From positions 6,462-70,461 of the forward strand of contig NZNM01000056.1 of the NCBI GenBank assembly GCA_002694885.1: DNA of 64,000 bases, written 5' to 3'. This DNA is from Opitutaceae bacterium. GTDB taxonomy: Bacteria > Verrucomicrobiota > Verrucomicrobiia > Opitutales > Opitutaceae. Under the pieces are notes generated by a model. That model was given only the letters and a program-made list of their open reading frames with translations, made no database searches and was not told the origin of the DNA. This document shows, piece by piece, positions 1 to 64,000 of this stretch (positions within the stretch are counted from its first letter, which is position 1; the number at the start of each line of letters is the position of its first letter). Both the position numbers and the translations under genes were made by a program.

Positions 1-2
1 AG

Positions 3-2651
3 GCATTTTTAGAAGACGAGCGACTTTTCGGCTCTTTCGTTTGGAAACTTACAGACAACATAAGCATCAGTGGAAATATAGAAACTGGTGAGCGATATGG
101 TGCTAACCCGGATATGACGCCCATCAACGATGGTATAACACCATGGATTGACATGGGAAAACCGATCACGATGGGAGGGGCGGACGCAGCCAATCAATTT
201 AGAGGTTCCGGCGACTACTCGACGGGCGTGCCGAACAGTAGATTTTGGACTGTTGCCTCGCCCGGTTCGAGCAGTGGTTTCGTAAGCTTTTTCAGTGCTG
301 ACCAGGCAGATCCCATATATGGCGGTAATGTTTTTATTAGAAAAAACCGTGGGGCACCAGGAGGAACTTCTGGTGAAATGATGATGGTTCAGCCTCGTGG
401 TCGTGCTGACACGATCCGCAGAGGTGGTACTTACCCCAATGGTGACCCTGTAGCAGCGGGCACGAAGAACTTTTTCGTAGGGGGCTTTCTATCCTCGCAG
501 ATAATTGACACTAGTATTTTCGATTATCGGAAAGAGTTATACACAGGTGGGGCTCACTCTCAAAACTCGGATTGGCAAGTTTACCAAGGATCAATTGAAG
601 GATCATGGTTCGATAATCGCCTGGGATTTGAATTTTCGATTTATGAGCAAAAGCACTTTTCGAAATCATCTAATCCCCTGCAGGGTAAAGTGCAGAGATC
701 GTTGTTCATAGACCCGAATATGTATCTCTTGGATACGGCTAATGGCCAAGCTGATGGTGCACTAGTGCCAAACCCTCATTTTGGAAAGCCAGTTATGGGC
801 GGTTTTTGGCAGGGTAATAACTTGAACAACGATCGTAAGTCGAACCGCGCAACGGGTTATGGTGAAATTCGTTTCGACGACTTTATGAGCGAAGGTGTGG
901 TATCAAAGGCCCTCGGACGGCTCAAGCTCACAGGTTTGATGCAAGGAAGAGTGCTTAGAGATTCCCAGTCGTACGGTCGTTACAAAATAGATCCGACAGC
1001 AGTTGTGGCGGCACTCCAAGGTGATACAGCGATGAGTTGGGCTTCCATTCGTACTGGAAGTCAGTTTGAAATGCCCCATAATCCAAGCATCGACTACCTG
1101 AATATCAATTCGATTAGTGATTTGAAGGGAGCGAATATTGGTGGACTAACATTTGGTCAGCAGAGGAATAGGCCTGTGGTGGATGGTAGTTGGAGAAGTT
1201 GGAGTCAATCGGCAGATGCCTTCGTAAATTTCAACGCTACTACTTTCAACATGGATGATAACAACAACATCCCAGCCTCATTTTATGCTGGGAAGGGGCT
1301 TGAGAAACTCGATTCAGTCGCCTTTGTCGGTCAGCATTATCTTTGGAACAATTCGATTGTGTTGACGGGAACATGGAGAAACGACCGCCTACGCACTAGA
1401 AACATTAGTGCACCAGGCGGTACTGGCATAACAAGGGAGGGGGATAAGTTAGATGACCCCACTTTTGTCGCTGGACCGCAAGACCCTACAGAAATAGCTG
1501 ACGAAGATACGACTTCATGGAGCACCACAATTCATTTACGTGAGCTTCTGGGAGATGTAATAACGGGTATGCCAGATGTAACACTCTACCATTCGGACTC
1601 GTCCAATTTTCAGCCGAAAGGAGGAAGGGTTAGTGTATTCAATGATCCTATTGACTCCATTGTCGGATCAACGAAAGAGAAGGGTATCATCTATACCACT
1701 GACGGGGGTGAATTCTCGCTACGTTTCAACAAGTTCGAAACTGGAATTTTAAACAATTCATTTGAAACGGGGCCTGTATCGGCAAGTGAGGCTATCCTCC
1801 TTGGCTTAGCCAGAGAGTTAGACAACCCAGCGAATGTTGCTCAAGGTTTTACAGCTTCCGATGCACAGGCAGTTTTGCCTCCGCAGGGAGTAATTGATGT
1901 CAACGGCTTTGTTCCAGATTGGGCTAACGCTGAAGCTACCACCAGCAGGGATAGTGGAGATACCGGAACTCAGGATTTCACGGCTGAGGGATATGAGCTT
2001 GAACTAACCTACAATCCAAGTGCGAGGTGGACTTCAATGGTTGGAATAGCTGAACAGGAAACTGTTCTTTCTAACATATATCCGCGGCTTCAGGCGTATG
2101 CTGACTCACACGTTACGCCAAACTGGGTGAACAGCTCGTTTGCACAAAATTATTTCATCGATGACCTCGGAACCGAAACCCTCGCAGAGAGAGCGACAAG
2201 TGCTATAATAACACCGCTAGCTGCTGCACGTACGCAAGAGGGCATTCCTTCTATTGAGCAAAGACAGCTGCGTATCAACTTTAACACTAGCTACAATTTT
2301 GGCACTGAAAGCGACTTAATACCTTCTTTGCTAGGTGATTTCACTGTAGGTGGTGGTTACAGATGGCAAGATAAAGTCGGCATCGGTTTTGGGGTATCTG
2401 AAAATGAATTCGGGAATATTGCCTACGATCCAACTATGCCTAATTATGGCCCAAAGCAGGACTTCGTTGATCTATTTTTCCGGTCGGAATATATGCTGGA
2501 TAAAGACCGCAGTTTGTCGATTCAGTTGAATGTCAAGGATCTGCTCGACAATGATGACCTCGTTCCTATCTACGCTAATCCGGACGGTACAAAGCTTTAC
2601 CGCTTCATGAGAGGGCGTTTGATAACCGTCTCGGCTACATTCGGTTTCTAA
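3..2651 (+). CDS. TonB-dependent receptor (Opitutae-type), C-terminal part; gene begins upstream of the window
   Basis: The frame is open from nt 3 (AFLEDERLFGSFVWKL...) into the 114..2651 ORF. Alternating beta-strand pattern; ends in an outer-membrane beta-signal (LITVSATFGF*). Confidence 0.85.
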   Translation, partial: AFLEDERLFGSFVWKLTDNISISGNIETGERYGANPDMTPINDGITPWIDMGKPITMGGADAANQFRGSGDYSTGVPNSRFWTVASPGSSSGFVSFFSADQADPIYGGNVFIRKNRGAPGGTSGEMMMVQPRGRADTIRRGGTYPNGDPVAAGTKNFFVGGFLSSQIIDTSIFDYRKELYTGGAHSQNSDWQVYQGSIEGSWFDNRLGFEFSIYEQKHFSKSSNPLQGKVQRSLFIDPNMYLLDTANGQADGALVPNPHFGKPVMGGFWQGNNLNNDRKSNRATGYGEIRFDDFMSEGVVSKALGRLKLTGLMQGRVLRDSQSYGRYKIDPTAVVAALQGDTAMSWASIRTGSQFEMPHNPSIDYLNINSISDLKGANIGGLTFGQQRNRPVVDGSWRSWSQSADAFVNFNATTFNMDDNNNIPASFYAGKGLEKLDSVAFVGQHYLWNNSIVLTGTWRNDRLRTRNISAPGGTGITREGDKLDDPTFVAGPQDPTEIADEDTTSWSTTIHLRELLGDVITGMPDVTLYHSDSSNFQPKGGRVSVFNDPIDSIVGSTKEKGIIYTTDGGEFSLRFNKFETGILNNSFETGPVSASEAILLGLARELDNPANVAQGFTASDAQAVLPPQGVIDVNGFVPDWANAEATTSRDSGDTGTQDFTAEGYELELTYNPSARWTSMVGIAEQETVLSNIYPRLQAYADSHVTPNWVNSSFAQNYFIDDLGTETLAERATSAIITPLAAARTQEGIPSIEQRQLRINFNTSYNFGTESDLIPSLLGDFTVGGGYRWQDKVGIGFGVSENEFGNIAYDPTMPNYGPKQDFVDLFFRSEYMLDKDRSLSIQLNVKDLLDNDDLVPIYANPDGTKLYRFMRGRLITVSATFGF

Positions 2652-2699
2652 TCTTCGAAAATCGAATAGAAACGCAGAGTAGTATTATCCGCAATTTGC

Positions 2700-2732
2700 A
2701 TCGGCTTCCCCTAAAGGGAAGCCGATTTTATT
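2700..2732 (+). terminator. Rho-independent terminator after the TonB receptor
   Basis: Stem ATCGGCTTCCC / loop CTAAA / GGGAAGCCGAT followed by a T-rich tract, about 50 nt after the stop. Confidence 0.85.
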
Positions 2733-2957
2733 TGGTGAATCCAGCAACGCTTGGCCCTCGGTGTGCCTAGTCTCAACCCTGACTTAAAATGCTTTTACGA
2801 GCTTGTTTATTACGCTGCAAATCTTAAACTAGAACTAGAACCGGGGGCTGAGCTCGCTTATGGAGAAGGTACTGATTTTTTATGACGGCTTAGTAGATTC
2901 TACAATTTTAATTGTAGATCTTAACCCGATCTAATTGGGAGGTTAGATCTATCAGCC

Positions 2958-5276
2958 TTAGCAGTTGATTCCAGGCACTCGCCAAATGTAATCGGGATCG
3001 ACATGCGGGGTGTCGTTTTCACGACCCTCCATCAGGGCGATCTTTTTGCGGATTAGATCAGCTATGTTGTCACCGTAGATGAATGTCGTTTCTCCAACCT
3101 CGGATTGAACCATCCATTCAGTTTTGGCACTTTCCACATGAGCGAGAAGCAGCTGGGCATTCGCTTTTTCGTCTAGCACGGTCTCTCGCACCAAATTTTG
3201 GCACCGTTTTTTCTCCTCAGGTTTATCGGATTCGATGTAACCATGAACGCCTTCGATCCAGGCGGCGATATTTCGCTGGGAACGGAGCCAGGATTGGCTG
3301 CCCTTGAGCCGCTCTAAGTGATGTATCCAAGCATCACTAGCGCTTGCATCCGAATTGGCCGAAGCCAGTCCAGCTTCAGCCAATTCGATTGCCTTTGCTA
3401 TGGCGGGCAGCGAGTCGTTGGTCATCGCGTGTCTGCATTTGCCCGCGTATTCGGGCGTGCAGAATTCGAAATTTATCTCCCGTCGGAAATCGGTGCGAAT
3501 GCGGTTGTTGACATGTCCCAGGTGAAAATCCTCGTAGTAGGCGCGTTCGTCTTCGCTCAGGGCTTCGAAATTAGGGACGAACGGTCGAACCAAAATGCGA
3601 TACCAAGTACACCAAATGGCCAATACATTGACTGGGGCCGGGAAACTCCGATAGGCATTGTCGGCCTGTAGCCAAAGATCTACGAGCTGATCCGCCCCTT
3701 CTTTTCCAACCCACTTTACTGCCTTGCGCTTCAGTAATTCATCCAGCGGCAGTGACGGCTCATTTTGGAATGCTTGGATCACTTCCTGGTTTATATTGTA
3801 GGGAGCCAGGGTGGCGGGTGTCGAGCCGCAGAGGCCGGCGATATGTGATGCCTCCTGGGCGTGTAAGTCGCGCAGTTTTTCCCAAAGCATTTTTGGATAC
3901 ATAGGCGCCTTGACCGGTTCCATGTTCCAGAAAGATCCCGGGCTAAAGTAAAGGTGGGCATTGGAGCCCTTCGACTCAAGCAGCTCTTTTCGAGGCTTTT
4001 CCCGGGCGTCGAACTGATTGAATAGACCAGAAAAGGTGAACTCCTTAGCCCAGTTGTATTTTGGGTGATGGTAGTCAGCGTCAAAACCCTTGCTGACGAG
4101 AGTATTGGTCTCTAGCTCGATTCCGTCTTCGACTTGGTCCCAAAGATGATCCTGTTCTGCGTAAAACATCTCGCTGCGGAGCATACAGCTGAAGCGCGGA
4201 TTAACGCTGCGACCGGCATCGCGAATCGTTTTCATGAAACGGATAATGTTAGTCGCTGCTGCTTGGGCGATTTCGTCGTCGCTTTTGAATTCACGAATGA
4301 CGTAGCCGCCGCCGTTGCGTCCCACGTAGAGTGAGCTCGTGTATTCGAAACCGGCTCCGCTATCGTTCGACCAGATAGACATGTAGTCTATATTGGGAGC
4401 AGCTTTAACTATTTTGGTGAGCATCTCGGTGTAGTGTTCGAGAACGACTGGGTGGGCAGTTGTGAGGTTGTACCGAGGTCTAAAGCTTCTAAGCGGATGA
4501 TCGACTCTCGCTCCGCGTAGCATTGGATAACGCTGAAGCAGCTCGTCTGGAACAGAACGCGGTTCGAAAGAAAGAATGCCCGCTCGTAGGCCATACTTTT
4601 CCGCGAGCTGAGCGGAATGGACCAGCTTCCGCAAATTGGCCTGCAGGTAGTCGAAGGGATAGATACCCTTATTCAGCTTGCTGTAGACGAACTGGTCCAA
4701 GGCCGGGCAGTAGGTGTAGAATAGATACAGCAATTCTTCGGGAGCTGCTTTTTCATATGGGAAGTTGGCCGCGTAGCCGTTCACTTCTATGTGTGTATAG
4801 CCTTGGCGGGCCATTTCGCGTATATGGTCTTCGGGGTCGAATCCTTTAGCCGTCCGAGCATGGTTATTAAGCAGGGAATCGTAAGCTGGACGAAGCATCT
4901 TGAAGGCTGGCGTTATCAACTTTCCTTCGGAGAACTCGGATAGTTCGCGATCCGGCCATTCATAGACTACTTGGCAGGCCAACCTGTAGAGAAACCAAGT
5001 ATGGGAAACGAAAAGTTGAAGCGACTGATCGGACTCCGCTATCACGAACATCCAATCCTCTTTGCTTTGAATAGGCAGGTTCCGGGCTTCCGCTTCGTTT
5101 TCGCTAAGAACGCCGACTGTAATCCTTGGCTCTGTACCGAGAGGATCTCTGTTATTGATAGTCGCTTCCTCAGCGAGCGATTCCTGTAGAAATTCAGCAG
5201 TCGTCGTCTCGACAGGAATCGAATCGTGAAGACGGGTGATAGATTTGGCAGACTCTAGAAATTGGGCTATTTTCAT
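2958..5276 (-). CDS. Hypothetical 772-aa protein, possibly a glycoside hydrolase-like (beta/alpha)8 enzyme with an N-terminal GH20/GH67-like domain
   Basis: Long ORF with natural composition. The N-terminal segment followed by HIREMARQGYTHIEV and YMSIWSNDSGAGF resembles barrel CAZymes. No family assigned with certainty. Confidence 0.6.
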   Translation of the reverse strand: MKIAQFLESAKSITRLHDSIPVETTTAEFLQESLAEEATINNRDPLGTEPRITVGVLSENEAEARNLPIQSKEDWMFVIAESDQSLQLFVSHTWFLYRLACQVVYEWPDRELSEFSEGKLITPAFKMLRPAYDSLLNNHARTAKGFDPEDHIREMARQGYTHIEVNGYAANFPYEKAAPEELLYLFYTYCPALDQFVYSKLNKGIYPFDYLQANLRKLVHSAQLAEKYGLRAGILSFEPRSVPDELLQRYPMLRGARVDHPLRSFRPRYNLTTAHPVVLEHYTEMLTKIVKAAPNIDYMSIWSNDSGAGFEYTSSLYVGRNGGGYVIREFKSDDEIAQAAATNIIRFMKTIRDAGRSVNPRFSCMLRSEMFYAEQDHLWDQVEDGIELETNTLVSKGFDADYHHPKYNWAKEFTFSGLFNQFDAREKPRKELLESKGSNAHLYFSPGSFWNMEPVKAPMYPKMLWEKLRDLHAQEASHIAGLCGSTPATLAPYNINQEVIQAFQNEPSLPLDELLKRKAVKWVGKEGADQLVDLWLQADNAYRSFPAPVNVLAIWCTWYRILVRPFVPNFEALSEDERAYYEDFHLGHVNNRIRTDFRREINFEFCTPEYAGKCRHAMTNDSLPAIAKAIELAEAGLASANSDASASDAWIHHLERLKGSQSWLRSQRNIAAWIEGVHGYIESDKPEEKKRCQNLVRETVLDEKANAQLLLAHVESAKTEWMVQSEVGETTFIYGDNIADLIRKKIALMEGRENDTPHVDPDYIWRVPGINC

Positions 5277-5517
5277 GTTGCTTTGGCCTCAGCGGAATTG
5301 GGCGAATAAGGGTACTGCGGCGTGGCACCGTTGAAAACTGAAGCGGAGTAATCGATTTTCTTTTAGCTTTACGATAAATACCTCGATGGCTCTCAAAGAG
5401 TGCCTGAATTTGAACTTTTTTAGGTGAAGCGGATACTGATTTGCAGGCTTCGCGGCTTGATTATAAACCAGCGATTCAAAGACAGCACATGGTCGATACC
5501 TGGTAAGAAAGCGATTT

Positions 5518-5580
5518 TAGGAGCGGGTTTATCCCGCGATACAAAATAGTCTATTCAATCGCGGGCTAAACCCGCTCCAA
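5518..5580. repeat. REP-like inverted doublet
   Basis: TAGGAGCGGGTTTATCCCGCGAT ... ATCGCGGGCTAAACCCGCTCCAA; shares CGCGGGCTAAA with 58941-58965. Confidence 0.75.
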
Positions 5581-5634
5581 CGATGAGGATGTCGATAGCC
5601 ATGGGGTCTAATTTGCGACATCAGCATCCACCCT

Positions 5635-7626
5635 CTATCGCGAAAGCGCCTGCGGGCTCGGTTCGCCTTGAATGACGAGGTAGCGGCCAGCTTCAAGACC
5701 TTCGATAATCGTATGCGTTTTCGGATTGGATTGCCATTCGATGACCACTTTGGATGCTCGATCAGCGGCGTTCAGCCCAACATGGATAATGGCTTCGTTT
5801 TGCTTTCCGGAGTGCCCTGCCGGTCCCAACAATTGTCTGCTCTGTACGACCTCAGGTGTACCAGGATCGCCGTCCGTGTCTGCAGTAACTCGAACGATCG
5901 CTCCGAATGCCTCGGAGGATACTCCTCCTTTTGGATCGCCTTGGAGATGAAGAATAATTGATGCGCGCCCGTTGCTGGACTCATTTAGATATAGTCTAGC
6001 TCGAGGTTCGGGCGGTCTGTCATCGTTCGAATTCGGCGAAAGGGCGCCGCTTTCGATCGACGCTTTAATACGTTGGGATCGAGTTAGTCGATTGAAGCTC
6101 TGGCCTACTAGCAAATCGAGGTCTCCATCGAGATCTACATCCGCTAGCGAGGGCATGCCTGCTCCGACATGGTCAAGCCCAAGGTCGCTAGTGACGTCAA
6201 GGAATCGGCCATCCGTTTGCTGAAAATAGATGCGAAGCCGCTCGTCATGAGGAGGTGGGTCTGGATAGTCTGAGGAGCAGAGAACGAGATCCAATCGCCC
6301 ATCGTGATTGAGATCCGCAAGCTCTGCATAAATGTCGCCTTGATTGTAGGATGTGTGCTCTTCGGTTAGGGGAACGCCAGGGTCAGGAAGATCGGGAATA
6401 CGGTCTACCGATAGGTGTTCGAATGTCGCAAAGCTAAGCTCGCCCGTCTCGCTGAGCTGGTTGACTAAAAACCGAGAACGATCGGAAGATTCTCCCGCCC
6501 AGGCGTGGATGATAGTGGATACAAAGAGATCGAAATCTCCGTCATTGTCGATATCGCCGACAGCGCAATCGAACGTGTTCCCGTTGGAGCGGAACGGGGC
6601 CTCGTCGGGACGTTGCGAGCGTGGATGGGCGTTGGCTTGATCGCGGTTCCATTTCGGATGCCGACCGTGGCGAATCCCATCTCCATCCACCTTTGTTGCC
6701 GAAGCTATATTTTCGCCAACAAGCTGCCGGACAAGGTGATCCCTGATAGCGTCGGAATCGTTTGGCGCTAAAGGACCTGGTTTGTTCTCTGTCCACTGAA
6801 TCTCCTTGATGGGACCGCGGAGAGCCATTCGGTAGAGCCTATTCCAACGTCGGCCGTAGTTTAGTTCCAGAACCATGGGCAATCCGCTGTCAAGACGGGT
6901 AATCGCTACCCCGTAGGTCGGTCGGCCTCCTAGGTCGTCATGAAAGTCGGTAGGCGACGTTTCCAATGGGAAGGGCCAACGGGTAAAGCCAGGTTCCCCA
7001 TCTGTAGTTGGATATTGGATCAAAAGATCATTCGAAAACGCTTCGTATCCAGTGAAATATCGCTGGTACCAATTTCCGAAAAGGCAGTCGAGCAATCCAT
7101 CTTGGTTGACGTCGCCGATCGCGATTGCTCGCGTTGTCGTCAGCGGAGCCTTTTCGAATATCTGGGCCTGGCCAAACGACCCGTCGCCGTTGCCAGGCAT
7201 CCAGGCGGACCGTTTGGGGCCTGATACGGGTGGGGAATAGTCGTCTTGATAGATGTCGTTGTATCGGCTGAGGATCGCGTCCTTGATGCCATCGTTGTCT
7301 AGATCCGCGAAAACCAAGGTGTCGGCCGTTCGCGCGGCAGGGAGCTGCGTAGCCGACGCTATCTGGAATTGAAAACCGATTCCCTCTCCTGACGGGCTTG
7401 GTTTGTTCAAGAATACTCGAGGCGCGATGCCGGGTCCTGATTTCGGCAGAATCACCGCATCGGGACGTTGGTCGGAGTCGAGATCCACGAATTTCACCAA
7501 GGAAACAGCCTGTCCCTCGAGTCCGGCGGAAATCGTGGCATCGACCCACCTCTCAGCGGAAACCGGGACCACCAAGGTGGCAAGCGCGCCGACGAAAAAG
7601 AGAAGCGGATTTCGAAAAGCGGGCAA
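5635..7626 (-). CDS. FG-GAP/VCBS repeat protein with C-terminal ASPIC/UnbV-like domain (CRTAC1 family), secreted
   Basis: Repeated DxDxDG motifs (DLDNDGIKD, DVNQDGLLD, DIDNDGDFD, DLNHDGRLD, DVDLDGDLD); C-terminal HVGL...VIEW UnbV-like pattern. Start moved to TTG at 7626, just before a signal-peptide-like stretch. Confidence 0.8.
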   Translation of the reverse strand: MPAFRNPLLFFVGALATLVVPVSAERWVDATISAGLEGQAVSLVKFVDLDSDQRPDAVILPKSGPGIAPRVFLNKPSPSGEGIGFQFQIASATQLPAARTADTLVFADLDNDGIKDAILSRYNDIYQDDYSPPVSGPKRSAWMPGNGDGSFGQAQIFEKAPLTTTRAIAIGDVNQDGLLDCLFGNWYQRYFTGYEAFSNDLLIQYPTTDGEPGFTRWPFPLETSPTDFHDDLGGRPTYGVAITRLDSGLPMVLELNYGRRWNRLYRMALRGPIKEIQWTENKPGPLAPNDSDAIRDHLVRQLVGENIASATKVDGDGIRHGRHPKWNRDQANAHPRSQRPDEAPFRSNGNTFDCAVGDIDNDGDFDLFVSTIIHAWAGESSDRSRFLVNQLSETGELSFATFEHLSVDRIPDLPDPGVPLTEEHTSYNQGDIYAELADLNHDGRLDLVLCSSDYPDPPPHDERLRIYFQQTDGRFLDVTSDLGLDHVGAGMPSLADVDLDGDLDLLVGQSFNRLTRSQRIKASIESGALSPNSNDDRPPEPRARLYLNESSNGRASIILHLQGDPKGGVSSEAFGAIVRVTADTDGDPGTPEVVQSRQLLGPAGHSGKQNEAIIHVGLNAADRASKVVIEWQSNPKTHTIIEGLEAGRYLVIQGEPSPQALSR

Positions 7627-7640
7627 GGCGGAATCAGGAA

Positions 7641-8465
7641 TTAATCCGAGGCCTCGTCGAGGCGCTCGACCGTATCCAAAAGTATGCGCAAACGGCGAAG
7701 ATCCTCGCGAGTCGACTCCAATAGGGGAAAGACATGCGTCTCTAGAGTAATGTGCTCGATGGGCCGATCGTTTGTCAGGGCTTGGATTTGCCCGAGCCAG
7801 TTGACGCCTCCATCTCCGATTAGCAGGTTCTCCCACTTGTCGGGAGGAACTGGGATAGTATCTTTGACATGCACGTTCAGAATATAAGGGAGCACCGCCC
7901 GGTAGCCGATTGGGTAAGCGGCCTCTCCGGAGCTAACAGCGTTTCCAGGATCCCAGTTGATACCTACGCTCTCCAGTCCGATAGCTTTGACGAGGGCGGC
8001 GGTATTCTCGCCGGTATCCGCGTAGAAGCCTGGCTCGTTCTCGACTGCCATTTTTAGCCCGTGGTCGACGACTATCTGGCCCGCTTTTTTCAAAATATCG
8101 ACCGCTTTGGCCTCTGATCCTTCTGTGGATCTCATAAAACTGAATACAACGATATTGGGCGCTTTGAGACGTTGAGCCATCTCGCAGGTTCGAGGCAGTA
8201 TGTCATCAAGCTCAGCGGCAATTGCCTCTTGTTCGGAAAGCCTTCGTTTGAAAAGGCCGGGGGCGAGGGCCGTGAGCTCCAATTCGCCTGCATCGATCTC
8301 AGCCTTTAGGCGTTCCTCGGTTCCCGCTGGAAGGTTGGGCACTCGTTTCTCGTAGGAGTCGACGCAACGCAGCTCGTATTTTCGAAACCCGAGAGCCTTC
8401 CCCTCAGTTAGGGCCTCATTCAGGTCAAGAGAGATTTCGTCAGTCAGTATTCCGATTTCTAGCAT
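7641..8465 (-). CDS. Sugar phosphate isomerase/epimerase (xylose isomerase-like TIM barrel, AP_endonuc_2)
   Basis: MLEIGILTDEIS start; metal motifs AVENEP, NWDPGN, HVKD, LETH. The ORF-track extension to 8642 runs through a repeat. Confidence 0.85.
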   Translation of the reverse strand: MLEIGILTDEISLDLNEALTEGKALGFRKYELRCVDSYEKRVPNLPAGTEERLKAEIDAGELELTALAPGLFKRRLSEQEAIAAELDDILPRTCEMAQRLKAPNIVVFSFMRSTEGSEAKAVDILKKAGQIVVDHGLKMAVENEPGFYADTGENTAALVKAIGLESVGINWDPGNAVSSGEAAYPIGYRAVLPYILNVHVKDTIPVPPDKWENLLIGDGGVNWLGQIQALTNDRPIEHITLETHVFPLLESTREDLRRLRILLDTVERLDEASD

Positions 8466-8559
8466 GGTCTGTAGACATCCATCAAAGGATATTTGGCCTA
8501 GCGATTTACGAGCGATTCCAAGATCGTTTTCCGGTAAAGCGTACAGGATTAGGATTAGT

Positions 8560-8636
8560 TGTAGGTAGCTCGCTTGCGAGCGATCGTTTTCCTGGAATGG
8601 GCCCTGGTTGATTCGCTCGCAAGCGAGCTTCCTGCA
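8560..8636. repeat. REP-like inverted doublet, copy 1 of family TG(T/C)AGG(T/A)AGCTCGCTTGCGAGCGA
   Basis: 24-bp arms 8560-8583 and 8613-8636 (2 mismatches); second copy at 60118-60194. Confidence 0.85.
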
Positions 8637-8736
8637 CAGCATACCTTTTGAGTAGATGAGAACTTGTCTCCAGCGATCGAGCTCTTCCGTTCAAACAGCG
8701 TCCAATCTGTACGTAAATCACTTTGATAGGATCAGG

Positions 8737-8761
8737 GTAGGGAGGACCGGCTCGGTCCTCC
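8737..8761 (+). repeat. GTAG-capped REP hairpin, family GTAGGGAGGAC
   Basis: GTAG GGAGGACCG GCT CGGTCCTCC; related copies at 33696, 40541 and 40611. Confidence 0.8.
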
Positions 8762-8817
8762 ACTTTGGGTCGCGAATGCCGGTTCTCTTCTACTGATCAG
8801 GACCATTCCACCTGCGC

Positions 8818-9669
8818 CTAGGCTCGCCGTTTTCCTCCGGTCGCCTTTTGCCTGAATTCGGTTGGGGATTGGCCCGTTAGTCGCTTGAAGGTCTTGGAAA
8901 AGTGGAAAGGGTCGCAGAATCCGAGCTCGTCGGCCAGCTCTTGGAAGGTGTGCGTTCCCTGGTAGATGGCGGATTGGGCGAACTCAATTCGCTTCTGATT
9001 TTGGAATTTGGCGGGCGCGACTCCACGGGCCCTGGCAAAACGCTTTCGAAAGTTCTCGTAGCTTAAACCGACACGGCGAGCGACTTCCTCGGGAGCGATC
9101 CAGAGGCCCTCCATCGGTCCCGATAGCATCTCGGTCGCCGTATCGATTCGCGAGGCAGCGCTATCGATTTTGGCTTCCGAATCTCGAGTTTTCATTTCGA
9201 TTAGAAGCTGGCTGAATTGTCCGAGGATCTTGAGGCTTTGAGTAGGAAATCTATTTCGGGTGGAGTTTAGGCGCTCCTCTACGCGCTGATTCCAGTAGGT
9301 TATGCTATCGAGTTGCCATATTGGTTGACCGGGATCCAAGACACCCGCTTGCCTTAGCAATTCGAATTGAGGGCCATTGAAGATAGCGTAGGTGTGGGAC
9401 CAATCATTCTCCTGCATAGCCCCGTAGGCGTGGGCCAGCTCGGGAAAGACGATGATAGCGTCTCCAGTCTCGAGTTCCGTATCGATGCCGTGGGAGTCCT
9501 TGTAATAGGCAGTGCCGGATAGAATGAGAACTAGAGCATAGTCTCCCAAAATACGCATATTACCTGGATCGATGCCCGGGGTGTCATGGAGTTCGCCAGC
9601 GTGCAATATCGATCCTATTTCACTCGTAATAGGGGTTGAAACCCAAGTTTTGTATCGAGGTTTTTCCAC
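8818..9669 (-). CDS. AraC family transcriptional regulator
   Basis: N-terminal cupin-like ligand domain; C-terminal double HTH (EEVARRVGLSYENFRKRF; ELADELGFCDPFHFSKTFKRLTGQSP). Confidence 0.95.
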   Translation of the reverse strand: MEKPRYKTWVSTPITSEIGSILHAGELHDTPGIDPGNMRILGDYALVLILSGTAYYKDSHGIDTELETGDAIIVFPELAHAYGAMQENDWSHTYAIFNGPQFELLRQAGVLDPGQPIWQLDSITYWNQRVEERLNSTRNRFPTQSLKILGQFSQLLIEMKTRDSEAKIDSAASRIDTATEMLSGPMEGLWIAPEEVARRVGLSYENFRKRFARARGVAPAKFQNQKRIEFAQSAIYQGTHTFQELADELGFCDPFHFSKTFKRLTGQSPTEFRQKATGGKRRA

Positions 9670-9674
9670 TCTAA

Positions 9675-9725
9675 TTTTATCCCAAATTGTACATGCTTAT
9701 TCCCAAATCAACCATTTATTGGGAT
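9675..9725. promoter_or_regulatory. Candidate AraC-type operator: direct repeats at 21-bp period plus an inverted half-site
   Basis: CCCAAAT at 9681 and 9702 (21-mers match 13/21) and ATTGGGAT at 9718-9725, in the divergent intergenic region. Confidence 0.55.
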
Positions 9726-9774
9726 GCAGAGATGGGCTATCATTTCCCTGTTACCGCTTAAACCATTTCAGACT

Positions 9775-10698
9775 ATGAGCTCAGCAGCCACATTGCCTCA
9801 GTTCTACTCATACGAGCATGCTCTCGATATGGATCGAGACCGCATAGGAACGCTCCGCGAATCAGCAGATGCGGCCGACGATTTCGTCGAGTTAAGGCGA
9901 CGGCTGGAAACGGATGGCTACCTTTTCATGAAGGGATACTTGTACAGGGAAGAGGTGCTGGCGGCGAGAGAGGAGATCGCTCGAGCCATGGCTTCGAAGA
10001 ACTTGTTGGATCCAGATTTTCCGGAAATGGATATGCGTTGCCGACCCGAGGCCTCGATGGAGTTCATGCCAGAGATCGCCGCTGCCTGTCCGCAGGTTCA
10101 AAAGGTGCTCTACTCCGGTCGCCTGATCGATTTCTACAAGGGGTTTTATGGGGAGTCGGTCAAACACTACGATTTCACTTGGCTCAGGGCGATGCCTCCC
10201 GGCAAAGGAACCAACCCTCACACCGATCTTCCTTACATGGGCCGGGGCACCCACAACCATATGACCTGTTGGATGCCTTACGGAGATATTCCTTACGACC
10301 TAGGTGGATTGATGATTTTGGAAGGCTCTCACCGTCGGATGGATCTCCTCAAAAACTACGTGTTTCGCGATGTGGACGCGTACTGCGAGAACAAACCGGA
10401 GCAAAAGCAGCGGGCCGAAGAGGGAAAGTGGACCTTCACGGGGACGCTTTCCCACAATCCGCCTCGGGTTCGGGATAAGTTCGGGGGAAGGTGGCTGACT
10501 TCCGAGTTCGAAGCGGGAGATTTCCTCACTTTCGGCATGTTTGTGGTGCACGCGGCCGTAGACAATCGGTCCGATAACGTATTTCGAGTTTCCAGTGACA
10601 GTCGTTATCAGAGGGCAAGTGAGCCTATAGACGATCGGTGGGTCGGCGAGAATCCGCCCGGCCACTCGACAGCGGGCAAGCGTGGCCGCATTTGCTAG
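9775..10698 (+). CDS. Phytanoyl-CoA dioxygenase (PhyH) family Fe(II)/2-oxoglutarate-type dioxygenase
   Basis: HxD (PHTDLPY), distal His (VHAAVDN), R-x-S (RVSSDSRY), TCWMPYGD..GGLMILEGSH pattern. Confidence 0.9.
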   Translation: MSSAATLPQFYSYEHALDMDRDRIGTLRESADAADDFVELRRRLETDGYLFMKGYLYREEVLAAREEIARAMASKNLLDPDFPEMDMRCRPEASMEFMPEIAAACPQVQKVLYSGRLIDFYKGFYGESVKHYDFTWLRAMPPGKGTNPHTDLPYMGRGTHNHMTCWMPYGDIPYDLGGLMILEGSHRRMDLLKNYVFRDVDAYCENKPEQKQRAEEGKWTFTGTLSHNPPRVRDKFGGRWLTSEFEAGDFLTFGMFVVHAAVDNRSDNVFRVSSDSRYQRASEPIDDRWVGENPPGHSTAGKRGRIC

Positions 10699-10725
10699 AT
10701 CGCTTTCGATACGATACAGATTATC

Positions 10726-12045
10726 ATGCCTCAAGCGACATCATCTAGCCAAGCGGATTCCCGCGGTTCCAGGCGTATGGCTGCGGTAGGATCCGCGGTC
10801 AAAGGCCTCCGGGCTCTTTTCGAAGTGGAGCGAGAGATCGTGCGTTGCCTCACGACCTTCATCTATCGAGTTGGCGATATCGAATTAAAGTATTTGCTTT
10901 GCCAGCACGTTTGGGAATCGGCGGGGCATGCTCGGTTCATTCGAGAGCGCGGAAACGAGTTGGGCAGTTTTGGCAAGAACGAGGCGGCCCGTGAGGAGAT
11001 AAGGCGCATATTTGAAGAATCGATACGGGTTGACGATGAGATCGAAGGATTGGCTGCGTTCTACAGAGTCGTCAAAGGAGAGCTTTTATACGCGTATCGA
11101 AAATATTTGGACATAACGCATTCATTGGCTGATTGGCCCTCTCGCAAATTGGTTGAGGAATTCATTCAAGACGAAGAGAGGCATCAAGCTGAGATACAGC
11201 CATATATTGATTCTGCGGAGGACGCGGCCTGGGTTCAGCGATTGCGACTAGCCTTGAGTTCTCAAGGCGGTTGGCTCGGAGTCCTACCCAAAACCGAATC
11301 GCCGGACGATTTCAATTGGCGTTGGCCTGATTTGCCTTATCGCCATCCGGATACCTGCAACAGAGGCGATTATCCTGTGTGTTCCAGCGTTTTTGGATAC
11401 GATCCGGATGAATTCCCGATTTGTCGCGATTGGCTGGAGGATCCGAAAACTGATGCCCGAATCATTCGTCTAATGATCTATGTATGGCTAATGATGGAGC
11501 TCGACGCGGTCGATTACCTGTCGACGGTGTTCTATGAAACTCCGGATGCTCCTTTCGATCTCCATTACGATTTGGCCAGGCACTTGTGGGACGAGTCTCG
11601 CCATAGCGCATTTGGATTCCGTCAACTGCCTAAACTGGGCGTTGACCTCACGACGCTCGAGCATTCGTTGAGTCTCTACAATGTATTGATCCAAATGACC
11701 CCGCCCGAGCGCTATGCCATGATGACAATGGAGTTTGAAGCGGGTAGCTTTGGGACCAAGGCTCACATCATGGATCGTGTGCGTGAATTGAGCGATTTCG
11801 AGGCTGACACACTCCTGGCTTTCGACCGAAATGACGAGCAGCAGCACGTTCGTTATGGCCACCGATGGCTGCCAGTGATTATGGAGCTCTTCGAGATTGA
11901 TAAACCTGTCGATGCCTTCGTTGAGGAGACGCGCAAGCGATTCCAAGAGCTGGAAAAGACTTACGGAAAAATAACGCCACACAGCCTTAGCAAAGAAAAG
12001 CGTCTTACTGCGAAGAAACTCGTTCAGCTTGCGGGAGTCGAATAG
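10726..12045 (+). CDS. Tandem ferritin-like (DUF455-like) di-iron protein
   Basis: Four ExxH motifs in two modules: WESAGH and DEERH (N-half), WDESRH and NDEQQH (C-half), each with upstream Glu helices. Confidence 0.75.
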   Translation: MPQATSSSQADSRGSRRMAAVGSAVKGLRALFEVEREIVRCLTTFIYRVGDIELKYLLCQHVWESAGHARFIRERGNELGSFGKNEAAREEIRRIFEESIRVDDEIEGLAAFYRVVKGELLYAYRKYLDITHSLADWPSRKLVEEFIQDEERHQAEIQPYIDSAEDAAWVQRLRLALSSQGGWLGVLPKTESPDDFNWRWPDLPYRHPDTCNRGDYPVCSSVFGYDPDEFPICRDWLEDPKTDARIIRLMIYVWLMMELDAVDYLSTVFYETPDAPFDLHYDLARHLWDESRHSAFGFRQLPKLGVDLTTLEHSLSLYNVLIQMTPPERYAMMTMEFEAGSFGTKAHIMDRVRELSDFEADTLLAFDRNDEQQHVRYGHRWLPVIMELFEIDKPVDAFVEETRKRFQELEKTYGKITPHSLSKEKRLTAKKLVQLAGVE

Positions 12046-12120
12046 AGAGATCCGTTCCCATCGATAGATAGAGCGAGATGCTCATAGAGTGTCTAGCTAG
12101 CCTCTTTACAAATGCCGAAT

Positions 12121-12417
12121 GGCAGGGCTGATTATCCTTAGTCAGCCGTGTCTGTGAACCTCTCCTAACACGGCTGATCCCGCAACTGCGCATGGACGTC
12201 AACTTGAGCTCGCCCAGAGGTCGAGCTCCACGTTTCATGCTCCGGACTAGGGGTGGAACGCGACGTCCCGGCGCGTTCTATTAGGCTGAAATCAGTTAGG
12301 TTGAAGCGATCCCGCGACAGTGCGTTTTTTGCCAGATATAGTTTGCGAGACCGTATGCTCATCTGTGGAATCAGTCCTACCTCCCAAAGTAGGTTGAAGC
12401 GCCATCTCCTGCGCTTT
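12121..12417. repeat. Mosaic of several REP-like hairpins
   Basis: 12121-12147 GCAGGGCTGATTATCCTTAGTCAGCC; 12206-12231 (GTGG on minus strand); 12253-12278 GTGGAACGCG...CGCGTTC; 12389-12417 GTAGGTTGAAGCGC...GCGCTTT. Confidence 0.7.
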
Positions 12418-12496
12418 GAGTTATAGCTTGGCGAGTTTTTACGGTAATCTGTCTACGCCTCTTGAAACGCTAGGGTCTTAGCCGCAACTTCGGGGT

Positions 12497-13228
12497 ATGG
12501 GAGCGTCGAGAGTCGAAAATTCCAAACCTCATCCATGGGGCCGTTACGCCGAGCTGAGACCAGAGCAGATTTCTTCGATTCGAGAGCAGAGCAACATCGC
12601 GTTTGTTCCGTGGGGCGCCCTCGAGTGGCATTGCCAGCACGCTCCAATAGGATTGGACTCGACGAAGGCGGAGGGTATCTGTCTGGCAATCGCTCGAAGA
12701 GTCGGGGGAGTGGTGCTTCCAGCCATTCCCATGGGAGTCAATACGATCAAGCCATTTAAAGGCTTTCCTCATTCGATCGATTTCTCGGGCGATCTCGTCG
12801 CTGAGGTCGCTGCTGCCTTCTGCAATCAGCTAGCGGATGAGGGGTTCCAGATAGTCGTCCTGCTTACCGGTCACTATCCTCCGGAGCATGTGGCAGCCCT
12901 GGAAGAGGGAGCCAGCAAGGCTAGGGAGGCGTACCCAGATATTGATTTCATAGTCTGGGCGGATAATGAGCTTATGGGAGAGGCCTACAAAGGTGATCAT
13001 GCAGGGGCGACGGAAACTTCCTTTCAACTGCTCTTCGATCCATCGAATGTCGACCTAGAATCTTTGCCTGATCGTCCCCTGACGCTAGATGGCGATGGTG
13101 TTATGGGTGAAGATCCGAGAGACGCCTCCGAGGAACGGGGGCGTAGGCAGCTGACCATCGCAGTAGCCGCTGCGGTTGCCCAGATAGAGGCAATTCGCGA
13201 CAACGAGGATACCAATAAATCGCAATGA
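12497..13228 (+). CDS. Creatininase / creatinine amidohydrolase family protein
   Basis: GALEWHCQHAPIGLD, LTGHYPPE and DHAGATETS metal-binding motifs. Confidence 0.9.
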   Translation: MGASRVENSKPHPWGRYAELRPEQISSIREQSNIAFVPWGALEWHCQHAPIGLDSTKAEGICLAIARRVGGVVLPAIPMGVNTIKPFKGFPHSIDFSGDLVAEVAAAFCNQLADEGFQIVVLLTGHYPPEHVAALEEGASKAREAYPDIDFIVWADNELMGEAYKGDHAGATETSFQLLFDPSNVDLESLPDRPLTLDGDGVMGEDPRDASEERGRRQLTIAVAAAVAQIEAIRDNEDTNKSQ

Positions 13229-14187
13229 AGCTGAGACCTTTGGGAGAGACGGGTATGGAGTGCTCCGAAATTGGGTTGGGCACCTGGGCGTTGGGGAGCG
13301 GCGTTTATGGAGAAGTCGAACGAAACGAGGCTCATAACCTGATCAGCCAGGCTCTAGATTTGGGTATTAACTTTTTCGACACAGCGCCTCTTTACGGGAA
13401 TAAGAACGAAGATGGCGTCGCGGAGGTAGTGCTAGGGGAAGGTTTGGGGATACGCAAAGATCAGGCAATTATTTCTACCAAGTTCGGTCGAACAGCTCGT
13501 AAGGTCATGCCCCCGCGATTCAATGCGGTTGAAGCTAAGCGGTCATGTGATGAGAGCTTGAAGCGCTTGGGACGCGATTGGATTGATCTGCTCTTTTTTC
13601 ATTCACCTTTTGAAGCGGGCGAGATCGAGGACGACGTTTGGCAAGCTCTCGCGGAGCTAAAGGAAGCCGGAAAAATCCGATTCATTGGCCATTCGGTTTC
13701 CATGTATGATGATACCAAGGCCCTCTCTGAGCAATGGATGTCTGAGCGAAAGATAGACGCTATCCAGGTCGTGTTGAGTCCCTTCAACCGAGAAACCCGT
13801 CCACTAGTCGAGACCGCGGCCAAGTTGGGTCGGGCAGTTGTCGCCAGGGAGTGCATGGCCAACGGATTTCTTAGTGGCCAGATTCGTAAAGACACGGTTT
13901 TCCCGGAGGGTAGCCTCAATGCCAGGTATTCCAGGGAAGAGATTGCCGAACGGGTGGAATACGCCTCCGCTCTTTCGGAATGCCTAGTATCCGGTGAGAT
14001 CACTTCGCTCCCCCAGGCAGCTTATCGTTGGACCTTGGATCAGCCTGGAGTGTCGCTCGCCTTGGCTGGAGCTAGGAGCGTGGATGAATTGATGGATGGA
14101 ATCAGGGCTTCTCAGGCAGAAGCGTACACTTCGGAAACTCTCGAAGCTTCAGAAGTGATTCACAAAAAGGAGTTTAGCCCTGCTTAG
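13225..14187 (+). CDS. Aldo/keto reductase
   Basis: SEIGLGTW, FFDTAPLYG, IISTKFG, SLKRLGRDWIDLLFFH; overlaps the upstream stop (ATGA). Confidence 0.95.
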   Translation: MKLRPLGETGMECSEIGLGTWALGSGVYGEVERNEAHNLISQALDLGINFFDTAPLYGNKNEDGVAEVVLGEGLGIRKDQAIISTKFGRTARKVMPPRFNAVEAKRSCDESLKRLGRDWIDLLFFHSPFEAGEIEDDVWQALAELKEAGKIRFIGHSVSMYDDTKALSEQWMSERKIDAIQVVLSPFNRETRPLVETAAKLGRAVVARECMANGFLSGQIRKDTVFPEGSLNARYSREEIAERVEYASALSECLVSGEITSLPQAAYRWTLDQPGVSLALAGARSVDELMDGIRASQAEAYTSETLEASEVIHKKEFSPA

Positions 14188-14402
14188 AGGGTGCTCTGGG
14201 TGGGTTTGCCCTCTGTCCGCCGAAATTTGCCAGTAATTCCGTGTCTGGTTTACCGGAAAAACAGCTTTTTGATGACCAGCGGCCGAACCGCTCTAAGGTT
14301 TTCTGCAACGATGGGTGGGCTTCTCCTAATGATTACTCGATCCAATTGCTAGGTCAGCGATAATCGGGAAGAAATTTTTCCAGTTTGTCGTTGAACCCTT
14401 TC

Positions 14403-15701
14403 ATGGCCTCCAAGCACGCTGAACCCACTCCAATTAGACCCAATCCTCCCTTCAAAGTGGGATTGATAGGGGTTACCGGCTACGGATACGACTATTTCAA
14501 GTGCCTATCGAAACTGGTTGAACAGGGTCGCATCGAATGGGGGGCTGTTACGATAATCAACCCGGATGAGGCAAGGGAGCAGATTCAGATTTTCGAGAGC
14601 TTAGGCGTCCCTATCTACGCTGACTACCGGCAGATGCTCAAGATGGAAAGCCGAGCTTTAGACTGGGTTTGCATCCCCACTGGGATCGGTTTCCACAAGC
14701 AGATGGCAGTCGATTGCCTCAAACTGGGTCTGCAGACTCTCGTGGAGAAGCCCTTGGCCCCAGTCTTGCAAGAGGTCGAGGCTATACAGGATGCGGAGAG
14801 GGAAGCGAACATCGTGGCATCGGTTGGTTTTCAGCACACTTACGTCGAGGATACCTGGAAGATCAAAAAGCGCTTGCTGGAAGGGGCGATTGGCCAAGTA
14901 CAGCGAGTGGATTGCCTAGGGCTCTGGCCGCGATCCAGGGATTACTACCACCGAAACGAATGGGCCGGTAAACTGCGAGTAGGGGATTCCTGGATTCTGG
15001 ATTCGCCTTTCCATAACGGACTTTCCCACCTGGTTAATCTAATTCTTTTTTGGCTGGGGGATACTTTGGAATCAGGGGCAGATCCGAAACAAATCAGCGC
15101 CGAACTCTATCGCGCCAAAGATATCGAGTCTTTTGATACAGTGCGTACCGTGGCGACGACGGAAAGCGGCGTGGAAGCGGCGGTCACCGTTTCTCATAGC
15201 TCACTGCATAACATCGACCCGGAGATTCGGATTACTGGTACCGAAGGTCAATTGCTCTGGCGGTATAGCGGGGCGCATTCGCTAGTGAGCGACAATGGTT
15301 CCGAGACGATCGTATCCTCGAATCCAGTCGAAATCCGAGCGCTCATGTTTGATGCCGTTGTCGACCGAATAGGGGGCGCCAAGTCCCGAAACTGTTCGAC
15401 CAGGTTAGCGAAAGGCGTTTGCAAGTGGGCTAACGCTATTCACGACACCTGCCCGATTGAAGATATTCCTGATAGATTTCGAGTTAAGGTATCCAGCGAG
15501 AACGGCGAAGCTTTCGACGCTATCGATAATCTAGAATACATCGCCCTTAAAGCCCACAACGAAGGCATTTCCCTAAAGGCGGCGGGGGCGCCTTGGGCTA
15601 TAGAGCCGTTGGTTCGCGACGTAAGCGACTACAGAGAGTTTGAAGGAAAGCTCTGTCACCCGGTTGATGGAAAGGGCAAGATTGTCGAAATTTCCTCCTA
15701 G
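14403..15701 (+). CDS. Gfo/Idh/MocA family oxidoreductase
   Basis: VGLIGVTGYG Rossmann fold, IPTGIGFH, LVEKPLA, VGFQH. Confidence 0.92.
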   Translation: MASKHAEPTPIRPNPPFKVGLIGVTGYGYDYFKCLSKLVEQGRIEWGAVTIINPDEAREQIQIFESLGVPIYADYRQMLKMESRALDWVCIPTGIGFHKQMAVDCLKLGLQTLVEKPLAPVLQEVEAIQDAEREANIVASVGFQHTYVEDTWKIKKRLLEGAIGQVQRVDCLGLWPRSRDYYHRNEWAGKLRVGDSWILDSPFHNGLSHLVNLILFWLGDTLESGADPKQISAELYRAKDIESFDTVRTVATTESGVEAAVTVSHSSLHNIDPEIRITGTEGQLLWRYSGAHSLVSDNGSETIVSSNPVEIRALMFDAVVDRIGGAKSRNCSTRLAKGVCKWANAIHDTCPIEDIPDRFRVKVSSENGEAFDAIDNLEYIALKAHNEGISLKAAGAPWAIEPLVRDVSDYREFEGKLCHPVDGKGKIVEISS

Positions 15702-15763
15702 TCCGTATTTAGAGCCCTAATGCGGTTGCCAAATCAAAACGCGTCTGGCTACGCTCGACAAGT

Positions 15764-17035
15764 ATGATGAATAGAAAGGCTTTCATCGGCGCGCTCGGAT
15801 TGGCGGCGCCTACGGTTTTCACCGCTTCGTGCAAACGGAAAGAGGACTCCTCGAAAGCGTTGCCAGCTTTCGACGAGAGTCAGCCCCAAAGCTTTTGGCA
15901 AGCGGTTCAGGGTCAGTTTACATTGAGGGAAAATCGCGCTTACTTGAACTGCGGTGGTCTAGGTCCAGCTCCAAAAGTCGTTCAAGACAAAGTTGTTTCC
16001 AAGATGAGGGAGCTGCAATCCGTCTCGGAATCCGGTCATTCCATCCTCGGTGAAACCAGAAAGGTGGCTGCCCGATTTTTCGGATCAAGCGAAGACGAAA
16101 TCTGCTTCACTCGCAACGCGACGGAATCGAATTCGATCATCGCTTCTGGCATTCCGATGCAGGCTGGCGACGAGGTGATTTTCGAATCCCATGCTCACCC
16201 AGGTGGATCGTTTCCTTGGCTTAATCGGCAGAATATGGATGGGATTCGAGTAAAAGTATTCGATCCAGACCCGAGCTCTATGGATAATACGCTAAACCGT
16301 ATCAATGACTTAATTACGGATCGAACAAAAGCCATTCAAGTGAGCCATATCACGGCTCCGACAGGGATTCTCTTGGATGTGGAGGCGATTGGAAAGCTGG
16401 CTGAGGAAAAGGGGCTGTGGTTTCACGTGGATGGGGCCCAAAGCGCTGGCATGATACCGATCGACTTCGCCAATATGAAATGCCATTCCTACGCAACGAG
16501 CGGCCACAAGTGGATGGGGGGACCGCGTGGCACCGGTTTATTGCTAGTGCGCCAAGACAGGATCGAGTCTGTTGTATCCTGGCACGTGGGAGCTTACTCA
16601 GAGTCCGAGTTTGGATTGCCCGACCGGTTCAAATTGCGTCCAACGGCGCTCAGATTCGAATACGGTACCCGCAACTCGGAACTGATTGCTGGATTGGGGG
16701 CAGCTATGGAATTTCAAGAATCCATTGGTAAGGACAGGATTGATGAACGGTCGTCGTATTTGGCCAACAGGCTACGCGAGCAATTGGAGAAGATCGACAG
16801 CATAACGGTGCTTACTCCTAAAGATGCGTCCATGCGGCGGGCCATTACCACGTTCCGAAGCGACCGAATGGATTTCGACGAAATAAATAACAGATTGTCG
16901 CGCGAGTACTCGCTTCGCTGTAGGCGAGTGACCGAAGTAGGCCTGAACGCGGTACGCGTCTCGACCCACATTTTCAACAGCGAGCAGGACTGCGATCGAG
17001 TAGCCGAAGCAGTCGCTAAAATCGTGGTAGGGTAG
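15764..17035 (+). CDS. Aminotransferase class V / cysteine desulfurase / isopenicillin-N epimerase-like PLP enzyme with a Tat-like (lipo)protein signal
   Basis: YLNCGGLG, TRNATES, HVDGAQ, SGHKWMGGPRGTG (PLP lysine); N-terminus NRKAFIG...ASC. Confidence 0.88.
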   Translation: MMNRKAFIGALGLAAPTVFTASCKRKEDSSKALPAFDESQPQSFWQAVQGQFTLRENRAYLNCGGLGPAPKVVQDKVVSKMRELQSVSESGHSILGETRKVAARFFGSSEDEICFTRNATESNSIIASGIPMQAGDEVIFESHAHPGGSFPWLNRQNMDGIRVKVFDPDPSSMDNTLNRINDLITDRTKAIQVSHITAPTGILLDVEAIGKLAEEKGLWFHVDGAQSAGMIPIDFANMKCHSYATSGHKWMGGPRGTGLLLVRQDRIESVVSWHVGAYSESEFGLPDRFKLRPTALRFEYGTRNSELIAGLGAAMEFQESIGKDRIDERSSYLANRLREQLEKIDSITVLTPKDASMRRAITTFRSDRMDFDEINNRLSREYSLRCRRVTEVGLNAVRVSTHIFNSEQDCDRVAEAVAKIVVG

Positions 17036-17064
17036 TTATTTGTTCGATACCTGAAAACCGCTTA

Positions 17065-17616
17065 CTACGGCTCCACTTGAACGATCATTTCGACTTCCAC
17101 CGCTGATCCCAGGGGTAATGAGCTAAAGCCGCTGGCGGCTCGAGCATGCCGGCCCTTTTCGCCGAACACTTCGACCAGGAGATCGGAACAGCCATTAATT
17201 ACTTGGGAGTGCCCAGTGAAGGAGTCGGTAGCGTTGACCATGCCGAATACCTTGAGAACGCGTTTTACTTTGGAGAGATCGCCAATCTCCGCTTTCAAAG
17301 TCGCCAGCAATCCGACCCCGCATAGTCGAGCGGCGTTGTATCCATCTTCTACAGATAGATCTGCACCGACTTTGCCAACTACCAGCGAGCCATCCGCTTT
17401 CCTTGGGATGTGCCCCGATAGAAAGACTACGTTACCCATACGAGTGGCTCCCACGTAGTTAGCGATCGATTTGGCTGGAATTGGCAGCTCGATGCCAAGC
17501 TCTTTCAGCTTATCTTCCGGGCTGGCTGCTAGTAGAGCGTTACTGGGACAAAGAACTAAGGCCAGGAAAGCGAAAATTGAAAGGCGGCGGAGGGCTATGA
17601 ATTTGAATCGGCGCAT
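17065..17616 (-). CDS. RidA/YjgF/UK114 superfamily protein with an N-terminal signal peptide
   Basis: KLKELGIELP, VFLSGHIP, INGCSDLL..VFG..GRHARAASG..LP.G.AVEVE. Confidence 0.92.
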   Translation of the reverse strand: MRRFKFIALRRLSIFAFLALVLCPSNALLAASPEDKLKELGIELPIPAKSIANYVGATRMGNVVFLSGHIPRKADGSLVVGKVGADLSVEDGYNAARLCGVGLLATLKAEIGDLSKVKRVLKVFGMVNATDSFTGHSQVINGCSDLLVEVFGEKGRHARAASGFSSLPLGSAVEVEMIVQVEP

Positions 17617-17839
17617 GATTTTGTGAAATTGGTCAAATCTTCGAGGACCGTCAACTGACTATCAATTACTATTGGGTAAAGAATCAAACCTTTTTGCATG
17701 TGGTATAATTGGCTTTTCGCAATAATGCAGCCATTCGACGGGTGGACGATCCGTCTAGTGCAGGAGGGCTAATAGACTCTCTTGGATGGTCAGCCTTGCC
17801 ATCGGAAAAACTCGATATCCACTTTCGATTCCATATCGT

Positions 17840-19753
17840 CTAGTTTGAAAGAACACTGTCCGAAATGCTTACCGTATTGAAGTCTAGGGTACGCTTTAAA
17901 CGCCCATGGGTTATATCCAGTATTCGAGATCCTTTTTCCGCATTGAGGTAGGGTCCCTCAAAAAGTTTCCATTTACTGTAGTCGATTGTTCTGCCATTCA
18001 CTTGCGGAGCCGATCCGTACCGGGATTCCAGCCTAGCTCCTCGGAACGTCCGCAGGGATACCTGGGGCGTTGGCTCAAGCTCGAATGTCAGGCTCTGGTT
18101 CTTGATAGCGGATTTGAAGGCGTCGAAATCCGCGAATTCGGAAACCGAAGCGGCTTGGGCGATGGTCCCGTTCTTGTTTCCGGGGCTGATTAATACCTGG
18201 CTGCCCGACGCGACCCGTTCATATTGGTAGCCATTTCCAGTCGACGGCAGTCGCTTGTAAGCCATGTGGGCTTCCCATCGATAGTCGGCCATGGGAAAGT
18301 AGGCGAGATAAGCATTTTCTCCACGGGCGAAAATCCATCCTGATTCATCCTCTTCGAGATCCTCCAGGTCCTTGGAGAAAAAGCCGTTCACTTGCTCGAA
18401 TCTCGTTCCCTGAGGAATGTCATAGAGGGCGATAATCGTGTCCTCATGTTGAAAAACTTTTTCGTAGGGCGAGCAGCCCACGAGCTTGTCTGCCACGTCG
18501 TATGAGGGCTTCCCTTCGGCTGCCACGGCTTTAACCATGGTATCCGGCCTCACGTTGAAATAGGCCTGCATGGCCTTGTGCGACGAGTAGGGATGGATCG
18601 AAAACAATGTCGGATGCTTGCCTCGGGGATCGGGCGTGGCCCAGGTGATGTCCCAAACGTGCGACTGGATAGGATCGGCCATACCGCCTTGATAGGATCC
18701 CACTGCGTAGTCGTTTGTCATATACGTGGTTTTGTAGATGGGAGCTTTCCCGACGTCGCTGTACCGCCAACGGTGACGCGAACGTTTGAGGTCCCTTTGC
18801 GTAAAGCTCTGGTCGCGATCCATGCCGATGCGGTAGATCACCTCAGGAAGATGATAGTTAGCGGCAACGATAGCATAGTAGTTGCCCCAGCTGAATCCTC
18901 GGGTAGGCGGGCAGTTCCCGAAATTCAGCCAGGAAAAGAAAGAGCTGAGACTATTCCAGCGCTCAACTACCGAAGAGTCATCAGTGCGGGCGTTGGGGCC
19001 TCTTAAAACGCCGCTCAGGGTATTCGCAGCCAGCCCAGCGTAAAGAAAATCGAGGAACATCTGCCCGCGTAGTCGCATCTCTGGATCCTTGGCCCAGGAC
19101 TGAAGATAGATCATTGGAATGGCGTATTCACCGATGTAGTGGGTAGGATTGAATTCACCCTGTCCAATGGTGGTGGCGATGTTCATCCAGTCGATCAGGT
19201 AGTCGCGCGATTCTTCCAGGTTCTCCTCGGAGCTTTTGCCATTGTACCATTCCGTTCCGGGCTCGTTTGGGTAGAGCTCGGACATCAGGTAAAGCATGGT
19301 GTAGTACATGGCGAAATGGTTTTCCGTATCGCCTCGCAACTGGTACGATTCTTTCCAAGCGCGTCGAATCGCTTGACGGGCCTCATCGGATAGCTTCCCC
19401 CGTCCCATGAAGGCGACGCAAGTCGTAGGCAGCATCCAAAATGGACCAGAACCCGGATTCTCCATGAGTTCTATTACCCGAGCGTTGCAAGCCTCGATGT
19501 TTTGGTTTAGTAGAAGATTTGCGGATACAGAAGCCATATCCATTTTCTCGGCATCGCCTCGCTCAACGATGCCGGCTCGCCATTCGATGACCTCATTGAC
19601 TCGGTCCAGGTATGCGGCCCTGCGTTGCATCGGATCTTCTACGATCTCCAAGCTCGGGTGAGGACCTTCGTAGGAAGGTTGCGCCATGGCGAGGGCGCCT
19701 ATGGTAGTCGAGGCGAGAATGCGGACGAATTTCTCGAGATGGAAAAGGCTCAT
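17840..19753 (-). CDS. Secreted hypothetical protein, paralog A (RGDTENH family; possibly alpha/alpha-toroid lyase-like)
   Basis: Signal peptide from MSLFHLEK; shares many motifs with 23038..24966. Start moved so as not to overlap the BNR gene. Confidence 0.7.
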   Translation of the reverse strand: MSLFHLEKFVRILASTTIGALAMAQPSYEGPHPSLEIVEDPMQRRAAYLDRVNEVIEWRAGIVERGDAEKMDMASVSANLLLNQNIEACNARVIELMENPGSGPFWMLPTTCVAFMGRGKLSDEARQAIRRAWKESYQLRGDTENHFAMYYTMLYLMSELYPNEPGTEWYNGKSSEENLEESRDYLIDWMNIATTIGQGEFNPTHYIGEYAIPMIYLQSWAKDPEMRLRGQMFLDFLYAGLAANTLSGVLRGPNARTDDSSVVERWNSLSSFFSWLNFGNCPPTRGFSWGNYYAIVAANYHLPEVIYRIGMDRDQSFTQRDLKRSRHRWRYSDVGKAPIYKTTYMTNDYAVGSYQGGMADPIQSHVWDITWATPDPRGKHPTLFSIHPYSSHKAMQAYFNVRPDTMVKAVAAEGKPSYDVADKLVGCSPYEKVFQHEDTIIALYDIPQGTRFEQVNGFFSKDLEDLEEDESGWIFARGENAYLAYFPMADYRWEAHMAYKRLPSTGNGYQYERVASGSQVLISPGNKNGTIAQAASVSEFADFDAFKSAIKNQSLTFELEPTPQVSLRTFRGARLESRYGSAPQVNGRTIDYSKWKLFEGPYLNAEKGSRILDITHGRLKRTLDFNTVSISDSVLSN

Positions 19754-19763
19754 GCGGAAATCG

Positions 19764-20783
19764 CTACTTTCTAGAATTTGGGAGGAATACGAAGCTGTTG
19801 ATGGCGGATCCTTCGAGTCCGGCTTTCTTCCATGTTTTTCCGAAGTCCGAAGATTCGTATAGCGCCTTTTGATACAGGCTGGCAAGCAAGGTGCCCGAGT
19901 CGGGGTCGACGCCTACTCGCCAAATACGATGGGGCTTGGGTAGTCCCTCGTTGCGAGGCTTCCAAGTGGCTCCCCCATCTTCCGAAGCGAGAACGCCGTA
20001 AGTGTAGCTGCCGATCGCTAGGCGACCAGGATTCGTGGGGTCGAAAGCGATGTTGTACAAAGCGGCTTCGGAGGGGACTTGATCGAAGGCGGTCCAGCTT
20101 CTTCCTCCGTTGCGAGAGATATAGGCTCCCGCGCTTTGGGTTACAGCTGCCCAAATGTCGGGATCGTGAGGCGATTGCTGAACATCGTTGACCGTTTCTT
20201 CCGTGACCAAAGTCTTTCGCCAGGACCTGGCGTCGTTTTGGCTCAAATAAATGCCCGATTCGCAACCGGCCAGGATATGGCCCTTTCGGGAGCGGTCCAC
20301 CTCGATGGTTTGCGTGTATTTTCCACGGTCGGGGAGACCACGCTCTCGTTTCGTCCAGGTCATTCCACGATCATCGGATACCGCTATACCTCCAGGGTGG
20401 GCCAAGTAGACGCGATCGGGATTGTGCGGATCTACGCAAACATCTTTAGGCTCGGTAATATCCCAACTGGTCGTGACGCGCCAGCTATCGCCGCCATTTA
20501 CTGTGCGAAGCGCTCCATTCAAGGCTGCCGTATAGAAAGTATTGTGATCGCGAGGATCAAACGAGACGGCGAATATGCTGGGGTCGTTGATTCCGACATG
20601 GGCCCACTGCCCATTGGCCTGGCGTAGGTGCAGCCCGCTGGTGGTAGTGATCTTCGATCCGATTACGTAGTTCCGGTTGACGGCGGCGCAAACATAGAGG
20701 TCGTAAGTACGATCTTGTCCGATAGCAATAAGGGGCAGAAAAGAGGCAAGCAGTGCAGCTAGAGGGATAAATTTGAGAGACAT
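19764..20783 (-). CDS. Secreted BNR/Asp-box repeat beta-propeller protein A
   Basis: Signal peptide; repeated SxDxGxTW boxes (TVNGGDSW, SDDRGMTW, SRNGGRSW, SEDGGATW, SSDFGKTW). Confidence 0.85.
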   Translation of the reverse strand: MSLKFIPLAALLASFLPLIAIGQDRTYDLYVCAAVNRNYVIGSKITTTSGLHLRQANGQWAHVGINDPSIFAVSFDPRDHNTFYTAALNGALRTVNGGDSWRVTTSWDITEPKDVCVDPHNPDRVYLAHPGGIAVSDDRGMTWTKRERGLPDRGKYTQTIEVDRSRKGHILAGCESGIYLSQNDARSWRKTLVTEETVNDVQQSPHDPDIWAAVTQSAGAYISRNGGRSWTAFDQVPSEAALYNIAFDPTNPGRLAIGSYTYGVLASEDGGATWKPRNEGLPKPHRIWRVGVDPDSGTLLASLYQKALYESSDFGKTWKKAGLEGSAINSFVFLPNSRK

Positions 20784-20984
20784 GGTAGCTAGTTCCTATC
20801 TTGCGGACCGTTTCGCTGGCGTAAAGCGAGTCCTCCATTTTACGATACACCAGGCAAATACCTTTGTCGCTTAGGATAGCGCGTTAGTCGTAATCGGGCC
20901 CAATCGGAGTGATCCTATCTGAAGATATCGCCGCGTTAGCGGTGGCATGAGGCTGTTTGCCACAATCCCCAAATCTATACATCA

Positions 20985-21974
20985 ATGAAATCGAACGCGG
21001 TGGTCTTCAAAGACCGAAATCATGTGGTTTACGAATCGGTTGAATGCCCGGATCCAGGGCCGGATCAGGTAGTGGTCAATGTAACGCACTCTTGGATCAG
21101 CAACGGTACGGAAGGTTCGTATTTGCGGGGCGAACGGATTGAAGGGGATACGCCTTGGCGTCCGGGGGATCCGCATCCTTTTCCCGTCATCGCGGGCTAC
21201 CAAAAGGTTGGCTTTGTGGATTGGGTAGGATCCGAAGTGGATGGGTTGTCGAAAGGCGATTCGGTCTTTGTGTCAGTCAGCGCGGTAACCGATATGTTTG
21301 AGCCCCGCGGCGGCCATATTTCCCCGTCGGTATCGGGAGCGGGGGCCGTAATCAAATTGCCGCCGGGTTTAGACCCGGTTGCCTATTCGGGCCTAGTCCT
21401 TACTCAGGTGGGTTTCAATTGCGGTGATCGGCCGCGGTTGGAGCCTGGGGATCTCGCGGTAGTTGTTGGTGATGGTCTTGTCGGACAGTGGGCTGCCCAG
21501 ATGCTGGCCTCCCGAGACGCGAAAACGCTGCTCATCGGTAGACATGCGGATCGTTTGGCCAAATTTAAAAGCGGAGAGACGCTCCTCGAAGACGAGGGAG
21601 CCTGGGTAGATTTGGTTCGAGAGCGGTTCCCCGAAGGCGCTCAAGTTGGAGTAGACACCGTAGGATCCCTCAAAGTTATGGGGCAGCTAGAAAGCATGAT
21701 GAAGCGTTTTGGCCACCTGGTTTCCGCCGGCTTTTATGGTCCGGAGGATCGACTGCCATTGCAGCCGCCGCGCTATAAGGAGCTTTCGATCGACTTGGTT
21801 TCCGGTGCCACGCGAGAACGTCTGGAGAAAACCATGGATCTGGTTGCTCAGGAAAAACTGGATACGCTTTCGCTGATTACCCATCGATTTCCAGTGGAAC
21901 AGGCTGCTCAAGCATGGGATCTAATCGAGTCGAAACGGGAACCAGTGTTAGGGGTCGTACTAGAGTGGGTGTAA
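20985..21974 (+). CDS. MDR-family (zinc-binding) dehydrogenase, atypical SxGTE type
   Basis: GroES-like N-domain with ISNGTE and AGYQKVG; Rossmann VGDGLVG; LITHRFPVEQAAQAW. Confidence 0.85.
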   Translation: MKSNAVVFKDRNHVVYESVECPDPGPDQVVVNVTHSWISNGTEGSYLRGERIEGDTPWRPGDPHPFPVIAGYQKVGFVDWVGSEVDGLSKGDSVFVSVSAVTDMFEPRGGHISPSVSGAGAVIKLPPGLDPVAYSGLVLTQVGFNCGDRPRLEPGDLAVVVGDGLVGQWAAQMLASRDAKTLLIGRHADRLAKFKSGETLLEDEGAWVDLVRERFPEGAQVGVDTVGSLKVMGQLESMMKRFGHLVSAGFYGPEDRLPLQPPRYKELSIDLVSGATRERLEKTMDLVAQEKLDTLSLITHRFPVEQAAQAWDLIESKREPVLGVVLEWV

Positions 21975-21976
21975 GG

Positions 21977-22942
21977 ATGAAAGCGATACAGTACATAGAA
22001 AAAGGGCGTCCGGAAATCGTCGAGCTCCCCATTCCGCAGCCGGGAGAAGGCCAAGTTTTGGTTAAGATTTCCGGCGTGGCGACTTGTCCTCAATGGGATA
22101 TGCATATCATGGATGGCGTTCCCATGGCTCCCGGAGGCAAGTTGGAATATCCTTACACTCCCGGTCAGCCGGGACATGAGGCTACGGGCAAAGTGGCAGA
22201 GCTTGGTCCAGGAGTAACGGAGTTCGCAGCTGGTGATCGGGTTGCCTTTTGGCAAGACCAGGCTGGGGCTAAGCAGGGATGCTATGCCGAGTACGTCTTG
22301 GCTGATGTGGGCAACCTGCTTCAGGTACCCGGTTTTCTAGAACCTCAGGAGATTGCCTCCCTAGAACTGGCTATGTGCGTGCAGGTTTCGTTCGACCAGA
22401 TTCAGAACGTCGCTCCCATTAAAGACAAACGATTCGCGGTCGGTGGTTTGGGGCCTGCGGGCTTGGTGGCCATTCAACTTGCCAAAGCCCATGGGGCCGC
22501 CGAAGTGATCGCTTTCGACCCGGTAGAAAGCCGTCGTCAGTTGGGGGCTGAGCTAGGAGCGGATCGAGCCCTAGACCCGACCGACGAGGAGGCCTTTCCC
22601 CACGACCGCTTCAGTTCGGAGGCCATCGATCTCGCCATTGATTGCGTGGGCTTTCCTGCTTCCATCGAGTATTTGATGGGCAAGACGAAGGACATGGTCG
22701 CTCTTTTTGGCGTGTTGCGGGAAGACGTTCGCTTTGGCTTCAAGCATTGGTGTCGGGGCTTGCACTTGGTTGGGTATGGAACTCACAATCGAGGCGCTGC
22801 GGAGACCGCTTTAGATCTAATCGTTTCTGGCAAACTGAAATTGAAGCCACTAATCTCTAGAACCTTGCCCCTCGAATCCTATTCCGAAGGAGTCGCCTTG
22901 TTGCAAAAGCGGGAGGCGATAAAGGTGTGTTATATACCTTAA
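21977..22942 (+). CDS. Zinc-dependent alcohol/sugar dehydrogenase (MDR)
   Basis: ATCPQWD, PGHEATG, VGGLGPAG; start MKAIQY directly after the upstream stop. Confidence 0.9.
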   Translation: MKAIQYIEKGRPEIVELPIPQPGEGQVLVKISGVATCPQWDMHIMDGVPMAPGGKLEYPYTPGQPGHEATGKVAELGPGVTEFAAGDRVAFWQDQAGAKQGCYAEYVLADVGNLLQVPGFLEPQEIASLELAMCVQVSFDQIQNVAPIKDKRFAVGGLGPAGLVAIQLAKAHGAAEVIAFDPVESRRQLGAELGADRALDPTDEEAFPHDRFSSEAIDLAIDCVGFPASIEYLMGKTKDMVALFGVLREDVRFGFKHWCRGLHLVGYGTHNRGAAETALDLIVSGKLKLKPLISRTLPLESYSEGVALLQKREAIKVCYIP

Positions 22943-23037
22943 GCAGAACACCCTTGTGTTTTACCTTACACCGCAAAAATATTTGTAGTCTCGCCATTGC
23001 CTTCCCAGGAATCGCTATTGCTGCCTCCAAGCCGTTT

Positions 23038-24966
23038 ATGATCTCCCCATACCGCCTATTGCATTTTACGCGTTGCCTGGCTGTCGCGGCGATACTCGTC
23101 GGTAGCTCTGTCAACGGAGACGATAGCCCGCCGGTTGCCGAAATCAGCGAAGCCGATCTGGTCCACCAATATAGGGAGCGCTGCGACTACGTCATTGATC
23201 AAACGGTTGCCAACACCGATCCGAATGACCTGACACGGGGAAGCAATTTCACGATTGCGGCCAATCTCTTTCGTGGAGCAAACCTGGATTGGGCCAGGGA
23301 GCGGCTTCGCCTTTCCAACGACCCTCCAACAGGGGCCATGTTCTGGATGCATCCCATGGCCTTGCTGATGCATGTCGGGCGGGAAGAGCTCAACGAGGAC
23401 GACTGGGCTTTCATTCGCGAGCTTTGGCGAACCTACTTTCCGTATCGAGGGGACACGGAAAACCATTGGGTGATGTATTATGTGAGCCTGTATTTGGTGG
23501 CGGAAATGTTTCCCGATGCCGGTCCTGAAGCTTGGTACAACGGAAAATCCTCTGTGGAGATCATGGCGGATGCCAAGGAGTTCATTCTCGACTGGATGCG
23601 GATCACCACCTCCTACGGGCAAGGAGAGTATGATTCTCCCAACTACATAGAAGAGTACACCCGACCCATGGCATTGCTGGTAGGTTGGGCTCGCGATCCC
23701 GAATTGCAGCAGATGGGCAAGATGATGATGGACTACATCCTGCTCGATTATGCGGTCGAAAATCTGGGCGGCCTCTACGGTGGGGCCCACAGTCGGCTCT
23801 ATCCTCGATACTTGCTTCAACCGGGAATGGCTCACTCGGCTGCCCATGCTTGGCTGCTTTGGGGGCAAGGCGAGTTCAGCTCCAATGGGGGAACACTGAT
23901 GATAGCGATGAGTGGATACACGCCGCCTTCGATTCTGTTTAGGATCGCGTCGGATCGGGACAAGGCCTATGTCCACAAGGAGCTTAAGCGAACTCGTTGG
24001 CGGTTTAGGCACGCCGGGCCTAATGCATTCGAAGTGGATGGGAAGAGCACGATCCCCGTTTACAAGTATAGTTACGTACACCCGGACTTCATTCTCGGCT
24101 CATCTCAAGGAGGCCTGTTACAGCCTATTCAACAGCAAACATGGAGTTTGGTTTGGCGGGAGGAGAATTTGGAGGGCAAATCCAACACGATGTTTGGCCT
24201 ACAGCCCTATTCGTCTCCCATCGAAGGCACTATGTTTTTCAATTCCGATTGGGATACAGTCACCGATCTGATTGCCAGATCCAAAGTCGACTATGATTCG
24301 CCCGACAAGCTCGAAGGCGGTTCACCTTACGAGCAGGTTTTCCAGCACGAAGCGACCTTGATAGCCCTTTACAATATTCCTGAAGGTACGCGTTTTCCTC
24401 TTATCAGTACGCTGTTTTCCAGAGATGTGAATCGTCGGGTCGAAGACGAATCGGGATGGATTTTCGGACAAGGTGGTCCCGTCTACATCGCCTACCGGCC
24501 TTTTGCCCCAGGGGAGTGGAAACCAGTTGATTGGACAGGGCTGCTAAAAGGCGGAGCTGGGGCTTGGTTTAGCACAGGCTTCAAAGAATTATCCGAAGGA
24601 AGCGAGTGCCTGGTTAGCTACTCCTTGAAAAATGGATACATAGTAGAGATCGCCCCGGTAAGCGCATACGAAACCTACCGGGATTTCCAGGAAGCAGTAA
24701 GAGCTCTCCCAGTCGAGGTGCGTCTCGAGCCTACCCCTCGAGTCCGCTACACCAATCTGGATGGCGTTAAACTGGAGGCTGAGTACGGAAGGACACCTTC
24801 AGTCGATGGAGAGAATGTGGACTATTCCAGCTGGAAACTTTTCGATGGTCCCTTCGCCCAAGCGGAACGGGAAAGCCAGTCCTTGGAAATGATATACGGA
24901 TCCGAGCGCTATGTCTTGGACTTCAAGAATCGGAGCGCGGAAACATCCGTGGTAGAAAGCGAATGA
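23038..24966 (+). CDS. Secreted hypothetical protein, paralog B (RGDTENH family; possibly alpha/alpha-toroid lyase-like)
   Basis: Signal peptide; YRGDTENH, WYNGKSS, GQGEYDSPNY, GGAHSRLY, SPYEQVFQHE. Confidence 0.72.
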   Translation: MISPYRLLHFTRCLAVAAILVGSSVNGDDSPPVAEISEADLVHQYRERCDYVIDQTVANTDPNDLTRGSNFTIAANLFRGANLDWARERLRLSNDPPTGAMFWMHPMALLMHVGREELNEDDWAFIRELWRTYFPYRGDTENHWVMYYVSLYLVAEMFPDAGPEAWYNGKSSVEIMADAKEFILDWMRITTSYGQGEYDSPNYIEEYTRPMALLVGWARDPELQQMGKMMMDYILLDYAVENLGGLYGGAHSRLYPRYLLQPGMAHSAAHAWLLWGQGEFSSNGGTLMIAMSGYTPPSILFRIASDRDKAYVHKELKRTRWRFRHAGPNAFEVDGKSTIPVYKYSYVHPDFILGSSQGGLLQPIQQQTWSLVWREENLEGKSNTMFGLQPYSSPIEGTMFFNSDWDTVTDLIARSKVDYDSPDKLEGGSPYEQVFQHEATLIALYNIPEGTRFPLISTLFSRDVNRRVEDESGWIFGQGGPVYIAYRPFAPGEWKPVDWTGLLKGGAGAWFSTGFKELSEGSECLVSYSLKNGYIVEIAPVSAYETYRDFQEAVRALPVEVRLEPTPRVRYTNLDGVKLEAEYGRTPSVDGENVDYSSWKLFDGPFAQAERESQSLEMIYGSERYVLDFKNRSAETSVVESE

Positions 24967-25976
24967 AGCGGACGACTATAGCATATTTCATCTTCGTACT
25001 CGTTATGGGCTTCTCGCCGCTTGAGGCTGAGGAAGAGAGTACTCTATTTATCGCTTTCGCTATGACCAAGGCCCAAGAGGCTAGCTCGATTCCCACCGAC
25101 TCGGGTATCTATCTGCGAAGTGAAAAGGACAATTCTTGGCATCGCATTGGCCCAGTCATTCAGTCGATGAACAGCCTGGCTGTGGATCCCTCTGCTCCCG
25201 CAACTATATTCATGGCCTGCGGCAATGGGATCGTTAGATCAAAAGATGGCGGAGAGACCTGGCGAATGGTTACGGGATGGCGGGAAAGTGATTTTCTCAA
25301 GATCGCCATCGATCCAGAAAATGGGGACAATATATACGGAACTTCCGTTTGGGGCTTTCACCTGAGCCGTGACGGCGGCGAATCCTGGACCTCGGCCAAC
25401 AAGGGGCTGAACGAAAAATATTGTCGGACAATCATCGTCGATCATCGCAATCAGAGACGTCTCGTGCTCGGGACGGGAGACGGTATCTATGAGAGCCGAA
25501 ACGGTGGTGAATCCTGGACTCGTGTCCGCAGCTCGCCCGAATCGGCGATTCTGAGGATGGACCGAAGCTTGAATAATCCCGATCTTTGGATTGCCGGATC
25601 CGAAGGAGAAGGTGTGTATTTGTCTGCCAATGACGGAAAATCCTGGCGCCCCGTTGCCGAAACCTTGAGCGAGGCCAATGTTTACGGCGTTTCGCTCCAT
25701 CCTGAAAACGAGAATCGTATGGCGGCGGGAGGATGGAGCGAGGGGCTTTGGGTGTCAAATGATGGTGGGGATTCCTGGGAGGACCGAAGTTCAGGACTGC
25801 CTTCCCAAAACGTTACAGCCGTTGTATTCGATGAGAATCATCCCGATAGGCTATGGGTTTCGACTTTTGAAGAAGGCACCTATTACACGGATGACGACGG
25901 CAAGACCTGGAAAGATGGCGATTTGTATGGAGCCTATGTGTTCGATTTGGACTTTGTTACCAGCGCCAAAGAATGA
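24963..25976 (+). CDS. Secreted BNR/Asp-box repeat beta-propeller protein B
   Basis: Signal peptide; SKDGGETW, SRDGGESW, SRNGGESW, SANDGKSW, SNDGGDSW, TDDDGKTW; ATGA overlap with paralog B. Confidence 0.85.
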   Translation: MKRTTIAYFIFVLVMGFSPLEAEEESTLFIAFAMTKAQEASSIPTDSGIYLRSEKDNSWHRIGPVIQSMNSLAVDPSAPATIFMACGNGIVRSKDGGETWRMVTGWRESDFLKIAIDPENGDNIYGTSVWGFHLSRDGGESWTSANKGLNEKYCRTIIVDHRNQRRLVLGTGDGIYESRNGGESWTRVRSSPESAILRMDRSLNNPDLWIAGSEGEGVYLSANDGKSWRPVAETLSEANVYGVSLHPENENRMAAGGWSEGLWVSNDGGDSWEDRSSGLPSQNVTAVVFDENHPDRLWVSTFEEGTYYTDDDGKTWKDGDLYGAYVFDLDFVTSAKE

Positions 25977-25980
25977 TGCC

Positions 25981-26850
25981 ATGCCGTATTTCCGATCGGC
26001 TATTTGTCTGAGCTTTCAGGTTCTCCTGATATCCGCTTTATGTCTGGCGCTTTTAGGATGTATGGAAAATAGCGTTATAGATACTTTGCCTAGCGATAAC
26101 CAACGCGAAAATGTGAACGCCCTTTTGCTCAGCGCGACTACGAATCCGGGGCAAAAGTCTCTCGAACACGCGAAAGCCGATATCACGAAAACCTTTGGGT
26201 CAGTGAATCGCATATTGCTAATAAATTACGCCAGTCTCCCGAATAGGCGCGACGCCTATGCGAAACGAATGAAGCGAGAATTCGCTCAGATCGGCCCAGG
26301 CTACACAGTGAAATCCCTCCATGCCATCCCCGCTGACCAGCGTTTAGCTGCGGTCCGAGATACGGAAGGATTCTACGTTAGCGGAGGGAACACCTTCTTG
26401 CTTTTAAGGGAGCTCTACGGTGGCGATTTGCTTGTGGCAATCCGAGAGCGGGTCTTGCAAGGCGCCCCTTATGTGGGTTCCAGTGCGGGGTCGAACATCG
26501 CGGGCCAATTCATCGGCACCACCAACGATTTTCCCATAACCGACATCCCAACCCGCAGAGCTCTGGGATTGATGGCTGCCAATTTCAATCCGCATCACCC
26601 CGATCAAATAGCGGAGGAAGTCGAATTTGGTTTCCGCCAATACAAGATCGGGGAATATGTGGCCCATAACCAAGACGAAGTGGTGATTGGCGTGACCAAT
26701 CCAGGGATGCTGCGAATCCAGGGCAATATGCTCTCCCTTAGAGGAGAGGGCGGTACTGCCTATATCAGCTACCGAGGGGAAAAACAGACGGTGTCTTCGC
26801 TGGCGGACGGGGATATCTCCCGTGCCGTCGAATCATTGCGAAGCAGGTAG
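25981..26850 (+). CDS. pepE: Dipeptidase E (peptidase S51) with a lipoprotein signal
   Basis: VSGGNTFLLL, GSSAGSNI (nucleophile Ser), FNPHH; lipobox LALLGC. Confidence 0.85.
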   Translation: MPYFRSAICLSFQVLLISALCLALLGCMENSVIDTLPSDNQRENVNALLLSATTNPGQKSLEHAKADITKTFGSVNRILLINYASLPNRRDAYAKRMKREFAQIGPGYTVKSLHAIPADQRLAAVRDTEGFYVSGGNTFLLLRELYGGDLLVAIRERVLQGAPYVGSSAGSNIAGQFIGTTNDFPITDIPTRRALGLMAANFNPHHPDQIAEEVEFGFRQYKIGEYVAHNQDEVVIGVTNPGMLRIQGNMLSLRGEGGTAYISYRGEKQTVSSLADGDISRAVESLRSR

Positions 26851-26902
26851 TCCCCTTCGTTAAAAATACGTCATCGGCCTCAAAAAGGTTTGACCTGCTT
26901 TT

Positions 26903-26921
26903 GCAAACGAGTCTCAATTTT
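26903..26921. promoter_or_regulatory. Weak Fur-box-like site upstream of the iron-islet AraC gene
   Basis: GCAAACGAGTCTCAATTTT matches the E. coli consensus GATAATGATAATCATTATC at 11/19 by hand; context is an iron-uptake locus. Confidence 0.3.
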
Positions 26922-26951
26922 GACGTTATTGAGATTCATTATCTTTAAGCA

Positions 26952-27878
26952 ATGGTTCCTTGTCCCTTCCAACAACCTGTTGAATCGATTGCCCAATTCG
27001 GTGGTATCAATGCTCGGCGTCGTCAATTCACACAGCGTCAGGGATTGTCGTTTGGTGCCTACCGGATCCCGGAAGCGTCGAACTGCTTCTCGTGGCCATT
27101 CGAATCGTTCTTGCAAATCGTATTCGTGACCAAGGGCCGCGTATCGGTAGGCCTGCCTGATGAGGGATCAACCTCTGCTATTCAAGGGGAATGGTTTGTT
27201 ATTTCCCTTGGAGCATGGGCTGGAACAACATCGTTTGAGTGCGAATCTCAGATTGGGGTAATTGAATGCTCGAAAGAGGTCTGGCAAGGTTTGGTTAACG
27301 AGGAAGATACTCTCCTCCACGCGAGAAAAGCTTGTTATAGCTGTTCACAGCGCGAAGAAGCGATTCTGACAAAAGGAATCCAAGATGCCCGTATGCGAAA
27401 ACTTTCAGAAGGTTTGCTTAACAATATAGGTGCTTCACCCAGCGATCGACTCTTAGTCGAATCTATGACCCTCGAATTTTTGGCACGGGTTTGTGACTCA
27501 AAATTCATTTCGGGATCTTCAAAGTCAGAACCATGCTACAGAAGCAGGGATGAAGAAGCCCTTGCAGCAGCCGCTAGTTACTTGGAAGGAAATCTCGATG
27601 AGAATCATTCCCTTGCCGGCTTAAGTCGGAAGTTTGCCTTGAACGAATTCAAGTTAAAACGCGGTTTCCGAGAACGGTTTGGTATAACTGTTTTCGGTTA
27701 CCTGAGACAGTGCCGCATGGATCGGGCTCGTCAGTTGTTACTCAGCCGCAGGTATACGGTTCTAGAAGTCGCGAATGCAGTCGGTTATGCGAACCCTAGC
27801 CATTTTGCCAGGGCTTTTCGGGGATGTTTTGGACTAAACCCTAAGGCTTTTTTAGCAGGTTCGGCTCGACAATCCTAA
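26952..27878 (+). CDS. AraC family regulator, PchR/YbtA-like (siderophore-uptake type)
   Basis: LSRKFALNEFKLKRGFRERFGITVFGYLRQCRMDRARQLL, EVANAVGYANPSHFARAF; adjacent to a TonB receptor. Confidence 0.92.
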   Translation: MVPCPFQQPVESIAQFGGINARRRQFTQRQGLSFGAYRIPEASNCFSWPFESFLQIVFVTKGRVSVGLPDEGSTSAIQGEWFVISLGAWAGTTSFECESQIGVIECSKEVWQGLVNEEDTLLHARKACYSCSQREEAILTKGIQDARMRKLSEGLLNNIGASPSDRLLVESMTLEFLARVCDSKFISGSSKSEPCYRSRDEEALAAAASYLEGNLDENHSLAGLSRKFALNEFKLKRGFRERFGITVFGYLRQCRMDRARQLLLSRRYTVLEVANAVGYANPSHFARAFRGCFGLNPKAFLAGSARQS

Positions 27879-28279
27879 TTGCAAAAAGCCTGTGCGTTAT
27901 GAGGCGATCGAAAATACGCGATTTTTATGAAATGCTGCGAAAATTAAAAGGTTCCTTAGACCTATTTGCAATAAGTGTGGTCACGTAGCCAGTGAAACTT
28001 CGATTCTTTGCAAAACTAAAAATATGACCCGTGGGTGAGCCACTAAAAGAAGAAGAGATTTACCTCGGATCGTGATTTCCAGTGAAAGGTATTTTGTGTG
28101 TAGTTAGGATTGGGAATTGTGGCAGAAAGATCTGAATTGAAGCGCATATGCTCCAGCGTGGAGCAGTTTTTCTCCCGATCGGAGTAGAATAAAAGATTAC
28201 AAATGGGTATAGTAATGCCTTAGACAAAGTTCGGTTTGGAACCAGGATTTTGTCAAAATTACTCAAACTAATACTCAAA

Positions 28280-30334
28280 ATGAATAGTAAAAGATTAAGG
28301 TCTATAACTACGACTGCGTTTTTCATGGCAGTTTGTTCGAATTTGCATGGGCAACAAGGCGATCCTGTAAAGTTGGATGACTTGGTTGTTGTCGGCGAGT
28401 ACCTGCAGTCGAATCAGGTAAATGCACTTAAGACTCCGACTCCAATTAACGAAGTTCCACAAAGCTTAGTAATATTGACGTCTGATTATATGTCACTTCA
28501 GGATATGACAGGGATGGCTGACATCGCTGATTACACCCCGGGCATTGATGCGGGACAGGGTGAAGGTCACCGAGATGACATTCTGTTCAGAGGCGTAAAA
28601 TCAACAGCTGATTTTTTCGTGGATGGCGTTCGAGACGATGTGCAATACTTCAGGCCATTGTATAATATTGAACAGGTCGAAGTGCTTAAAGGTGCTAACG
28701 CTCTTTTCTTTGGCCGCGGTGGAACAGGAGGTCTTATAAACAGAGTTACAAAGAAAGCTATCGTAGGTGAGGAATTTACTAATTACTCCCTTTCGCTGGA
28801 TGATTTAGGCGAAACTTACGCAGGGCTGGATACCAACCTATCGCTTGGTTTGAATGGAGCTTTTCGAATGAATGCCTATATCGAGGACCTTGAAAACCAT
28901 CGTGATTTCTACTTCGGGGACAACAAGGGCATAAACCCAACGTTCAATTTTGATTTGAGTGAAACCACAAATGTAAACATCTCATACGAGCACCTAGACC
29001 ATAAGCGTTTCATTGATCGAGGCATACCATCCGCTTCCGGAGTGCCCGTAAAAGCACTAGCTGATATAACTTTTGGGGATAAAGATGAAAATTATTCAGC
29101 TCTGGATGCGAATATTCTTAGTTTGACTGTCGATCAACAGCTGGATGACGAAACTAAACTCCGCTTTGGATTCACAGATAACGATTTTTCGAAACTGTAC
29201 CAAAATCTATATGCCAGTAGCTATGATTCCACAGCTAACACCGTAACCTTAGCTGGTTATCGTGATACGACTGATAGAAGTAGTAACATTCTCTCCCTAG
29301 ATCTAATCGGTGAGAAAGAGGTAGGTGGAATCGGTCACAAGTTCGTTGTGGGATTTGAGAAGATAGGTACGGACAACGACAATGATCGTTTTTACATGGA
29401 TACGGATAACCTGGATAACAATTCCAAGGGTGAAAAAATTACTGTACCGATTGCTGATCAGTTAGTCATACCAAATTTTAACTTCACGACAGAGAAATAC
29501 GACGAAACGGAAGCTGATCTCAATGTGAGGTCAATTTACTTTAGCGACGAAATCGATTTATCTGACCAATTCAGTATGGTTTTGGGTGGAAGGTTTGATG
29601 ATTTTGACCTTTCGGTTGTGGATGTTTATGGTAACTCGGGGGGCAGTGCATCAAAGGTAGATGAGGAGTTTTCGCCTCGCTTTGGCCTCGTATTTAAGCC
29701 CCAAGCAAACTTGTCAGTGTACGGTAGTTATAGCGAGTCGTTCATTCCGAAAAGCGGCGGGCAGTATGCTGATTTGAAAGGCAGCAAAAAGCAGAAGACT
29801 GATCCAGATGTGTATGAAAACAAGGAATTTGGGGTAAAGTATGAACTGGACAATGGACTTAGTCTGACTGCTGCATTATACGACTCCACTGCGGTTAAGC
29901 CGACGGGATCAGTTGCTGATGGAGATTACGCAGTAACCGAAACATCTACAAAGGGTTTTGAGATTACAGCGACTGGAAATGTTACAGAAAGCTGGTTTAT
30001 CTCAGCAGGAGCTAACGTAGTAAACGGAACCGTTCCAGCAGAAGTTGCGGAAAACAGTTACTCTGTCTGGAACCTATTCAAAGTCAGCGATCAATTCAGC
30101 TTGGGACTAGGTTATATTAGCAAGGGCGATACTGTGGGTAAAGGTAGTACAAAGCTACCATCTTACAATCGTTTGGATGTTTCAGCTTATTATACGGTTA
30201 ATGAGTATATGCGGCTCCAGTTGAATGTGGAAAACGCTACAGACGAGCTGTATTTCCCTCACTCTTACGGAAGTGGTCAAGTAACAGTCGGTGCCCCTGT
30301 TCATGCGACTCTAAGGCTGTCTGGTCGTTTCTGA
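28280..30334 (+). CDS. TonB-dependent siderophore receptor (Fiu/PiuA-like)
   Basis: Signal peptide, TonB-box-like DDLVVVG, plug motifs FRG...FFVDGVRD and IEQVEVLKGANALFFGRGGTGGLINRVTK; C-terminal LSGRF. Confidence 0.92.
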   Translation: MNSKRLRSITTTAFFMAVCSNLHGQQGDPVKLDDLVVVGEYLQSNQVNALKTPTPINEVPQSLVILTSDYMSLQDMTGMADIADYTPGIDAGQGEGHRDDILFRGVKSTADFFVDGVRDDVQYFRPLYNIEQVEVLKGANALFFGRGGTGGLINRVTKKAIVGEEFTNYSLSLDDLGETYAGLDTNLSLGLNGAFRMNAYIEDLENHRDFYFGDNKGINPTFNFDLSETTNVNISYEHLDHKRFIDRGIPSASGVPVKALADITFGDKDENYSALDANILSLTVDQQLDDETKLRFGFTDNDFSKLYQNLYASSYDSTANTVTLAGYRDTTDRSSNILSLDLIGEKEVGGIGHKFVVGFEKIGTDNDNDRFYMDTDNLDNNSKGEKITVPIADQLVIPNFNFTTEKYDETEADLNVRSIYFSDEIDLSDQFSMVLGGRFDDFDLSVVDVYGNSGGSASKVDEEFSPRFGLVFKPQANLSVYGSYSESFIPKSGGQYADLKGSKKQKTDPDVYENKEFGVKYELDNGLSLTAALYDSTAVKPTGSVADGDYAVTETSTKGFEITATGNVTESWFISAGANVVNGTVPAEVAENSYSVWNLFKVSDQFSLGLGYISKGDTVGKGSTKLPSYNRLDVSAYYTVNEYMRLQLNVENATDELYFPHSYGSGQVTVGAPVHATLRLSGRF

Positions 30335-30383
30335 TTATTTAGTTTTTAAACGATAAGGTTCGTTTTTTCATGGATAGGTCAAT

Positions 30384-30413
30384 CGGGCTATGCTGAGGCA
30401 TAGCCCGTTTTTT
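30384..30413 (+). terminator. Rho-independent terminator
   Basis: CGGGCTATGC TGAG GCATAGCCCG TTTTTT. Confidence 0.9.
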
Positions 30414-30631
30414 ATTAGTATGAATATTTAATCGTTTAAGAGAAACTAAAGAGTCAGCAAATATAGTGAATAGTTGTGCTTTGAAAGTGTATCATACCGA
30501 AAGAACTTAATGTATTCTGACCAGTGCTAATCTAAGTCGTGTTTATTGGCTAAAGAAAATAAATCCTTTTAGGAGTATGCTTTTTTCTTCTTGGAGTGGA
30601 AAAGACCGAATTCATACGGTAGACTGTTGCG

Positions 30632-30940
30632 ATGGTTGAACATTTTAGTGCAATACGATGCGAAATATTAGCTCCAGATGATCACGCACTGGTCGATATC
30701 GGAAAAATCGCTAAAACCTGTGCAATAGATCTTGGTATCAATGTTCCACTAATTTTGATTGGATCTCATCAGATAAGTCGAGAGACCGAATCGGCTATAT
30801 CGTTAAAAATACCTAAGGAAATAGCTATTTTAAATGATGGGATATGGAAGCTAGCTAGTCGGATTGCCTGCTTCTGCCCGGAAATACGAGTATCTACTCA
30901 GATATATAGCCAAAGCAACTTTAGCTCAATTCAGCTATGA
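30632..30940 (+). CDS. Hypothetical protein, 102 aa
   Basis: ORF overlaps the next gene by ATGA (30937-30940), implying translational coupling. Confidence 0.55.
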   Translation: MVEHFSAIRCEILAPDDHALVDIGKIAKTCAIDLGINVPLILIGSHQISRETESAISLKIPKEIAILNDGIWKLASRIACFCPEIRVSTQIYSQSNFSSIQL

Positions 30941-31797
30941 ACAGAATTCCGCGAGAAGATTTTCGGAAAACAGAACCTATTAGTCGTGATTGCAGGGGAT
31001 TGATTATCGCGACTAACGATGAAGGTTTAATCGCTTTGAAGCCAGATTTTGTCGAACTGTTCAGTCAATTAACATCTTTGCCTGAATACTATTTACAAAC
31101 TCGCCATGCGTACACCACCTTAATAGCTAGAAGGCGTCATGTAGAGTTACGAAGTATCAAAAATACGAATCTAATTTCAGACTGCGAAGAAAGTATCCAG
31201 TTGGATAGGACAAGTAGTCATCGTATGTATGCTCACGTCTCTCGCTGTGAATGCTGCGGGTCCCCAGGCCGCATTGAAGTTCGAAATAAGCACAATTTAG
31301 AGGTATTACAGATTTGTTGTCCTCCTATAGTGAAAGCTATAGACTGGGGTAAGATTATAGCACTTTCTTCGATGGAAGAAGGAGTGAGCCACTTCAGAAG
31401 TGATAGGGAGCATTATCCATTCATTCCAAAATCGGCTAAGAAAATTTCTAGTCATCCTTCGAAAATAACGAAATTCTTTGAATTTCTTCGTGAGCGATCA
31501 ATTGCGTTTGTTGCGACTTTAGAAACGGATGGAGTTATTCATAGAGAGAAAATTCTAGCGGAAAGAATTGAATGTAGTGATGAGATTCTGATTGTTAAAG
31601 GTACCTCGCAGACACTGCGCCTAGACTTGGCTGCCGCACTTTCCCTGTTCTCGTTGGATGTCGACGGTTCAAACACAATCTACGTTGCTGGAGATCAAAA
31701 TGTTCAGCTCTTATCAATTAAGGTTATCTCGTCTGCCAAAACTAAAAAATATTTGCCGATTTGGACTAACTTTTTTGGCGAAGATAAAGTGCGATAG
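30937..31797 (+). CDS. Divergent HemS/ChuS/ChuX-like (hemin-degrading fold) protein with a CECC motif
   Basis: Two halves resemble HemS repeats (LKPDFVELF..L..L....LQTRH; FFEFLRERSIAF..TLETDGVIH); located downstream of an iron receptor. Confidence 0.55.
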   Translation: MNRIPREDFRKTEPISRDCRGLIIATNDEGLIALKPDFVELFSQLTSLPEYYLQTRHAYTTLIARRRHVELRSIKNTNLISDCEESIQLDRTSSHRMYAHVSRCECCGSPGRIEVRNKHNLEVLQICCPPIVKAIDWGKIIALSSMEEGVSHFRSDREHYPFIPKSAKKISSHPSKITKFFEFLRERSIAFVATLETDGVIHREKILAERIECSDEILIVKGTSQTLRLDLAAALSLFSLDVDGSNTIYVAGDQNVQLLSIKVISSAKTKKYLPIWTNFFGEDKVR

Positions 31798-31798
31798 A

Positions 31799-31960
31799 AT
31801 GAATAAAAAGGATAAAAATTACGGCGCTACTACTAGCCCATTTTTACCTCGATTGGTTTTGTCGGATCGTCACAACGAAATAGTTAGATCGATCGTTGGC
31901 GTATTAGGTCCGCTTTTATTATTGCTGATATTTGTTATGACTATTAAAATGAATAGCTAA
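31799..31960 (+). CDS. Small single-pass membrane protein, 53 aa
   Basis: ATG 1 nt after the upstream stop; hydrophobic IVGVLGPLLLLLIFVMTI. Confidence 0.45.
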   Translation: MNKKDKNYGATTSPFLPRLVLSDRHNEIVRSIVGVLGPLLLLLIFVMTIKMNS

Positions 31961-32241
31961 TGATTTAGGCGTAAAACTTAGTAAAAAGTACGCAAATCTG
32001 TAGGCTTTAGTTTCTCAATATACCTCTTACTGAATTCGTTTATTACTCACCAAATAGCTGAAATACACAATTTTCATTAATCACTTTCCTCTGGGGATTA
32101 TGTAACTAGTTTATTTCACTTTCTAGATTGGAGATAGTGCAACTCATCGTCTTTATTTTACAGGTTTCTTTAATTGAAAAATGTGAGAAAAATAGTTTAT
32201 CGATTGTAGTAAGGGTTGTAGTGGTTATTTCTTAGCTCAAT

Positions 32242-33681
32242 TTGAAGGCTCTAAATACTCTTTTCATCCTCTCCGACGAGCATCGACGGGATGCCAGTGG
32301 CTGCTATGGTCACCCGCTGGTCAAAACGCCCAACATCGATAAGCTAGCATCGGAGGGTACGCTCTTTGAAAGTGCCTATACGAATTCCCCGATTTGCATT
32401 CCCGCTCGGGCGGCCCTGCAAACAGGAAGGTACGTGCATAAAACAAGAAATTGGTGCAATGGGAATTCATATCGCGGTCAAATCGAAGGCTGGGGGCATC
32501 ATTTGAAGTGGGCAGGCCATGAAGTCGTATCGATTGGAAAACTACATTTTAGGTCCTCTGACGACGATAATGGTTTCACCGAAGAGATTCTGCCATTGCA
32601 CGTGGTTGATGGGCTGGGTGATCTTCGGAGCTGCTTGAGGAAGCTGCGTCCGCCGCGAGATCGGCTCCATTTGATGTCAGAGAACATCGGGGCCGGCGAG
32701 ACTGATTACCAAAGATACGATCGCAGCATCGCGAATGCGGCCTGCGAGTGGATCCGAAAAAAAGCTGCTGATACTTCCGGCAAGCCGTGGACGCTCTTCG
32801 TTTCCTTCGTTTGCCCCCACTTTCCACTCATTGCCCCGGAAGAATTCTACAAAATGTACGATCCCAACGAAGTGGCGCTTCCCAAGCGCTTTGGCGATGA
32901 TGGCGGGTATCGAAACCCAGCCATGAGGGGGCTGCATGAGTATCAGAATTTCGATGAGTATTTCGACGAACGCTCAACGCGAATCGCCATTGCCAGCTAT
33001 TATGGGCTAGTGAGCTTTGTGGATAGCCTGATCGGGCAGGTGCGCGAGGCACTCGAGGATTCGGGATTAGCGGATGCAACGCGGATCATTTATACTAGCG
33101 ACCACGGCGACAATCTTGGGGATAACGGGTTTTGGGGGAAGTCGACGCTATACGAAGAATCCGCAGGGCTTCCATTGGTAATGGCGGGACCTGATATTCC
33201 CGTTGGTAAACGCGTATCCACTCCAACAACACTCGTTGATCTAGCGCCTACGTTTTTGGAATTCAACGGCGAGTCTCTGACCGATGAGGAGAAGTCCGAG
33301 CTGCCTGGAACGAACTTGCTCGACTTGGCCAATGGAGCGGATCCCGATCGTGTCGCTTTTTCCGAATATCATGCCATCGGATCCATTACGGGCGCTTTCA
33401 TGATCCGGTACCGGAACTGGAAATACATCCACCACGTGGACTACCCATGCCAGCTGTTCGACTTGGAAGCGGATCCAGAGGAGCTAAACGATCTGGGTGA
33501 GGATCCTGGTTTCGAAGCGACGCGATCCATGCTGCATGGCAAACTCTTGGAGATTTGCGATCCGGGTGAAGTGAACCGCCAAGCCTTTGCTGATCAAGCA
33601 GCCCGAGTGGAAGCCAATGGCGGCATAGAAGCCGTGCTCAAGCGCTCGTCGATTCCCTATACGCCGGCACCGGTAGAGTAG
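32242..33681 (+). CDS. Sulfatase S1 family, choline-sulfatase-like, no signal peptide
   Basis: LSDEH, SPICIPARAALQTGR (CxPxR), SIGKLH, TSDHG. Confidence 0.93.
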   Translation: MKALNTLFILSDEHRRDASGCYGHPLVKTPNIDKLASEGTLFESAYTNSPICIPARAALQTGRYVHKTRNWCNGNSYRGQIEGWGHHLKWAGHEVVSIGKLHFRSSDDDNGFTEEILPLHVVDGLGDLRSCLRKLRPPRDRLHLMSENIGAGETDYQRYDRSIANAACEWIRKKAADTSGKPWTLFVSFVCPHFPLIAPEEFYKMYDPNEVALPKRFGDDGGYRNPAMRGLHEYQNFDEYFDERSTRIAIASYYGLVSFVDSLIGQVREALEDSGLADATRIIYTSDHGDNLGDNGFWGKSTLYEESAGLPLVMAGPDIPVGKRVSTPTTLVDLAPTFLEFNGESLTDEEKSELPGTNLLDLANGADPDRVAFSEYHAIGSITGAFMIRYRNWKYIHHVDYPCQLFDLEADPEELNDLGEDPGFEATRSMLHGKLLEICDPGEVNRQAFADQAARVEANGGIEAVLKRSSIPYTPAPVE

Positions 33682-33695
33682 ATAGCTTGTCCTGG

Positions 33696-33720
33696 GTAGG
33701 GAGGACTGGCACAGTCCTCC
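33696..33720 (+). repeat. GTAG-capped REP hairpin, family GTAGGGAGGAC
   Basis: GTAG GGAGGACTG GCA CAGTCCTCC. Confidence 0.8.
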
Positions 33721-33813
33721 AAAAGTTTTGGCCAGCTTCCCCGTCCTCCCGTCACTCATTGATCGAAAACGATCCAGTTGACAAAAGTAAGAAGTCAAAG
33801 TAAGACATAGGAC

Positions 33814-34071
33814 ATGATAAAGTCGGTGTCAGTCAAGGGGCAGCTGGTATTGCCCAGCAAATTGCGGCGCAAGTACGGCATTGCGGCCGGAACGGCTGTG
33901 AGCATTCTCGATACGGGCAGCGGCATACTTATCGAGCCGGTGAAAGGGCGTTCCTCCAAGCGCGAGATCGTCTCGGAGAGCAAGATCGACGGGGGTCCTG
34001 TAGTGGCCTTCGAGCGCAAGCGTACGCTTACTTCCGAACACGTATCCAAGTTATTGGAGGAAACGTTTTGA
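33814..34071 (+). CDS. AbrB/MazE/SpoVT-family antitoxin (VapB-type)
   Basis: VSVKGQLVLPSKLRRKYGIAAGTAV swapped-hairpin signature; directly upstream of a PIN toxin. Confidence 0.9.
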   Translation: MIKSVSVKGQLVLPSKLRRKYGIAAGTAVSILDTGSGILIEPVKGRSSKREIVSESKIDGGPVVAFERKRTLTSEHVSKLLEETF

Positions 34072-34457
34072 GCTACTTGTTGGACGTGAATGCTCTGATC
34101 GCTGGCGTATACCAGGATCACGAGCACCACACAATCATGCGATCATGGTTGAACGCCAATGGGGAGCAGTTTCTTTGCGTGGCGCCGGTTGTCTTGACGG
34201 GATGCCTACGGGTGCTGATGGCAGTTTCAGGTGAGCGGACAACCGCCCGTCTGGTGAAGGCTATCACCGCTTTCAAGCAGTTCTACGCCATTGAAACGGT
34301 TGAAGATGATATCGAGCTCGATCAGTTGGGCAAGTGGGTCGCGGGTCCGAAGCAGGTGACAGATGCCCATCTGCTGGCGATTGCGGGCAAGCATGGATTG
34401 AAACTTGTGACTTTTGACAAGCGGATGCCGAGAAAAGGCGTTTTGCGCTTGGGATAG
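34068..34457 (+). CDS. vapC: PIN-domain VapC family toxin
   Basis: LLDVNALIA, QVTDAHLLAIA, LVTFDK; TTGA overlap with the antitoxin stop. Confidence 0.9.
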   Translation: MSYLLDVNALIAGVYQDHEHHTIMRSWLNANGEQFLCVAPVVLTGCLRVLMAVSGERTTARLVKAITAFKQFYAIETVEDDIELDQLGKWVAGPKQVTDAHLLAIAGKHGLKLVTFDKRMPRKGVLRLG

Positions 34458-34546
34458 CGGCGACTGGCAGTAGCCCTATCGTCGATCTCGGACCGGCTCG
34501 CCATTCTTTTTGGCGGATGGTATAAATCGTACGTAGAGTTTGAGTC

Positions 34547-35701
34547 CTATCGGTCTTTCAGAGCGTTGATCGCTTCGGGCAGCGATAGCGCTTCTACTTT
34601 ATCGCTTAGCGGGTAGCGTTTTCCGGTTGGATAAACCACATATAGCCGCTCTAGACGAAGATCTTCGATAGCTATCGCCATGGACTTCGTTAGTCTAGGG
34701 GCGTCAGCGTACTTGAATTCGAATCCGTACCGCTGTCCCTTCCTTAGTATAAGAAGGTCGAGCTCGGCTCCTGCGTGAGTGGCCCAGAAATAGGCATTTC
34801 GTTCTGCCTTGTTTGAACGGATGATCGTCTCGAGGGCGAAACCCTCCCAACTTGCTCCTAATTTAGGGTGGGATTGAAGGTCGGAGAAAGCCTGCATTCC
34901 TAAAAGAGCGTGGAGGATCCCGGTATCTCGGATGTAGGCTTTGGGCGATTTGACGATGCGTTTGCCAAGGTTTTCAAACCATGGCGGCAGGAGCCTAACC
35001 ATAAAGGCACCTGATAGAATATCCACGTAGTGGCGGATCGTTTTATTGCTCAGCCCTAGCGAGCGCGAAATCTCCGAGGCGTTCCACGCGCTTCCTTGAT
35101 AGTGGGACAGCATGGTCCAGAAACGTCGCAATTGTTCGCTAGGAATTCGGATTCCCAGTTGGGGCAAGTCGCGTTCGAGAAAGGTCGCGATGAAATCGTC
35201 GAGCCATTTAAAGGCCAATTCGTCGCTCTTTTTCAGAAATGCCTCGGGAAATCCTCCCCGTAGCCACAGGTCCTGTTGATTGTCGTATCCGACTTCGTCG
35301 AGACTGAATCCGGAAATGTCGACGAAATGTACACGGCCCGCTAGCGATTCGGACACGCCTTTCACGATTTCCGGTGAAGCGCTTCCTAAGATAAGAAATT
35401 TCGCGGGAAGGGGATCCCTGTCGGCCAGAACGCGTATCGTTTGGAAGAGCTCTGGTTTTCTCTGGATTTCATCGATCACCACCAGTCCCTCAAGACCTTC
35501 GAGAGCCAGCATGGGTTCAGCAAGTCGGGCCAGATCCCTCGGATCTTCCAGATCAAAACTCGCAGTAGGACCGTCAACCGTTCGTATGAAATTTCGGGCA
35601 AGTGTGGTCTTGCCGCATTGACGAGGCCCCAGAAGCGATACGACGCGATTCGAAGCGAGACCCCGCTCGATTTCATTTAAATATGAATCCCTAGAGATCA
35701 T
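34547..35701 (-). CDS. AAA+ ATPase with DUF4143 domain
   Basis: Walker A GPRQCGKTT, Walker B VIDEIQ, LGSAS, SPKAYIRDTG, and AELDLL..GFEFK nuclease-like tail. Confidence 0.92.
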   Translation of the reverse strand: MISRDSYLNEIERGLASNRVVSLLGPRQCGKTTLARNFIRTVDGPTASFDLEDPRDLARLAEPMLALEGLEGLVVIDEIQRKPELFQTIRVLADRDPLPAKFLILGSASPEIVKGVSESLAGRVHFVDISGFSLDEVGYDNQQDLWLRGGFPEAFLKKSDELAFKWLDDFIATFLERDLPQLGIRIPSEQLRRFWTMLSHYQGSAWNASEISRSLGLSNKTIRHYVDILSGAFMVRLLPPWFENLGKRIVKSPKAYIRDTGILHALLGMQAFSDLQSHPKLGASWEGFALETIIRSNKAERNAYFWATHAGAELDLLILRKGQRYGFEFKYADAPRLTKSMAIAIEDLRLERLYVVYPTGKRYPLSDKVEALSLPEAINALKDR

Positions 35702-35925
35702 AAAAGTCATAGAAATTTGGGATATCAATTCCCAAATATCAAGGATAAAAGACCCTATTTAAAGTGATTAACACATCCGAAAATAGACCTAGTTAATTTT
35801 TGCTGGGAAATCGTTTCATTCCGTAGATGGATTGTGTAACTGCGAGATCTAGCGTTGGAATCGGTTTGGAAACGATCCGATCCGTAGTACAGGACACCCC
35901 GAGACCGAGCTCAGTTCGACAAGTA

Positions 35926-37350
35926 TCAAGCGAGAATCCCCTCAATCAAATGCCCGTGAACATCGGTGAGGCGGAAGTCGCGGCCTTGAAAGCGGTACGT
36001 GAGGCGCTGGTGGTCGATGCCTAGCAAGTGAAGCATGGTGGCGTGCAGATCGTGCACGGCAGTCGGGTTTTCTTGGGCCGCGTATCCAAAATCGTCGGTC
36101 GCTCCGTAGACGGTGCCTCCATTGATTCCACCTCCCGCTAGGAATATAGAGAAGCCTTTGATGTGGTGGTCACGTCCATCGGCACTAGCTCCTTGGCTCA
36201 TCGGTGTGCGGCCGAACTCGCCACCCCAGACAATAAGCGTTTCATCCAGCATCCCCCGCATTTTGAGATCCTTGATCAGGGCTGCGGTGGGCTTATCGAC
36301 CAGTTCTGATACGGCTGTGAAATTCTTCTTTAGGCTTCCGTGGTGATCCCATCCGCGATGGTAGAGCTGGATGAAGCGCACGCCTCGTTCAGCTAGCCGT
36401 CGGGCCATAAGGCAATTGGAGGCGTAGGTGCCATCGCCGGGCTCGCAGCCATAGAGTTCGAGAACGTTTTCGGGTTCACCTGAAAAGTCGGTTAACTCCG
36501 GGACGGACGCCTGCATTTCGTAGGCAAGCTCGTACTGGGCGATTCGGGTGGCGATCTCAGGATCATGCTGCCGGGATGATAGCTGCGTATTCAAGGAATT
36601 GATCGTCTCCACCAGATCCCCCTGCGACTCACGGCTGATTCCATCGGGATTGCCTACGTAATAGACCGTATCCCCTTGAGAGCGCAGTTCCACGCCTTGG
36701 TGCTTGCTGGGAAGAAATCCATTGTGCCATTGGCGGGCGGAGATGGGCTGGGCTTGGCCGCCGCCTTCGGAAGTTAGCACCACGTATCCCGGAAGATCGT
36801 CGGAAAGACTACCAAGACCATAATTAGTCCAAGCTCCCATACTGGGCCGACCGGGAATGATGGACCCCGTATTCATGAAGGTGTGAGCCGGATCGTGATT
36901 GATCTGTTCCGTATACATCGAGCGAATGACCGCGATCTCATCGGCCAGGGCGGCGATGTGGGGAAAGCGGTCGCTAATCATCATCCCATTTTTCCCGTGG
37001 CGGGAGAATGGGAAGGTGGGCCCTTTCACCTTGAGTTCCGCTCCTTGGAGCTGAGCGATCTGCTCGCCTTTGGTGAAGGACTCGGGCATGGCCTTCCCAT
37101 CATTCTCTTCCAGCACAGGCTTGTAGTCGAAGGTTTCCAGGTGCGAGGGCCCGCCGGCCATACAAAGGTGGATGACCCGCTTAACTTTGGCAGGATAATG
37201 GAGGCCTTCGAAGCTCGCTGCGCCGTTGCCATCGCCGATCTTGTCGCTCGCCATAAGGTCGCCCAAAGCGAATACTCCAAGACTGGATAATGACTGTTTG
37301 AGAAAGGAGCGACGGTTGACGTCTTTGATGTATGGTGAAAGTGGATGCAT
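35926..37350 (-). CDS. DUF1501 domain protein with a Tat signal
   Basis: NRRSFLKQ; GGPSHLETFDYKP, GRPSMGAW, GWDHH, GGEFGRTP, RLTDVHG. Confidence 0.93.
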   Translation of the reverse strand: MHPLSPYIKDVNRRSFLKQSLSSLGVFALGDLMASDKIGDGNGAASFEGLHYPAKVKRVIHLCMAGGPSHLETFDYKPVLEENDGKAMPESFTKGEQIAQLQGAELKVKGPTFPFSRHGKNGMMISDRFPHIAALADEIAVIRSMYTEQINHDPAHTFMNTGSIIPGRPSMGAWTNYGLGSLSDDLPGYVVLTSEGGGQAQPISARQWHNGFLPSKHQGVELRSQGDTVYYVGNPDGISRESQGDLVETINSLNTQLSSRQHDPEIATRIAQYELAYEMQASVPELTDFSGEPENVLELYGCEPGDGTYASNCLMARRLAERGVRFIQLYHRGWDHHGSLKKNFTAVSELVDKPTAALIKDLKMRGMLDETLIVWGGEFGRTPMSQGASADGRDHHIKGFSIFLAGGGINGGTVYGATDDFGYAAQENPTAVHDLHATMLHLLGIDHQRLTYRFQGRDFRLTDVHGHLIEGILA

Positions 37351-37354
37351 CGTG

Positions 37355-37381
37355 GTTAAGGATGAAGGATGAGGGATGAAA
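37355..37381 (+). repeat. Degenerate GGATGAA heptamer tract (also at 47589-47627, 52612-52655, 61395-61426)
   Basis: GTTAAGGATGAAGGATGAGGGATGAA; all four tracts start with TTAAGG and are intergenic. Confidence 0.7.
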
Positions 37382-37423
37382 AGATTGGCTAGTTGCGAAA
37401 CGCCAATGGCTAAAAGCTAGATC

Positions 37424-40400
37424 TCAGTATCTCGTTATTGTTTCGTGAAGATTGAGGATTGCTCGGCTTAAGCTGGTTAGGGCTGCGAGCTCTGTCGACT
37501 TGTTTTCTTTTGAGGAATGCATGCCTATGTTCAAGAACGGTTCGGTTTGATTGGACTCGTTGGTAAAACGCTTTCGTTCTCTCTGAAGGAAAGCTTTCAA
37601 TGTTCGTCGTTCCTTGGCGGTTGGGTTGCGAGCCAAGGCTCGCCTATAAGCGATTTCAATGCGGGCGTTGTCGTTTTTCTCAGCCATGAGAATCTCCGCT
37701 AGGGCTCGGGCGGCTTCGACTTGGGTGGGATCGTTCAGAAGGGTGAGCGCTTGCAGGGGAGAGTTGGAAAGTTCTCTTTTGATGATGCACTCGTCCCGGC
37801 CTCCGGCATCGAAAGTGGTCAACATCGGATGCAGGAATGTGCGCTGCCAATGCATGTATACGCCACGTCGATACTGATTTTCATCGATATCATGATTGTA
37901 AGCGACTTTAGGGAAATTCAGATTTCGGTAGTGTCCCTCTGGCTGATAGGGTCGAGCGCTGGGCCCTCCTATTTTTGGATTAAGAAGTCCGCTAATGGAG
38001 AGGGCATTGTCGCGAATCATCTCGGCGGGAAGGCGAACAGCGCTTTGCCGCGCTAGCAGCCGATTGTAGGGGTCGATTTCAAAAAGCTTTTCGGAGCCAT
38101 CGCTAGTTTGCCGGTAAGATCGAGACAGAACAATCTCGCGAATAACCTGTTTGATGTTCCAGCCAGACTCGATGAACTCGGCCGCCAACCAGTCCAGGAG
38201 TTCTGGGTAGGGCGGGTATTCACCTTGGAGGCCCAGGTCCTCCGGAGCGCTGGACAGCGGTGTTCCGAAGTACATTGCCCAGAGCCGATTGGTGAAGGCT
38301 CGAGCGGTAAGCGGGTTTTCAGGATGGACGATCCATTTCGCCAAGTCTAGCCGGTCTAGGCGGCGTGATTCATCGGAGGCGATGTTCTGAGGGAGAAATG
38401 CGGGCGTTGCCGGCAAGACGGTTTCTCCGCTGTCGTCCATCCAGTTGCCTCGCGGCAAGACTTTCACTTCTCGGGGCTTGGCGCTAATAGTGAGGGGCGT
38501 GTAGCGATCGCCATATAGCTCCTTTTTCAGTTCACCGATTTTCTTTCTTTCGGAAGCAAACGCTTCGGCGTGATCGACGTAAAAGGCCTTTTGCAAAACA
38601 CTCCGGTCCTCCAGTGTATCCGTTCCGTTGATAACGTGTGCGAGCGCATTTTGCTGGTCATCGTCTAAACGCTGGTAGAGAGAGCCGTCTCGCATCGTAC
38701 GGATACGGAAAGAGCGAAAGCCTCCTCGATTGCCTTTGAGGGGAAGAATGGATACAAGTTGAGCGTTATCCGGCAGATCCAATTCCGCCATGGTGATATT
38801 AATGGGATGCCAGACTCCTTTATATAGAAGCGGAGTTAGTTGAACTGCTGGGGCCTTCGATTTGCGGTCCAGTTCTTTTTCGAAATTGTCGCCGAGGTGG
38901 TAGGCCTTCTTTTTTTCTTCGCTACCGACTTGGTAAGTCAGCTCGATGCCCAGGCTCCCTCGGCCGCCACCGCCATCGATGCGAGCTTCGAACTCCAGGG
39001 CCGCTGTACGCTCGAAAGAGTAGGGATAGTGGCTAAGGTCAATAGATTCCGCGGTAGTCGTGTCTTGATACTTCTTAGTGTATTGAAGCGGAAAATACGT
39101 GGGAATATTTTCTATACTCAGCTTATCTTGTAAATCTATCCACTTGGCCAGTTCTCGATCCGCTTCCGGCGACCCTTTGGCCAAAACGGTTTCTCTTTGC
39201 TGGATCTCCATTTCTACGGCCTCAGGGTCTTCGTGAAAGATGTAGTTCGGTACTGCTAGCTCGGGTCCAAACCAGCCAGTAAACATGGGTCCGTCGTTTT
39301 CGATATACTGGTAAGGATCCTCCTGATAGTCGCCGTCGTCAGTGTAGGCCCCCTTTTCCAGTATGTCCGCAAAGAAGGCGGCAAAGCTGTAGAAATCCTT
39401 AGTGGTAAACGGGTCGAATTTGTGGTCGTGGCACTCAGCGCAGGCCATAGTGGAGCCGAGCCAATTGGTAGCCGTAGTACGGACGCGCTCGGATTGGTAT
39501 TTCTTAATGTACTCCTTGTCTTGGATACCGCCTTCCCGGCTGATTTGGTTTAGCCGGTTGTAGCTAGCGGCCACCAGTTGCTTGATTGTGGGGTTGGGTA
39601 GAAGGTCCCCGGCAATCTGCTCGATGGTGAATTGGTCGTAGGGCTTATTCTCATTGAAGGACTCGATGACATAGTCTCGATAGGGAGTGGCATCGCGTTG
39701 CTGGTCCCCGTGATAGCCAACGGTGTCCGCATAGCGTACCGCGTCTAGCCAGTGGATAGCCATTTTCTCGCCGTAATGTTTAGAGGCTAGTAAATCTTCC
39801 ACAAGCTTCTCGTATGCTTTGGGATCTTTGTCGTTGATGAAAGCTTGAACGGCTTCGGGCGTGGGAGGCAGACCGGTGAGATCGAAAGACAGGCGGCGAA
39901 TCAAGGTGGATTTAGAAGCTTCTGGAGAGAACTCCAATCCATTCTCTTTGAGTCGATTGCCCACGATAGCGTCGATATCTTTGAAGGGAGGACGTTCTAC
40001 AGGTGTGTAGGACCAATGGCTTTCGTATTCGGCTCCCTCGGCTATCCACCGGCGCAACAGCTCTTTTTCCTTATCGCTCAGAGAATGGTTGGACTTGGGC
40101 GGGGGCATGACCTCGCTGCGATCCTCGCTGAGAATCCGATAGACGAGCTCGCTCTCCTCGGGATCGCCAGGAACGAAAGCAGAGGCCTCGATGGCATCCT
40201 CGCGAATATCCAGGCGGAGGTCAGCTTCCCGTGTTTCACCATCTGGTCCATGGCAGAAGAAGCAATTATTGGACAGGATGGGGCGAATGTCTCGGTTGAA
40301 GTCGACCTCCTCAGCCAGGGTGACTTTCGAGTTCGCAGCGGATGCTGCGACCAGAATCGCGAACAAGCATCTGTATTGCCTAACAAAAGAATGGAAGGAT

Positions 40401-40426
40401 TGGGTGTGAGGGGATGACATAAGCAT
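37424..40426 (-). CDS. PSD1 / planctomycete cytochrome c protein (PSCyt1 + DUF1549 + DUF1553)
   Basis: FNRDIRPILSNNCFFCHGPD, LIRRLSFDLTGLPP, CAECHDHKFDP, NPLTARAFTNRLW, PLQALTLLNDP. Confidence 0.93.
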   Translation of the reverse strand: MLMSSPHTQSFHSFVRQYRCLFAILVAASAANSKVTLAEEVDFNRDIRPILSNNCFFCHGPDGETREADLRLDIREDAIEASAFVPGDPEESELVYRILSEDRSEVMPPPKSNHSLSDKEKELLRRWIAEGAEYESHWSYTPVERPPFKDIDAIVGNRLKENGLEFSPEASKSTLIRRLSFDLTGLPPTPEAVQAFINDKDPKAYEKLVEDLLASKHYGEKMAIHWLDAVRYADTVGYHGDQQRDATPYRDYVIESFNENKPYDQFTIEQIAGDLLPNPTIKQLVAASYNRLNQISREGGIQDKEYIKKYQSERVRTTATNWLGSTMACAECHDHKFDPFTTKDFYSFAAFFADILEKGAYTDDGDYQEDPYQYIENDGPMFTGWFGPELAVPNYIFHEDPEAVEMEIQQRETVLAKGSPEADRELAKWIDLQDKLSIENIPTYFPLQYTKKYQDTTTAESIDLSHYPYSFERTAALEFEARIDGGGGRGSLGIELTYQVGSEEKKKAYHLGDNFEKELDRKSKAPAVQLTPLLYKGVWHPINITMAELDLPDNAQLVSILPLKGNRGGFRSFRIRTMRDGSLYQRLDDDQQNALAHVINGTDTLEDRSVLQKAFYVDHAEAFASERKKIGELKKELYGDRYTPLTISAKPREVKVLPRGNWMDDSGETVLPATPAFLPQNIASDESRRLDRLDLAKWIVHPENPLTARAFTNRLWAMYFGTPLSSAPEDLGLQGEYPPYPELLDWLAAEFIESGWNIKQVIREIVLSRSYRQTSDGSEKLFEIDPYNRLLARQSAVRLPAEMIRDNALSISGLLNPKIGGPSARPYQPEGHYRNLNFPKVAYNHDIDENQYRRGVYMHWQRTFLHPMLTTFDAGGRDECIIKRELSNSPLQALTLLNDPTQVEAARALAEILMAEKNDNARIEIAYRRALARNPTAKERRTLKAFLQRERKRFTNESNQTEPFLNIGMHSSKENKSTELAALTSLSRAILNLHETITRY

Positions 40427-40540
40427 TCGGACAGTCTTTGCGGGTATCGATGGACTCGGTTCTAAGTCGTGCTGCTGGGGAATCAATCAAATCTGATTTA
40501 CCGGATAGATGGACATCGCTGTCCTGGATGGAATCGACGG

Positions 40541-40636
40541 GTAGGGAGGACCCGTCTTCGCCCGAGGCTGCGCCGAGGCCGGCCGGCTCGGTCCTCCTTT
40601 TACGGATTTCGGAAGATCGAGCCGATCCTCCCTACC
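40541..40636. repeat. Inverted REP doublet whose first unit carries a 32-bp insertion
   Basis: GTAGGGAGGACC[32 bp]GGCTCGGTCCTCC at 40541-40597; inverted partner at 40611-40636. Confidence 0.75.
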
Positions 40637-40860
40637 TTCGAAGGCTCTACATGAATAGTGTCATAGGATGATTCTAAAAACCTGCCGCGAAGCGAAGTGT
40701 AGCGATCCTGGCCCCGAAGGATTCGGGGATCTAGCGAGTCCGCTTTGCGTGCGAGCGATGTTAAACACTTATACTCTGACCAGCTTTCGAATCCTGATGC
40801 GGTTGTACCGCTTTTGAAAACGGGATTGCGATTACTCGGTTGGGTACGCTTAATGCCGCC

Positions 40861-43152
40861 ATGTTTAGAGCCCCGATTCCCCATCTGCTGCCTCTTCTTT
40901 TCCTGACCATTGTTTCGCAGAGCTCGGCTTTAGCAGAGGAGCGCGTTGAGTGGGTGGACTCAAAAATTCGTGGTACCCCGGAACCGATCCCCGCTTACCG
41001 AGCGGAGCCAATATGGCCGCATATCAGCTTCAAAAATGCTCTGGCGATCACGGTTCTCGAGTCGCGTGAGCGGATGTTTGTTACCGAGCAAAGGGGCAAG
41101 ATTTGGATACTGCCATCCGATCTTAACGCGAACCCCGAGAGTCCTGAGCTATCGGCGGATTTAAGCGCATTTATACAAGGATTTCGCAATGCCTACGGTC
41201 TCGCTTTCCATCCAAAATTCGAGGCGAACCGATTGTGCTACATTTTCTATACTACGATTCTTCAATCGGGCGCTCAGCAATCGACAGTCAGTTCCTTTCG
41301 CCTCGATGAGTCTCTGAAGATATTGCCCGAAAGCCGAGAGGATATCATCTCTTGCGGAGCGGGCGGCCACAATGGCGGGGACATTCAATTCGGTCCTGAT
41401 GGCATGCTCTACATACCGGTCGGAGATTTGGCTCCACCGGACCCACCGGACCCGAGAAATGACGGTCAGAATCTGGCCACCATTGCGGGAGCGATTTCCC
41501 GCATCGACGTTGATAGGCGCGATCCGGGCCTGCCTTACGGTATCCCGAAAGATAATCCTTTTGTGGGGATGGAAGGAGCTCGCCCAGAGATTTGGGCCTT
41601 CGGTTTTCGCAATCCCTGGAAGATCGATTTCCACCCGGAGACCAGTAACATATGGCTAGGCGATGTGGGCTGGGAGCTTTACGAAATGGTGCATCGAGTT
41701 GAGAAAGGCGGCAACCATGGCTGGTCTGTAGTGGAAGGTCCGATACCTGCAAAGCCCGACCAAGAGCGTGGGCCAGGACCGATCGTCGCCCCTATTGTGA
41801 GCTACTCGCATGACACGGAAGGGGCATCGGTAACGGGTGGCTTTTTCAATTCCGGAGAGCGTTTTCCTGACCTTGAGGGCGCTTACATTTATGGCGATTG
41901 GTCCAATGGAAAAGTTTGGGCCCTACGATGGGATGGCGAAAAGATGACGCGGAACGATCTTATCGCTGAAACGCGAAAGCAGATCGTCTCGTTTGGCGAC
42001 GTGTCGGGCGGCGAGATAGTCTTTCTAGACTGGCCCGATGACCAGCGGCTTCATCGCCTCGTCCCCAATCCGCGAGCTGGTGAAGTAAGCGATTTCCCCA
42101 GACGATTGAGTCTCACTGGCTTGTTCGAAGATACGGAAAATGAGATCCCTGCCCCGGGAGTCTACGGATTTTCCATCAATTCACCTATGTGGCAGGAGGG
42201 GGCGGAGTCCAGTTACTGGGTAGCTATTCCCGGGAAAGAAGGGTTTAAAACGAGTATTGCCAGGCCTCAACCGTTTATACTGACCCAGTATCGGGAGGTT
42301 AAAGACTCCGTACTGGTGAAGACAATACGTTTGAACGAACAGCGAGTGGAAACGCAAATCCTGCACTGGGATGGGTATTGGAATGGCTATACCTATCGGT
42401 GGAACGAAGAGCAAACGGATGCGATCTTAGTAGCTCGTGAAGGACTGACGACGAATATCCAAGGCAAGCCATGGCGCTTCTATGCCAGAAACGAATGCAT
42501 GCGTTGCCACGGAAGCAACTTCCACAAGCCACTGGCTTTTTTCCCCGGTCAGATGGACCGCGATGATCAAATCAAGCGATTCTTGGACTTGGGGCTAGTC
42601 GACGATACCTTCGAGAAAGCCGCTGAGATTCAGCCGATGGGGAATCCGTATGATGAATCACTCGCTTTGGAAACCAGGGCCCGGTCTTGGATCCATAGTA
42701 ATTGCGCGGGCTGCCACCGGCGTTCGGGCGGGGCGGGGATTGTCTCGATGATGAATATCACGACGACCAATGAAGATATGCGCATGTTGAACTGGGGTCC
42801 CAGCCGAGGCAGTTTTGGGCTTGAGGGGGCTCCACTCATCGAACCAGGGAATCCCTATCGGTCGATTCTCTACTATCGGATCGCCACCAAGGGAGCGGGG
42901 CACATGCCCATGATCGGATTACCAACAATTGATAGTAAAGGGGTGCAAGTCGTGCATGATTGGATACGCTCATTGCAACCTGGCGCTCCAATTGCAAAGG
43001 CGTCGCTCGACCCGAAAAACGTCGAGGAAGCCTTGGCCTTGTATCACCAAATTCAGAGCGGAGCCCTATCGGAATCCGATCGCAAGAAGGCTATAGCAAA
43101 CTGCCTTTCCCATAAAGATCCCTTCGTCTTGAATCTATTTTTAGGCATGTAG
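40861..43152 (+). CDS. PQQ-dependent sugar dehydrogenase (glucose/sorbosone type) fused to a c-type cytochrome region
   Basis: Signal peptide; HNGGDIQFGPDGMLYIPVGD, EIWAFGFRNPWK, GDVGW; two CxxCH motifs (CMRCH, CAGCH). Confidence 0.88.
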   Translation: MFRAPIPHLLPLLFLTIVSQSSALAEERVEWVDSKIRGTPEPIPAYRAEPIWPHISFKNALAITVLESRERMFVTEQRGKIWILPSDLNANPESPELSADLSAFIQGFRNAYGLAFHPKFEANRLCYIFYTTILQSGAQQSTVSSFRLDESLKILPESREDIISCGAGGHNGGDIQFGPDGMLYIPVGDLAPPDPPDPRNDGQNLATIAGAISRIDVDRRDPGLPYGIPKDNPFVGMEGARPEIWAFGFRNPWKIDFHPETSNIWLGDVGWELYEMVHRVEKGGNHGWSVVEGPIPAKPDQERGPGPIVAPIVSYSHDTEGASVTGGFFNSGERFPDLEGAYIYGDWSNGKVWALRWDGEKMTRNDLIAETRKQIVSFGDVSGGEIVFLDWPDDQRLHRLVPNPRAGEVSDFPRRLSLTGLFEDTENEIPAPGVYGFSINSPMWQEGAESSYWVAIPGKEGFKTSIARPQPFILTQYREVKDSVLVKTIRLNEQRVETQILHWDGYWNGYTYRWNEEQTDAILVAREGLTTNIQGKPWRFYARNECMRCHGSNFHKPLAFFPGQMDRDDQIKRFLDLGLVDDTFEKAAEIQPMGNPYDESLALETRARSWIHSNCAGCHRRSGGAGIVSMMNITTTNEDMRMLNWGPSRGSFGLEGAPLIEPGNPYRSILYYRIATKGAGHMPMIGLPTIDSKGVQVVHDWIRSLQPGAPIAKASLDPKNVEEALALYHQIQSGALSESDRKKAIANCLSHKDPFVLNLFLGM

Positions 43153-43158
43153 CGCTCC

Positions 43159-44229
43159 ATGAATCAATCCATTGGTGATACGGTGTCGTCAAATGGGAGC
43201 GAATTAGCTTTACCCTGCGCGACTGAGGACGTTGATGCCCTCCTTTCCCAACCGAGCGAGGAAGCGATCGATGTCCTTGGAGAAACGGAGGGGCCTATTA
43301 TCGTTTTGGGAGCAGGAGGGAAAATGGGGTTGCACCTTTGCACCTTGCTGAAGCGAGCGTTTTCGGATCTAAGCCGATCCGATCCCATCTACGCGGCCTC
43401 TCGATTTCAAAGCCTTCGGGACGCATCAGCTTACGAGCAGTTAGGTTTACAGGTGTTGAAAGGAGATTTTCGGGATGATGAGCTCGTCAAGAGCCTGCCC
43501 GATTGCCCGACTGTATTCTATTTAGTCGGCGCGAAATTCGGTACTTCGAATAACCCGCAACTCCTGAGGGAAATCAATGTGGAGGTGGCTCGAGAACTGG
43601 CCTATCGCTACCGCGGCTCGAAAATCGTGGCCCTATCTACGGGGTGCGTTTACTCGTATGTTTTACCCGAATCCGGAGGATCGTTAGAAAATTCTCCTAT
43701 GAATCCAATTGGCGAATACGCTCGTTCGTGCCTGGAGCGGGAAATTCAGTTTCAAGAGATTTCCAAGCAATATAATACTCAAGTGGCGCTTATCCGTTTA
43801 AATTATTCGGTAGAGTTTCGCTACGGAGTGTTGCTCGATATCGGTCAAAAAGTATTCGATGACGATCCGGTCGACCTTACCATGAGTCACGTAAACGTAA
43901 TCTGGCAAAACGACGCCTTGAATCATACCGTCCAGTCTCTGGAAATCGCGGACACTCCTGCTGTCCCGATTAATGTAACGGGAGCGGACATGCTTAGTGT
44001 CCGTGATCTGGCGGAGGCTTTTGCTAAGCGTTTTTCAATACGTCCTCGATTTGCAGGCGCCGAGTCGGAGTCCATGTGGTTGAGCAATGCATCCAAGTCG
44101 CACCGGCTGTTCGGGCCGCCCAAGGTAGGCGTTGAGCAGATGATTGATTGGATAGCGGCGTGGATCCTGCAAGGAGGTGAAACCCATGGAAAGCCTACGG
44201 GATTTGAGACCCGGGACGGGAAGTTTTGA
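43159..44229 (+). CDS. NAD-dependent epimerase/dehydratase
   Basis: VLGAGGKMG, LSTGCVY, EYARSCLERE, RLNYSVEFRYG. Confidence 0.88.
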   Translation: MNQSIGDTVSSNGSELALPCATEDVDALLSQPSEEAIDVLGETEGPIIVLGAGGKMGLHLCTLLKRAFSDLSRSDPIYAASRFQSLRDASAYEQLGLQVLKGDFRDDELVKSLPDCPTVFYLVGAKFGTSNNPQLLREINVEVARELAYRYRGSKIVALSTGCVYSYVLPESGGSLENSPMNPIGEYARSCLEREIQFQEISKQYNTQVALIRLNYSVEFRYGVLLDIGQKVFDDDPVDLTMSHVNVIWQNDALNHTVQSLEIADTPAVPINVTGADMLSVRDLAEAFAKRFSIRPRFAGAESESMWLSNASKSHRLFGPPKVGVEQMIDWIAAWILQGGETHGKPTGFETRDGKF

Positions 44230-44265
44230 ATTATTCCATGAGGACGCGTATCAATATTCGGAGAT

Positions 44266-44340
44266 GGTAGGGCTGCTTGTCCTCAAGCAGCCGAAAAACG
44301 TTGGACCTGATGCGGCTGACTAGGGATAGTCAGCCCTACC
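44266..44340. repeat. Inverted REP doublet, family GTAGGGC(N)...TCCY loop
   Basis: GTAG GGCTGCTTG TCCT CAAGCAGCC ... GGCTGACTA GGGA TAGTCAGCC CTAC. Confidence 0.85.
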
Positions 44341-44369
44341 ATTATGGTTTCCGGAATATCTGATAAACG

Positions 44370-45446
44370 ATGCCTCCCACCACTCGATTAGATAGCCGCG
44401 TTCGAGAACTCCTTTTCCGGGGAATCGTTATACCTGCTCATCCTCTGGCGCTGGATAGGAATCACCGGTTTGATCATCGTCGGCAACGGGCATTGACCCG
44501 CTACTATTTGGATGCGGGAGCGAAGGGCATAGCGGTAGGCGTGCACACGACGCAGTTTGAGATTCGCCAACCAGAAATTGGGCTTTTCAAACCGGTTTTG
44601 GAGCTAGGGGTCGAAACGATCCGCGAACACGAAAACGCCTCAGGAGACCGAATCGTGAAAGTCGCTGGAGTTGTGGGAAACACGAGCCAAGCGATGTCTG
44701 AAGCAGAATTTGCCAGGGAACTTGGATACGATCTCGCTCTGGTTAGCTTGGGAGCTTTCCCGAACGCCAGCAATGTTGAGATGATCGATCACTTGCGGAG
44801 GCTTTCGTCTATTATCCCGGTTTTTGGATTCTACCTGCAGCCTGCGGTTGGCGGACGCCGCTTGGATTATGAGTTTTGGAAAGCGGCGATGGAAATTGAA
44901 AGTCTGGTTGCCGTTAAAGTAGCCCCCTTTAATCGATATGACTCTTTGGATGTCGCCCGAGCGATAGGTGATGCCGGCAGAGCGGATTCAGTGGCGCTGT
45001 ATACAGGAAATGATGACAATATTCTTCTGGATCTTCTTACCCCAATGAAATTCGGAGAAGATTCAGGCGCTACGGAGTTGCGTTTTCGAGGAGGGCTTTT
45101 TGGTCAGTGGGCAGTTTGGACGCGTAAGGCTGTCGAAGACTTGCGGGCGATTCATGAAATGCAGTCAGAGAGCGAGAATATTCCATCCTCGTGGTTGACT
45201 CGTGCCCAACAGTTAACGGATGCCAATGCCGCCATTTTCGATGTAGCGAACGGTTTTGCTGGATGTATCACTGGGATACACGAAGTGTTGCGGCGCCAAG
45301 GATTGCTCGAGGGCATTTGGACGCTGAACGAAGACGAAGGCTTGTCGCCGGGCCAATCGGAAGCGATCGATCGGGTCTGCGCGAGCTACCCGAGCCTGAT
45401 GGATGATGTCTTTGTCGCCGAAAATCTGGACCGCTGGCTGAGCTAA
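44370..45446 (+). CDS. Dihydrodipicolinate synthase-family (class I aldolase/dehydratase) protein
   Basis: VIPAHPLAL, AVGVHTTQF, FYLQPAVGG, AVKVAPFNRY (Schiff-base Lys), LYTGNDD. Confidence 0.88.
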   Translation: MPPTTRLDSRVRELLFRGIVIPAHPLALDRNHRFDHRRQRALTRYYLDAGAKGIAVGVHTTQFEIRQPEIGLFKPVLELGVETIREHENASGDRIVKVAGVVGNTSQAMSEAEFARELGYDLALVSLGAFPNASNVEMIDHLRRLSSIIPVFGFYLQPAVGGRRLDYEFWKAAMEIESLVAVKVAPFNRYDSLDVARAIGDAGRADSVALYTGNDDNILLDLLTPMKFGEDSGATELRFRGGLFGQWAVWTRKAVEDLRAIHEMQSESENIPSSWLTRAQQLTDANAAIFDVANGFAGCITGIHEVLRRQGLLEGIWTLNEDEGLSPGQSEAIDRVCASYPSLMDDVFVAENLDRWLS

Positions 45447-45494
45447 AGTGGTCTAATCGAGAAGGCAAACAGGCTAACCGGGGCGAGATCAAAA

Positions 45495-46448
45495 TTGTGT
45501 CCTGAGCCGGGATCGCAGGCGGCTCCTAGTATGGGGTCTTGGCTAAACTATGGATTGGGCTCCGAATCAGATTCAATTCCTGGATACGTCGTAATGACTG
45601 ACCCAAAAGGAGCTCTCCCAGCCGGCCAGCCGATGTATACTCAAGGATTTCTCCCTGCCAATTTCCAGCCAACCATGTTCCGGCCGGGCGAAAACCCGGT
45701 ACTGAATCTTAACCTGCCCAATGGCATTTCGCTGAAGGAGCGTAAGCGCACCTTGGATTTAATCGGCGAGTTGAACCGGGCCAATCTTAATGAAGAGGAC
45801 CACGAGTTTTCGGCTCGCATCGATTCCTACGATTTGGCTTTCAAAATGCAGACGGAAGCGCCAGAGGCCCGAGATCCTTCAAGGGAATCGCAAGAGACTT
45901 TGAATTTGTACGGTATCGGTGGAGAGCATACAAACGACTATGGACGCCGTTGTTTGATGGCCCGTAAACTGGTTGAGAATGGCGTGCGCTTTATTACAGT
46001 CGTTTCTGGAGGAGGCACAGGCGATCTAATGTGGGATGCTCACAAGGACATCGAAGAAAACCACGTGCGCATGGCCCAGCATACGGACCAGCCAGTTGCC
46101 GGGCTGATAAAGGATCTCAAGCGCCGTGGATTGCTCGACAGCACATTAGTGCTTTGGGGAGGGGAGTTCGGTAGATCGCCTGAAGCGGAGGCCGGAATCG
46201 GTCGCGACCATCATAATCTTGGGTTCACCATGTGGATGGCGGGAGGCGGCATCAAAGGTGGGCAAGTCGTAGGAGCCACCGATGAAATTGGGCTTCATGC
46301 GGTTGAACGGCCCTATCACTTTAGAGATATCCATAATACGATTCTCCATCAGCTCGGGCTCGATCAACACAAGTTGACATACCCGCACATGGGCCGGGAC
46401 GAACGCTTGACCTTCCTGGAAGGAAAATTGGTTAGAGAGATTATATAG
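45495..46448 (+). pseudogene. 5'-truncated DUF1501 gene (C-terminal approx. 305 aa only)
   Basis: Similarity starts at PSMGSW, about residue 170 of the intact paralog at 35926..37350. The in-frame upstream stop is 45444-45446; no Tat signal or GGPSH motif. Confidence 0.75.
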
Positions 46449-46462
46449 CTCGGTTGTTTCAG

Positions 46463-46514
46463 AGCAGCACAGGCTTCCAGCCTGTAAGGAAACAGGCTGG
46501 AAGCCTGTGCTGCT
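46463..46514. repeat. Inverted REP doublet, family AGCACAGGCTTCCAGCCTGT
   Basis: Perfect 23-bp arms AGCAGCACAGGCTTCCAGCCTGT / ACAGGCTGGAAGCCTGTGCTGCT; lies between convergent genes. Related copies at 52790-52892 and 58913-58936. Confidence 0.9.
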
Positions 46515-46516
46515 TT

Positions 46517-47587
46517 CTACCCGGCCGCAGTCGCCCGGATCTTGATGTCGACGGGATCGCCAACCTTTTGCATGGAAAACCCGGGTCGATAATGACTGTC
46601 GACGGTGATGACCATTGGGTTCTCAGGTTCTCCCGTGTGATTGAGGCTCAATTCCGAAAGGGCCATTCGGGTGGTTTCCTGGCCGACTAAGTCATGGCGA
46701 TGGTCAACCCCAGATGCATCCGTAGGTTCGTAGGATAGGTCCAAACTGGCGAAGCCAATATCCGTAGGGGCCGTGTATCCAATTTTTTGAAGCGTTTGAT
46801 AGATGGCTCCAGAACTAATGACAGCCTCCGGCTGATAGGATTCCATCCATTGCCGAATATTCGGCTCACTGATATCCCTGCGCGCTAGAATTGGGATACG
46901 CTTGTTTTCGCTTAGCTGGCTGGAATAGTAAAGGTAGGACGAGGCGAAAAGCTTGTGTCCGGTTCCGCCACTCTTGTAGGCCATGATGAATCCAATTCTT
47001 CGGTAGCCCAAGGCAAGGGCTTGTTCTAGAAGCTCATCCATCATTTGCAGGTAGTTGGGACAAGCCCGATTCACATTGGGATCAATTATACTGTATCCAG
47101 ATGAGGATGCGCACAATCCATTGAGATCGAGGTCGATGGTACCCACGCCATTCAAGTAGGGAAGTAAGATGACAACTCTTATACCTCGAGAGACGAGGAT
47201 GCTCTTCAATCGCTTCGGGCTTACCTGCATGTCCTTCAGGTAAAAATAGTCCGTTCCGTAGCCGCTTGCCAGGCACTGCCCTTCGATTCCGGATACGAGT
47301 TTCTCGAATCGCTGGTACTTTTTCAGATTGCGCCTCTCCAGGTCGGGAATGATAACCGCCAGCTTCGACATTTGTCGATTCGATCGCTTGGAGCGCATGT
47401 GCTCCATCAATTCAGAAATACGTCCGTCCTTAACGTAGCCCATGTGCTCGGCGATTCGTTCTATTTCCAGGCGCCGCTTTTCCGATACCTTCGGGCTATT
47501 GCGCAATGCTAAGGAAACGGCGGAAACCGACACGCCAGCTTCTTTAGCGATTTCTTTCATGCTGACGTTGTAGGTGGGGCCGGGCAT
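46517..47587 (-). CDS. LacI family transcriptional regulator (Opitutae-type)
   Basis: MKEIAKEAGVSVSAVSLALRNSPKVS HTH; periplasmic-binding-like C-domain. Confidence 0.92.
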   Translation of the reverse strand: MPGPTYNVSMKEIAKEAGVSVSAVSLALRNSPKVSEKRRLEIERIAEHMGYVKDGRISELMEHMRSKRSNRQMSKLAVIIPDLERRNLKKYQRFEKLVSGIEGQCLASGYGTDYFYLKDMQVSPKRLKSILVSRGIRVVILLPYLNGVGTIDLDLNGLCASSSGYSIIDPNVNRACPNYLQMMDELLEQALALGYRRIGFIMAYKSGGTGHKLFASSYLYYSSQLSENKRIPILARRDISEPNIRQWMESYQPEAVISSGAIYQTLQKIGYTAPTDIGFASLDLSYEPTDASGVDHRHDLVGQETTRMALSELSLNHTGEPENPMVITVDSHYRPGFSMQKVGDPVDIKIRATAAG

Positions 47588-47772
47588 CTTTAAGGATGAG
47601 GTATGAAGGTGAGGTAGAAAGGATGAATTGCGCGTACTGCCTAGATTGATTTTGGGGTTTCTGATAGCTATCGCTTCTGATCATAAAAGAGAGTCATTTG
47701 GCATTAATTGAGTCAACGGTTAACTACTTTTACTGTGGCAATATTCGCGTGGAGCTAGACACTATTGGAATA

Positions 47773-49344
47773 ATGAAAACCTCAACGTCGTCGGATACTC
47801 GATTAGCCCTAGGTGTCGTCTGCTTTACGTTTTCCATTTTGATGAGTTCTCTAGGCTTTGCCGAGAATTCGCCGAATGTAGTCATCATCTTGGCCGATGA
47901 TCTGGGGATAGGGGATGTATCTGCGTATAACGAAAACGCTGCTTGGCAGACACCGCATATCGATCGCATCGCTTCTAACGGAATGCTGTTTACCGATGCC
48001 CACACCAGTGCGGCGATCTGCACGCCGACCCGTTACGGAATAATAACTGGCCGGTACAATTGGCGTTCGACTCGAAAAAGCGGGGGAGGGGATGGCTATT
48101 CGCCACCCCTTATCGAACAGGAGCGCATGACGATAGCCGAATTGTTTAGGAATAATGGATACAAGACGGCATGGATTGGCAAATGGCATCTGGGTTGGAA
48201 CTGGAAGCTCAAAAGCGATCGTATGATAGAGTATGATGAAAAAATCCGGCCTGATATCGATTTCAGCCGGGCGGTAACGGAGGGGCCGAAATCTCAGGGG
48301 TTCGACTACACTTACGGGATAGCGGCATCGCTTTCTTCTCCTCCATTTGTATATGTCGAGAATAGCCAGCCTACGGCCATACCTGAAGAACTCTCTGTAA
48401 ACTATGACGAAAAGGCATTCTGGAGAAAGGGGTCTATAGCGGATAACTTTCGGCATGTAGAAACACTCGAACACTTCACGAATCGATCGGTTGAATACAT
48501 CAAAGAGCAAGCTGAGGGAGAGGAGCCTTTCTTCCTTTATTGCGCCCTGACGGCTCCTCATGCCCCCATCATCCCGACATCGGAGTTTATCGGGAGCAGC
48601 AATTCGACCGCCTACGGCGACTTTGTTTTGCTCGTAGACCATGTAGTGGGGCAGATAACGGAAACGATAGTGTCTGACGATCGGCTGGAAAATACTTTGG
48701 TCTTTTTTACCAGCGACAATGGTCAATCGCCTCGAGCGGACTTCGACGATGACGAGCTCCCGCTAGCAGGCCATTCAGGCAGCTACATCTACCGCGGCAA
48801 GAAGTTCGATGTCTTCGAGGGTGGGCACCGCGTTCCCTTCATCGCCAGCTGGCCGGGAAAAATCGAGGCTGGCTCCCGCAGCGAAGAGATTATTTGCACG
48901 ACCGACTTCATGGCGACGGCTGCGGATATTGTAGGTGCCGGTTTGCCAGACGACGCGGGTGAAGATAGCTACAGCATGCTTCCCGTTTTGTTAGGCGATG
49001 ATTACCCAAAGCCACTTCGTGAAGCGACCGTGCACCATTCAAGCGATGGCCGATTCGCGATTAGGCAAGGAGACTGGAAGCTGATCTTGTGGCCGGGTTC
49101 AGGTGGCTGGGCCTATCCAGCCACGGAAGAAGATATGGAGGGCTTGCCTCGGTTTCAGCTCTATAATCTAGCCAAGGACCCCGGCGAGACGACTAACCTC
49201 ATGGCCAATTTTCCCGATCGCGTGAGAGAACTTAGAACGCTCATGGAACGCTATATTCGTAATGGCCGCAGCACGCTAGGCGCCGCCCAATCGAACGATG
49301 GACCGTCCATTTGGCCAGAACTACATTGGATGGGGTCCGACTAG
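47773..49344 (+). CDS. Arylsulfatase (S1), secreted
   Basis: Signal peptide; ILADDLGIGD, AICTPTRYGIITGR, IGKWHLG, FTSDNG. Confidence 0.95.
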   Translation: MKTSTSSDTRLALGVVCFTFSILMSSLGFAENSPNVVIILADDLGIGDVSAYNENAAWQTPHIDRIASNGMLFTDAHTSAAICTPTRYGIITGRYNWRSTRKSGGGDGYSPPLIEQERMTIAELFRNNGYKTAWIGKWHLGWNWKLKSDRMIEYDEKIRPDIDFSRAVTEGPKSQGFDYTYGIAASLSSPPFVYVENSQPTAIPEELSVNYDEKAFWRKGSIADNFRHVETLEHFTNRSVEYIKEQAEGEEPFFLYCALTAPHAPIIPTSEFIGSSNSTAYGDFVLLVDHVVGQITETIVSDDRLENTLVFFTSDNGQSPRADFDDDELPLAGHSGSYIYRGKKFDVFEGGHRVPFIASWPGKIEAGSRSEEIICTTDFMATAADIVGAGLPDDAGEDSYSMLPVLLGDDYPKPLREATVHHSSDGRFAIRQGDWKLILWPGSGGWAYPATEEDMEGLPRFQLYNLAKDPGETTNLMANFPDRVRELRTLMERYIRNGRSTLGAAQSNDGPSIWPELHWMGSD

Positions 49345-49515
49345 TGTATTTCAAAACTCTATTCTTCTCTGAATAGTAAGGTCTTGGTAGGTAGACGCCG
49401 CCAATTGGCGCCATTCATCGGAGTTACTCCACACTGTTCGGAAATAGTTACGCTAATCTACACAGGGCTGTCAAAAAGGACCGTCTGGAAAAGGCTGCTG
49501 TGCATTGTCTCGGCT

Positions 49516-50838
49516 TTACTGGGCCGCTTCGAGCTCCTTGAGCAGTCTGCTGACAACTTCGGGATGCCCTCCAGCAATGTTGTCAAGTTCTCTGATATCC
49601 TCGTCCAAATTGTAAAGCAACGGTGGATCGTGACGCGCTATCGGTGTCCTCTCCCGAGTATGAGGATTGGTTGGCTGCCTGGTTGTACGGTGGATTTTAA
49701 ACTTACCCGAGCGATAGACATCAGGACTGTAAAACCAGGTAGTTCTTGGGCTGGGTTCTCCCTCTAATAACGTAGGTGTCAGGTCAGTCGACATCCAGCC
49801 TGGTTTATTCCTGGGAAGTTCACGCTCCCCGGTTAGGGTTGCGAATGTGGCGTAGAAATCGATATTCACGCCGATGCCGTCAATAGTAGCCGGTTCGATC
49901 GTCCCGGGCCACCGGAAGATTCCAGGTACGCGGAATCCGCCTTCCCAAGTCGTTCCTTTCTGGCCACGCAGAGGCTTGGCGGTTCCGGCATGTCGGGGGC
50001 CAAAGACGGTCCATGGCCCATTGTCGCTGGTGAAAATGATGAGAGTGTCCTCTTCGACACCAGCGGATTTGACCGCTTTCATCACTTCGCCGACGGACCA
50101 GTCGATTTCTTCGACCACGTCACCATAAACGCCGGCGTCGCTCTTAGCCTGGAAGTCATGGGAGGCAAAGATCGGAACGTGCGGCATGTTGTGGGCGAGG
50201 TAGAGAAAAAAGGTATCCTCCTTGTGGTCTTCGATCCACTGGATGGCTTCCTTGGTGTAGCGCTGCGTAAACAGGGATTGGTCAGCCGGATTTTCCACGA
50301 CATCGCGGCCGCGAATCAGTGGGATCTTCCAGGTGTCGCTGGTGGCTGTATTGAAGGCGTCTAGAGTTTGCTTGGGTGGTCCTGGAGCGTCGTTGGAACC
50401 TGGCGTTCCAAAGTGGTAGTCGAATCCGCACTCCAGAGGATGCATGGGGGCTTTAGTGAAGTCTTTCGGATAGCCAGCTAGGTGCCACTTCCCCAGTATG
50501 GCGGTTGCGTAGCCTTGGCGTTTCAACATAGCTGGTAGAAGGGCGGACCTGTCATTTCTGAGTGGCTGACTGCCAAGTTGGGTCGAATGGCGCCCACTCA
50601 TCATTCCCGTACGGCTGGCAACGCACGCAGGCCCGGAAGCGTAAAAGCTAGTCCATCGCTGTCCCTCGGAAGCAAGCTGATCGATATTCGGGGTTTTGAT
50701 CTTTTCGTTGCCGTAACAAGCGAGATCACCGTAGCCGAGATCGTCGACGAAGATTAGGATGATGTTGGGCTTTTTTGCTGCTGCTTCCAGGTAGGGGCTA
50801 AGCAGATAAAGGAAAATGGGGAGTATTCGGAGCAGCAT
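49516..50838 (-). CDS. Arylsulfatase (S1), secreted, CxAxR variant
   Basis: KKPNIILIFVDDLGYGD, ACVASRTGMMSGR, GKWHL, TSDNGP. Confidence 0.93.
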   Translation of the reverse strand: MLLRILPIFLYLLSPYLEAAAKKPNIILIFVDDLGYGDLACYGNEKIKTPNIDQLASEGQRWTSFYASGPACVASRTGMMSGRHSTQLGSQPLRNDRSALLPAMLKRQGYATAILGKWHLAGYPKDFTKAPMHPLECGFDYHFGTPGSNDAPGPPKQTLDAFNTATSDTWKIPLIRGRDVVENPADQSLFTQRYTKEAIQWIEDHKEDTFFLYLAHNMPHVPIFASHDFQAKSDAGVYGDVVEEIDWSVGEVMKAVKSAGVEEDTLIIFTSDNGPWTVFGPRHAGTAKPLRGQKGTTWEGGFRVPGIFRWPGTIEPATIDGIGVNIDFYATFATLTGERELPRNKPGWMSTDLTPTLLEGEPSPRTTWFYSPDVYRSGKFKIHRTTRQPTNPHTRERTPIARHDPPLLYNLDEDIRELDNIAGGHPEVVSRLLKELEAAQ

Positions 50839-51163
50839 TATATGAGCGGAAATAACCTATCCGACAGCAGTTGGCAAGAATCGGTTGCGTGGTTGCCGCT
50901 CAGCGCTCTTCCTTTTCCGGAGAGTTATACCATCTGCCATTTGATCATTCTTTTTGGCGGATGGTATTTGTAGCGAAAAAGCAGTTGCTGCCTTCAGGCT
51001 GCGACCAAGGTGCAGCACAGGTTTCCAGGCGTATCGGGTATAGCTCGGATAGCGACGACTGATCTGTGTCATTAAACAGGCAAGATGCTTGTTCGACATC
51101 GCAACCTGTCGGCAGCGACTACTTTTATGTGGCGAATTGGGCAATGTTAGCTACGCCTATTCT

Positions 51164-52615
51164 ATGGTGAGTTCTAGGAAGCCAAATGTTATCCTGATCG
51201 TGGCTGATGATATGGGCTATGGCGACTTTGGCGCTTTCAATCCGGGAGTTGTGGATACGCCCAATTTGGATGCCTTGATCGACCAAGGCGTTTGCTTTCG
51301 TCAGCATTACTCCGCATCGCCCATTTGCTCACCGGCTCGAGCCTCCCTGATGACGGGCAGAGTGCCTCAGAGGACCGGGGCGATTACCCAGCACGAATTG
51401 CATGGTTTGGATCGTATTGCCCTGCGGGAAGTGACCATTGCCGATATGTTTCAAAACACCGGATACAAAACCGGTTTAGTGGGCAAGTGGCACAATGGAG
51501 CGCTCGATAGACGCTTCGAGCCTAATGCCCGAGGCTTTGGGGAGTTTGTCGGGTTTTGCGGCGGATGGGCCGACTATTACGACTACACCTTGCAGCGCGA
51601 TGGAGTATTCGAAAAATCCGACGGTTCCTATCTGACGGATCGCCTGACGGATGAAGCAATTAGTTTTGTGGAGAGGCATCAACGGGAATCTTTTTTTCTG
51701 CAGCTTGCTTACAACGCTCCGCATGCTCCGCTACAGGCTCCGGATAAGCTAGTAGCGAAGTACAAAGCCAAAGGATTCGACCGGATCACGGCGACGACTT
51801 ACGCCATGATCGAAGTTATGGATACGGGTGTGGGCCGCATTTTACAACACTTGCAGGATCTCAGTTTGGAAGAAGACACCATCGTCATGTTCACGAGTGA
51901 CAATGGTCCGGCATTTTTCAATCCATCGCGCCAGCTTCTGCCAGGAGAGCCCAATTTCACTGAGCGTTTCAACTGCGGTATGAGGGGCAGCAAAGGCTGG
52001 GTTTACGAGGGCGGTATCCGCGTGCCCATGATCGTTCGCTTCCCAGCGAGCGTTCCAGCAGACCAGTTTAATGATGAACTTACGCATTTCACCGACTGGC
52101 TACCCACCTTGATTGGCCTGTGCGGACTTGAACGCGTTGAGGGCCCAGCTTTTGATGGTCATGACCTATCGCTATTGCTCCTGAGTGATGACTTGCAGAT
52201 CGAACCGAGGCGGTTTTGGCAATGGAATTTCTACGTTCCTGATATCGGGACGAATGCAGCCATGCGGGATGGCGATTGGAAACTAGTGCGTCCTATGATT
52301 TCCGGTACGCGCTATTTCAGCAAGGAACTCTATGTCTCTGAAGAAGACGAACTGCGAACCAAAGCGTTTACCGACGCGGATACGCAGCACAAAAGGGATC
52401 CGCGATCGGTTACGGAATTATTGCCAATCCCTCGTGTTAAGCTGCCAGTGCCGGAACCGCCCGAGCTCTACAATCTGGCCGAAGATCCGGGAGAGCAACG
52501 CGACTTAGCTAGCGAACATCCGGATCGAGTGAGCAGAATGCTAGGGGAGTTGGAAACCTGGTTCGAGGACGTGGAAGCGGAGCGCCGGACCATACCAGGA
52601 GCGTATCTAGGTTAA
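51164..52615 (+). CDS. Arylsulfatase (S1), no signal peptide
   Basis: PNVILIVADDMGYGD, PICSPARASLMTGR, VGKWH, TSDNGP. Confidence 0.95.
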   Translation: MVSSRKPNVILIVADDMGYGDFGAFNPGVVDTPNLDALIDQGVCFRQHYSASPICSPARASLMTGRVPQRTGAITQHELHGLDRIALREVTIADMFQNTGYKTGLVGKWHNGALDRRFEPNARGFGEFVGFCGGWADYYDYTLQRDGVFEKSDGSYLTDRLTDEAISFVERHQRESFFLQLAYNAPHAPLQAPDKLVAKYKAKGFDRITATTYAMIEVMDTGVGRILQHLQDLSLEEDTIVMFTSDNGPAFFNPSRQLLPGEPNFTERFNCGMRGSKGWVYEGGIRVPMIVRFPASVPADQFNDELTHFTDWLPTLIGLCGLERVEGPAFDGHDLSLLLLSDDLQIEPRRFWQWNFYVPDIGTNAAMRDGDWKLVRPMISGTRYFSKELYVSEEDELRTKAFTDADTQHKRDPRSVTELLPIPRVKLPVPEPPELYNLAEDPGEQRDLASEHPDRVSRMLGELETWFEDVEAERRTIPGAYLG

Positions 52616-53023
52616 GGATGAAGGCGTAAGGCTGAAGGATGAGGATGGAATGGAGAAATGTAGGAACCTGCTCCGAAGGTCATTGTTGGGCATCGCTTCG
52701 CTGGATCCCTGTCTGCGTCAGGGCCAGGATGGATTCGCTAGCGAATCGGCAGGACGCATTTTTACAGATTGCAGAGCGATTTATCAGATTAGCACGGGCT
52801 TCCTGCCTGTGTTTCGACGGTGAGACGAAATAGCCGAGGATCCAAAAGTAATTGGGCCAAGTCTTTTTGATGAACGGACACAGGTAGGAAGCGTAATTCG
52901 CTCTTCTCTTCTCGAATTCCTTTCTCCTGCTGGCCCGCCAGTATAGAATAGAGGCAGGGCTGTTTGTGTGCGGGGCTCAACTGTAAGCGCAGATCTATTA
53001 AAGAGTCGATTGACTGGAGAACG

Positions 53024-53051
53024 CGGCCGATTAGGGATAATCGGCCCTACC
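53024..53051 (-). repeat. GTAG REP hairpin, family GTAGGGC...TCCC
   Basis: Minus strand GGTAG GGCCGATTA TCCC TAATCGGCC G. Confidence 0.8.
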
Positions 53052-53160
53052 AGTTGTGTTCGAACCTATTGTCTCGAAGAGACACCTATTTGCGACGAAG
53101 GAACAACTAGCGAACCCGCGACTGCGGGATAGCGATGTTCCTTAAAGAATACTTCCTCTG

Positions 53161-55743
53161 CTACTTCGACTGGAAGATGTCGCTTTGAGTGACTTCGTGG
53201 ATGAGAGATCGGAATCCGTAGTCATCCTCCGAAAGGCTAGCGATGATCTCCTCGATTTCCCGCCTATCAGCGAATTGCACTATCGCTCCGGTAGCGAACG
53301 TGATCACTTGCTTAACCAGGTTGCGAGCGATCTTGTCCGGATTCTCCAACGCGAGTTTCTTGAATCCTTTGACGTCATGAAATGAACGTCCATCGGGCAT
53401 GTGGTAACTCGCGTCAACATGGGGTCCTTCTGACCATTTCTTGTCATCTTTGACAGCACGATAGCGTTCTCGCCAGCCACCGATAACGTCATAGCTCTCC
53501 AATGCGAAGCCTGGAGGATCGATCTTTTGATGGCAGGCCATGCAGGATTCGATATTACGGTGCTTATCAAGCTGATCTCGAATGGATATGGCTCCTCGAA
53601 TATCTGGCTCGACAGCTGGGACCTGATCAGGCGGAGGAGCGACGTGCTCACCTAGGATACGCTCCAGCAGCCAGACGCCTCGAAGAATGGGCGAAGTGGT
53701 CGTTCCGTTGGCGGTGACTTTGAGCACGCTGGCGTGGGTGAGAATGCCCCCGCGATTGTCTTCCTCGCTCAATGCGACTTTCCGCAGCCCAGTTTCCGTT
53801 CCGAATTCGAGGCCGTAGTGCTTGGCGATGCGCTCGTTGACGATCGTGAAGTCGGAATCGATGACATTGGTGGCGCTTAAATTCTCGTCTACCATGTGTT
53901 TCAAGAACGCCCGGGTCTCATCGAGCATGGAATCGAGCAAGATGTTGTCGAACTCCGGATACAAGGTGGCATCGGGAGAGGTGAAATTGATATCCTTCAG
54001 CTCGAGCCAACTGTCCGTGAAGTTCTTCACGAATGCCTTCGCTTTAGGATCGTTGAGCATGCGCTCGACTTGGGCCCTCAGATATTTGGGCTGGGAAAGA
54101 CGCTGGCTCTTCGCTTCCTGGTACAGAATTTCATCGGGCGGAGCGCTCCAGAGGAAGTAGCTTAGGCGAGAGGCGAGGGCGTAGTCATCCAGCTTTCCCC
54201 TTTCCTCTTCGAAAAAGATGAATCGGTGGGAAGAGAGAATAGCTCGATAGCCAGCCCTGACGGCATTCAGCAAGGACCCGCTTCTATTTAGCTCTCCCAT
54301 GGCGAACTCGTAATAAGGCTCGATATCGTAATCGGTAACCGGACGCCTGAATGCTTGTTCGGCGAATCGGCTTAGCAGCCCCTGCAAATCGCGTTCGGGC
54401 CGTTTACTGACGAGCTCGGCTCCCCTGATTTTAAGTTTTCCAAAAAGCTGTTCTCGCAGTTCGGGCGTTTCTAAGCCCGGATGGATCCGCTCGATTTCCA
54501 AGCCCTTCACGGCGATACCGGTAGCGCCGTCCTCAAAGATAGCCATATCGACGAAGCGACGGGACGATACCCAGGGAATCGTTTTGTCGATGGGAGCGAT
54601 GCCGATTATGTGCTCCTTGCGAATCCAAGCATCGAATACGAATTCCTGAAGCTCCTCGGTCGCTTCGAATTTGCCAACCCAGTAGGTGGCGGGGGCCTTG
54701 GCGCGAAGGATGCCCGTGTAGATGCGTGCCCAGACATTGCGTCCTTCGGGCGGGTTGTAAGCCTTGGCCTGTACTTTTATGCGGTACCATCCAGTCGAGG
54801 GCACTTCGGTGCCTGCCATCCGACCATGAAATCCATGGGTAGTGGGAAAACTGTAGACGTAGCCATCGTGATAGATTCCCTGGCGCTCGTTGTGTATCCG
54901 CTCTTTCCCGGCTCCAAGTTCTCTAGGACCATAAACGCGTTTGAACGGACCGTTGGTTAGGCGGTCCATGATTTCGGCGTTTTTCGCCTTGGTCGCCTCC
55001 AGGTCCAATGGTGAGTTCATGTCCACCCATTCGCCATTGGTGTGGCGGTAGGTTTTGTTTTCTACCGTGTGGTAGAGCTTCTTGCCTTCCCAATGGAAAA
55101 TGGTTCCAAATCCATTTTCGATCACGGTGGGCTGCATCTCCATTGGTAGCGGTTCTTTGGCCACAGGGGGCGGACTGACTGCTCTGCCGAAAGCCTCGTC
55201 CAGCATGATGTCGACTACCTCGAGATACTTCTGAAGAACATGGTAGGAAAGTTGTTGGCTTTCAGCTATGTTGATAAATCCGTGAGCGGCTTGGTCTTCT
55301 GGCAGCAGTTCGATCAAGGGGATTTTGACGCCGAGCAATTCGTGAAGCGTATTTTCATATTCGATACGATTCAATCGGCGTGAGCGCACGCGTCCTTCGG
55401 TGGCGATGTATTCGCGAGAGACCTCATGGAGAATGTTCTCGAATTCCTCAACGAAGGCTTCCCGATCATCCACTTCTACGAGTGAATCTTCCGGTGGCGG
55501 CATTTCATGATCTCTTACGCGATCATGAAGGTAGGCCCACAGGTCCATGTTGGCGTGATTTCCTGGATCGAATGCGAGGGATTCCAGGTCAAGCTCTCCC
55601 TTGGTATCTACGTCGTTGTGACACTCGTAGCAATTGAGATCCAGAAACTCGTTGATAGACTCCGGTAGCTCGTACGCTGTCTCGGCTACCGCAAGGTGGG
55701 AGAATGTGGATACGACTAGAAGAAATGAGAATTTTCGAAGCAT
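53161..55743 (-). CDS. DUF1592/DUF1588/DUF1587/DUF1595/DUF1585 (PSD) protein with a cytochrome c-like N-terminus
   Basis: CYECH, RRLNRIEYENTL, LASRLSYFLWSAPPD, TSPILRGVWLLE, CMACHQKIDPPGFALE. Confidence 0.93.
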   Translation of the reverse strand: MLRKFSFLLVVSTFSHLAVAETAYELPESINEFLDLNCYECHNDVDTKGELDLESLAFDPGNHANMDLWAYLHDRVRDHEMPPPEDSLVEVDDREAFVEEFENILHEVSREYIATEGRVRSRRLNRIEYENTLHELLGVKIPLIELLPEDQAAHGFINIAESQQLSYHVLQKYLEVVDIMLDEAFGRAVSPPPVAKEPLPMEMQPTVIENGFGTIFHWEGKKLYHTVENKTYRHTNGEWVDMNSPLDLEATKAKNAEIMDRLTNGPFKRVYGPRELGAGKERIHNERQGIYHDGYVYSFPTTHGFHGRMAGTEVPSTGWYRIKVQAKAYNPPEGRNVWARIYTGILRAKAPATYWVGKFEATEELQEFVFDAWIRKEHIIGIAPIDKTIPWVSSRRFVDMAIFEDGATGIAVKGLEIERIHPGLETPELREQLFGKLKIRGAELVSKRPERDLQGLLSRFAEQAFRRPVTDYDIEPYYEFAMGELNRSGSLLNAVRAGYRAILSSHRFIFFEEERGKLDDYALASRLSYFLWSAPPDEILYQEAKSQRLSQPKYLRAQVERMLNDPKAKAFVKNFTDSWLELKDINFTSPDATLYPEFDNILLDSMLDETRAFLKHMVDENLSATNVIDSDFTIVNERIAKHYGLEFGTETGLRKVALSEEDNRGGILTHASVLKVTANGTTTSPILRGVWLLERILGEHVAPPPDQVPAVEPDIRGAISIRDQLDKHRNIESCMACHQKIDPPGFALESYDVIGGWRERYRAVKDDKKWSEGPHVDASYHMPDGRSFHDVKGFKKLALENPDKIARNLVKQVITFATGAIVQFADRREIEEIIASLSEDDYGFRSLIHEVTQSDIFQSK

Positions 55744-55819
55744 GCTAATATATAAGGCGGCCCACGAATGTATACCAGTCGCTCAAAATTGTTTGGGCAG
55801 AACGAAGGGAGTTTTTTCT

Positions 55820-55903
55820 AACCACGGATGAACACTGATATACACTGATGATTTGGAAATTCTGAAGTGACATATCAGTGTTCATCGGGGTGCATCAGTG
55901 GTT
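55820..55903. repeat. Inverted repeat of internally repeated CACGGAT/CACTGAT units
   Basis: AACCACGGATGAACACTGATATACACTGAT ... ATCAGTGTTCATCGGGGTGCATCAGTGGTT. Confidence 0.75.
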
Positions 55904-55983
55904 CAAAGATTGTAGAACCTATTAGCTTTGGTTGCGGTTTCGCTGCTCTAGGCAATTAGTGGGCGTAACGATGATCCGAGACG

Positions 55984-57279
55984 CTACACCATTTCCAAGC
56001 CGGTCATGGTACCAGTGCTGGTAGCGAACTGATCCGCTTCGATACCGTGACGATGAAGAACGCTCAAGAATAAGTTCGGCAATGGATAGTTGTTTTCCTT
56101 GTCGAAAGCCAAATGCTGGCCGTGCTTGAATCCGCCACCGGCCAAAAGAACCGGCATGTTCCGGTTATCGTGGGAACTGCCGTTGCCGAGGTTGGATGTC
56201 ATGAGCACGCTTGTGGTATCGAGCATGGTGCCATTCGCCTCTTCGGCTCCCTTCAAGTTGCGTAGGAAATCTCCCCAGCGGCGAACGAGACCGGATTCTA
56301 CGAGAGTGAGTTGCTTCAACTTCTCTTCGTCGAGTCCATGGTGACTGAGCGTATGGTAGCCTTCATCCACGCCATCGATGGGTACGGCTCCGCCTTCTCC
56401 AACTAGGTGCAAGGTGATGAATCGAGTAGAGTCGGTCTGCAGGGCCAAGAACATGACATCGAGCATCAGCTTCTTGCGGTCGATGATAGCGTCGCTGTTC
56501 TCGATGTCCACGGGTGGCTCGGCATTGACTTTTGGCTTGGGTCGAGTGGCCCAATTCTGGGCGGCTCCCAAGCGCTTTTCGAAATTGCGAACGGAAGTGA
56601 AATACTGGTCCATCTTCTCGCGGTCCCCTTTGCCGAGCTTGCGTTCGACGCGTTTGGCATCGGAGGCCACGACGTCCATGATGCTGCGGCCCTGTTTCAG
56701 TCGCTCCACTTGCCGGGCTTGCTCCTCGGGCGTATCCGGAATGAATAGCTGATTGAAAACGCGTGAGGGAGAAATCTCTGCTGGGATCATGCTTCCCGAA
56801 TCCGTGTAGGACGAGCTGGTCGTTCCGTTGACGTCCAGTACGAGTGAGGGAAAGCGCGTGTGGTGGCCTTGATGCTTGGCCAAATACTGGTCCAATGAAA
56901 TGGAGTTCTTGAAGGCCGCGCTTCGGGAGTATGGGGCCGCTGTCAGAATGCTGCCTTCAGCCTGGTGGCCACCGCTGACTCCTGGGTGAGAAGAACCCGT
57001 GACCACTGTCATATCGCCGAGCAGATCTTTGACTTCAGAGAGATACAGCGACGGCGTGTAGTTGCGACCTGTCTCAGTAGGGTTCAGATTGGGTCCATGG
57101 AGCCCAAGCGCTAGGGTCACGGCGACGAAGCGCCGCGGGGGTTGCTGGGCAACTGACGAGGCGAATGCCGGGGTCATGGCTTCCAGCCAAGGCAAGGCCA
57201 TTGCGGCTCCTGCTCCCTTTAGAAATGTGCGTCGCGATAGCGACTTCGAGAAATTGAAATTAACTTCCTTCTTCATCAC
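55984..57279 (-). CDS. DUF1552 (HXXSHH) domain protein with a Tat signal
   Basis: [50 protein letters not shown]. Confidence 0.93.
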
Positions 57280-57410
57280 CTGTTTTTGGTTTCCAAAGGA
57301 CTATCAAATATGGACATTAGCCATTCAAGGAAAACCCGGGTCAACGGTTGATCATTTTGCTAGGTGGATAATCCGAGCATTGGCCCGCCATTGAGAGAGC
57401 TTCCGGGTTG

Positions 57411-58601
57411 CTAGCGCCGCGGCTTCGCCACGTATTTCGTAATTCCCCCTTTGACAACTTTGCGAGAGACCGGGCCTTCTGCGGCATAGACATTGCCATC
57501 GGCGTCGACAGCTACGCCTTCGCCAGCGACGCCTTCGAACCAGCGCGTCTGGCTGGGATGGGGTGGAATATAGGCGGTCACCCGATCCTCCGCGGCGTTT
57601 CCGATCCGAATGCCTGTTTTCCAACCTGGCCGAGTTTTGGACTTAGATTCCGAATCGATTGCGTAAAGGGTGTCGTCGGTAGTGATAAAAAGTCCGCTAA
57701 CTCGGCTAAACTGGAGGTAAGTATCGAGGAGCTTCCCGTCTTGATTAAAAATCTGGATACGATTATTGCCGCGATCGGCGACGAACAAGCGTCCTTTCGT
57801 GTCGAAAGCGAGAGCGTGTGGCGTGCGAAACTGGCCGGGCCGGAATCCGATTTTCCCCCATTCCTTGATGAAGTTTCCCTTGCGGTCGAATTTGAGTGTG
57901 CGCCCGGTCGCTCCTGCCGGTGGATTGGCGCTCTGCCCGCTGTGGCCATCGGCGACAAAGATATCGCCATTAGGGGCCGTGATGACATCGCAGGGCTCGT
58001 TGAGCTGTCCGGGGGCATTACCTGGTTTGCCGGCCGTGCCGAGACGGAGGAGTATTTCCCCATCCGGACTGAATTTGATAACTTGATGGCCCTTGTTGCC
58101 CGCTTCGTTACCTTTGGAGTCGGCGACCCATACATTTCCATCCCGATCGACGTGAAGGCCATGCGGAAGCACGAAGATGCCGGCCCCAAAGCTCGTGATC
58201 ATTTTGCCTGTATGGCGATCGAATTTGTAGATAGAATCGCGTTCTGGGTTGTCGTCGCGTCCGCCAGCGAGGGCGATTCTGCCACATCGGTCGTAGGCCC
58301 AGATGTGTCCATCGGGACCAATGTCGATTCCAGCCGTCGATCCCCATCCCAGGCCATCGGGAAGTTTGGCCTAGTTCTGGATGACCTCTCCCGTTGGATT
58401 AGGTAGGGGGCGGTCGATGAAATCGCTCGTGAGCTCCGTTTTCGCTTCGCTATCAGGAGCTGACTTGGCGTCGTCTGAGCCTAGGAATGATAGGAATGCA
58501 AAACCAAAACAGGCAAAACGGATGGCTGATAAGACTGAGAGTGTCGTCTTTGGCGATGCGACAGGTTGGCTACCAGAGTGGAAATTCGGTACTGAGTTCA
58601 T
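57411..58601 (-). pseudogene. NHL-repeat peptidyl-alpha-hydroxyglycine alpha-amidating lyase (PAL)-like gene interrupted by an in-frame TAG
   Basis: ORFs 58371..58601 and 57411..58202 are in one frame: ...LPNPTGEVIQN*AKLPDGLGWGSTAGIDIGPDGHIWAYDRCG...MITSFGAG..PHGLHVD..PHALAF..VADRGNNRIQ. Confidence 0.8.
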
Positions 58602-58836
58602 AAGGTGTCCTTGAAAAGCTGAAGCTCGAGTAGAGGAGGGTTAAGTATCTGGCAGGGGCCAGGCGGCATCGCCTGTTCGCAGCGAGATCATCAGAATGAA
58701 AACCGGCAAGGGCTCTCAGCAGGTCCTGATTTGTCGACCGATTGCTTATCCCATTACGGACTTATGAGTCTTGATACTCCGCTTGTCAATCTATCGGGAG
58801 TCAACCATTTTAGCGGGATGCGACAGAGATGTGGTT

Positions 58837-58965
58837 CAGTAGCGCGGAGCTTTAGCCCGCGATTTCGGTACCAGCAGAAGCAGAGGCATCCTGCCAGTGT
58901 GTTTTCCATCGGACACAGGCTGGAAGCCTGTGCTACCTCACGCGGGCTAAAGCTCCGCGCTACTG
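58837..58965. repeat. Nested REP doublets
   Basis: Perfect 25-bp outer arms CAGTAGCGCGGAGCTTTAGCCCGCG / CGCGGGCTAAAGCTCCGCGCTACTG enclose an ACACAGGCTGGAAGCCTGTGCTAC unit. Confidence 0.88.
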
Positions 58966-58981
58966 AGGGCTGCGACCCTGC

Positions 58982-59224
58982 CTATCCCGGATTGAACGTT
59001 GCCGCGTTGATAATGGCCCAGAGGTGGGCGATGAGAGCGAAGGGCAGCGTGATCAGCAAAAGCGGGCTGGAAAAGTAGAGGGCGGCGGTGGCTATGAAGA
59101 AGAAGGCTGCCCAGAGAAGCCGTCCTTGTACGAGTTGGCCGAGACCGGGAATAAAGAAGCTGGCGAGGGCGGCTATGACATTGCCGGACTCGCCGCGTCG
59201 ACTGGACTTGTTGCGTTTAGCCAT
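58982..59224 (-). CDS. Small membrane protein (TM2-like ASFFIPGLGQ family)
   Basis: LASFFIPGLGQLVQG followed by two hydrophobic helices. Confidence 0.7.
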   Translation of the reverse strand: MAKRNKSSRRGESGNVIAALASFFIPGLGQLVQGRLLWAAFFFIATAALYFSSPLLLITLPFALIAHLWAIINAATFNPG

Positions 59225-59307
59225 GGATTCTTAGTAGTTCGCGGCATGAAAGAGGAACGGAGGAGAATTGCAATTCCGCTACGGAGGAGTTTTCTATTTG
59301 GGCGAGA

Positions 59308-60090
59308 ATGGAATTGGTGAAGGGAGTAGCGGTTTTTTGGCTGAGCCTCGGTTTTGGGGCGTCGATTTTTGGGGCGAAGTACCACTCGCAAACGAAGTCT
59401 GGGTTTTTCGAGGGTTCCTTGCGTTATGTGGTGTCGCGCTACTCGCCTCGATCCGGGAAGGCTCTTGAACGAGAGCAGGTGGACATTCTGGCGACTGCCC
59501 AGCGGCTCAGCATCCCTTCTTTAGATATGGCCGATGTTTTCGCCAACAATGCGCCGCCAGGGGTTAGCGCGGCCCTCATTCGGCACGACCGTGACGATTT
59601 CATTATTTATGGAAATGATGTCGATGCGTACCAGTTCAAAGGATACGATCGCATTCTGCTGGGGATGGCATTCCGGGCCTTAGCCCTTTCGGGAGCGCCG
59701 GTAGATTTGGAGAACCCCCTGGTCGATGGTCCATTCGCCTTGCGGAATTTTCGGGCCATGCGTAGCCGTTATTTCGGAGAAGAGGGAATGCGTTACGACA
59801 TGTATTTTTGCAAGGACTACTGCGTGAACTGGGGAGCGTTGGGCGAGTCCTGGCTTTTTGGCTCAGGTGGATTGCGCGTTCCAGAGCTCGATAGCGCTCT
59901 AAAGCGAGGCGAAGTTCCCGTTAGAGTCGAGGTGTACAAGGGCCAATCGAAACTGCTTTCCGTCAACTTGATGGTGGCGGAGGAGTATCGTATTGCGGAG
60001 TCCTTGGTTGCCTTGCCGGCTCAAAAAATTCTGCGCTCGTCGACAACATTGTTGAAGCAGCTCGCCGCTGAGGCCATGGGGCTCGAGTAG
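59308..60090 (+). CDS. Hypothetical secreted protein
   Basis: Signal-peptide-like N-terminus; no recognisable motif. Confidence 0.55.
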   Translation: MELVKGVAVFWLSLGFGASIFGAKYHSQTKSGFFEGSLRYVVSRYSPRSGKALEREQVDILATAQRLSIPSLDMADVFANNAPPGVSAALIRHDRDDFIIYGNDVDAYQFKGYDRILLGMAFRALALSGAPVDLENPLVDGPFALRNFRAMRSRYFGEEGMRYDMYFCKDYCVNWGALGESWLFGSGGLRVPELDSALKRGEVPVRVEVYKGQSKLLSVNLMVAEEYRIAESLVALPAQKILRSSTTLLKQLAAEAMGLE

Positions 60091-60117
60091 GGGCGGCAAT
60101 ATCCTCGGACCATTTGT

Positions 60118-60194
60118 TGCAGGAAGCTCGCTTGCGAGCGATTGTCTCCCTGAAATTGTTCTTCGTTGATTCGCTCACAAGCGAGCTTCCTGCA
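60118..60194. repeat. REP-like inverted doublet, copy 2 (see 8560)
   Basis: TGCAGGAAGCTCGCTTGCGAGCGA ... TCGCTCACAAGCGAGCTTCCTGCA. Confidence 0.85.
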
Positions 60195-60390
60195 AAACAA
60201 ACCGCCCAATACCATCCTCCAAAAAGAAAGAGTAAATGGCGGAGAATGGCGAGGTTTAGGTACTGATTTGCCGATGCGGCATGGCATAAGCCCAGCCTTA
60301 CATGTCGGATCCAATGGGTAGGGTCTCCTTAAATTTACGGGATTGACGGAGGGGCGGTGGCCACTAGCGTAGATCCGGAATCCAACTCCA

Positions 60391-61398
60391 ATGGCTCGAT
60401 CTACCCAGAGGGATGGCCCTCGTCGCCGAGGACCCGGCGTTAAGAAAGGAACGCTTTTCTTCGCTCTGTCTGTCCAGTGCCTTTTATTGGCCCTGACGGT
60501 GTTTGTAATTGTTTTGGACGAACCTGAGACGGAGCCTCCGAAGTTCGAAGGCAATGCCAGTGTATCCGTTAGAAAAGACGATTTCAAAGCTGTCGAACGA
60601 AGAGACCGGTTTATGAAGCGGATGAAACGCTTGCAGCCCATGCAGCGTTTATCGGTTGAATCCGCGGCCCGTGGCGATATGCCGCCGATGCCTGATCTCC
60701 CAATCGATGCCTTTTCATTGGATGCTGGCGACCTGGAGATCGTTGAGGATGCAGGAGCTTTATTGGAGCAGTCCGGATTGCTAGGCGGAAGCTTGTCAGG
60801 TAAGGGGGCCTCATCTGCTGCAGCGTTTTTTGGCGTGCAGGATTCGGGTCGTCGGATCGTTATTGTTGTCAACACGTCGGCATCCGTTGTTCGGAAGGCG
60901 AGGAATCAAGGCGTATCAATCGAAAAGATACATGATGAAGTGGTTTCTCTAATCGGAAACTTGGATAGCGGCACGCTGTTCGGAATCGTCCAGTTCAGCC
61001 AAGGCGGGCGTCGATTCGTTCCTTACCTTGCTCCGGCTATTAAGCGGAACAAGGAAGCCGCTACTCAATGGACGCTCAAGGAGCTGCGCGGCAATCCGAA
61101 GGTGGCGGATGAATCGCTGCTTGGGCACGAAGGCGGTCTGAAGCTAGCAGTTGAAATGGAGCCGGATCTGATTTTCCTGGTTACGGATGGGGTGCTTAAC
61201 AAACGGGTAAAAGTGGACGGCTCCTACAAATATCCGGAAATCTCTTACGATGTTTTAATTGGGTCTATCGATCGAGACTTGCGTCGCCTGGGGGTAAGAA
61301 CGCGAATCCATGCCATTGGATTCGAGCTCAAGGATAAAGATCGTCGTGGGTTAGAGCGATTAACGCGTAGGTTTGGCGGGACGGTAAGAGAATTTTAA
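60391..61398 (+). CDS. Membrane-anchored vWA-domain protein
   Basis: N-terminal TM helix; RIVIVVNTSASV (degenerate MIDAS), FGIVQF, IFLVTDG, IHAIGF. Confidence 0.75.
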   Translation: MARSTQRDGPRRRGPGVKKGTLFFALSVQCLLLALTVFVIVLDEPETEPPKFEGNASVSVRKDDFKAVERRDRFMKRMKRLQPMQRLSVESAARGDMPPMPDLPIDAFSLDAGDLEIVEDAGALLEQSGLLGGSLSGKGASSAAAFFGVQDSGRRIVIVVNTSASVVRKARNQGVSIEKIHDEVVSLIGNLDSGTLFGIVQFSQGGRRFVPYLAPAIKRNKEAATQWTLKELRGNPKVADESLLGHEGGLKLAVEMEPDLIFLVTDGVLNKRVKVDGSYKYPEISYDVLIGSIDRDLRRLGVRTRIHAIGFELKDKDRRGLERLTRRFGGTVREF

Positions 61399-61555
61399 GG
61401 GTGAAGGATGAGGGAGGAAAGATGAATGTGATTAAGATGGACTCGTGCACGCGTTCGCCGCCGTACGACATGCTCATGGCCCTGATCCCGGATTTGAGGG
61501 AGAACGGGCAAGTAGCGACCCTACACGTTTCCAACCAGTTTACTTGTTGTATCTA

Positions 61556-61616
61556 TGCGGGCGAGCCGCCCGCGATCCCGGGGTGCAAATGTGGGCGAGC
61601 CGCCCGCGATCCCGGG
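61556..61616 (+). repeat. Two direct 27-bp copies of a hairpin unit
   Basis: TG(C/T)GGGCGAGCCGCCCGCGATCCCGGG at 61556-61582 and 61590-61616. Confidence 0.85.
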
Positions 61617-61621
61617 ATGTT

Positions 61622-62188
61622 CTAGTATTTGGGAAGGTCGTTTCGGCGGGGATTGATTTGCCCGAGAATGTTTCGCCATAAGGGGGCTTCACCCTCATGT
61701 CCGTGGGTAGCGAGTTGGTTTTCGATAGTTTCTAGGGAGGGAAGCTCGACTTGGTGTTTGGGGTCGCCGGGGAAATCGGGAAGGGCTTTGCAGGACAAGG
61801 CCCAGCAAGCCCAGGAGCGCCACTTGCGTTGTTCCTTACGCGGTGGACCTAGCCGATCGGCATAGTGTTGGAAGTGGACTCGCGGGTTCCCCAGAAAGCG
61901 ATCGCTAGGAGTATATTCTAGAATGTCGACGAGAGCTTGGTAGGGAAGGGGCCAGGTCTCTAGAATCGGTTCGGCTCCAGTCAGATCGGCTCCCCAGGCG
62001 CGATCGAGACAGAGGATTGCCCGAGCTGGCAGACGTTGTCGCCAAAGGTATTGGGCGTACTCGAGGCAGGTCGCGTAAAATTCGGATCCGCGATTCTCCG
62101 CATTGAATCGATTGAGATCGCGCCAATCCATATGCTTGTCAGGAGACGGGAGGCTTGGTAGGTCGTCTAGCGTGATGGGTGAATCCAC
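61622..62188 (-). CDS. Hypothetical protein, 188 aa
   Basis: GTG start; protein-like sequence (YAQYLW..RAILCLDRAW, GNPRVHFQHYA.R). Confidence 0.7.
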   Translation of the reverse strand: MDSPITLDDLPSLPSPDKHMDWRDLNRFNAENRGSEFYATCLEYAQYLWRQRLPARAILCLDRAWGADLTGAEPILETWPLPYQALVDILEYTPSDRFLGNPRVHFQHYADRLGPPRKEQRKWRSWACWALSCKALPDFPGDPKHQVELPSLETIENQLATHGHEGEAPLWRNILGQINPRRNDLPKY

Positions 62189-62504
62189 GATCTCAAGATG
62201 GACTTGGGAGCGTTTTGGGGAAGCCTTTTTGCTCGGCGCTCCGCTGAATTCGGATGCCGCCCGCAGCCTTAATCAGGGGGCGAAGGATGGTTTGGCGAAA
62301 TCAATCGAAGAAAGGCGCAATGATTTGTTGCCAGAGGCTCCGAAATTCTCGTAGGGATGTTGCGTTAAATTAACACACCGATCTGAGGCGTCTACGTGAA
62401 CATTCTCTCACTCGAATCAATCAACCATCAGTTTTCATTGGTTTCGCTCCCGCAGCAGGGCAAGCCGCTAGGGGAGAGATTAGAAAGCTCTCGGATTGGA
62501 CAGG

Positions 62505-62530
62505 AAACCGCCAGCTAGCCATGGCGGTTT
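62505..62530. terminator. Hairpin upstream of purF (terminator-like)
   Basis: AAACCGCCA ... TGGCGGTTT stem; function unclear. Confidence 0.35.
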
Positions 62531-62624
62531 ATCTATTTCCGGCGATCATTGCATGACGGTTTTAGAAGAGCGGGGAATTTAATAAATCTAGAGTGGACCA
62601 GACCCATCGTTTGAGAGACTGCAG

Positions 62625-64000
62625 ATGAGCGAGCTGATTAAACACGAATGCGGCGTTGCCCAGGTTCGGCTTAAAAAGCCGCTAGAATATTTCGCCGACA
62701 AATACGGCACGCCGCTATACGGCTTCTACAAGCTGTTCCTGCTGATGGAAAAGCAGCGGAACCGCGGCCAGGATGGGGCAGGAGTAGCGTCCATCAAGTT
62801 CGACATGCCACCTGGCGAGCCTTACATGTTTCGAGAGCGGAGCGTTAAGAGCAATGCCTTGGACCGTATCTTCAAGGACACGCTCGAGCAGTACAAGAAG
62901 CTGCAGCGCAATGGGGATATATTGCCGGACTATGTGCCGTCGATTAAGTCGAAATTCGATTTTTGCGCGGAGTACTACATGGGGCATTTGCGCTACGGAA
63001 CATCGGGTGGCTATTCTTTGAGCGTTTGCCACCCGTTTTTCCGCCGCAGCAGCTGGCCGACGAAAAATCTGATGCTGGCAGGCAACTTCAACATGACCAA
63101 TACCAAGGAGTTGAACGAAAGCCTAATCTCAATGGGGCAGCATCCCATTTTCGCTACGGACACTCAGGCCCTGCTGGAAAAGGTCGGCTACCATCTGGAT
63201 GAAGCTCACGATAATCTGTATCGCTACCTTAGGGACGAGGGCTACGATGCTGCGGAGATCTCTGATCGAATCTTGGAGGATATAGATCTCGTAAAAGTGT
63301 TTCGCCGGGCCGCGGAGAACTGGGATGGTGGCTATGCGTTGATTGGAGCCATCGGGAATGGAGATAACTTCGCGCTCAGAGATCCTTTGGGAGTTCGGCC
63401 GCTCTTCTACTTCGAGGATGACGAGGTTTTCGCGGCGGCGTCTGAAAGGGCTCCATTGATGACGATTTTCAATAAGAGGATCGAGGATATTGAAGAGGTT
63501 ATGCCCGGCCACATTGTAGTGGTGAAGAAAAGCGGAAAAATAATCCGCGAGCAATTTGTCGAACCTGCCAAGACACGGGCGCAGTGCTCATTCGAGCGGA
63601 TCTACTTTTCGCGAGGAAACGATGCGGATATTTATAAGGAACGGAAAGCCCTGGGGGCTCAGTTGACCAAGCAGGTGATGAAGGAAATTGACGATGATTT
63701 GGAGAACACGATCATCAGCTTTATCCCCAATACCGCGGAAGTCGGCTACTTCGGTCTACTAGAACAGTTGCGACTGGAGCGCAGGGAACGAGTTAAGCAA
63801 ACCATTTTAGAGGCCCAGGAGAGCGGGGAGCTCACCGAAGAGCTCGTGGACGATCTGATTATGCGGAATTGGCCCAGGGGCGAAAAAATCGCCCACAAGG
63901 ACCAGAAACTGCGCACGTTTATTTCTACAGAGGACTCCCGCAACGAAATGGCGACGCATGTATACGATGTCACCTACGGGTTGATCAAAAACGATGACAA
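62625..64000 (+). CDS. purF: Amidophosphoribosyltransferase (long type), truncated by the window end; absent from the ORF track
   Basis: Hand translation MSELIKHECGVAQVRLKKPL..KYG..EKQRNRGQDGAG; MGHLRYGTSG, AGNFNMTN, LRDPLGVRP, CSFERIYFSRG, IPNTAE. The frame appears open to 64000. Confidence 0.93.
   Translation, partial: MSELIKHECGVAQVRLKKPLEYFADKYGTPLYGFYKLFLLMEKQRNRGQDGAGVASIKFDMPPGEPYMFRERSVKSNALDRIFKDTLEQYKKLQRNGDILPDYVPSIKSKFDFCAEYYMGHLRYGTSGGYSLSVCHPFFRRSSWPTKNLMLAGNFNMTNTKELNESLISMGQHPIFATDTQALLEKVGYHLDEAHDNLYRYLRDEGYDAAEISDRILEDIDLVKVFRRAAENWDGGYALIGAIGNGDNFALRDPLGVRPLFYFEDDEVFAAASERAPLMTIFNKRIEDIEEVMPGHIVVVKKSGKIIREQFVEPAKTRAQCSFERIYFSRGNDADIYKERKALGAQLTKQVMKEIDDDLENTIISFIPNTAEVGYFGLLEQLRLERRERVKQTILEAQESGELTEELVDDLIMRNWPRGEKIAHKDQKLRTFISTEDSRNEMATHVYDVTYGLIKNDD

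Follow-up and report, generated by a model that had tools for sequence, protein, structure and literature searches.

A recurrent three-module gene neighbourhood in a marine Opitutales genome, a candidate system for the catabolism of an acidic glycan

Do the genes at positions 8818–26850 of a marine Opitutales genome segment belong to one catabolic system and, if so, for what kind of substrate? The segment (the window, i.e., the whole 64,000-nucleotide stretch of DNA that was analysed) had previously been read from its letters alone. That sequence-only reading described an island of approximately 18 kb without a recognisable known pathway, tentatively serving the degradation of a modified sugar or glycoconjugate.

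Extent and layout of the gene neighbourhood

All 15 earlier gene calls were upheld by Pfam and NCBIfam, each at its position within 8818–26850, and the stretch is a real gene neighbourhood that recurs in other bacteria. Its features, with those of the left flank, are:

2958..5276, minus strand: wB_772, 772 aa, without Pfam or PDB match; outside 8818–26850
5635..7836, minus strand: FG-GAP/UnbV_ASPIC repeat protein (Pfam); conserved left-hand neighbour
7641..8642, minus strand: xylose-isomerase-like TIM barrel (AP_endonuc_2; Pfam, 1.2e-24)
8818..9669, minus strand: AraC-family regulator of module M1 (Pfam), divergent from PhyH
9775..10698, plus strand: PhyH-type Fe(II)/2-oxoglutarate dioxygenase, cytoplasmic (PF05721, 7.6e-11)
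10726..12045, plus strand: DUF455 ferritin-like protein (PF04305 at residues 256–408, weak Ferritin match at 53–163)
12106..12285, no strand: REP-like hairpin elements (inverted repeats) between the DUF455 and creatininase-like genes
12497..13228, plus strand: creatininase-family metal-dependent hydrolase (PF02633, 5.9e-36)
13225..14187, plus strand: aldo-keto reductase (AKR; PF00248, 3.6e-50), overlapping the creatininase-like gene by 4 bp
14385..15701, plus strand: Gfo/Idh/MocA NAD(P) oxidoreductase (Pfam)
15764..17035, plus strand: class-V PLP enzyme of SufS/PvdN type, Tat-exported (PF00266, 7.3e-57)
17065..17616, minus strand: exported Rid (YjgF) protein of imine/enamine deaminase type (PF14588, 2e-25), convergent with the PLP gene
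17840..19753, minus strand: U640a, secreted, two-domain, no Pfam/NCBIfam match; fold predicted from the U640b model
19764..20783, minus strand: BNRa, secreted BNR/Asp-box beta-propeller, partner of U640a (Pfam BNR, Sortilin-Vps10, PSII_BNR)
20985..21974, plus strand: MDR1, medium-chain dehydrogenase/reductase, distantly BchC-like, cytoplasmic (Pfam, NCBIfam)
21977..22942, plus strand: MDR2, Zn-type MDR dehydrogenase, distantly Tdh/IolM-like (Pfam, NCBIfam)
23038..24966, plus strand: U640b, secreted protein of predicted lyase fold (AlphaFold2 mean pLDDT 87.7)
24963..25976, plus strand: BNRb, secreted seven-bladed BNR propeller (pLDDT 91.5), overlapping U640b by 4 bp
25981..26850, plus strand: PepE, S51 peptidase-family lipoprotein (PF03575, 8.3e-36), 4 bp after BNRb

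The genes form three linked, separately conserved modules, neither a single operon nor a foreign island. Module M1 consists of the AraC gene divergent to PhyH–DUF455–creatininase-like–AKR(–Gfo), all encoding cytoplasmic proteins; M2 of the Tat-exported SufS/PvdN-like PLP enzyme, the exported Rid protein and a BNR propeller with the 640-aa U640a; and M3 of MDR1–MDR2–U640b–BNRb–lipoprotein PepE. Sec signals or lipoboxes were present on Rid, U640a/b, BNRa/b and PepE, and signal peptides were absent from the MDRs, Gfo, PhyH, DUF455, the creatininase-like protein and AKR. In composition (GC 0.50–0.55 across 8818–26850) the region does not differ from its flanks, and the block is collinear among related species in the synteny maps; on these two criteria, horizontal acquisition as a genomic island was rejected. 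The only AT-rich part is the adjacent islet at 28–32 kb (GC 0.40–0.42). The conserved neighbourhood continues to the left of 8818, at least to 7641 and probably to 2958.

The TIM barrel at 7641..8642 is part of the proposed system, though it lies outside 8818–26850. Its sequence cluster (cluster 13) was found in PLP-BNR-U640 arrays of Rhodothermales and in related loci, nine loci in total, and an AP_endonuc_2 gene occupies the equivalent position in locus L114. The FG-GAP/UnbV_ASPIC gene adjoins the TIM barrel and AraC in five genomes (G005, G004, G008, G010, and G150). The protein wB_772 is a probable member: homologues (35–63% identity) adjoin AraC-PhyH-DUF455 in G150 and G123, the G010 region holds a relative, and in G102 a homologue lies ~5 kb from an AraC1-like gene, with no PhyH or DUF455 detected there. 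The window also holds three sulfatases, a LacI regulator and a DHDPS-type aldolase. No recognised transporter was identified within 8818–26850, and the sole recognised receptor in the 1–34 kb examined was of siderophore type (28250–30334).

The gap at 12045–12497, taken in the sequence-only reading for a REP-filled, possible break between sub-operons, is indeed filled with hairpins, and the element at 12106–12285 has 10–25 further copies elsewhere in the genome. It is not an ancient operon boundary, since the DUF455 and creatininase-like genes are 25–85 bp apart in G009, G004, G008, and K14 and overlap in G010; a wide gap (~390 bp) was also present in G005, the closest relative mapped. The wider suggestion of several sub-operons agreed with the three modules, with the separate regulator of M1 and with the variable spacing between modules.

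Conservation and co-occurrence across genomes

In synteny maps of nine plus four genomes, M1, M2, and M3 were each intact and separated by 0–80 kb; for Opitutales genomes as a whole, the distances range from 0 to 120 kb. Essentially the whole set was kept in G005, G001, and G004; M1 and M3 were 8–12 kb apart in DG1235 and G008, and all parts lay within 120 kb, amid many sulfatases, in the complete genome G150. In the cultured isolate K14, AraC is divergent to one co-directional array, PhyH-DUF455-creatininase-AKR-Gfo-HepII/III-U640b-BNRb-PepE, in which no gap exceeds ~175 bp. In Rhodothermales (L029, L030) and in the unplaced loci L114, L032, and L035, genes for ABC permeases and a binding protein are tightly arrayed with those for Tat-PLP, the TIM barrel, Gfo, BNR, U640 and PhyH; additional neighbours in these loci encode a GH88-like protein, a cupin and an FGGY kinase. 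The PhyH of the Rhodothermales arrays belongs to a different subfamily (23% identity), and DUF455 relatives there were weak only; Bryobacterales loci held U640 and BNR only.

The modules co-occur strongly across the order. In an even sample of 150 genomes from the order, eight had U640, and these contained 5/5 of the PLP orthologues (P = 9e-8), 4/5 of the MDR1 orthologues (P = 1.7e-5) and 2/2 of the DUF455 orthologues (P = 2.5e-3), where P ignores shared ancestry. In genomes picked for having U640, DUF455 orthologues occurred in 18 of 23. The objection that the genes might not co-occur elsewhere therefore fails, because they do so in K14, in the Rhodothermales and L114-type loci and in the order-wide sample. 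The proposed layout of periplasmic followed by cytoplasmic steps was also borne out, in that the exported proteins U640, BNR, PLP, Rid and PepE share tight arrays with an ABC importer and with MDR, Gfo, TIM-barrel and PhyH proteins of the cytoplasm.

Predicted functions and comparison with described systems

No described pathway matching the gene set was found, in agreement with the earlier reading: PepE alone reached a curated NCBIfam equivalog cut-off, and the remaining proteins were far below theirs. The divergent AraC/PhyH-DUF455 layout of M1 was retained in 11 genomes (G005, G004, G008, G009, G010, G016, G017, G019, G123, G150, and K14), and PhyH, with its HxD motif at H166/D168, adjoins DUF455 in every genome mapped here. 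DUF455 is internally duplicated, with one complete ExxH pair (residues 290 and 371) and, in the N-terminal half, ExxH only at 150. Its earlier label as a tandem di-iron protein was too strong, because two ExxH motifs occur only in the C-terminal half. The score of the creatininase-like protein fell well short of the equivalog cut-offs for creatininase, MftE and IolN; its nearest PDB match was creatininase (5.5e-11), and AKR travels with its gene in marine lineages. The Gfo sequence cluster was also found beside PhyH-c20-BNR-U640 in L032 and L035. A hydroxylase followed by a di-iron oxygenase is known from PhnY/PhnZ and TmpA/TmpB, and the direct succession of PhyH and di-iron-type DUF455 under a local regulator resembles these pairs; unlike them, DUF455 is ferritin-like and has no HD domain, phosphonate genes are missing here, and the setting is one of predicted glycan catabolism.

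Of 39 orthologues of the PLP enzyme, 34 carry a twin-arginine RR/RK-x-F motif; the remaining five are open reading frames with an over-extended start. Lys248, Asp222 and Arg398 were conserved across the 39, and the arginine is, by alignment with SufS, presumably the alpha-carboxylate binder. The loop of Cys386 was likened to that of SufS Cys364 by eye against the SufS motif rather than by a computed alignment. A cysteine desulfurase (SufS/CsdA) was rejected, Cys386 not being conserved among the 39 orthologues and the score being 154/475 bits (score/cut-off). PDB matches were to SufS (1e-33 to 1e-27) and PvdN (1e-25), and the PvdN model NF051467 aligned end to end with 133.9 bits, below its 650-bit cut-off. 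PvdN is a PLP enzyme that the Tat pathway exports to the periplasm, where it takes part in the maturation of pyoverdine (Ringel et al. 2016; Drake & Gulick 2016, as cited in PMC11794154). It shares with the window enzyme the class-V fold, Tat export with bound cofactor, a similar length and not being a cysteine desulfurase, and its substrate is an amino acid with free alpha-amino and alpha-carboxyl groups tethered to a larger molecule. Unlike PvdN, the window enzyme has no pyoverdine genes nearby and is paired with Rid and glycan enzymes. In most Opitutaceae loci the Rid gene comes after that of the PLP enzyme. Its product, a putative deaminase, has a signal peptide and, like the RidA/Rid1-3 imine deaminases, the YjgF fold with the conserved active-site Arg; its GRHARAA motif aligns with 3d01, and its PDB relatives were 3d01 and two Rid proteins, PA0814 and ACIAD3089.

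U640a and U640b (~640 aa; 35% identity to each other) had no Pfam, NCBIfam or PDB sequence match, and their relatives, at least 1438, are all annotated as hypothetical; at 50% identity, 2639 clusters were obtained. The U640b model is helical at residues ~35–305 and beta at ~310–640, the right order of secondary structure for a polysaccharide-lyase toroid and sandwich. Its only significant Foldseek matches were PL15, PL33, PL17, GAGase and PL8 lyases (E 1e-6 to 1e-4), with TM scores of only 0.33–0.37. In its two-domain architecture the model resembles the (alpha/alpha)n toroid plus beta-sandwich of PL15 (3a0o), PL17 (4ojz, 7bm6), PL33 (8r6z), PL8 (2wda) and GAGase VII (8khw), and it differs from them in lacking sequence or profile similarity; on the Pfam, NCBIfam and PDB searches, sequence membership in a classified family of these types was rejected. 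The residues conserved across the deep family (E141, E197, Y203, R253, R324, E432, Q436, and Y445) do not make up an Asn-His/Tyr set: Y203, R253 and R324 were at least 90% conserved, as were the glutamates E141, E197 and E432, and the candidate Asn-His pair N142/H143 was not. Profile comparison with the neighbouring heparinase II/III-like (Hepar_II_III-type) proteins gave no link (hhalign probability 0.1%). Given the low TM scores, the missing profile link and the unconserved Asn-His pair, lyase chemistry is putative only. U640 is best described as an unclassified family, absent from Pfam, with a predicted fold of polysaccharide-lyase type. That fold and the natural fusions, to a BNR propeller at either end, to CBM9 or to BACON/CHB_HEX_C, make it look like a carbohydrate-active domain. 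U640 is near-constantly partnered or fused with a BNR propeller, and we know of no such partner for the lyases named above.

The two propellers share 31% identity, and the best PDB matches of BNRb were 3b7f (TM 0.73), single GH74 domains, DAIP and Ycf48. MDR1 orthologues adjoin U640/BNR pairs, and MDR2, which starts 2 bp past the MDR1 stop codon, is always paired with MDR1. PepE, whose true start is 25981 and whose lipobox is LALLGC, scored 170.6 bits with the dipeptidase E model NF003642 (cut-off 156). The PepE of E. coli is cytoplasmic, unlike the protein with a lipoprotein signal found here. PepE keeps its place after BNRb in eight loci; the clusters of 17 freshwater loci have an M28 peptidase in its stead, in most cases immediately following U640.

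Among described systems, polysaccharide utilisation loci (PULs) and the looser clusters of sulfated-glycan genes in Verrucomicrobiota (fucoidan/rhamnan-type loci; for their ecological background see PMC8857213) come closest. They share with the present region the grouping of exported enzymes for depolymerisation with sulfatases, uptake through a receptor or ABC system, sugar redox enzymes of the cytoplasm and local regulators (AraC/LacI), and a patchy distribution among relatives as expected of accessory genes. Unlike them, 8818–26850 contains no recognised GH or PL family and its central enzymes (U640, its BNR partner, DUF455, and wB_772) are uncharacterised; in contrast to a Bacteroidota-type PUL there is no SusC/SusD pair, neither SusD nor a Pfam-recognisable SusC being present in 1–34 kb. 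To our knowledge, known PULs include neither a PLP enzyme nor a Rid protein that is exported. Glycosides can be cleaved by oxidation–elimination through a Gfo/Idh/MocA dehydrogenase and a xylose-isomerase-like TIM barrel (DgpA/DgpBC, LgdA/LgdB, BT2157-2159 type). The same two families adjoin each other in arrays L029 and L114 and lie close together in the window; matches to glycoside 3-dehydrogenase and levoglucosan dehydrogenase were weak, far below the NCBIfam cut-offs (39/750 and 34/650 bits), and the extra partners here are unrelated to those systems.

Proposed system and alternative explanations

The region from ~7641 to 26850, probably from 2958, is in our view somewhat likely to be one PUL-like, three-module system that catabolises an acidic, probably sulfated glycan or glycoconjugate. 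A glycan or glycoconjugate, as the sequence-only reading had suggested, fits the CBM9/BACON fusions of some U640 relatives and the neighbours found across loci (sulfatases, a sugar kinase, LacI, and GH78-like, heparinase II/III-like and GxGYxYP proteins). Overall that interpretation was partly supported; its more specific proposal of an N-acylated or methylated sugar gained no support from the results. The best reading is a system spanning two compartments and working largely without classical hydrolases, for which we infer the substrate, every reaction and the order of steps. In the periplasm, two diverged two-part enzymes, each pairing a BNR propeller with a lyase-fold U640 protein, would cut the polymer or its oligomers. 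The Tat-exported PLP enzyme, which keeps the PLP lysine and the arginine and lacks the desulfurase cysteine, would act on an alpha-amino-acid-type group of the substrate, and Rid would hydrolyse the resulting imine or enamine. The lipoprotein S51 peptidase, or the M28 peptidase of freshwater relatives, would trim peptide or amino-acid remnants. After uptake, Gfo with the xylose-isomerase-type TIM barrel, MDR1/MDR2 and AKR would carry out oxidation–elimination and keto-reduction of the sugars, and the AraC-controlled PhyH, the DUF455 ferritin-like oxygenase and the creatininase-like hydrolase would strip a blocking substituent by oxidation and hydrolysis.

The modules could instead be neighbours by descent only. 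On this view an oxidative small-molecule pathway, the glycan enzymes U640/BNR and some generic dehydrogenases, in three operons unrelated to one another and without a common substrate, were left together by slow decay of an ancestral Opitutales gene order. In favour of it are the observed spacing between modules of 0 to 80 kb with unrelated genes in between, the separate AraC of M1, the LacI near M2 in freshwater Opitutaceae, the DUF455 module of G123, which is distant from all U640 copies (the PLP-U640 cluster is megabases away and a fourth U640 copy 270 kb away), and the planctomycete (Pirellulaceae) PLP homologue with no U640 nearby. We nevertheless consider this explanation rather unlikely: K14 unites M1 with U640b-BNRb-PepE in one array, the same families recur in a different order in the Rhodothermales and L114-type loci, and DUF455, PLP and MDR1 orthologues were almost confined to the ~6% of order-wide genomes with U640.

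It is very unlikely that the cytoplasmic half serves to cleave the rings of cyclitols or keto-sugars, independently of any polymer. In the Thermotoga IolG/IolM/IolN/IolO route, dehydrogenases of the Gfo and MDR families are combined with a diketone hydrolase of the creatininase family and an epimerase with a TIM barrel, and family-level matches to Iol proteins were obtained here (Gfo to IolG, 2.5e-15; MDR2 to IolM, 1.1e-28; creatininase-like to IolN, 1.9e-5; TIM barrel to IolE, 1.3e-4). These scores are nonetheless far below the equivalog cut-offs (56/355, 100/450, 24/245, and 22/290 bits, respectively), the four genes sit in different, separately travelling modules, and PhyH, DUF455, PLP, Rid, U640 and BNR are left unexplained. 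Scarcely probable is a non-catabolic role in which the exported PLP, Rid, U640 and BNR proteins tailor a periplasmic product of the cell itself, for instance an envelope polysaccharide or, in the manner of PvdN and pyoverdine, a siderophore. The full-length alignment of the PvdN model including the Tat signal, the PDB match to PvdN and the AraC gene with a TonB siderophore-type receptor just downstream (26952–30334) are consistent with such tailoring. That receptor lies, however, in the AT-rich islet, and among the loci mapped here its cluster-adjacent homologues occur only in the closest relative; the 79 loci showed neither NRPS nor siderophore-synthesis genes, the PvdN score is far from its cut-off, and the recurrent neighbours are catabolic, including an ABC sugar-type binding protein besides the sulfatases, GH78-like proteins, sugar kinase and LacI.

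We therefore favour the glycan-catabolic system, whose substrate may be a glycan carrying amino acids or peptides. If this is true, glycan breakdown in these bacteria would be carried out by enzyme families that nobody has characterised so far.

Gene content and composition of the cluster

The stretch comes from a marine Opitutales MAG of 3.7 Mb, and the ORF listing and profile scans recovered every gene named in the sequence-only reading.

Features of the cluster (from the ORF listing and profile scans)
8818-9669, minus strand: AraC
9775-10698, plus strand: PhyH
10726-12045, plus strand: DUF455/ferritin-like
12497-13228, plus strand: creatininase family
13225-14187, plus strand: AKR
14385-15701, plus strand: Gfo/Idh/MocA
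15764-17035, plus strand: class-V PLP enzyme
17065-17616, minus strand: Rid
17840-19753, minus strand: U640a
19764-20783, minus strand: BNRa
20985-21974, plus strand: MDR1
21977-22942, plus strand: MDR2
23038-24966, plus strand: U640b
24963-25976, plus strand: BNRb
25981-26850, plus strand: PepE

The two ~640-aa secreted proteins U640a and U640b (35% identical) and the BNR propellers adjoining them, BNRa and BNRb (31% identical), are paralogous pairs. By inspection, Sec-type signal peptides were recognised on all four and on Rid, and a lipobox (LALLGC) on PepE; the leader of the window PLP enzyme contains a Tat-like RK-x-F motif followed by Cys. Among the cluster proteins, a curated equivalog cut-off was passed by PepE only. 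For the creatininase-like protein, MDR1, Gfo and the 772-aa protein wB_772, searches of solved structures gave remote superfamily matches or none, and no classical glycoside hydrolase was found within 8818-26850.

The GC content of this interval (0.50-0.55) was the same as that of its flanks, AT-rich sequence being confined to the adjacent siderophore-receptor islet at 28-32 kb. Because of this composition and the collinearity with related species, the proposed ~18-kb island was not borne out as a genomic island, and that interpretation was dropped. Scanning for sigma-70 promoters and terminators gave sites no more numerous than in shuffled sequence, and the sequencing runs containing the stretch were DNA metagenomes only, with none among RNA runs.

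The islet (26952-32240, GC 0.40-0.42), which contains a second AraC and a TonB siderophore-type receptor, directly follows PepE and bounds the glycan cluster on the right; among the mapped relatives, its homologues adjoin the cluster in genome G005 only. The window also encodes three S1 sulfatases (32242-33681, 47698-49344 and 49516-50838) alongside DUF1501/DUF1553/PSCyt proteins, a GSDH-cytochrome c fusion, a DHDPS-type aldolase and a LacI, and the wider neighbourhood of the cluster is given over to sulfated glycans. On the other side, wB_772 (2958-5276, minus strand) is without a Pfam or PDB match and is probably another enzyme of the system. Its homologues adjoin AraC-PhyH-DUF455 in genomes G150 and G123, with two tandem copies in the latter, and in G102 a homologue lies ~5 kb from an AraC1-like gene in a region where PhyH and DUF455 were not detected.

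Conserved modules and their recurrence

All window proteins were mapped onto 79 U640-anchored loci from genome collections and, besides these, onto longer regions of 13 genomes, in which three separately conserved modules were distinguished. M1 consists of AraC and PhyH-DUF455, always together in the mapped genomes; in marine lineages creatininase-AKR is added, usually with Gfo, and a xylose-isomerase-type TIM barrel, an FG-GAP/ASPIC protein and wB_772 lie to its left. M2 (PLP-Rid-U640a/BNRa) forms a long conserved array in freshwater and soil Opitutaceae, in the order LacI, unannotated genes, GH78-like, DUF6807, Tat-PLP, antisense Rid, BNR, U640 and M28 peptidase. M3, found in marine Opitutales, comprises (heparinase II/III-like)-MDR1-MDR2-U640b-BNRb-PepE. 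The modules are adjacent in the window, G005, G001 and G004, 8-36 kb apart in the isolate DG1235 and in G008, G010, G016, G019 and G020, and 80 kb apart in G150, the genes between them being unrelated and often sulfatases.

The caveat that the cluster might be several sub-operons therefore holds as far as locus mapping resolves several modules, but not for the REP-filled gap once taken as a possible boundary. This 452-bp gap 3' of DUF455 has hairpins, and 12106-12285 is repeated 10-25 times in the genome; the DUF455-to-creatininase spacing elsewhere is 25-85 bp or overlapping. As the wide gap is confined to the window lineage and G005, an ancestral operon boundary at this position was discarded.

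Within otherwise co-directional PLP-BNR-U640 arrays, Rid is antisense wherever the strand was readable (L063, L077, G020, G123 and the window). G004 has no Rid; between PLP and U640a it instead encodes a GxGYxYP protein together with a small secreted one. In the complete Opitutaceae genome G123, one run of 15 kb (G123:C1:302980-317076) brings together three BNR-U640 pairs, a GH78-like gene, DUF6807, PLP and Rid, and a fourth U640 copy is located elsewhere on the chromosome.

Physical joining of modules was found in the cultured Puniceicoccaceae isolate K14, where M1 continues into heparinase II/III-like-U640b-BNRb-PepE in a co-directional array whose gaps do not exceed ~175 bp. Tight arrays combining ABC permeases and a binding protein, Tat-PLP, a TIM barrel, Gfo, BNR, U640 and PhyH were present in two Rhodothermales loci (L029, L030), on an 8.1-Mb ENA contig (L114) and in two unplaced MAGs (L032, L035), with a GH88-like protein, a cupin, a second Gfo and PhyH, and an FGGY kinase nearby. 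Their TIM barrel belongs to the same family as that at 7641-8642 of the window, and the Gfo of L032 and L035 clusters by sequence with the window Gfo. Their PhyH is of a different subfamily from the window PhyH (23% identity), so that the recurrence is at the family level. A MetE-like Meth_synt_2 gene follows PhyH in L114 (L114:20299-21281), and the array of L030 includes an ORF that looks MetE-like from its N-terminal sequence alone (L030:13765-14808), a hint that the pathway may involve methyl-group chemistry.

Across an even sample of 150 genomes of the order, U640 occurred in eight. All five PLP orthologues (P = 9e-8), both DUF455 orthologues (P = 2.5e-3) and four of the five MDR1 orthologues (P = 1.7e-5) were in U640 genomes, by a naive hypergeometric calculation that ignores shared ancestry. 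Against a strict single pathway stand the DUF455 module of G123, which is far from all U640 copies, Bryobacterales loci with U640 and BNR only, a planctomycete PLP homologue without U640 nearby, and separate regulators (M1 has its own AraC, and LacI lies near M2 in freshwater Opitutaceae). Overall, the sequence-only reading is partly supported. Its scheme of periplasmic followed by cytoplasmic steps is matched by M3- and L114-type arrays, in which exported and cytoplasmic proteins are mixed at translational-coupling distances, and the genes do recur together elsewhere (in K14, in the Rhodothermales, L114, L032 and L035 arrays, and across the 150 genomes).

U640, its propeller partner and the exported PLP enzyme

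Searches of Pfam, NCBIfam and PDB (phmmer/hmmsearch) gave no relatives of U640, and profile-profile comparison (hhalign) gave no match to the heparinase II/III-like proteins that relatives encode close by. At least 1438 relatives were retrieved, all labelled 'hypothetical' except one with the automatic UniRef name 'Heparin-sulfate lyase N-terminal domain-containing protein', and the family comprises at least 2639 clusters in a library of 50%-identity representatives (E ≤ 1e-3). The AlphaFold2 model of U640b (pLDDT 87.7) has a helical N-terminal and a beta C-terminal domain, and its only significant Foldseek matches were PL15, PL33, PL17, PL8 and GAGase VII lyases, at low TM scores of 0.33-0.37. 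E141, E197, Y203, R253, R324, E432, Q436 and Y445 are conserved in a deep alignment; N142 and H143 are variable. Since U640 is naturally fused to a BNR propeller, at either end, and other members carry CBM9 or BACON/CHB_HEX_C domains, it appears to be a carbohydrate-active domain acting with the propeller; its chemistry may be of the lyase or the hydrolase type. BNRb was modelled as a seven-bladed propeller (pLDDT 91.5) closest to the uncharacterised structure 3b7f, single GH74 domains, DAIP and Ycf48, matches compatible with either a catalytic or a binding subunit.

Two tandem BNR-U640 pairs occur in the Rhodothermales MAG locus L029 (L029:6150-11821), the first without signal peptides and apparently cytoplasmic, the second exported, so the enzyme may act in both compartments. 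An unannotated ~530-aa family without a Pfam match lies directly upstream of BNR-U640 in L032 (L032:4451-6064) and L035 (L035:7012-8604), and a few kb away in L114 (L114:7334-8914) and marine G150 (region 24154-25722).

The PLP enzyme is about equidistant from SufS and PvdN. Conservation across 39 orthologues extends to the twin-arginine signal, K248 (the PLP lysine), D222 and R398, indicating an exported enzyme for an alpha-amino-acid-type substrate; on alignment, R398 presumably matches the alpha-carboxylate-binding arginine of SufS. These orthologues do not conserve the cysteine of the desulfurase position, and a cysteine desulfurase role was therefore dropped. Rid retains the Arg of the active site and is similar to the Rid proteins PA0814 and ACIAD3089.

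A proposed route for an acidic glycan and its significance

On our best reading, several operons would form a PUL-like system acting on an acidic, probably sulfated, glycan or glycoconjugate. The periplasmic steps would be cleavage of the polymer or its oligomers by U640/BNR and conversion by PLP and Rid of a tethered group of the alpha-amino-acid type. In both lineages the cluster includes an exported peptidase (S51 right after BNRb in marine, M28 usually right after U640 in freshwater genomes), which suggests peptide or amino-acid remnants as part of the substrate. Oxidation-elimination and keto-reduction would take place in the cytoplasm through Gfo with the TIM barrel, MDR1/2 and AKR, and PhyH, DUF455 and the creatininase-type hydrolase would remove a blocking group. 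Alternatively, PLP and Rid might dehydrate and deaminate an aminoaldonate such as glucosaminate. Explaining the gene set by a Thermotoga-type inositol route or by siderophore tailoring was considered improbable.

A more specific proposal, which we regard as rather unlikely, is a largely non-hydrolytic, not-yet-described route dismantling an acidic glycan that bears amino acids or peptides, which may be proteoglycan-like, a glycopeptide or an amino-acid-decorated exopolymer. The lyase-fold protein and BNR propeller would cut the backbone in the periplasm as a two-part enzyme, the Tat-exported PLP enzyme and exported Rid deaminase would strip the tethered alpha-amino-acid group by elimination or deamination, and the blocked sugars left over would be opened in the cytoplasm by the Fe/2OG dioxygenase, ferritin-like oxygenase, creatininase-type hydrolase and Gfo/TIM-barrel oxidation-elimination. 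If so, it would be, as far as we are aware, the first PLP/Rid pair to serve glycan catabolism in the periplasm. For glycosyl-amino acids, LmbF provides a precedent through PLP-dependent beta-elimination on S-glycosyl-cysteine (PMC11794154).

Literature searches on PvdN together with polysaccharide and Verrucomicrobia, on DUF6807/DUF455, and on glucuronate dehydratase/chondrosine turned up no account of these genes as a set. The PUL-like system would work like a polysaccharide utilisation locus, but its core is without SusC/SusD and recognised CAZyme families. U640 is like PL15/17/33/8 lyases in fold only and was not placed among them, and the PLP enzyme is like PvdN in export and fold but not orthologous. 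Gfo with the TIM barrel resembles oxidation-elimination systems, and PhyH/DUF455 resembles Fe/2OG and di-iron pairs, but neither could be assigned to them.

Verrucomicrobiota and Rhodothermales rank among the main consumers of recalcitrant algal and microbial polymers, and many of their degradative genes lack annotation. The cluster brings together at least four uncharacterised enzyme families (U640, its BNR partner, DUF455 and wB_772) with an exported PLP/Rid pair, and this arrangement recurs across phyla and across marine, hypersaline, freshwater and soil habitats. As K14, DG1235, Pelagicoccus, Synoicihabitans and Actomonas are cultured carriers, the substrate question is directly testable. 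Once known, the substrate could lead to the definition of a new CAZyme family and perhaps of a new chemical logic by which glycan decorations are removed.

Follow-up and report, generated by a model that had tools for sequence, protein, structure and literature searches.

A PhyH oxygenase gene paired with a two-bundle DUF455 gene in Opitutaceae: one predicted di-iron centre in a sugar-type catabolic context

The locus described here raises the question of whether a PhyH-family oxygenase gene and the ferritin-like gene that follows it specify an obligate two-step oxidative system with two dimetal centres in one chain, as an initial annotation had proposed, and on what kind of compound the two products might act. 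In the window (the whole 64,000 nt stretch that was analysed, from contig NZNM01000056.1 of a marine Opitutaceae bacterium), the PhyH-family Fe(II)/2OG oxygenase of 307 aa is encoded on the plus strand (9775..10698), and its stop codon (TAG, 10696–10698) is followed after a gap of 27 nt by the ATG (10726) of a gene for an internally duplicated ferritin-like DUF455 protein of 439 aa with two four-helix bundles (10726..12045, plus strand; Pfam DUF455 2.2e-15). The ORF positions agree with the coordinates, gap and protein length originally given for the pair. Divergent from the oxygenase genes is an AraC-family regulator (8818..9669, minus strand), in which Pfam recognizes a cupin AraC_binding domain (4.2e-6) and HTH_18 (6.9e-17). 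Its presence beside the pair had also been noted correctly, and its position is conserved across Opitutaceae loci: among the 76 with sufficient upstream sequence, most have an oppositely oriented homologue ∼1.9 kb upstream. A promoter and terminator scan of 9600–12600 returned signals at chance level. The public runs containing the locus were marine DNA metagenomes (contigs), and no RNA run was found among them.

The upstream product matched PF05721 at 43.4 bits (cut-off 22) over profile positions 2–211 of 213, and a start at 9775 gives it the same length as >100 homologues, which are 64–97 % identical across Opitutaceae. In an alignment of 34 homologues the triad H149-x-D151...H259 was invariant, as was R271. 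The alignments show the 307 aa protein to be a predicted Fe(II)/2OG oxygenase of PhyH type whose triad is intact, and here the initial annotation holds. R271 was considered as the basic residue for the 2OG C5 carboxylate; the AlphaFold2 model of PhyH, built on a shallow alignment, was poor (pLDDT 58.6). The sole solved relative found was PtlH (2rdn; E 1e-5 over 160 residues), a 1-deoxypentalenic acid 11-beta-hydroxylase that shares the fold family and whose H-Q-D aligns with H149/D151 (H-T-D). It is, however, very distant and not an orthologue, acts in terpenoid antibiotic biosynthesis, and its NCBIfam model gave the locus protein 34 bits where 550 are required. A paper on Verrucomicrobia names PhyH merely as a phytol guess. 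Paralogues of PhyH within Opitutaceae were seen beside rhamnosidase-like glycoside hydrolases, heparinase-like lyases, sugar-binding proteins and AraC genes.

For the downstream product, residues 256–408 matched DUF455 (PF04305) at 57.4 bits (cut-off 34.3; profile positions 72–225 of 247), and the N-terminal half gave a sub-threshold match to Pfam Ferritin (20 bits, cut-off 24.5). Its AlphaFold2 model (pLDDT 95.4, pTM 0.93) contained two helical bundles, and hhalign aligned the two halves with each other at a probability of 92 % (E 6e-7), indicating an internal duplication; the protein is thus shown to be a pseudo-dimer, with two ferritin-like bundles fused into a single polypeptide. The N-terminal bundle (residues 18–178; 10777..11259, plus strand) is connected to the C-terminal bundle (residues 244–415; 11455..11970, plus strand) by a linker (residues 179–243; 11260..11454, plus strand) that is mainly non-helical by AlphaFold secondary structure, and in which H207, C211 and C219 are invariant within the Opitutaceae clade, a motif not kept in distant relatives. 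Mean pairwise identity within Opitutaceae was 68 % for the N-terminal bundle versus 83 % for the C-terminal one. A sequence search against PDB chains returned nothing at E ≤ 10, the Pfam profiles for AurF, MiaE, Phenol_Hydrox and rubrerythrin gave no match at E ≤ 0.01, and an NCBIfam search returned no family. A profile match to a 'VlmB homolog' (6d9f, E 0.0025) was too weak and generic to be taken as kinship with VlmB, a di-iron enzyme forming azoxy groups. The two-bundle DUF455 sub-family had 530 representatives at E ≤ 0.001 in a 50 %-identity library, many of them of 400–470 aa; in longer relatives (475–554 aa) no informative added domain, for example a Rieske or reductase domain, was present. 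The ferritin-like DUF455 family is widespread; no functional study of it was found in the literature, and no characterized member or solved structure was found.

The surroundings of the pair point to sugar-type catabolism. A xylose-isomerase-like TIM-barrel protein of the AP_endonuc_2 family (7641..8642, minus strand; Pfam 1.2e-24) precedes the regulator, and a Gfo/Idh/MocA oxidoreductase (14385..15701, plus strand; Pfam) lies downstream. A Gfo/Idh/MocA gene was found near the pair in most Opitutaceae loci, being of one type (c21) in marine loci, upstream in a few of them, and of another (c4) downstream in freshwater and soil loci. Recurring partners of the cluster comprised AraC regulators, sugar transporters (among them an SSF transporter), Gfo/Idh/MocA proteins (93 bits to the IolG model), xylose-isomerase-type TIM barrels and an aldose-epimerase-like protein. 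The last of these (∼283 aa) belongs to c7, one of three unnamed neighbour families (c6, c7 and c8), and its assignment comes from a weak profile match to 3nre (E 0.004); it had no Pfam or NCBIfam match. The c8 gene (∼770–790 aa, family unassigned; 2970..5252, minus strand; 35 % identical to L055:3551–5941) accompanies the pair in 39 of 80 loci, upstream of it in the mapped Opitutaceae loci, and gave no Pfam, NCBIfam or PDB match. Similar company is kept by distant two-bundle relatives: the neighbours of 34 of them included AraC regulators (7), Gfo/Idh/MocA proteins (5), sugar-binding proteins (8) and PfkB kinases (3), and in L082 and L086 the two-bundle DUF455 genes lie near Gfo/Idh/MocA, AP_endonuc_2, SSF and rhamnosidase-like glycoside hydrolase genes.

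Part of the neighbourhood fits a sugar substrate less well. Downstream of the pair, a marine sub-clade carries genes for a creatininase-family amidohydrolase (12497–13228, plus strand) and an aldo/keto reductase (13225–14187, plus strand), both assigned by Pfam; these two genes were 3′ of the di-iron gene in ∼21 marine-type loci, in some of which the creatininase gene begins right at the di-iron gene's stop. The creatininase-type protein and an exported PLP enzyme, which the marine variant adds, would be less expected for a methylated sugar than for a substrate that contains nitrogen or is a cyclic amide, and this counts against the sugar reading. IolN of the Thermotoga inositol route is also a creatininase-family protein; that route was rejected, the locus protein reaching only 24 bits where the IolN model requires 245. 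A phosphonate substrate, to which the initial annotation had linked the pair, was dropped for want of any supporting gene: the cluster held no phosphonate uptake or transamination genes among its creatininase-type, aldo/keto reductase, Gfo/Idh/MocA and TIM-barrel neighbours, and the class-V PLP enzyme reached 52 bits where the PhnW-AepZ model requires 361. The di-iron protein is accompanied by neither a reductase nor a ferredoxin gene. As such, with no gene of this kind to supply a monooxygenase cycle, it is possible that electrons come from the substrate and that the di-iron protein carries out an oxidase-type reaction.

Our leading reading, to which we give slightly less than even weight, is that the two oxygenases stand at the core of a cytoplasmic cluster, induced through AraC, with which Opitutaceae catabolize a small carbohydrate-like compound, likeliest a modified sugar or cyclitol. 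Each enzyme would use O2 to hydroxylate a C–H bond of the imported compound, probably next to an ether oxygen or other heteroatom, so that a blocking group would be lost (for example by O-demethylation), and the resulting plain sugar or polyol would pass to the Gfo/Idh/MocA dehydrogenase, the aldose-epimerase-like protein, the TIM-barrel enzyme or the aldo/keto reductase. A comparable role is filled in marine Bacteroidota by a cytochrome P450 that O-demethylates 6-O-methyl-d-galactose (PMC6292453, PMC10033563); there too, oxidative 'unmasking' takes place within polysaccharide utilization and is followed by dehydrogenases. The catalysts differ, as those enzymes combine a haem P450 with a ferredoxin and a reductase, and an unmasking role of this kind for the present pair is a hypothesis drawn by analogy.

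How closely the two enzymes depend on each other was judged from their linkage across genomes. PhyH was immediately upstream of the di-iron gene in 76 of 76 Opitutaceae genome loci with upstream room and directly upstream likewise in 16 further metagenome loci, i.e. in ∼92 orthologous loci, with strict same-strand adjacency under one AraC. Furthermore, 49 of 151 Opitutaceae genomes carry the di-iron gene, and all 49 also have a PhyH orthologue. Across Opitutaceae both oxygenases are 62–70 % identical, versus 40–60 % for the neighbouring proteins. Such near-universal adjacency and high conservation could also reflect a physical complex or steps in succession, and they favour the strongest alternative, an obligate two-step cleavage in which PhyH would hydroxylate a carbon and the di-iron enzyme would bind via the new hydroxyl and cut the adjacent bond, analogous to PhnY/PhnZ, TmpA/TmpB or MIOX with a ferritin-fold instead of an HD-fold catalyst. 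MIOX and PhnZ perform substrate-driven four-electron oxidations, a chemistry with which the absence of a reductase partner is consistent.

Against this alternative stand several natural exceptions. Two Opitutaceae genomes (loci L167 and L168) retain the series c8-AraC-PhyH-Gfo-c6-c7 with the di-iron gene cleanly absent, and in one lineage (G330) the two genes are unlinked, 39 kb apart. A 43 %-identical di-iron relative in L082 shares the Gfo and c7 partners in the order di-iron-Gfo-c7 without PhyH, and only two to three weak PhyH neighbours were found in ∼66 distant loci, distant two-bundle relatives (in Actinomycetota, Paenibacillus and others) almost never adjoining PhyH. The linkage anticipated for homologues is seen at all ∼92 orthologous Opitutaceae loci with upstream room but only rarely in distant relatives: coupling of PhyH to the di-iron gene is real in Opitutaceae and is not obligate. 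Since the Gfo-c7 module also occurs behind PhyH alone and behind the di-iron gene alone, two obligate consecutive steps are less probable than parallel action, with each oxygenase serving its own substituent or variant of the substrate, or than partial redundancy between the two catalysts. Profile searches, moreover, found no HD domain at the locus, where the partner is instead DUF455/ferritin-like, and no phosphonate gene. PhnY/PhnZ and TmpA/TmpB likewise consist of an Fe/2OG oxygenase gene and a di-iron gene in a catabolic cluster with no encoded reductase, but the di-iron partners PhnZ and TmpB have an HD domain and the locus protein a ferritin-like fold, and phosphonate genes nearby and obligate coupling are both lacking here; the resemblance is in logic only. 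We consider obligate two-step cleavage unlikely as a result. What survives of the proposed undescribed oxidative system is a conserved, uncharacterized pairing of a PhyH with a ferritin-fold protein under its own AraC.

For the DUF455 protein two complete E/ExxH + E/ExxH sets had been claimed. The four motif strings are all present, but WESAGH is an ExxxH (E64-x3-H68) rather than an ExxH. In the C-terminal bundle the full set E258, E290-x2-H293, E338 and E371-x2-H374, with D289 and D370 as second-sphere residues, is near-invariant in 70 relatives, each ligand being found in 54–55 of 55 distant relatives by column counts, a conservation far beyond chance. The family profile aligned these ligands with the ferroxidase motifs of bacterioferritin (FDEMRH, EVELE and ADEEHH; E 8e-5). 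DExRH motifs are typical of O2-activating di-iron enzymes, and by alignment the C-terminal (DUF455) bundle alone is shown to keep a complete predicted di-iron site of this DExRH/DExxH type. In the N-terminal bundle (E35, S65, H68, K117, E150 and H153), by comparison, hhalign placed S65 and K117 opposite the C-half ligands E290 and E338, leaving four of six ligand positions (E35, H68, E150 and H153). The structural check suggested earlier accordingly yielded the two helical bundles but, by alignment, an incomplete N-terminal ligand set. Because that set is incomplete (S65, K117, and WESAGH as an ExxxH), one di-iron centre per chain, in the C-terminal bundle, is expected, and not two.

A second alternative is that both bundles bind metal, the canonical C-half site being joined by a non-canonical mono- or dinuclear N-half site (E35, E64, H68, E150 and H153). 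Within Opitutaceae E33, E35, E64, H68, E98 and E150 are indeed invariant, H153 is kept in 14 of 15 sequences and DEERH is retained. Nevertheless, S65 and K117 occupy two ligand-Glu positions, K117 is conserved family-wide, H153 is replaced by Met in the one remaining Opitutaceae sequence and by Gln in 34 of 55 distant relatives, and E150 is kept in just 23 of these 55, making a second metal site improbable. The same alignments show the N-terminal bundle as a putative ancient degenerate copy, with Ser and a conserved Lys in place of two ligand Glu. Its role is probably structural or in binding of substrate or partner, judging from the inactive subunits in PaaA/PaaC and the multicomponent monooxygenases (alpha/beta), where an active bundle is similarly accompanied by a homologous bundle without metal ligands. 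A weak profile match of the N-terminal half to the T4MO beta-subunit (E 0.03) and a sub-threshold Phenol_Hydrox match in one relative's N-terminal half were recorded. Unlike in those systems, the copies here form a single chain, sequence membership of those families is not significant, and reductase, ferredoxin and effector genes are absent.

Bacterioferritin offers a further comparison, as its ferroxidase E/ExxH/E/ExxH ligands align with those of the C-terminal half and each half of the locus protein is a four-helix bundle; the likeness is at bundle level only (E ∼1e-4; Foldseek E ≥ 0.03), and the locus protein differs in that its monomer fuses two bundles across a 65-residue linker and its gene lies in a catabolic operon; no haem-binding or cage-forming features were found. 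It is highly improbable that the 439 aa protein instead serves the Fe/2OG enzyme, protecting or supplying it as a ferritin, Dps or rubrerythrin-like protein for iron handling or peroxide detoxification. The sole structure and sequence neighbours found for it were bacterioferritins, Dps and YciF-type bundles, and some sources label homologues 'rubrerythrin', but these matches are weak and cover a single bundle (Foldseek against the PDB gave nothing beyond generic single-bundle matches to ferritin, Dps and YciF). The protein showed no rubredoxin domain and no feature expected of a cage-forming ferritin, its DExRH motifs are of the O2-activating type, and its relatives occur without PhyH in clusters for sugar uptake and oxidation under AraC control.

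Two-bundle DUF455 proteins, in which a catalytic site and an ancient degenerate one are predicted, belong in several phyla to gene clusters for the uptake and oxidation of sugars that AraC regulators control. It is possible, if doubtful, that they are an unrecognized class of di-iron enzymes with a ferritin fold, oxygenases or oxidases whose substrates are free sugars or cyclitols, attacked for instance by O-dealkylation or by a MIOX-like cleavage driven by substrate electrons, and that PhyH was recruited in Opitutaceae for a wider unmasking range. The natural genomes that miss one of the two genes are ready comparison strains. Cultured carriers include Pelagicoccus, Oleiharenicola sp. Vm1 and strain DG1235. 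Opitutaceae are abundant polysaccharide degraders of the sea, lakes, soil and insect guts, and in them the di-iron gene is nearly always joined to PhyH. If removal of a blocking group or cleavage of a cyclitol proves true, the pair would fill a gap in the entry of such compounds to central metabolism and would represent new chemistry for the ferritin-like di-iron family; if the sugar or cyclitol reading is true, it would give DUF455 a function for the first time and add a new bacterial route for blocked sugars.

We located the PhyH-family gene, encoding 307 aa, at 9775–10698 (+) and the gene for the 439 aa di-iron protein at 10726–12045 (+), with a 27 nt spacer between the PhyH stop codon (TAG, 10696–10698) and the di-iron ATG (10726), and an AraC-family regulator divergent from the 307 aa ORF at 8818–9669 (−). 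The PhyH start is consistent with > 100 homologues, each of 307–308 aa, and the product matches Pfam PhyH at 43.4 bits (cut-off 22). Residues H149-T-D151, H259 and R271 did not vary across 34 aligned sequences, and in alignment H149/D151 correspond to the H-Q-D of PtlH, the sole solved relative found; the gene is thereby predicted to encode an Fe/2OG oxygenase with an intact triad (H149/D151/H259). The ORF positions, the spacer, the triad and the AraC gene therefore bear out what the initial annotation had stated on each of these points. The 439 aa protein matches Pfam DUF455 over residues 256–408 (57.4 bits, cut-off 34.3) and, below threshold, Pfam Ferritin at residues 53–163; an NCBIfam search returned no model.

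The two genes were compared at 80 loci from GTDB species genomes (including Opitutaceae, Pelagicoccus, Lacunisphaera, Oleiharenicola, Cephaloticoccus, Didemnitutus and others), with di-iron genes 62–93 % identical. At all 76 loci with room for it, a PhyH orthologue lay directly upstream of the di-iron gene on the same strand, in most cases with AraC divergent from it, and 16 additional metagenome loci had the same PhyH/di-iron arrangement. The di-iron gene occurred in 49 of 151 family genomes, each of which (49/49) carried a PhyH orthologue. Across Opitutaceae both proteins are 62–70 % identical, compared with 38–50 % for AraC and 50–70 % for neighbouring enzymes. At two loci, L167 (G385:C16:1248000–1262000) and L168 (G405:C31:104000–118000), the cluster reads c8–(AraC)–PhyH–(SSF)–Gfo–c6–c7, where c6–c8 are neighbour-gene families, and the di-iron gene is cleanly absent; in one of them the PhyH-to-Gfo gap is 38 nt. 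These natural di-iron-less variants are useful as comparison strains. In the nearly complete genome G330, the di-iron gene (60 % identity) lies 39 kb from a c8–AraC–PhyH cluster that is continued by genes for an epimerase and for sugar ABC permeases, an arrangement resembled in genus g177 (G328, G397). Outside the family, an exhaustive representative search returned 530 relatives of the di-iron protein, many of them two-bundle proteins of 400–470 aa with 23–46 % identity from Actinomycetota, Limnochordia, Paenibacillus and others, and a weak PhyH-family neighbour was present at just 2–3 of ~66 distant two-bundle loci (L122, L154, L159). Thus, the PhyH pairing noted in the initial annotation is a strong association specific to this clade, but it does not define the di-iron family as a whole.

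Conserved neighbours of the Opitutaceae pair are a Gfo/Idh/MocA dehydrogenase and c8 (2970–5252, −, in the window), a protein of ~770–800 aa that matches no Pfam, NCBIfam or PDB entry and lies beside the AraC/PhyH cluster at 39 of 80 loci, at times as two tandem copies (L055:1124–3466 and 3551–5941), and remains with PhyH where the di-iron gene is missing or elsewhere. Freshwater and soil clusters carry an SSF transporter, a small secreted c6 and c7, an unannotated family of ~283 aa that weakly matches an aldose-1-epimerase profile (3nre, E 0.004; copies at L055:15019–15915, L082:10569–11417 and L167:7425–8303), which comes after Gfo/Idh/MocA there and in one distant metagenome relative, and is not present in the window's own genome. 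The SSF transporter has a ~190 aa N-terminal extension with a signal-like start ahead of its core (L055:9449–11509; L051:9453–11540). Marine clusters, including that of the window, have in their place a creatininase-type amidohydrolase and an AKR, and their Gfo/Idh/MocA is of another type; an FG-GAP protein and a xylose-isomerase-like TIM barrel lie upstream. From its amidohydrolase and PLP genes, the marine clade may handle an N-containing substrate variant. A 450 nt gap 3′ of the di-iron gene (12046–12496), peculiar to this genome, looks like an operon insertion, since the creatininase-type gene begins at the di-iron stop in the related marine loci L025, L030 and L035. Among distant two-bundle relatives, that of L082 has Gfo/Idh/MocA, AP_endonuc_2, SSF, rhamnosidase-like GH and GxGYxYP proteins nearby and shares the Opitutaceae gene order di-iron–Gfo(c4)–c7 (c7 42 % identical); those of L081 and L085 neighbour, respectively, arabinofuranosidases and DUF4432, and sugar ABC permeases, FG-GAP and AraC-type regulators. 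At L086, two tandem 451 aa two-bundle DUF455 genes (2616–5357) are preceded by Gfo/Idh/MocA and a xylose-isomerase-like TIM barrel (AP_endonuc_2) and followed by a 1575 aa pectate-lyase-fold/F5_F8 type C protein. A Pfam tally of 90 neighbours at 34 distant loci included sugar-binding proteins (8), AraC (7), Gfo/Idh/MocA (5), ABC permeases (3) and PfkB sugar kinases (3). PhyH paralogues in Opitutaceae (41–53 % identity, up to five per genome) adjoin rhamnosidase-like GHs, heparinase II/III-like lyases, sugar-binding proteins and AraC regulators. Six genomes (G117, G358, G362, G381, G390 and G418; for example L169:6057–7890 and L173:649–2483) hold four to five, some as tandem pairs, and metallophosphoesterases are also among the neighbours in such genomes. 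The neighbourhoods of the pair, its distant relatives and the PhyH paralogues thus point to carbohydrate-type catabolism, and none showed any sign of phosphonates.

The pair is AraC-controlled in a sugar-type context, where both enzymes might act oxidatively on a modified sugar or cyclitol taken up by the cell, leaving a product for the Gfo/Idh/MocA dehydrogenase and for the epimerase-like, TIM-barrel or AKR enzymes. An example would be hydroxylation beside an ether oxygen with subsequent loss of the group, which we liken to the P450 sugar demethylases, where hydroxylation next to the ether oxygen is likewise followed by loss of the group (PMC6292453, PMC10033563). Such 'unmasking' reactions more probably run in parallel or are partly redundant than form an obligate sequence in which one enzyme hydroxylates and the other cleaves, because PhyH-only and di-iron-only clusters feed the same Gfo–c7 module. 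The obligate sequence, although rather unlikely, is still a serious rival, as the adjacency of the two genes and the conservation of both proteins are very strong and the cluster encodes no reductase.

An AlphaFold2 model of the 439 aa protein, built on a 70-sequence alignment (pLDDT 95.4, pTM 0.93), comprised an N-terminal bundle (helices 9–45, 52–78, 105–130 and 137–161) and a C-terminal bundle (244–271, 277–303, 326–354 and 358–388), connected by a mainly non-helical linker (~residues 180–243). The halves match in profile–profile comparison (92 % probability, E 6e-7), identifying the protein as an internal duplication, and their profile alignment pairs E35 with E258, E64 with D289, S65 with E290, H68 with H293, K117 with E338, E150 with E371 and H153 with H374. 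The C-half has a textbook E/ExxH/E/ExxH ligand set with an Asp directly before each ExxH (WDESRH, NDEQQH); every ligand is retained in 54–55 of 55 relatives with just 19–46 % identity, and the ligands match the bacterioferritin ferroxidase-centre motifs FDEMRH, EVELE and ADEEHH (family profile, E 8e-5). DExRH-type motifs are characteristic of O2-activating enzymes. The initial annotation had assigned a complete set to each half; the two bundles were recovered, but the N-half retains only four of six ligand positions, with Ser65 and Lys117 in place of Glu, and its WESAGH has the spacing ExxxH instead of ExxH. Lys117 is kept in 14/15 close and 36/55 distant relatives, and among the latter position 153 is Gln instead of His in 34/55 and E150 is retained in just 23/55; the degeneracy is thus an old feature of the whole family. 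In Opitutaceae, mean identity is 68 % for the N bundle versus 83 % for the C bundle. That the N-half nevertheless forms a non-canonical metal site is highly doubtful, and we conclude from the sequence that the protein probably has a single catalytic di-iron centre, in the C bundle, and a degenerate partner bundle; it is thus predicted to be a ferritin-fold di-iron protein with one site and DExRH-type motifs. No close relative is solved, as judged by Foldseek against the PDB, which gave nothing beyond single-bundle ferritin, Dps and YciF matches (E ≥ 0.03), and by a sequence search for solved relatives, which gave no match. Within the linker (residues 179–243; window 11260–11454), H207, C211 and C219 are clade-invariant in the motif HPxTCNRGxYPVCSSVFG, as is C59 elsewhere in the protein; the motif, not found in distant relatives lacking a PhyH neighbour, may serve as a docking surface or as a small site for metal or redox chemistry.

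The logic of the pair resembles that of PhnY/PhnZ and TmpA/TmpB but, unlike these, it has neither an HD domain nor a phosphonate context and does not belong with them; the PhnY/PhnZ-like mechanism proposed earlier finds no support, given the di-iron-less clusters of G385 and G405, the unlinked genes of G330 and the lack of phosphonate context. An active and a degenerate ferritin-like bundle also occur together in PaaA/PaaC and in the alpha/beta subunits of multicomponent monooxygenases, although in the 439 aa protein the bundles are fused and significant sequence membership is absent. A literature search on DUF455 function found nothing. We place the pair with the ferritin-like di-iron and Fe/2OG oxygenases of catabolic clusters. 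The result is solid and open to testing. The DUF455 family is uncharacterised and widespread, and one-gene variants of the cluster occur naturally.

What the first reader, a model, noticed from the sequence alone, without database searches (positions are those of the whole stretch)
17840..25976. Mirrored pair of unknown RGDTENH enzymes, each coupled to its own BNR propeller
Seen: two approx. 640-aa secreted paralogs on opposite strands share FWMxP, RGDTENH, WYNGKSS, GQGE, PxYKxxY, GSxQGG..PIQ, SPYExVFQHE.T.IALY.IP.GTRF, EDESGWIF and WKLFxGP. Each is tightly coupled to a different Asp-box propeller (10-nt gap; ATGA overlap), with the order swapped, around two dehydrogenases. At one aligned site A reads GPNARTDD and B reads GAHSRLYP. 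Established: Asn-His plus His/Tyr residues are catalytic in alpha/alpha-toroid polysaccharide lyases (heparinase II/III-like). Inference: a new lyase-like family acting with propeller partners; A and B differ in specificity, or A is a non-catalytic subunit.
Basis: partly seen in the sequence, partly recalled or inferred. Interest (0 to 1): 0.78.

Follow-up and report, generated by a model that had tools for sequence, protein, structure and literature searches.

The report
Lyase-fold enzymes paired with propeller partners
Two diverged copies of an unnamed, exported enzyme with the fold of uronic-acid polysaccharide lyases each sit beside their own seven-bladed propeller protein, and this pairing (sometimes fused into one chain) holds across hundreds of genomes, pointing to an undescribed two-part sugar-degrading enzyme family.

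Summary
Enzyme A (17840-19753, minus strand) and enzyme B (23038-24966, plus strand) are 35% identical (E 2e-140). Their Asp-box propeller neighbours are also paralogs, at 31% identity. Neither enzyme matches any Pfam, NCBIfam or PDB sequence. A confident AlphaFold model of B (pLDDT 94) matches only the (alpha/alpha)-toroid plus beta-sandwich uronate lyases and dermatan-sulfate epimerase 1. The identity in those matches is 7-12%.

The family keeps E141, N142-H143 and Y203 at the starts of two helices, one helix apart. This resembles the Asn/His...Tyr pattern of those lyases. Whether the beta-domain His is kept is uncertain.

The propeller link is strong. In 84 of 89 testable enzyme genes a propeller gene lies within 400 nt on the same strand. 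Twenty-four of the 389 retrieved proteins are natural single-chain fusions, in both orders. The enzyme and propeller trees mirror each other (distance r 0.90).

A keeps every near-invariant residue, so it is not a dead subunit. It is a long-branch specificity variant.

My reading is a new sequence family of a known fold superfamily, probably acting on acidic glycans, with an obligate propeller partner. The chemistry and the substrate are unproven.

The parts
17840..19753 (-). Enzyme A, 637 aa. Exported toroid plus beta-sandwich protein of the unnamed RGDTENH family, A-type clade (NPT / NAR signature).
   Evidence: It is 35% identical to B, has 60-90% identical orthologs across Opitutales, and keeps E144/N145/H146/Y206/R256 (A numbering).
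19764..20783 (-). Propeller A, 339 aa. Exported Asp-box (BNR) propeller, 10 nt upstream of enzyme A on the same strand.
   Evidence: In the propeller tree it falls in the clade of propellers partnered with A-type enzymes (support 100).
20985..21974 (+). MDR-type dehydrogenase 1, 329 aa, with no signal peptide.
   Evidence: It is conserved with MDR2 just upstream of enzyme B only in the window's own lineage: 11 loci, including L009-L018 and L085.
21977..22942 (+). MDR-type Zn-dehydrogenase 2, 321 aa.
23038..24966 (+). Enzyme B, 642 aa. Exported toroid (about residues 38-305) plus beta-sandwich (about 311-640) protein, B-type clade (DSP / HSR signature).
   Evidence: AF2 pLDDT 94.1, pTM 0.92. 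Foldseek matches only toroid lyases and DS-epimerase 1.
24963..25976 (+). Propeller B, 337 aa. Exported single seven-bladed Asp-box propeller. Its start overlaps the enzyme B stop (ATGA).
   Evidence: AF2 pLDDT 91.9. The nearest folds are 3b7f, single lobes of GH74, DAIP and Ycf48.
25981..26850 (+). S51-family peptidase, 4 nt after propeller B. Probably the last gene of the B operon.
   Evidence: It recurs after enzyme-propeller pairs in about 10 loci.
15764..17616 (.). Class-V PLP enzyme (15764-17035, +) and a Rid/YjgF protein (17065-17616, -, same strand as and downstream of enzyme A). This pair recurs as a neighbour of the enzyme-propeller unit.
   Evidence: The PLP enzyme lies within about 6 kb of the pair in more than 30 loci from Opitutaceae and Rhodothermales, and where the flank reaches far enough the Rid gene follows it.

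Best explanation
Enzymes A and B belong to a large family that has no name at the sequence level. The family is built on the (alpha/alpha)-toroid plus antiparallel beta-sandwich scaffold of uronate-acting polysaccharide lyases (PL12/15/17/21/33/35) and DS-epimerase 1.

Each enzyme is made together with, and most likely binds, its own exported seven-bladed Asp-box propeller. I propose that the two form a heterodimer, in the periplasm or at the cell surface, that works on an acidic (uronate-containing, possibly sulfated or rhamnose-bearing) glycan.

Proposed chemistry:
- N142/H143, with the invariant E141, hold and neutralise the uronate carboxylate.
- Y203 removes the C5 proton and protonates the leaving glycosidic oxygen (beta-elimination).
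- A belt of near-invariant Arg/Lys residues (R137, R253, R307, R318, R320, R324, K343) binds the anionic chain.
- The propeller is not an enzyme of a known kind. It more likely supplies part of the binding cleft or holds the substrate.

The two-gene module was duplicated long ago. A and B are two specificity variants that differ in loops next to the presumed catalytic face (positions 199-201 and 251-252).

Shown: the paralogy, the fold, the residue conservation, the pairing, the fusions and the co-divergence. Inferred: the physical complex, the residue roles, the lyase chemistry and the substrate class.
For: - Fold: the AF2 model of B has pLDDT 94.1 and pTM 0.92. All 19 Foldseek PDB matches with E<=1e-3 are toroid plus beta-sandwich uronate enzymes: 6hzn, 3a0o, 8khv/8khw, 8r6z-8r75, 9o3q, 2fuq/3e7j, 6jpn, 8bdd, 3vsn/3vsm.
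- Conserved residues: E141 100%, N142 and H143 86%, Y203 95%, R253 97%, plus K343, E432, Q436 and Y445.
- Position of the motif: N142/H143 open helix 141-157 and Y203 opens helix 204-217, one helix apart and 60 residues apart. In the solved families the Asn/His-to-Tyr spacing is 53-56: N238/Y291 in PL33, H202/Y257 in PL21, H311/Y365 in PL15, H205/Y261 in DS-epi1 (PMC11848413; PMC8006597).
- Pairing: 84 of 89 testable enzyme genes in 88 loci have a propeller gene within 400 nt on the same strand. The 4-nt overlap is conserved in L001, L002 and L004.
- Fusions: 24 single-chain fusions, 19 propeller-first and 5 enzyme-first. The two fusions I read in full (P0038, P0246) have no signal peptide on the downstream module.
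- Co-divergence: the propeller tree reproduces the A, B and Rhodothermales clades of the enzyme tree, and pairwise distances correlate at r 0.90.
- Carbohydrate setting: remote members are fused to CBM9, BACON, CHB_HEX_C, F5/8-type-C, Laminin_G_3 and dockerin modules. Neighbours include GH78-like, heparinase II/III-like, GH127, sulfatase, TonB-dependent receptor and LacI genes.
Against: - There is no sequence-level link to any lyase family. The PDB profile search found nothing, and hhalign against a neighbouring heparinase II/III-like protein gave probability 0.4.
- Foldseek TM-scores are only 0.31-0.44 with large rmsd. The fold class is clear, but no residue superposition was possible because the tools give no coordinates.
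- The beta-domain His that activates the Tyr in PL33/PL15/PL21 has no clearly conserved counterpart. The best candidate, position 389, is H in most members but Q in B itself and in close relatives.
- An invariant Glu (E141), together with E197, D220 and E432, would also suit acid/base hydrolysis.
- The nearest relatives of the propeller include protein-binding propellers (Ycf48, DAIP).
- No expression, activity or substrate data exist. No RNA runs were found and no paper was found.
Confidence: 0.5

Rival explanations
1. The scaffold is the same, but the enzyme is a polymer-level uronate C5-epimerase like DS-epimerase 1. It would remove and re-add the C5 proton without cleaving the chain.
For: The best Foldseek match is human DS-epi1, 6hzn (E 9e-8, highest TMq 0.44). 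DS-epi1 uses His205, Tyr261 and Tyr473 without relying on His450 as base, which would fit a family whose beta-domain His is dispensable.
Against: The loci look catabolic (TonB-dependent receptor, LacI, GH78-like, sulfatases, peptidases), which argues for breakdown rather than remodelling. The other 18 significant structural matches are lyases.
Confidence: 0.12
2. A glycoside hydrolase, or another non-eliminative enzyme, that re-uses the lyase scaffold with the invariant acidic residues (E141, E197, D220, E432) as acid/base. It would possibly act on neutral or rhamnose-rich glycans.
For: E141 is the only 100% invariant residue. E197, D220 and E432 are 97-98% conserved. A remote subgroup replaces N-H with H-E but keeps E141. 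A GH78-like gene follows the pair in about 25 loci.
Against: No glycoside hydrolase appears among the significant fold matches. The dense belt of invariant Arg/Lys fits an anionic substrate.
Confidence: 0.17
3. A is a catalytically dead subunit, or A and B work as a hetero-complex, as the first reader suggested as an alternative.
For: A carries N in place of H251 and NPT in place of DSP just before Y203. A also sits on a long stem branch (0.76). In this lineage the two modules are kept side by side (L009, L011, L013, L014).
Against: A keeps all invariant and near-invariant residues. Position 251 varies across the family (H/N/C/R), and some A-clade members keep H (P0171, P0246). A-type orthologs are as conserved as B-type ones (about 60% identity across Opitutaceae). 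A-type pairs occur without a B-type gene in the fetched flank (L005, L006), B-type pairs occur alone, and 7 of 16 genomes have one copy.
Confidence: 0.06
4. The pair is not an enzyme. It would be a binding or scaffolding complex, for example one that captures glycan or glycopeptide for uptake, or that regulates the neighbouring peptidase, using a protein- or peptide-binding propeller like Ycf48 or DAIP.
For: The propeller has few conserved polar residues outside its Asp boxes: R92, Y125, D160, R166. Its structural relatives include Ycf48 and DAIP. S51 and M28 peptidases are neighbours.
Against: The enzyme shows an active-site-like pattern of conserved polar residues. The family occurs in multidomain secreted proteins with CBMs and dockerins, which is typical of enzymes.
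Confidence: 0.08

Closest known systems
PL33 hyaluronan/heparosan lyase BT4410 (8r6z-8r75) and PL35 GAGases (8khv, 8khw)
   Same: Two-domain (alpha/alpha)n toroid plus antiparallel beta-sandwich of about 600 aa. An Asn stabiliser and a Tyr acid/base lie about 53-60 residues apart at the starts of successive toroid helices.
   Different: Identity is 7-10% with no profile-level similarity. His444/Tyr470 equivalents are not identified. The known enzymes act alone, with no propeller partner.
PL15 (Atu3025, 3a0o), PL17 (6jpn, 8bdd) and PL21 heparinase II (2fuq, 3e7j)
   Same: Same fold class. They use an Asn/His...Tyr apparatus on uronates. Heparinase II/III-like genes are neighbours in the window's own lineage.
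   Different: Those are larger proteins (740-780 aa) with extra domains and an HxH/metal motif in the beta-domain. Here the candidate position reads H/Q-P-Y/H and is not conserved in B.
Human dermatan sulfate epimerase 1 (6hzn)
   Same: Best structural match (E 9e-8, TMq 0.44). Its catalytic His205 and Tyr261 show the same spacing logic.
   Different: It is a eukaryotic Golgi biosynthetic epimerase. Here the context is catalytic breakdown, the Mn site (His452/Glu470/Asn481) was not identified, and identity is 10%.
GH74 xyloglucanases and the single-propeller protein Reut_B4987 (3b7f)
   Same: The partner is a seven-bladed Asp-box propeller. The best match is 3b7f (TMq 0.72), followed by single lobes of GH74.
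   Different: GH74 needs two fused propellers that form a catalytic cleft. Here there is one propeller, and its constant companion is a toroid enzyme instead of a second propeller. 3b7f has no known function.

Membership tests
Toroid plus beta-sandwich uronate lyase/epimerase superfamily (PL12/15/17/21/33/35/39, DS-epi1) | N-terminal (alpha/alpha)n toroid followed by a C-terminal antiparallel beta-sandwich | tested here: met
   AF2 pLDDT 94.1, with helices at 38-305 and strands at 311-640. All 19 significant Foldseek PDB matches belong to this superfamily.
Toroid plus beta-sandwich uronate lyase/epimerase superfamily | Asn/His carboxylate stabiliser and Tyr acid/base at the starts of successive toroid helices, about 53-56 residues apart | tested here: inconclusive
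   N142/H143 (86%) and Y203 (95%) are conserved, open helices 141-157 and 204-217, and lie 60 residues apart. No coordinate superposition on a solved lyase was possible.
Toroid plus beta-sandwich uronate lyase/epimerase superfamily | Beta-domain His (HxH/metal loop) next to the Tyr, plus a second Tyr | tested here: inconclusive
   The only candidate is position 389-391 (H/Q/N-P-Y/H). It is Q in enzyme B and in several close relatives. Y445 and E432 are conserved, but their equivalence is unknown.
Any named lyase sequence family (Pfam Hepar_II_III_N/C, alginate lyase families; solved PL sequences) | Significant sequence or profile match | tested here: not met
   No Pfam or NCBIfam hit at E<=0.1. 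phmmer and hmmsearch against the PDB found nothing relevant. hhalign against a heparinase II/III-like protein gave probability 0.4. CAZy itself could not be searched.
Polysaccharide lyases (functional class) | Beta-elimination giving 4,5-unsaturated uronate ends | not testable with these tools
   This needs an enzyme assay.
GH74 (for the propeller) | Two tandem seven-bladed propellers forming a cleft, with a catalytic Asp in each lobe | tested here: not met
   The protein is a single propeller of about 315 residues. Matches cover only half of the GH74 chains (TMt about 0.3).
NCBIfam NF045728 'F510_1955 family glycosylhydrolase' (for the propeller) | Score above the curated cut-off of 175 bits | tested here: not met
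   94.3 bits (propeller A) and 137.4 bits (propeller B).
Ycf48 / PSII assembly factor (for the propeller) | Equivalog-level match (NF010237, cut-off 326 bits) | tested here: not met
   30.5 and 40.9 bits. Only the generic PSII_BNR/BNR repeat domains match.

The most novel reading that the evidence does not exclude
The enzyme and its propeller form an obligate two-subunit carbohydrate-active enzyme in which the propeller completes the substrate cleft, much as the second lobe does in GH74. This architecture is not known for any polysaccharide lyase. It would define a new CAZy-type family that targets an acidic algal or cyanobacterial glycan for which no degrading enzyme is known. The recurring exported PLP enzyme, Rid protein and peptidases hint that the substrate may carry amino-acid or amino substituents.
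Probability: 0.3. Interest if true: 0.75.

Novelty: new variant of a known kind. Interest (0 to 1): 0.6.

Why it matters
Verrucomicrobiota (Opitutales) and Rhodothermales are major degraders of complex algal and microbial glycans, and a large share of their exported proteins has no assigned function.

This family has thousands of members and 1-4 copies per genome in one Opitutales family. It is annotated only as "hypothetical protein", yet it has a confident lyase-type fold and an almost invariable propeller partner.

If the pair is a two-subunit lyase, it would add a new enzyme family and a new architectural principle (toroid enzyme plus propeller subunit) to glycan degradation. It would also give a handle on an unknown, probably acidic, marine or freshwater polysaccharide. 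The A/B duplication offers a natural pair for mapping specificity determinants.

Tried and rejected
- Sequence routes to a known family all failed: Pfam and NCBIfam, phmmer and a 58-sequence profile against PDB sequences, and hhalign against a neighbouring heparinase II/III-like protein.
- I tried to model the complex through a natural fusion (P0038) with unpaired enzyme and propeller rows. MAFFT laid the propeller rows over the enzyme part (A3), so I dropped this and used the last structure job on propeller B alone.
- No model coordinates are available in the Python box, so I could not superpose residues or measure active-site distances. The residue roles rest on conservation and secondary-structure position only.
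A narrower alignment worked.
- RNA evidence: no RNA runs hold the region. DNA runs only show that the organism is marine.
- Literature: three searches found nothing on this family or on lyase-propeller pairs.
- The promoter and terminator scan of 17000-27000 showed nothing above the shuffled background.
- Rejected ideas: the propeller as a GH74-type or sialidase-type enzyme (single lobe, few conserved polar residues), and A as a pseudo-enzyme (all core residues kept).
Full report
**1. Observation**

The region holds the following genes:
- Enzyme A: 17840-19753, minus strand, 637 aa.
- Propeller A: 19764-20783, minus strand, 10 nt upstream of enzyme A.
- Two MDR-type dehydrogenases: 20985-21974 and 21977-22942, plus strand.
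- Enzyme B: 23038-24966, plus strand, 642 aa.
- Propeller B: 24963-25976, plus strand, with an ATGA overlap onto enzyme B.
- An S51 peptidase: 25981-26850, plus strand.

The two propellers are themselves paralogs, at 31% identity and E 2e-55. So what was duplicated is the two-gene module, with the gene order inverted in one copy. The genome holds only these two family members. GC content is unremarkable across the region.

**2. What the enzymes are**

Neither A nor B matches Pfam, NCBIfam or any PDB sequence, even with a 58-sequence profile. Public records call the homologs "hypothetical protein". One UniProt auto-name reads "Heparin-sulfate lyase N-terminal domain-containing".

The family is large:
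- About 1,900-2,200 clusters at 90% identity among the 8,000 candidates scored per query.
- 1,193 representatives at 50% identity with E<=1e-3.

Within the window's phylum it is concentrated in one family, at 1-4 copies per genome (20 of 301 sampled genomes). It also occurs in Rhodothermales.

An AlphaFold2 model of B built on 58 diverse homologs is confident (pLDDT 94.1, pTM 0.92). It has a helical domain at about 38-305 and a beta-sandwich at about 311-640.

Foldseek against the PDB returns 19 matches with E<=1e-3. All of them are toroid plus beta-sandwich uronate enzymes:
- DS-epimerase 1 (6hzn)
- PL15 (3a0o)
- PL35 (8khv, 8khw)
- PL33 (8r6z-8r75)
- a chondroitinase (9o3q)
- PL21 heparinase II (2fuq, 3e7j)
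- PL17 (6jpn, 8bdd)
- PL23 (3vsn, 3vsm)

Identities are 7-12% and TM-scores 0.31-0.44. This is a distant structural relative, not a sequence member of those families.

**3. Catalytic residues**

Across 58 diverse members:
- E141 is invariant.
- N142 and H143 are each 86% conserved. A remote subgroup reads E-H-E instead.
- Y203 is 95%, R253 97%, E197 98%, D220 97%, E432 97%, Q436 98% and Y445 97% conserved.
- R137, R307, R318, R320, R324 and K343 are 78-91% conserved.

N142/H143 open helix 141-157 and Y203 opens helix 204-217. That places them one helix apart and 60 residues apart. In the solved families, an Asn or His that neutralises the carboxylate and the catalytic Tyr are 53-56 residues apart: N238/Y291 in PL33, H202/Y257 in PL21, H311/Y365 in PL15 and His205/Tyr261 in DS-epi1 (PMC11848413; PMC8006597).

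I could not superpose coordinates, so the equivalence is inferred. The beta-domain His that activates the Tyr (H444 in PL33, H531 in PL15) has no secure counterpart. Position 389 is H in most members but Q in B and in close relatives.

The many invariant basic residues fit an anionic substrate. The invariant Glu leaves room for other chemistry.

**4. A versus B**

A keeps every invariant and near-invariant residue. Its clade markers are NPT instead of DSP at 199-201 and NA instead of HS at 251-252. Both sit in the loops just before Y203 and R253.

Position 251 is H in 76%, N in 19%, and C or R in the rest of the family. Some A-clade members keep H (P0171; fusion P0246). A-type orthologs are as well conserved as B-type ones.

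In the enzyme tree, A forms a clade on a long stem (0.76) with propeller-then-enzyme order. B forms a large clade with enzyme-then-propeller order. Rhodothermales members show both orders.

A-type pairs occur with no B-type gene in the fetched flank (L005; L006, which has three tandem A-type genes behind one propeller). B-type pairs occur alone (L001, L002, L004). Seven of 16 genomes with strong matches have a single copy.

So A is a diverged specificity variant. It is not a dead subunit or an obligate partner of B. The mirrored A/B arrangement around the two dehydrogenases is conserved in four related genomes (L009, L011, L013, L014).

**5. The propeller partnership**

- In 88 loci, 84 of 89 testable enzyme genes have a propeller gene within 400 nt on the same strand. 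The five exceptions are inner members of tandem enzyme arrays in L006 and L061.
- The 4-nt overlap is conserved in distant B-type pairs.
- Twenty-four of the 389 retrieved proteins are single-chain fusions, 19 propeller-first and 5 enzyme-first (Pfam checks).
- The two fusions I read in full (P0038, P0246) have no signal peptide on the downstream module, so they are real fusions rather than frameshifts.
- The propeller tree reproduces the A, B and Rhodothermales clades (supports 100, 99 and 96). Pairwise distances of enzymes and propellers correlate at r 0.90.

The propeller B model (pLDDT 91.9) is a single seven-bladed Asp-box propeller. It is closest to the uncharacterised Reut_B4987 (3b7f, TMq 0.72), to single lobes of GH74, to DAIP and to Ycf48. 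It scores below the cut-off for NF045728 and Ycf48. Outside the Asp boxes, only R92, Y125, D160 and R166 are conserved polar residues.

I read the propeller as a non-catalytic or cleft-forming subunit. A physical complex is strongly implied by the fusions but has not been shown.

**6. Context and substrate**

Three recurrent settings appear:
- The window's own lineage: heparinase II/III-like, MDR1, MDR2, enzyme, propeller, S51.
- Freshwater Opitutaceae: TonB-dependent receptor, LacI, a 305-aa unknown protein, enzyme, propeller, GH78-like, DUF6807, class-V PLP enzyme, Rid.
- Rhodothermales: class-V PLP enzyme, GFO oxidoreductase, propeller, enzyme, PhyH, GFO, SDR, PhyH.

Other loci add GH127, M28, a sodium/solute symporter (SSF family) and S51 (L005), or sulfatases (L006).

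Remote family members carry CBM9, BACON, CHB_HEX_C, F5/8-type-C, Laminin_G_3 and dockerin modules.

All this points to extracellular or periplasmic breakdown of a complex, probably acidic glycan. The substrate itself cannot be named. The organism is marine. No transcript data or literature were found.

**7. Verdict**

The family is new at the sequence level, lies within a known structural superfamily, and has an unprecedented obligate propeller partner.

My estimates for the chemistry are:
- lyase, about 0.5
- hydrolase or other non-eliminative chemistry, about 0.17
- epimerase, about 0.12
- non-enzymatic binding complex, about 0.08

The idea that A is a dead subunit or works in an A-B complex is a separate question, at about 0.06. 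I rate the finding as a new variant of a known kind, with interest 0.6.

Noticed in passing
window 15764-17616; loci L028, L035, L040, L043, L052, L055, L057, L060, L062, L069, L083, and Rhodothermales L073-L088: A class-V PLP enzyme, which in the window carries a Tat-like RK motif and a lipobox Cys, and a convergent Rid/YjgF gene recur within 4-6 kb of the enzyme-propeller pair in two phyla. This suggests the pathway handles an amino- or amino-acid-bearing intermediate outside the cytoplasm.
   Followed up: partly
loci L028-L070 (for example L042, L043, L051, L053): In freshwater Opitutaceae the pair is followed by a GH78-like (alpha-L-rhamnosidase six-hairpin) gene and a DUF6807 gene. It is preceded by a TonB-dependent receptor, LacI and a conserved 305-aa protein with no Pfam match.
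   Followed up: partly
L072, L078, L087, L088; window 9724-10698 and 14385-15701: Rhodothermales loci flank the pair with PhyH dioxygenases, GFO/IDH/MocA oxidoreductases and an SDR. The window's own island also holds a PhyH and a GFO gene, so parts of the 18-kb island are conserved across phyla.
   Followed up: no
L006:6167-11908 and L061:4065-9758: The enzyme gene occurs in tandem triplicate. In L006 the array follows one propeller and is flanked by sulfatases. In L061 no propeller lies within the fetched flanks.
   Followed up: no
proteins P0267, P0305, P0313, P0321, P0324, P0355: A remote subgroup of the family reads E-H-E (or E-H-D) where the rest reads E-N-H, and has lost the RGD Arg. This may be a different catalytic variant.
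   Followed up: no
L001, L002, L004 (about 4250-5870 in each): In several Opitutaceae genomes the B-type pair sits alone in a housekeeping setting, divergent from a 539-aa GNAT acetyltransferase-CN_hydrolase fusion protein.
   Followed up: no
window 114-2651 and 2958-5276: Two long ORFs (845 and 772 aa) have no Pfam match at E<=1e-5.
   Followed up: no
window 28000-32000: A low-GC stretch (0.40-0.42, against about 0.52 elsewhere) holds a TonB-dependent receptor. A sulfatase follows at 32242-33681.
   Followed up: no

Follow-up and report, generated by a model that had tools for sequence, protein, structure and literature searches.

Two-domain proteins of the HemS/ChuS/PhuS/HmuS type (tandem PF05171) bind or degrade heme in the cytoplasm of Proteobacteria. 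Canonical members have about 10 helices, and the axial heme ligand is a His on helix alpha7 of a helical lid (H196 in HemS, H193 in ChuS and H209 in PhuS), with an Arg on the distal side (R102 in HemS, R100 in ChuS and R112 in PhuS) (PMC6018153). In vitro, ChuS and HmuS depend on a reductant supplied from outside (ascorbate, CPR/NADPH or ferredoxin/NADPH); HemS uses NADH to break heme, the NADH occupying an additional sub-pocket of the cavity (PMC6018153, PMC11773379). ChuX, HutX and AGR_C_4470 are heme carriers consisting of a single domain of about 160 aa, which dimerise. FhuF is a cytoplasmic [2Fe-2S] ferric-siderophore reductase with the motif C-C-x10-C-x2-C, and the ChuW/HutW system of heme breakdown is flavodoxin-dependent. 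The reaction of ChuW is an anaerobic radical-SAM heme degradation (PMC6018153). Iron release from imported heme and siderophores outside Proteobacteria and Firmicutes is largely unexplored, and the HemS-like family described below offers a testable candidate from Verrucomicrobia, which are abundant glycan degraders in iron-poor seawater.

The window, i.e. the whole stretch of DNA that was analysed, comprises 64,000 nucleotides of an Opitutaceae bacterium (GCA_002694885.1, NZNM01000056.1:6462-70461). The gene under study is an open reading frame on the + strand (30937..31797) encoding 286 aa (P0001). The product carries no signal peptide and was taken as cytoplasmic. When P0001 was used as a single query, no match was obtained in Pfam, NCBIfam or PDB sequences, and PF05171 did not match it even at E 0.1, which places the protein below the Pfam gathering threshold. 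The possibility that this was not a real gene was rejected, since the frame is kept from 99% down to about 20% identity and its motifs are selectively conserved. When 1.8 billion cluster representatives were scanned exhaustively with HMMER, 84 relatives (50% identity clusters) were obtained, nearly all of 275-300 aa. One further candidate, P0026 (2596 aa, 13 "matches"), was discarded as a repetitive adhesin-like protein and a compositional false positive. A profile was built from 73 of the 84 relatives, the median identity to the query being about 22%. No description of this family was found in the searchable literature or in curated family libraries.

The family profile matched PhuS (4mf9, 4imh) and ChuS (1u9t, 4cdp) with E of about 1.2e-5, and both domains were collinear in the match to PhuS 4mf9 and ChuS 1u9t, including the T-R strand motif (QTRH as against LTRN). 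PF05171 itself was touched weakly by 6 of the 73 members, the best value being 6.3e-5. The AlphaFold (AF2) model computed on the deep alignment had a pLDDT of 90.0 and a pTM of 0.87; with 8 close homologues alone the pLDDT was 38.6, and the deep alignment was thus required. When the pLDDT-90 model was compared with PDB using Foldseek, the top nine matches were holo- and apo-PhuS, HemS and ChuS (E 5e-14 to 2e-12, TMq 0.68-0.71, probability 1.0). Single halves of the model matched ChuX, HutX, AGR_C_4470 and 2hqv. The single-domain carriers superposed on each half with TMt 0.52-0.61 and are also devoid of a long helical lid, but the protein from the window is a covalent tandem and carries a Cys loop. 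The modelled product of 30937-31797 is thus confirmed as HemS-like in fold, and the two HemS/ChuX-like halves that an earlier note on this DNA had recognised by eye are borne out by the two-domain profile match as well as by the Foldseek comparison with HemS. The family is a lineage-restricted variant of the HemS superfamily accompanied by two orphan partners, and not a new kind of system.

Against this common background, the HemS-like protein is about 60 residues shorter than HemS, ChuS and PhuS, and the parts responsible for canonical heme binding are missing. The AF2 model has four helices only (38-45, 134-144, 175-186 and 267-281), as compared to 10 in ChuS. Residues 191-229 of the PhuS chain, which include H209, H210 and H212, had no counterpart in the profile alignment, and 79 residues separate the SIQFFD-equivalent from the FVGN-equivalent strand in P0001, 39 fewer than the 118 of ChuS. 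The lid position (residues 145-167) is occupied in the model by a loop without helix, in which the alignment showed P161 and P164 to be conserved. This segment harbours no conserved His, H159 not being conserved. PhuS R112 aligned with Q88, in a variable column (R in 13, S in 10, Q in 8 and H in 8 of the 73 sequences). The lid His (H196/H193/H209), F199 and a conserved distal Arg, all present in HemS/ChuS/PhuS, are therefore lacking, and the protein is a HemS reduced to its beta-core, without canonical axial His and distal Arg.

What the family has conserved instead is a cysteine loop, which no described member of HemS/ChuS/PhuS/HmuS possesses as an invariant CxCC-SPG element. The earlier note had pointed to a CECC/CCP cluster with the motifs SRCECCGSPGRIEV and LQICCP; both are indeed present in the translation, at residues 102-115 and 124-129, respectively, and the spacing in P0001 is C-x-C-C-x19-C. 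The codons of C104-E-C106-C107 (31246..31257, + strand) specify a loop between predicted strands 96-101 and 111-116. C104 and C107 were found in 73/73 sequences and C106 in 70/73 (96%), making the CxCC cysteines the most conserved residues of the family, and they are followed by S109 (92%), P110 (90%) and G111 (95%). Additional members collected from whole genomes and metagenomes also keep CxCC, the exception being G020 with CxxCC. The codons of C127-C128 (31315..31320, + strand) lie at the end of strand 122-127. Here C127 is semi-conserved (49/73, 67%), C128 is lineage-specific (9/73, 12%), and a further C213 occurs in 7/73 (10%). Since C128 is rare and C127 is partial, whereas CxCC is kept, the universal feature is the Cys triad. 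The CxCC half of the proposed cluster is thus invariant or nearly so, but the CCP pair is not a family trait and only its first Cys is moderately conserved.

Other conserved positions are T26 (97%), G30 (97%), Q54 (71/73, 97%), W137 (92%) and H202 (75%). H57 (67/73, 92%; codon 31105..31107, + strand) belongs to the QTRH motif, which aligned with the TRN strand of PhuS in the profile alignment, and may serve as a fourth ligand or line the pocket. In the f26 clade C127 and H202 are missing, as is H57 in some sequences. From the hairpin register in the model we infer that C104, C106, C107 and C127 lie on one edge of a sheet. The same edge would carry the start of strand 87-90, the apparent equivalent of the HemS strand with the distal Arg and F104. 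This arrangement would place the Cys loop one hairpin from the old distal-Arg strand, beside the cavity.

The gene belongs to a small operon, and its upstream partner p102 (P0009, 102 aa; 30632..30940, + strand) ends in a stop codon that overlaps the HemS-like start (ATGA). Alignment of 12 p102 sequences, down to 29% identity, revealed four invariant Cys, C10, C30, C80 and C82, the latter within an ACFCP motif. No match to p102 was found in Pfam, NCBIfam or PDB, and the idea that it is a fragment of a HemS domain was rejected (hhalign probability 0.2%). In at least 16 loci, many of them from Opitutaceae, p102 immediately precedes the HemS-like gene; the f26 clade, among others, does without it. 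The third gene, p53 (P0010; 31799..31960, + strand), begins two bases past the HemS-like stop codon and encodes a tail-anchored membrane protein of 53 aa with a C-terminal membrane helix and without a Pfam match. Its counterparts in L001, L008 and L009, loci of the same genus, share 73-77% identity with it; 53-aa homologues are also found downstream in G015 and G002, and p53 is confined to the genus of the window. Upstream of p102, an intrinsic terminator hairpin (30384..30407, + strand), consisting of a 10-pair stem followed by a T-run and invariant in four related loci, marks the boundary to the receptor gene. Thus, the three small genes form a transcription unit of their own. The 300-nt leader of this operon (30408-30631) is about 82% identical across species in which the HemS-like proteins are about 70% identical, and it contains long invariant blocks such as TTTTTTCTTCTTGGAGTGGA. 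A scan with the Fur-box consensus gave no match at 3 or fewer mismatches, and Rfam revealed no riboswitch in the leader. Since the leader is conserved and matches neither, it may constitute an undescribed regulatory site.

In many relatives the position of p53 is taken by a flavodoxin gene. A PF00258 flavodoxin of the CysJ/CPR "TGNAE" type was found 0-40 nt downstream of, or overlapping, the HemS-like gene in about half of the distinct loci (L016, L018, L030, L031, L048, L049, L050, L053, L054, L058, L061, L064, L066, L069, L070 and L071), and about 45% of the loci have no adjacent flavodoxin. This translationally coupled flavodoxin in many relatives, together with p102, would fit a redox or metal-centre function in iron acquisition. 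Flavodoxin and p102 as operon partners set the family apart from HemS/ChuS/PhuS/HmuS, as does the lack of a nearby HmuTUV-type transporter, none being seen in any locus. At the HemS-like locus of the window's genus there is no flavodoxin. The genome of the window has no stand-alone flavodoxin, its single match being CysJ beside CysI, and no canonical HemS was found in it.

At a locus of the same genus (L057, in G002), the HemS-like gene and the p53 homologue are separated by a 60-aa flavodoxin-like fragment (8820-8999). This resembles a flavodoxin gene in decay and would then be a trace of the redox partner that this marine genus has lost. In another verrucomicrobial class (G209; L055, 7914-9407), a Cys-less HemS that is positive in Pfam (29.3 bits) is directly followed by a flavodoxin. 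HemS may thus have been paired with flavodoxin before the Cys-bearing subfamily arose, and some canonical HemS proteins may naturally be reduced by flavodoxin.

The surroundings of these genes associate the family with iron-chelate uptake. Most loci are flanked by genes for TonB-dependent receptors and PepSY_TM proteins, and some by AraC regulators, ExbBD/TonB, ECF-sigma/FecR (FecIR), DUF6607 or a COG0523 GTPase. In the window, the gene preceding the operon (28250..30334, + strand; likely true start ATG 28280) encodes a TonB-dependent receptor of siderophore type with Plug and beta-barrel. This receptor scored 208.6 bits with TIGR01783, 139 with Fiu and 93.7 with TonB-hemin, and no FRAP/NPNL box was found in it. 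The earlier proposal of a siderophore rather than a heme receptor therefore stands for the window but does not extend to the family. In six related loci (L049, L030, L051, L052, L054 and L025) the adjacent receptors scored best as heme/hemoglobin type, that of L049 with 349 and 332 bits, above both curated cut-offs, and with a FRYP...NPNL signature. Receptors of L018, L048, L056 and L059 are of the FhuE/FauA-like siderophore type. Location beside TonB-dependent receptors, heme-type in several relatives, is a feature shared with HemS/ChuS/PhuS/HmuS genes. Overall, the HemS-like family is tied to iron-chelate uptake. Because heme-type receptors adjoin the gene in six related loci, heme stays a serious candidate ligand for the family. 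Judging from the receptor sequences, different lineages may use different ligands, of which heme could plausibly be ancestral.

Among the smaller observations on the neighbourhoods, a COG0523 (CobW-type) metallochaperone GTPase gene follows the p102, HemS-like and flavodoxin genes in an uncultured Verrucomicrobia MAG (L016, 482-1975), which hints at regulation by metal starvation. In several Opitutaceae, DUF6607 genes stand beside the p102/HemS-like pair and PepSY/TonB receptor genes, as in L027 (4932-6296), L056 (9277-10467) and L058 (2506-3915). The genome of the window has its DUF6607 gene elsewhere (C11:13047-14069), beside DUF1501 and DUF1553 genes. No mention of DUF6607 was found in the literature searched.

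Loss of the His lid, presence of the Cys triad and association with flavodoxin and p102 coincide in this family, a combination that fits a protein-bound electron relay acting on a bound iron chelate. Fold, ligand loss, Cys conservation and gene linkage are shown by the analysis; we infer the cofactor, the ligand, the direction of electrons and the reaction. The explanation that we prefer, and to which we give about an even chance, is a cytoplasmic redox protein that frees iron from an imported chelate by means of a flavodoxin-fed, Cys-bound Fe-S or metal centre. The HemS-like protein would be the cytoplasmic end-station of TonB-dependent uptake of iron chelates. Its retained HemS/ChuS/PhuS double beta-sheet core would provide a large ligand cavity, and the CxCC loop, joined in most members by C127 and/or H57, would hold an Fe-S cluster or another redox-active metal centre. 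Electrons would come from the flavodoxin encoded in the operon, possibly relayed by p102 in Opitutaceae, and would pass to the bound iron chelate, leading to reductive release of the iron. The ligand would be heme where the adjacent receptor is heme-type, and is probably a ferric siderophore in the window. In the window's genus the dedicated flavodoxin would have been lost, with the p53 membrane anchor in its place and another electron donor in use. The explanation presupposes that the ligand reaches the cytoplasm, since the module of the window contains no gene for a heme or siderophore inner-membrane permease.

Two described systems resemble this proposal. FhuF performs the job proposed here for the HemS-like protein, and both are encoded with siderophore receptors and contain adjacent Cys in their motif; however, P0001 has no Pfam match to FhuF/FhuF_C, and fold and Cys spacing differ from those of FhuF. 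The combination of ChuW/HutW, ChuX and flavodoxin likewise brings together a HemS-fold carrier, an Fe-S enzyme and a flavodoxin-type donor. Here, in contrast, it is the HemS-fold protein that bears the Cys site, and no radical-SAM gene was present in any locus examined. Some observations count against the explanation. CxCC is not a textbook Fe-S motif, and such runs also commonly mark Cu(I)/Zn thiolate sites, which speaks against the Fe-S reading. In the sequences aligned, only three Cys are universal, the f26 clade doing without C127, H202 and sometimes H57. The lack of a stand-alone flavodoxin in the organism of the window, and of an adjacent one in nearly half of the loci, also tells against it.

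A more specific version of the preferred explanation is possible, although we regard it as doubtful. The family would then represent a new class of iron-release enzyme, in which a minimal HemS beta-core harbours an Fe-S cluster held by three Cys, the fourth site being open or exchangeable. It would be fed by flavodoxin, with p102 (ferredoxin-like, 4-Cys) as a possible relay in Opitutaceae, and would strip iron reductively from heme and/or siderophores without heme oxygenase, radical-SAM enzyme or FhuF. A HemS-fold protein unable to bind heme canonically, the best-conserved feature of which is a Cys triad, is here tied to flavodoxin and TonB/PepSY genes. If the Cys loop does hold a redox cofactor, a protein-bound electron relay would be added to the known HemS-superfamily chemistry of His-ligated heme and soluble reductants (NADH, ascorbate, CPR). 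If true, this would also give a function to three linked orphan families now annotated as hypothetical (HemS-like, p102 and p53).

An unlikely alternative is that the protein is a passive PhuS-like carrier or chaperone, which takes up an imported tetrapyrrole or chelate in its beta-sheet cavity and hands it to another enzyme, the Cys serving as a structural Zn site that stiffens the hairpin, or one of them as a thiolate heme ligand in place of His. The best structural match, PhuS, is indeed a heme shuttle, a beta-hairpin loop such as that bearing the Cys is a common spot for structural metal sites, and heme-type receptors are adjacent in the six relatives named above. However, a passive carrier would have no use for the flavodoxin that is tightly linked to the gene at about half of the loci, and the neighbourhoods examined contained no heme oxygenase or other recurrent acceptor enzyme to which the ligand could be handed. 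CxCC is also unlike the CxxC knuckles of structural Zn sites, and the 4-Cys p102 would be left unexplained.

Regulatory genes near the family raise the question of a sensor, whose Fe-S or metal centre would report iron or the chelate and modulate AraC-type or ECF/FecR regulators. The conserved module of the window begins with an AraC-family regulator gene (26952..27878, + strand; PF12833, 2.7e-22), whose counterparts in the same-genus loci L001-L004, L022 and L023 occupy the same position with 88% identity. AraC genes also adjoin the gene of distant family members (L027, L030, L047, L048, L051, L066 and L071), and in L068 the HemS-like gene is immediately followed by genes for an ECF sigma factor and FecR. 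Labile Fe-S clusters are common iron sensors. Nevertheless, many loci have no regulator nearby (L016, L018, L025, L031, L069 and L070), no DNA-binding or known partner-switching domain was found in P0001 with Pfam and NCBIfam, and coupling to flavodoxin points to electron transfer, all of which makes a sensor very unlikely. Less probable still is an Fe(II) acceptor or chaperone that, after PepSY_TM reductases have freed iron in the periplasm and the iron has been imported, would use the Cys loop and the p102 thiolates to pass it to Fe-S assembly, for although PepSY_TM genes occur at most loci and two invariant-Cys proteins (HemS-like and p102) are encoded together, this leaves the large HemS-type cavity and the flavodoxin coupling unexplained, and no Fe(II) transporter recurs in the loci.

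In its distribution, too, the family differs from HemS/ChuS/PhuS/HmuS, being found only in Opitutales among named genomes. A match was obtained in 10 of 401 sampled Verrucomicrobiota genomes, the Cys-bearing ones all belonging to the order of the window, and in 9 of 61 close relatives. True matches in named genomes carry the labels Opitutales, Opitutaceae or "Verrucomicrobia", bar one evidently mis-binned contig. This contig (L023, PBZS01000083.1), labelled as a Gammaproteobacteria MAG, is almost certainly from Opitutales; its 7.6 kb harbour AraC, receptor, p102 and HemS-like genes with 72-88% protein identity to those of the window, and an identity of 84-88% was also recorded for the module. 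Related loci were sought with a degenerate DNA pattern for CxCCxSPGRIE, and 9 of the 21 pattern matches were set aside as containing no family member (L017, L021, L024, L026, L028, L029 and L032-L034, from Ruminococcus, Anaerolineales and others).

Within the window, GC content in 28000-32000 is 0.39-0.42, as compared to about 0.53 in the flanks, i.e. 10-14 points lower. In the sister species (L001) the AraC-receptor-p102-HemS-like-p53 module is located between trpA and a gene for 3-keto-disaccharide hydrolase. In its low GC and its different chromosomal context in the sister species the module resembles a mobile islet, but neither an integrase nor boundary repeats were found at it. Twenty metagenome runs, marine or seawater and drawn from 11 studies, contain the stretch. 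Short metatranscriptome contigs map to the receptor and HemS-like genes, weakly suggesting that both are expressed.
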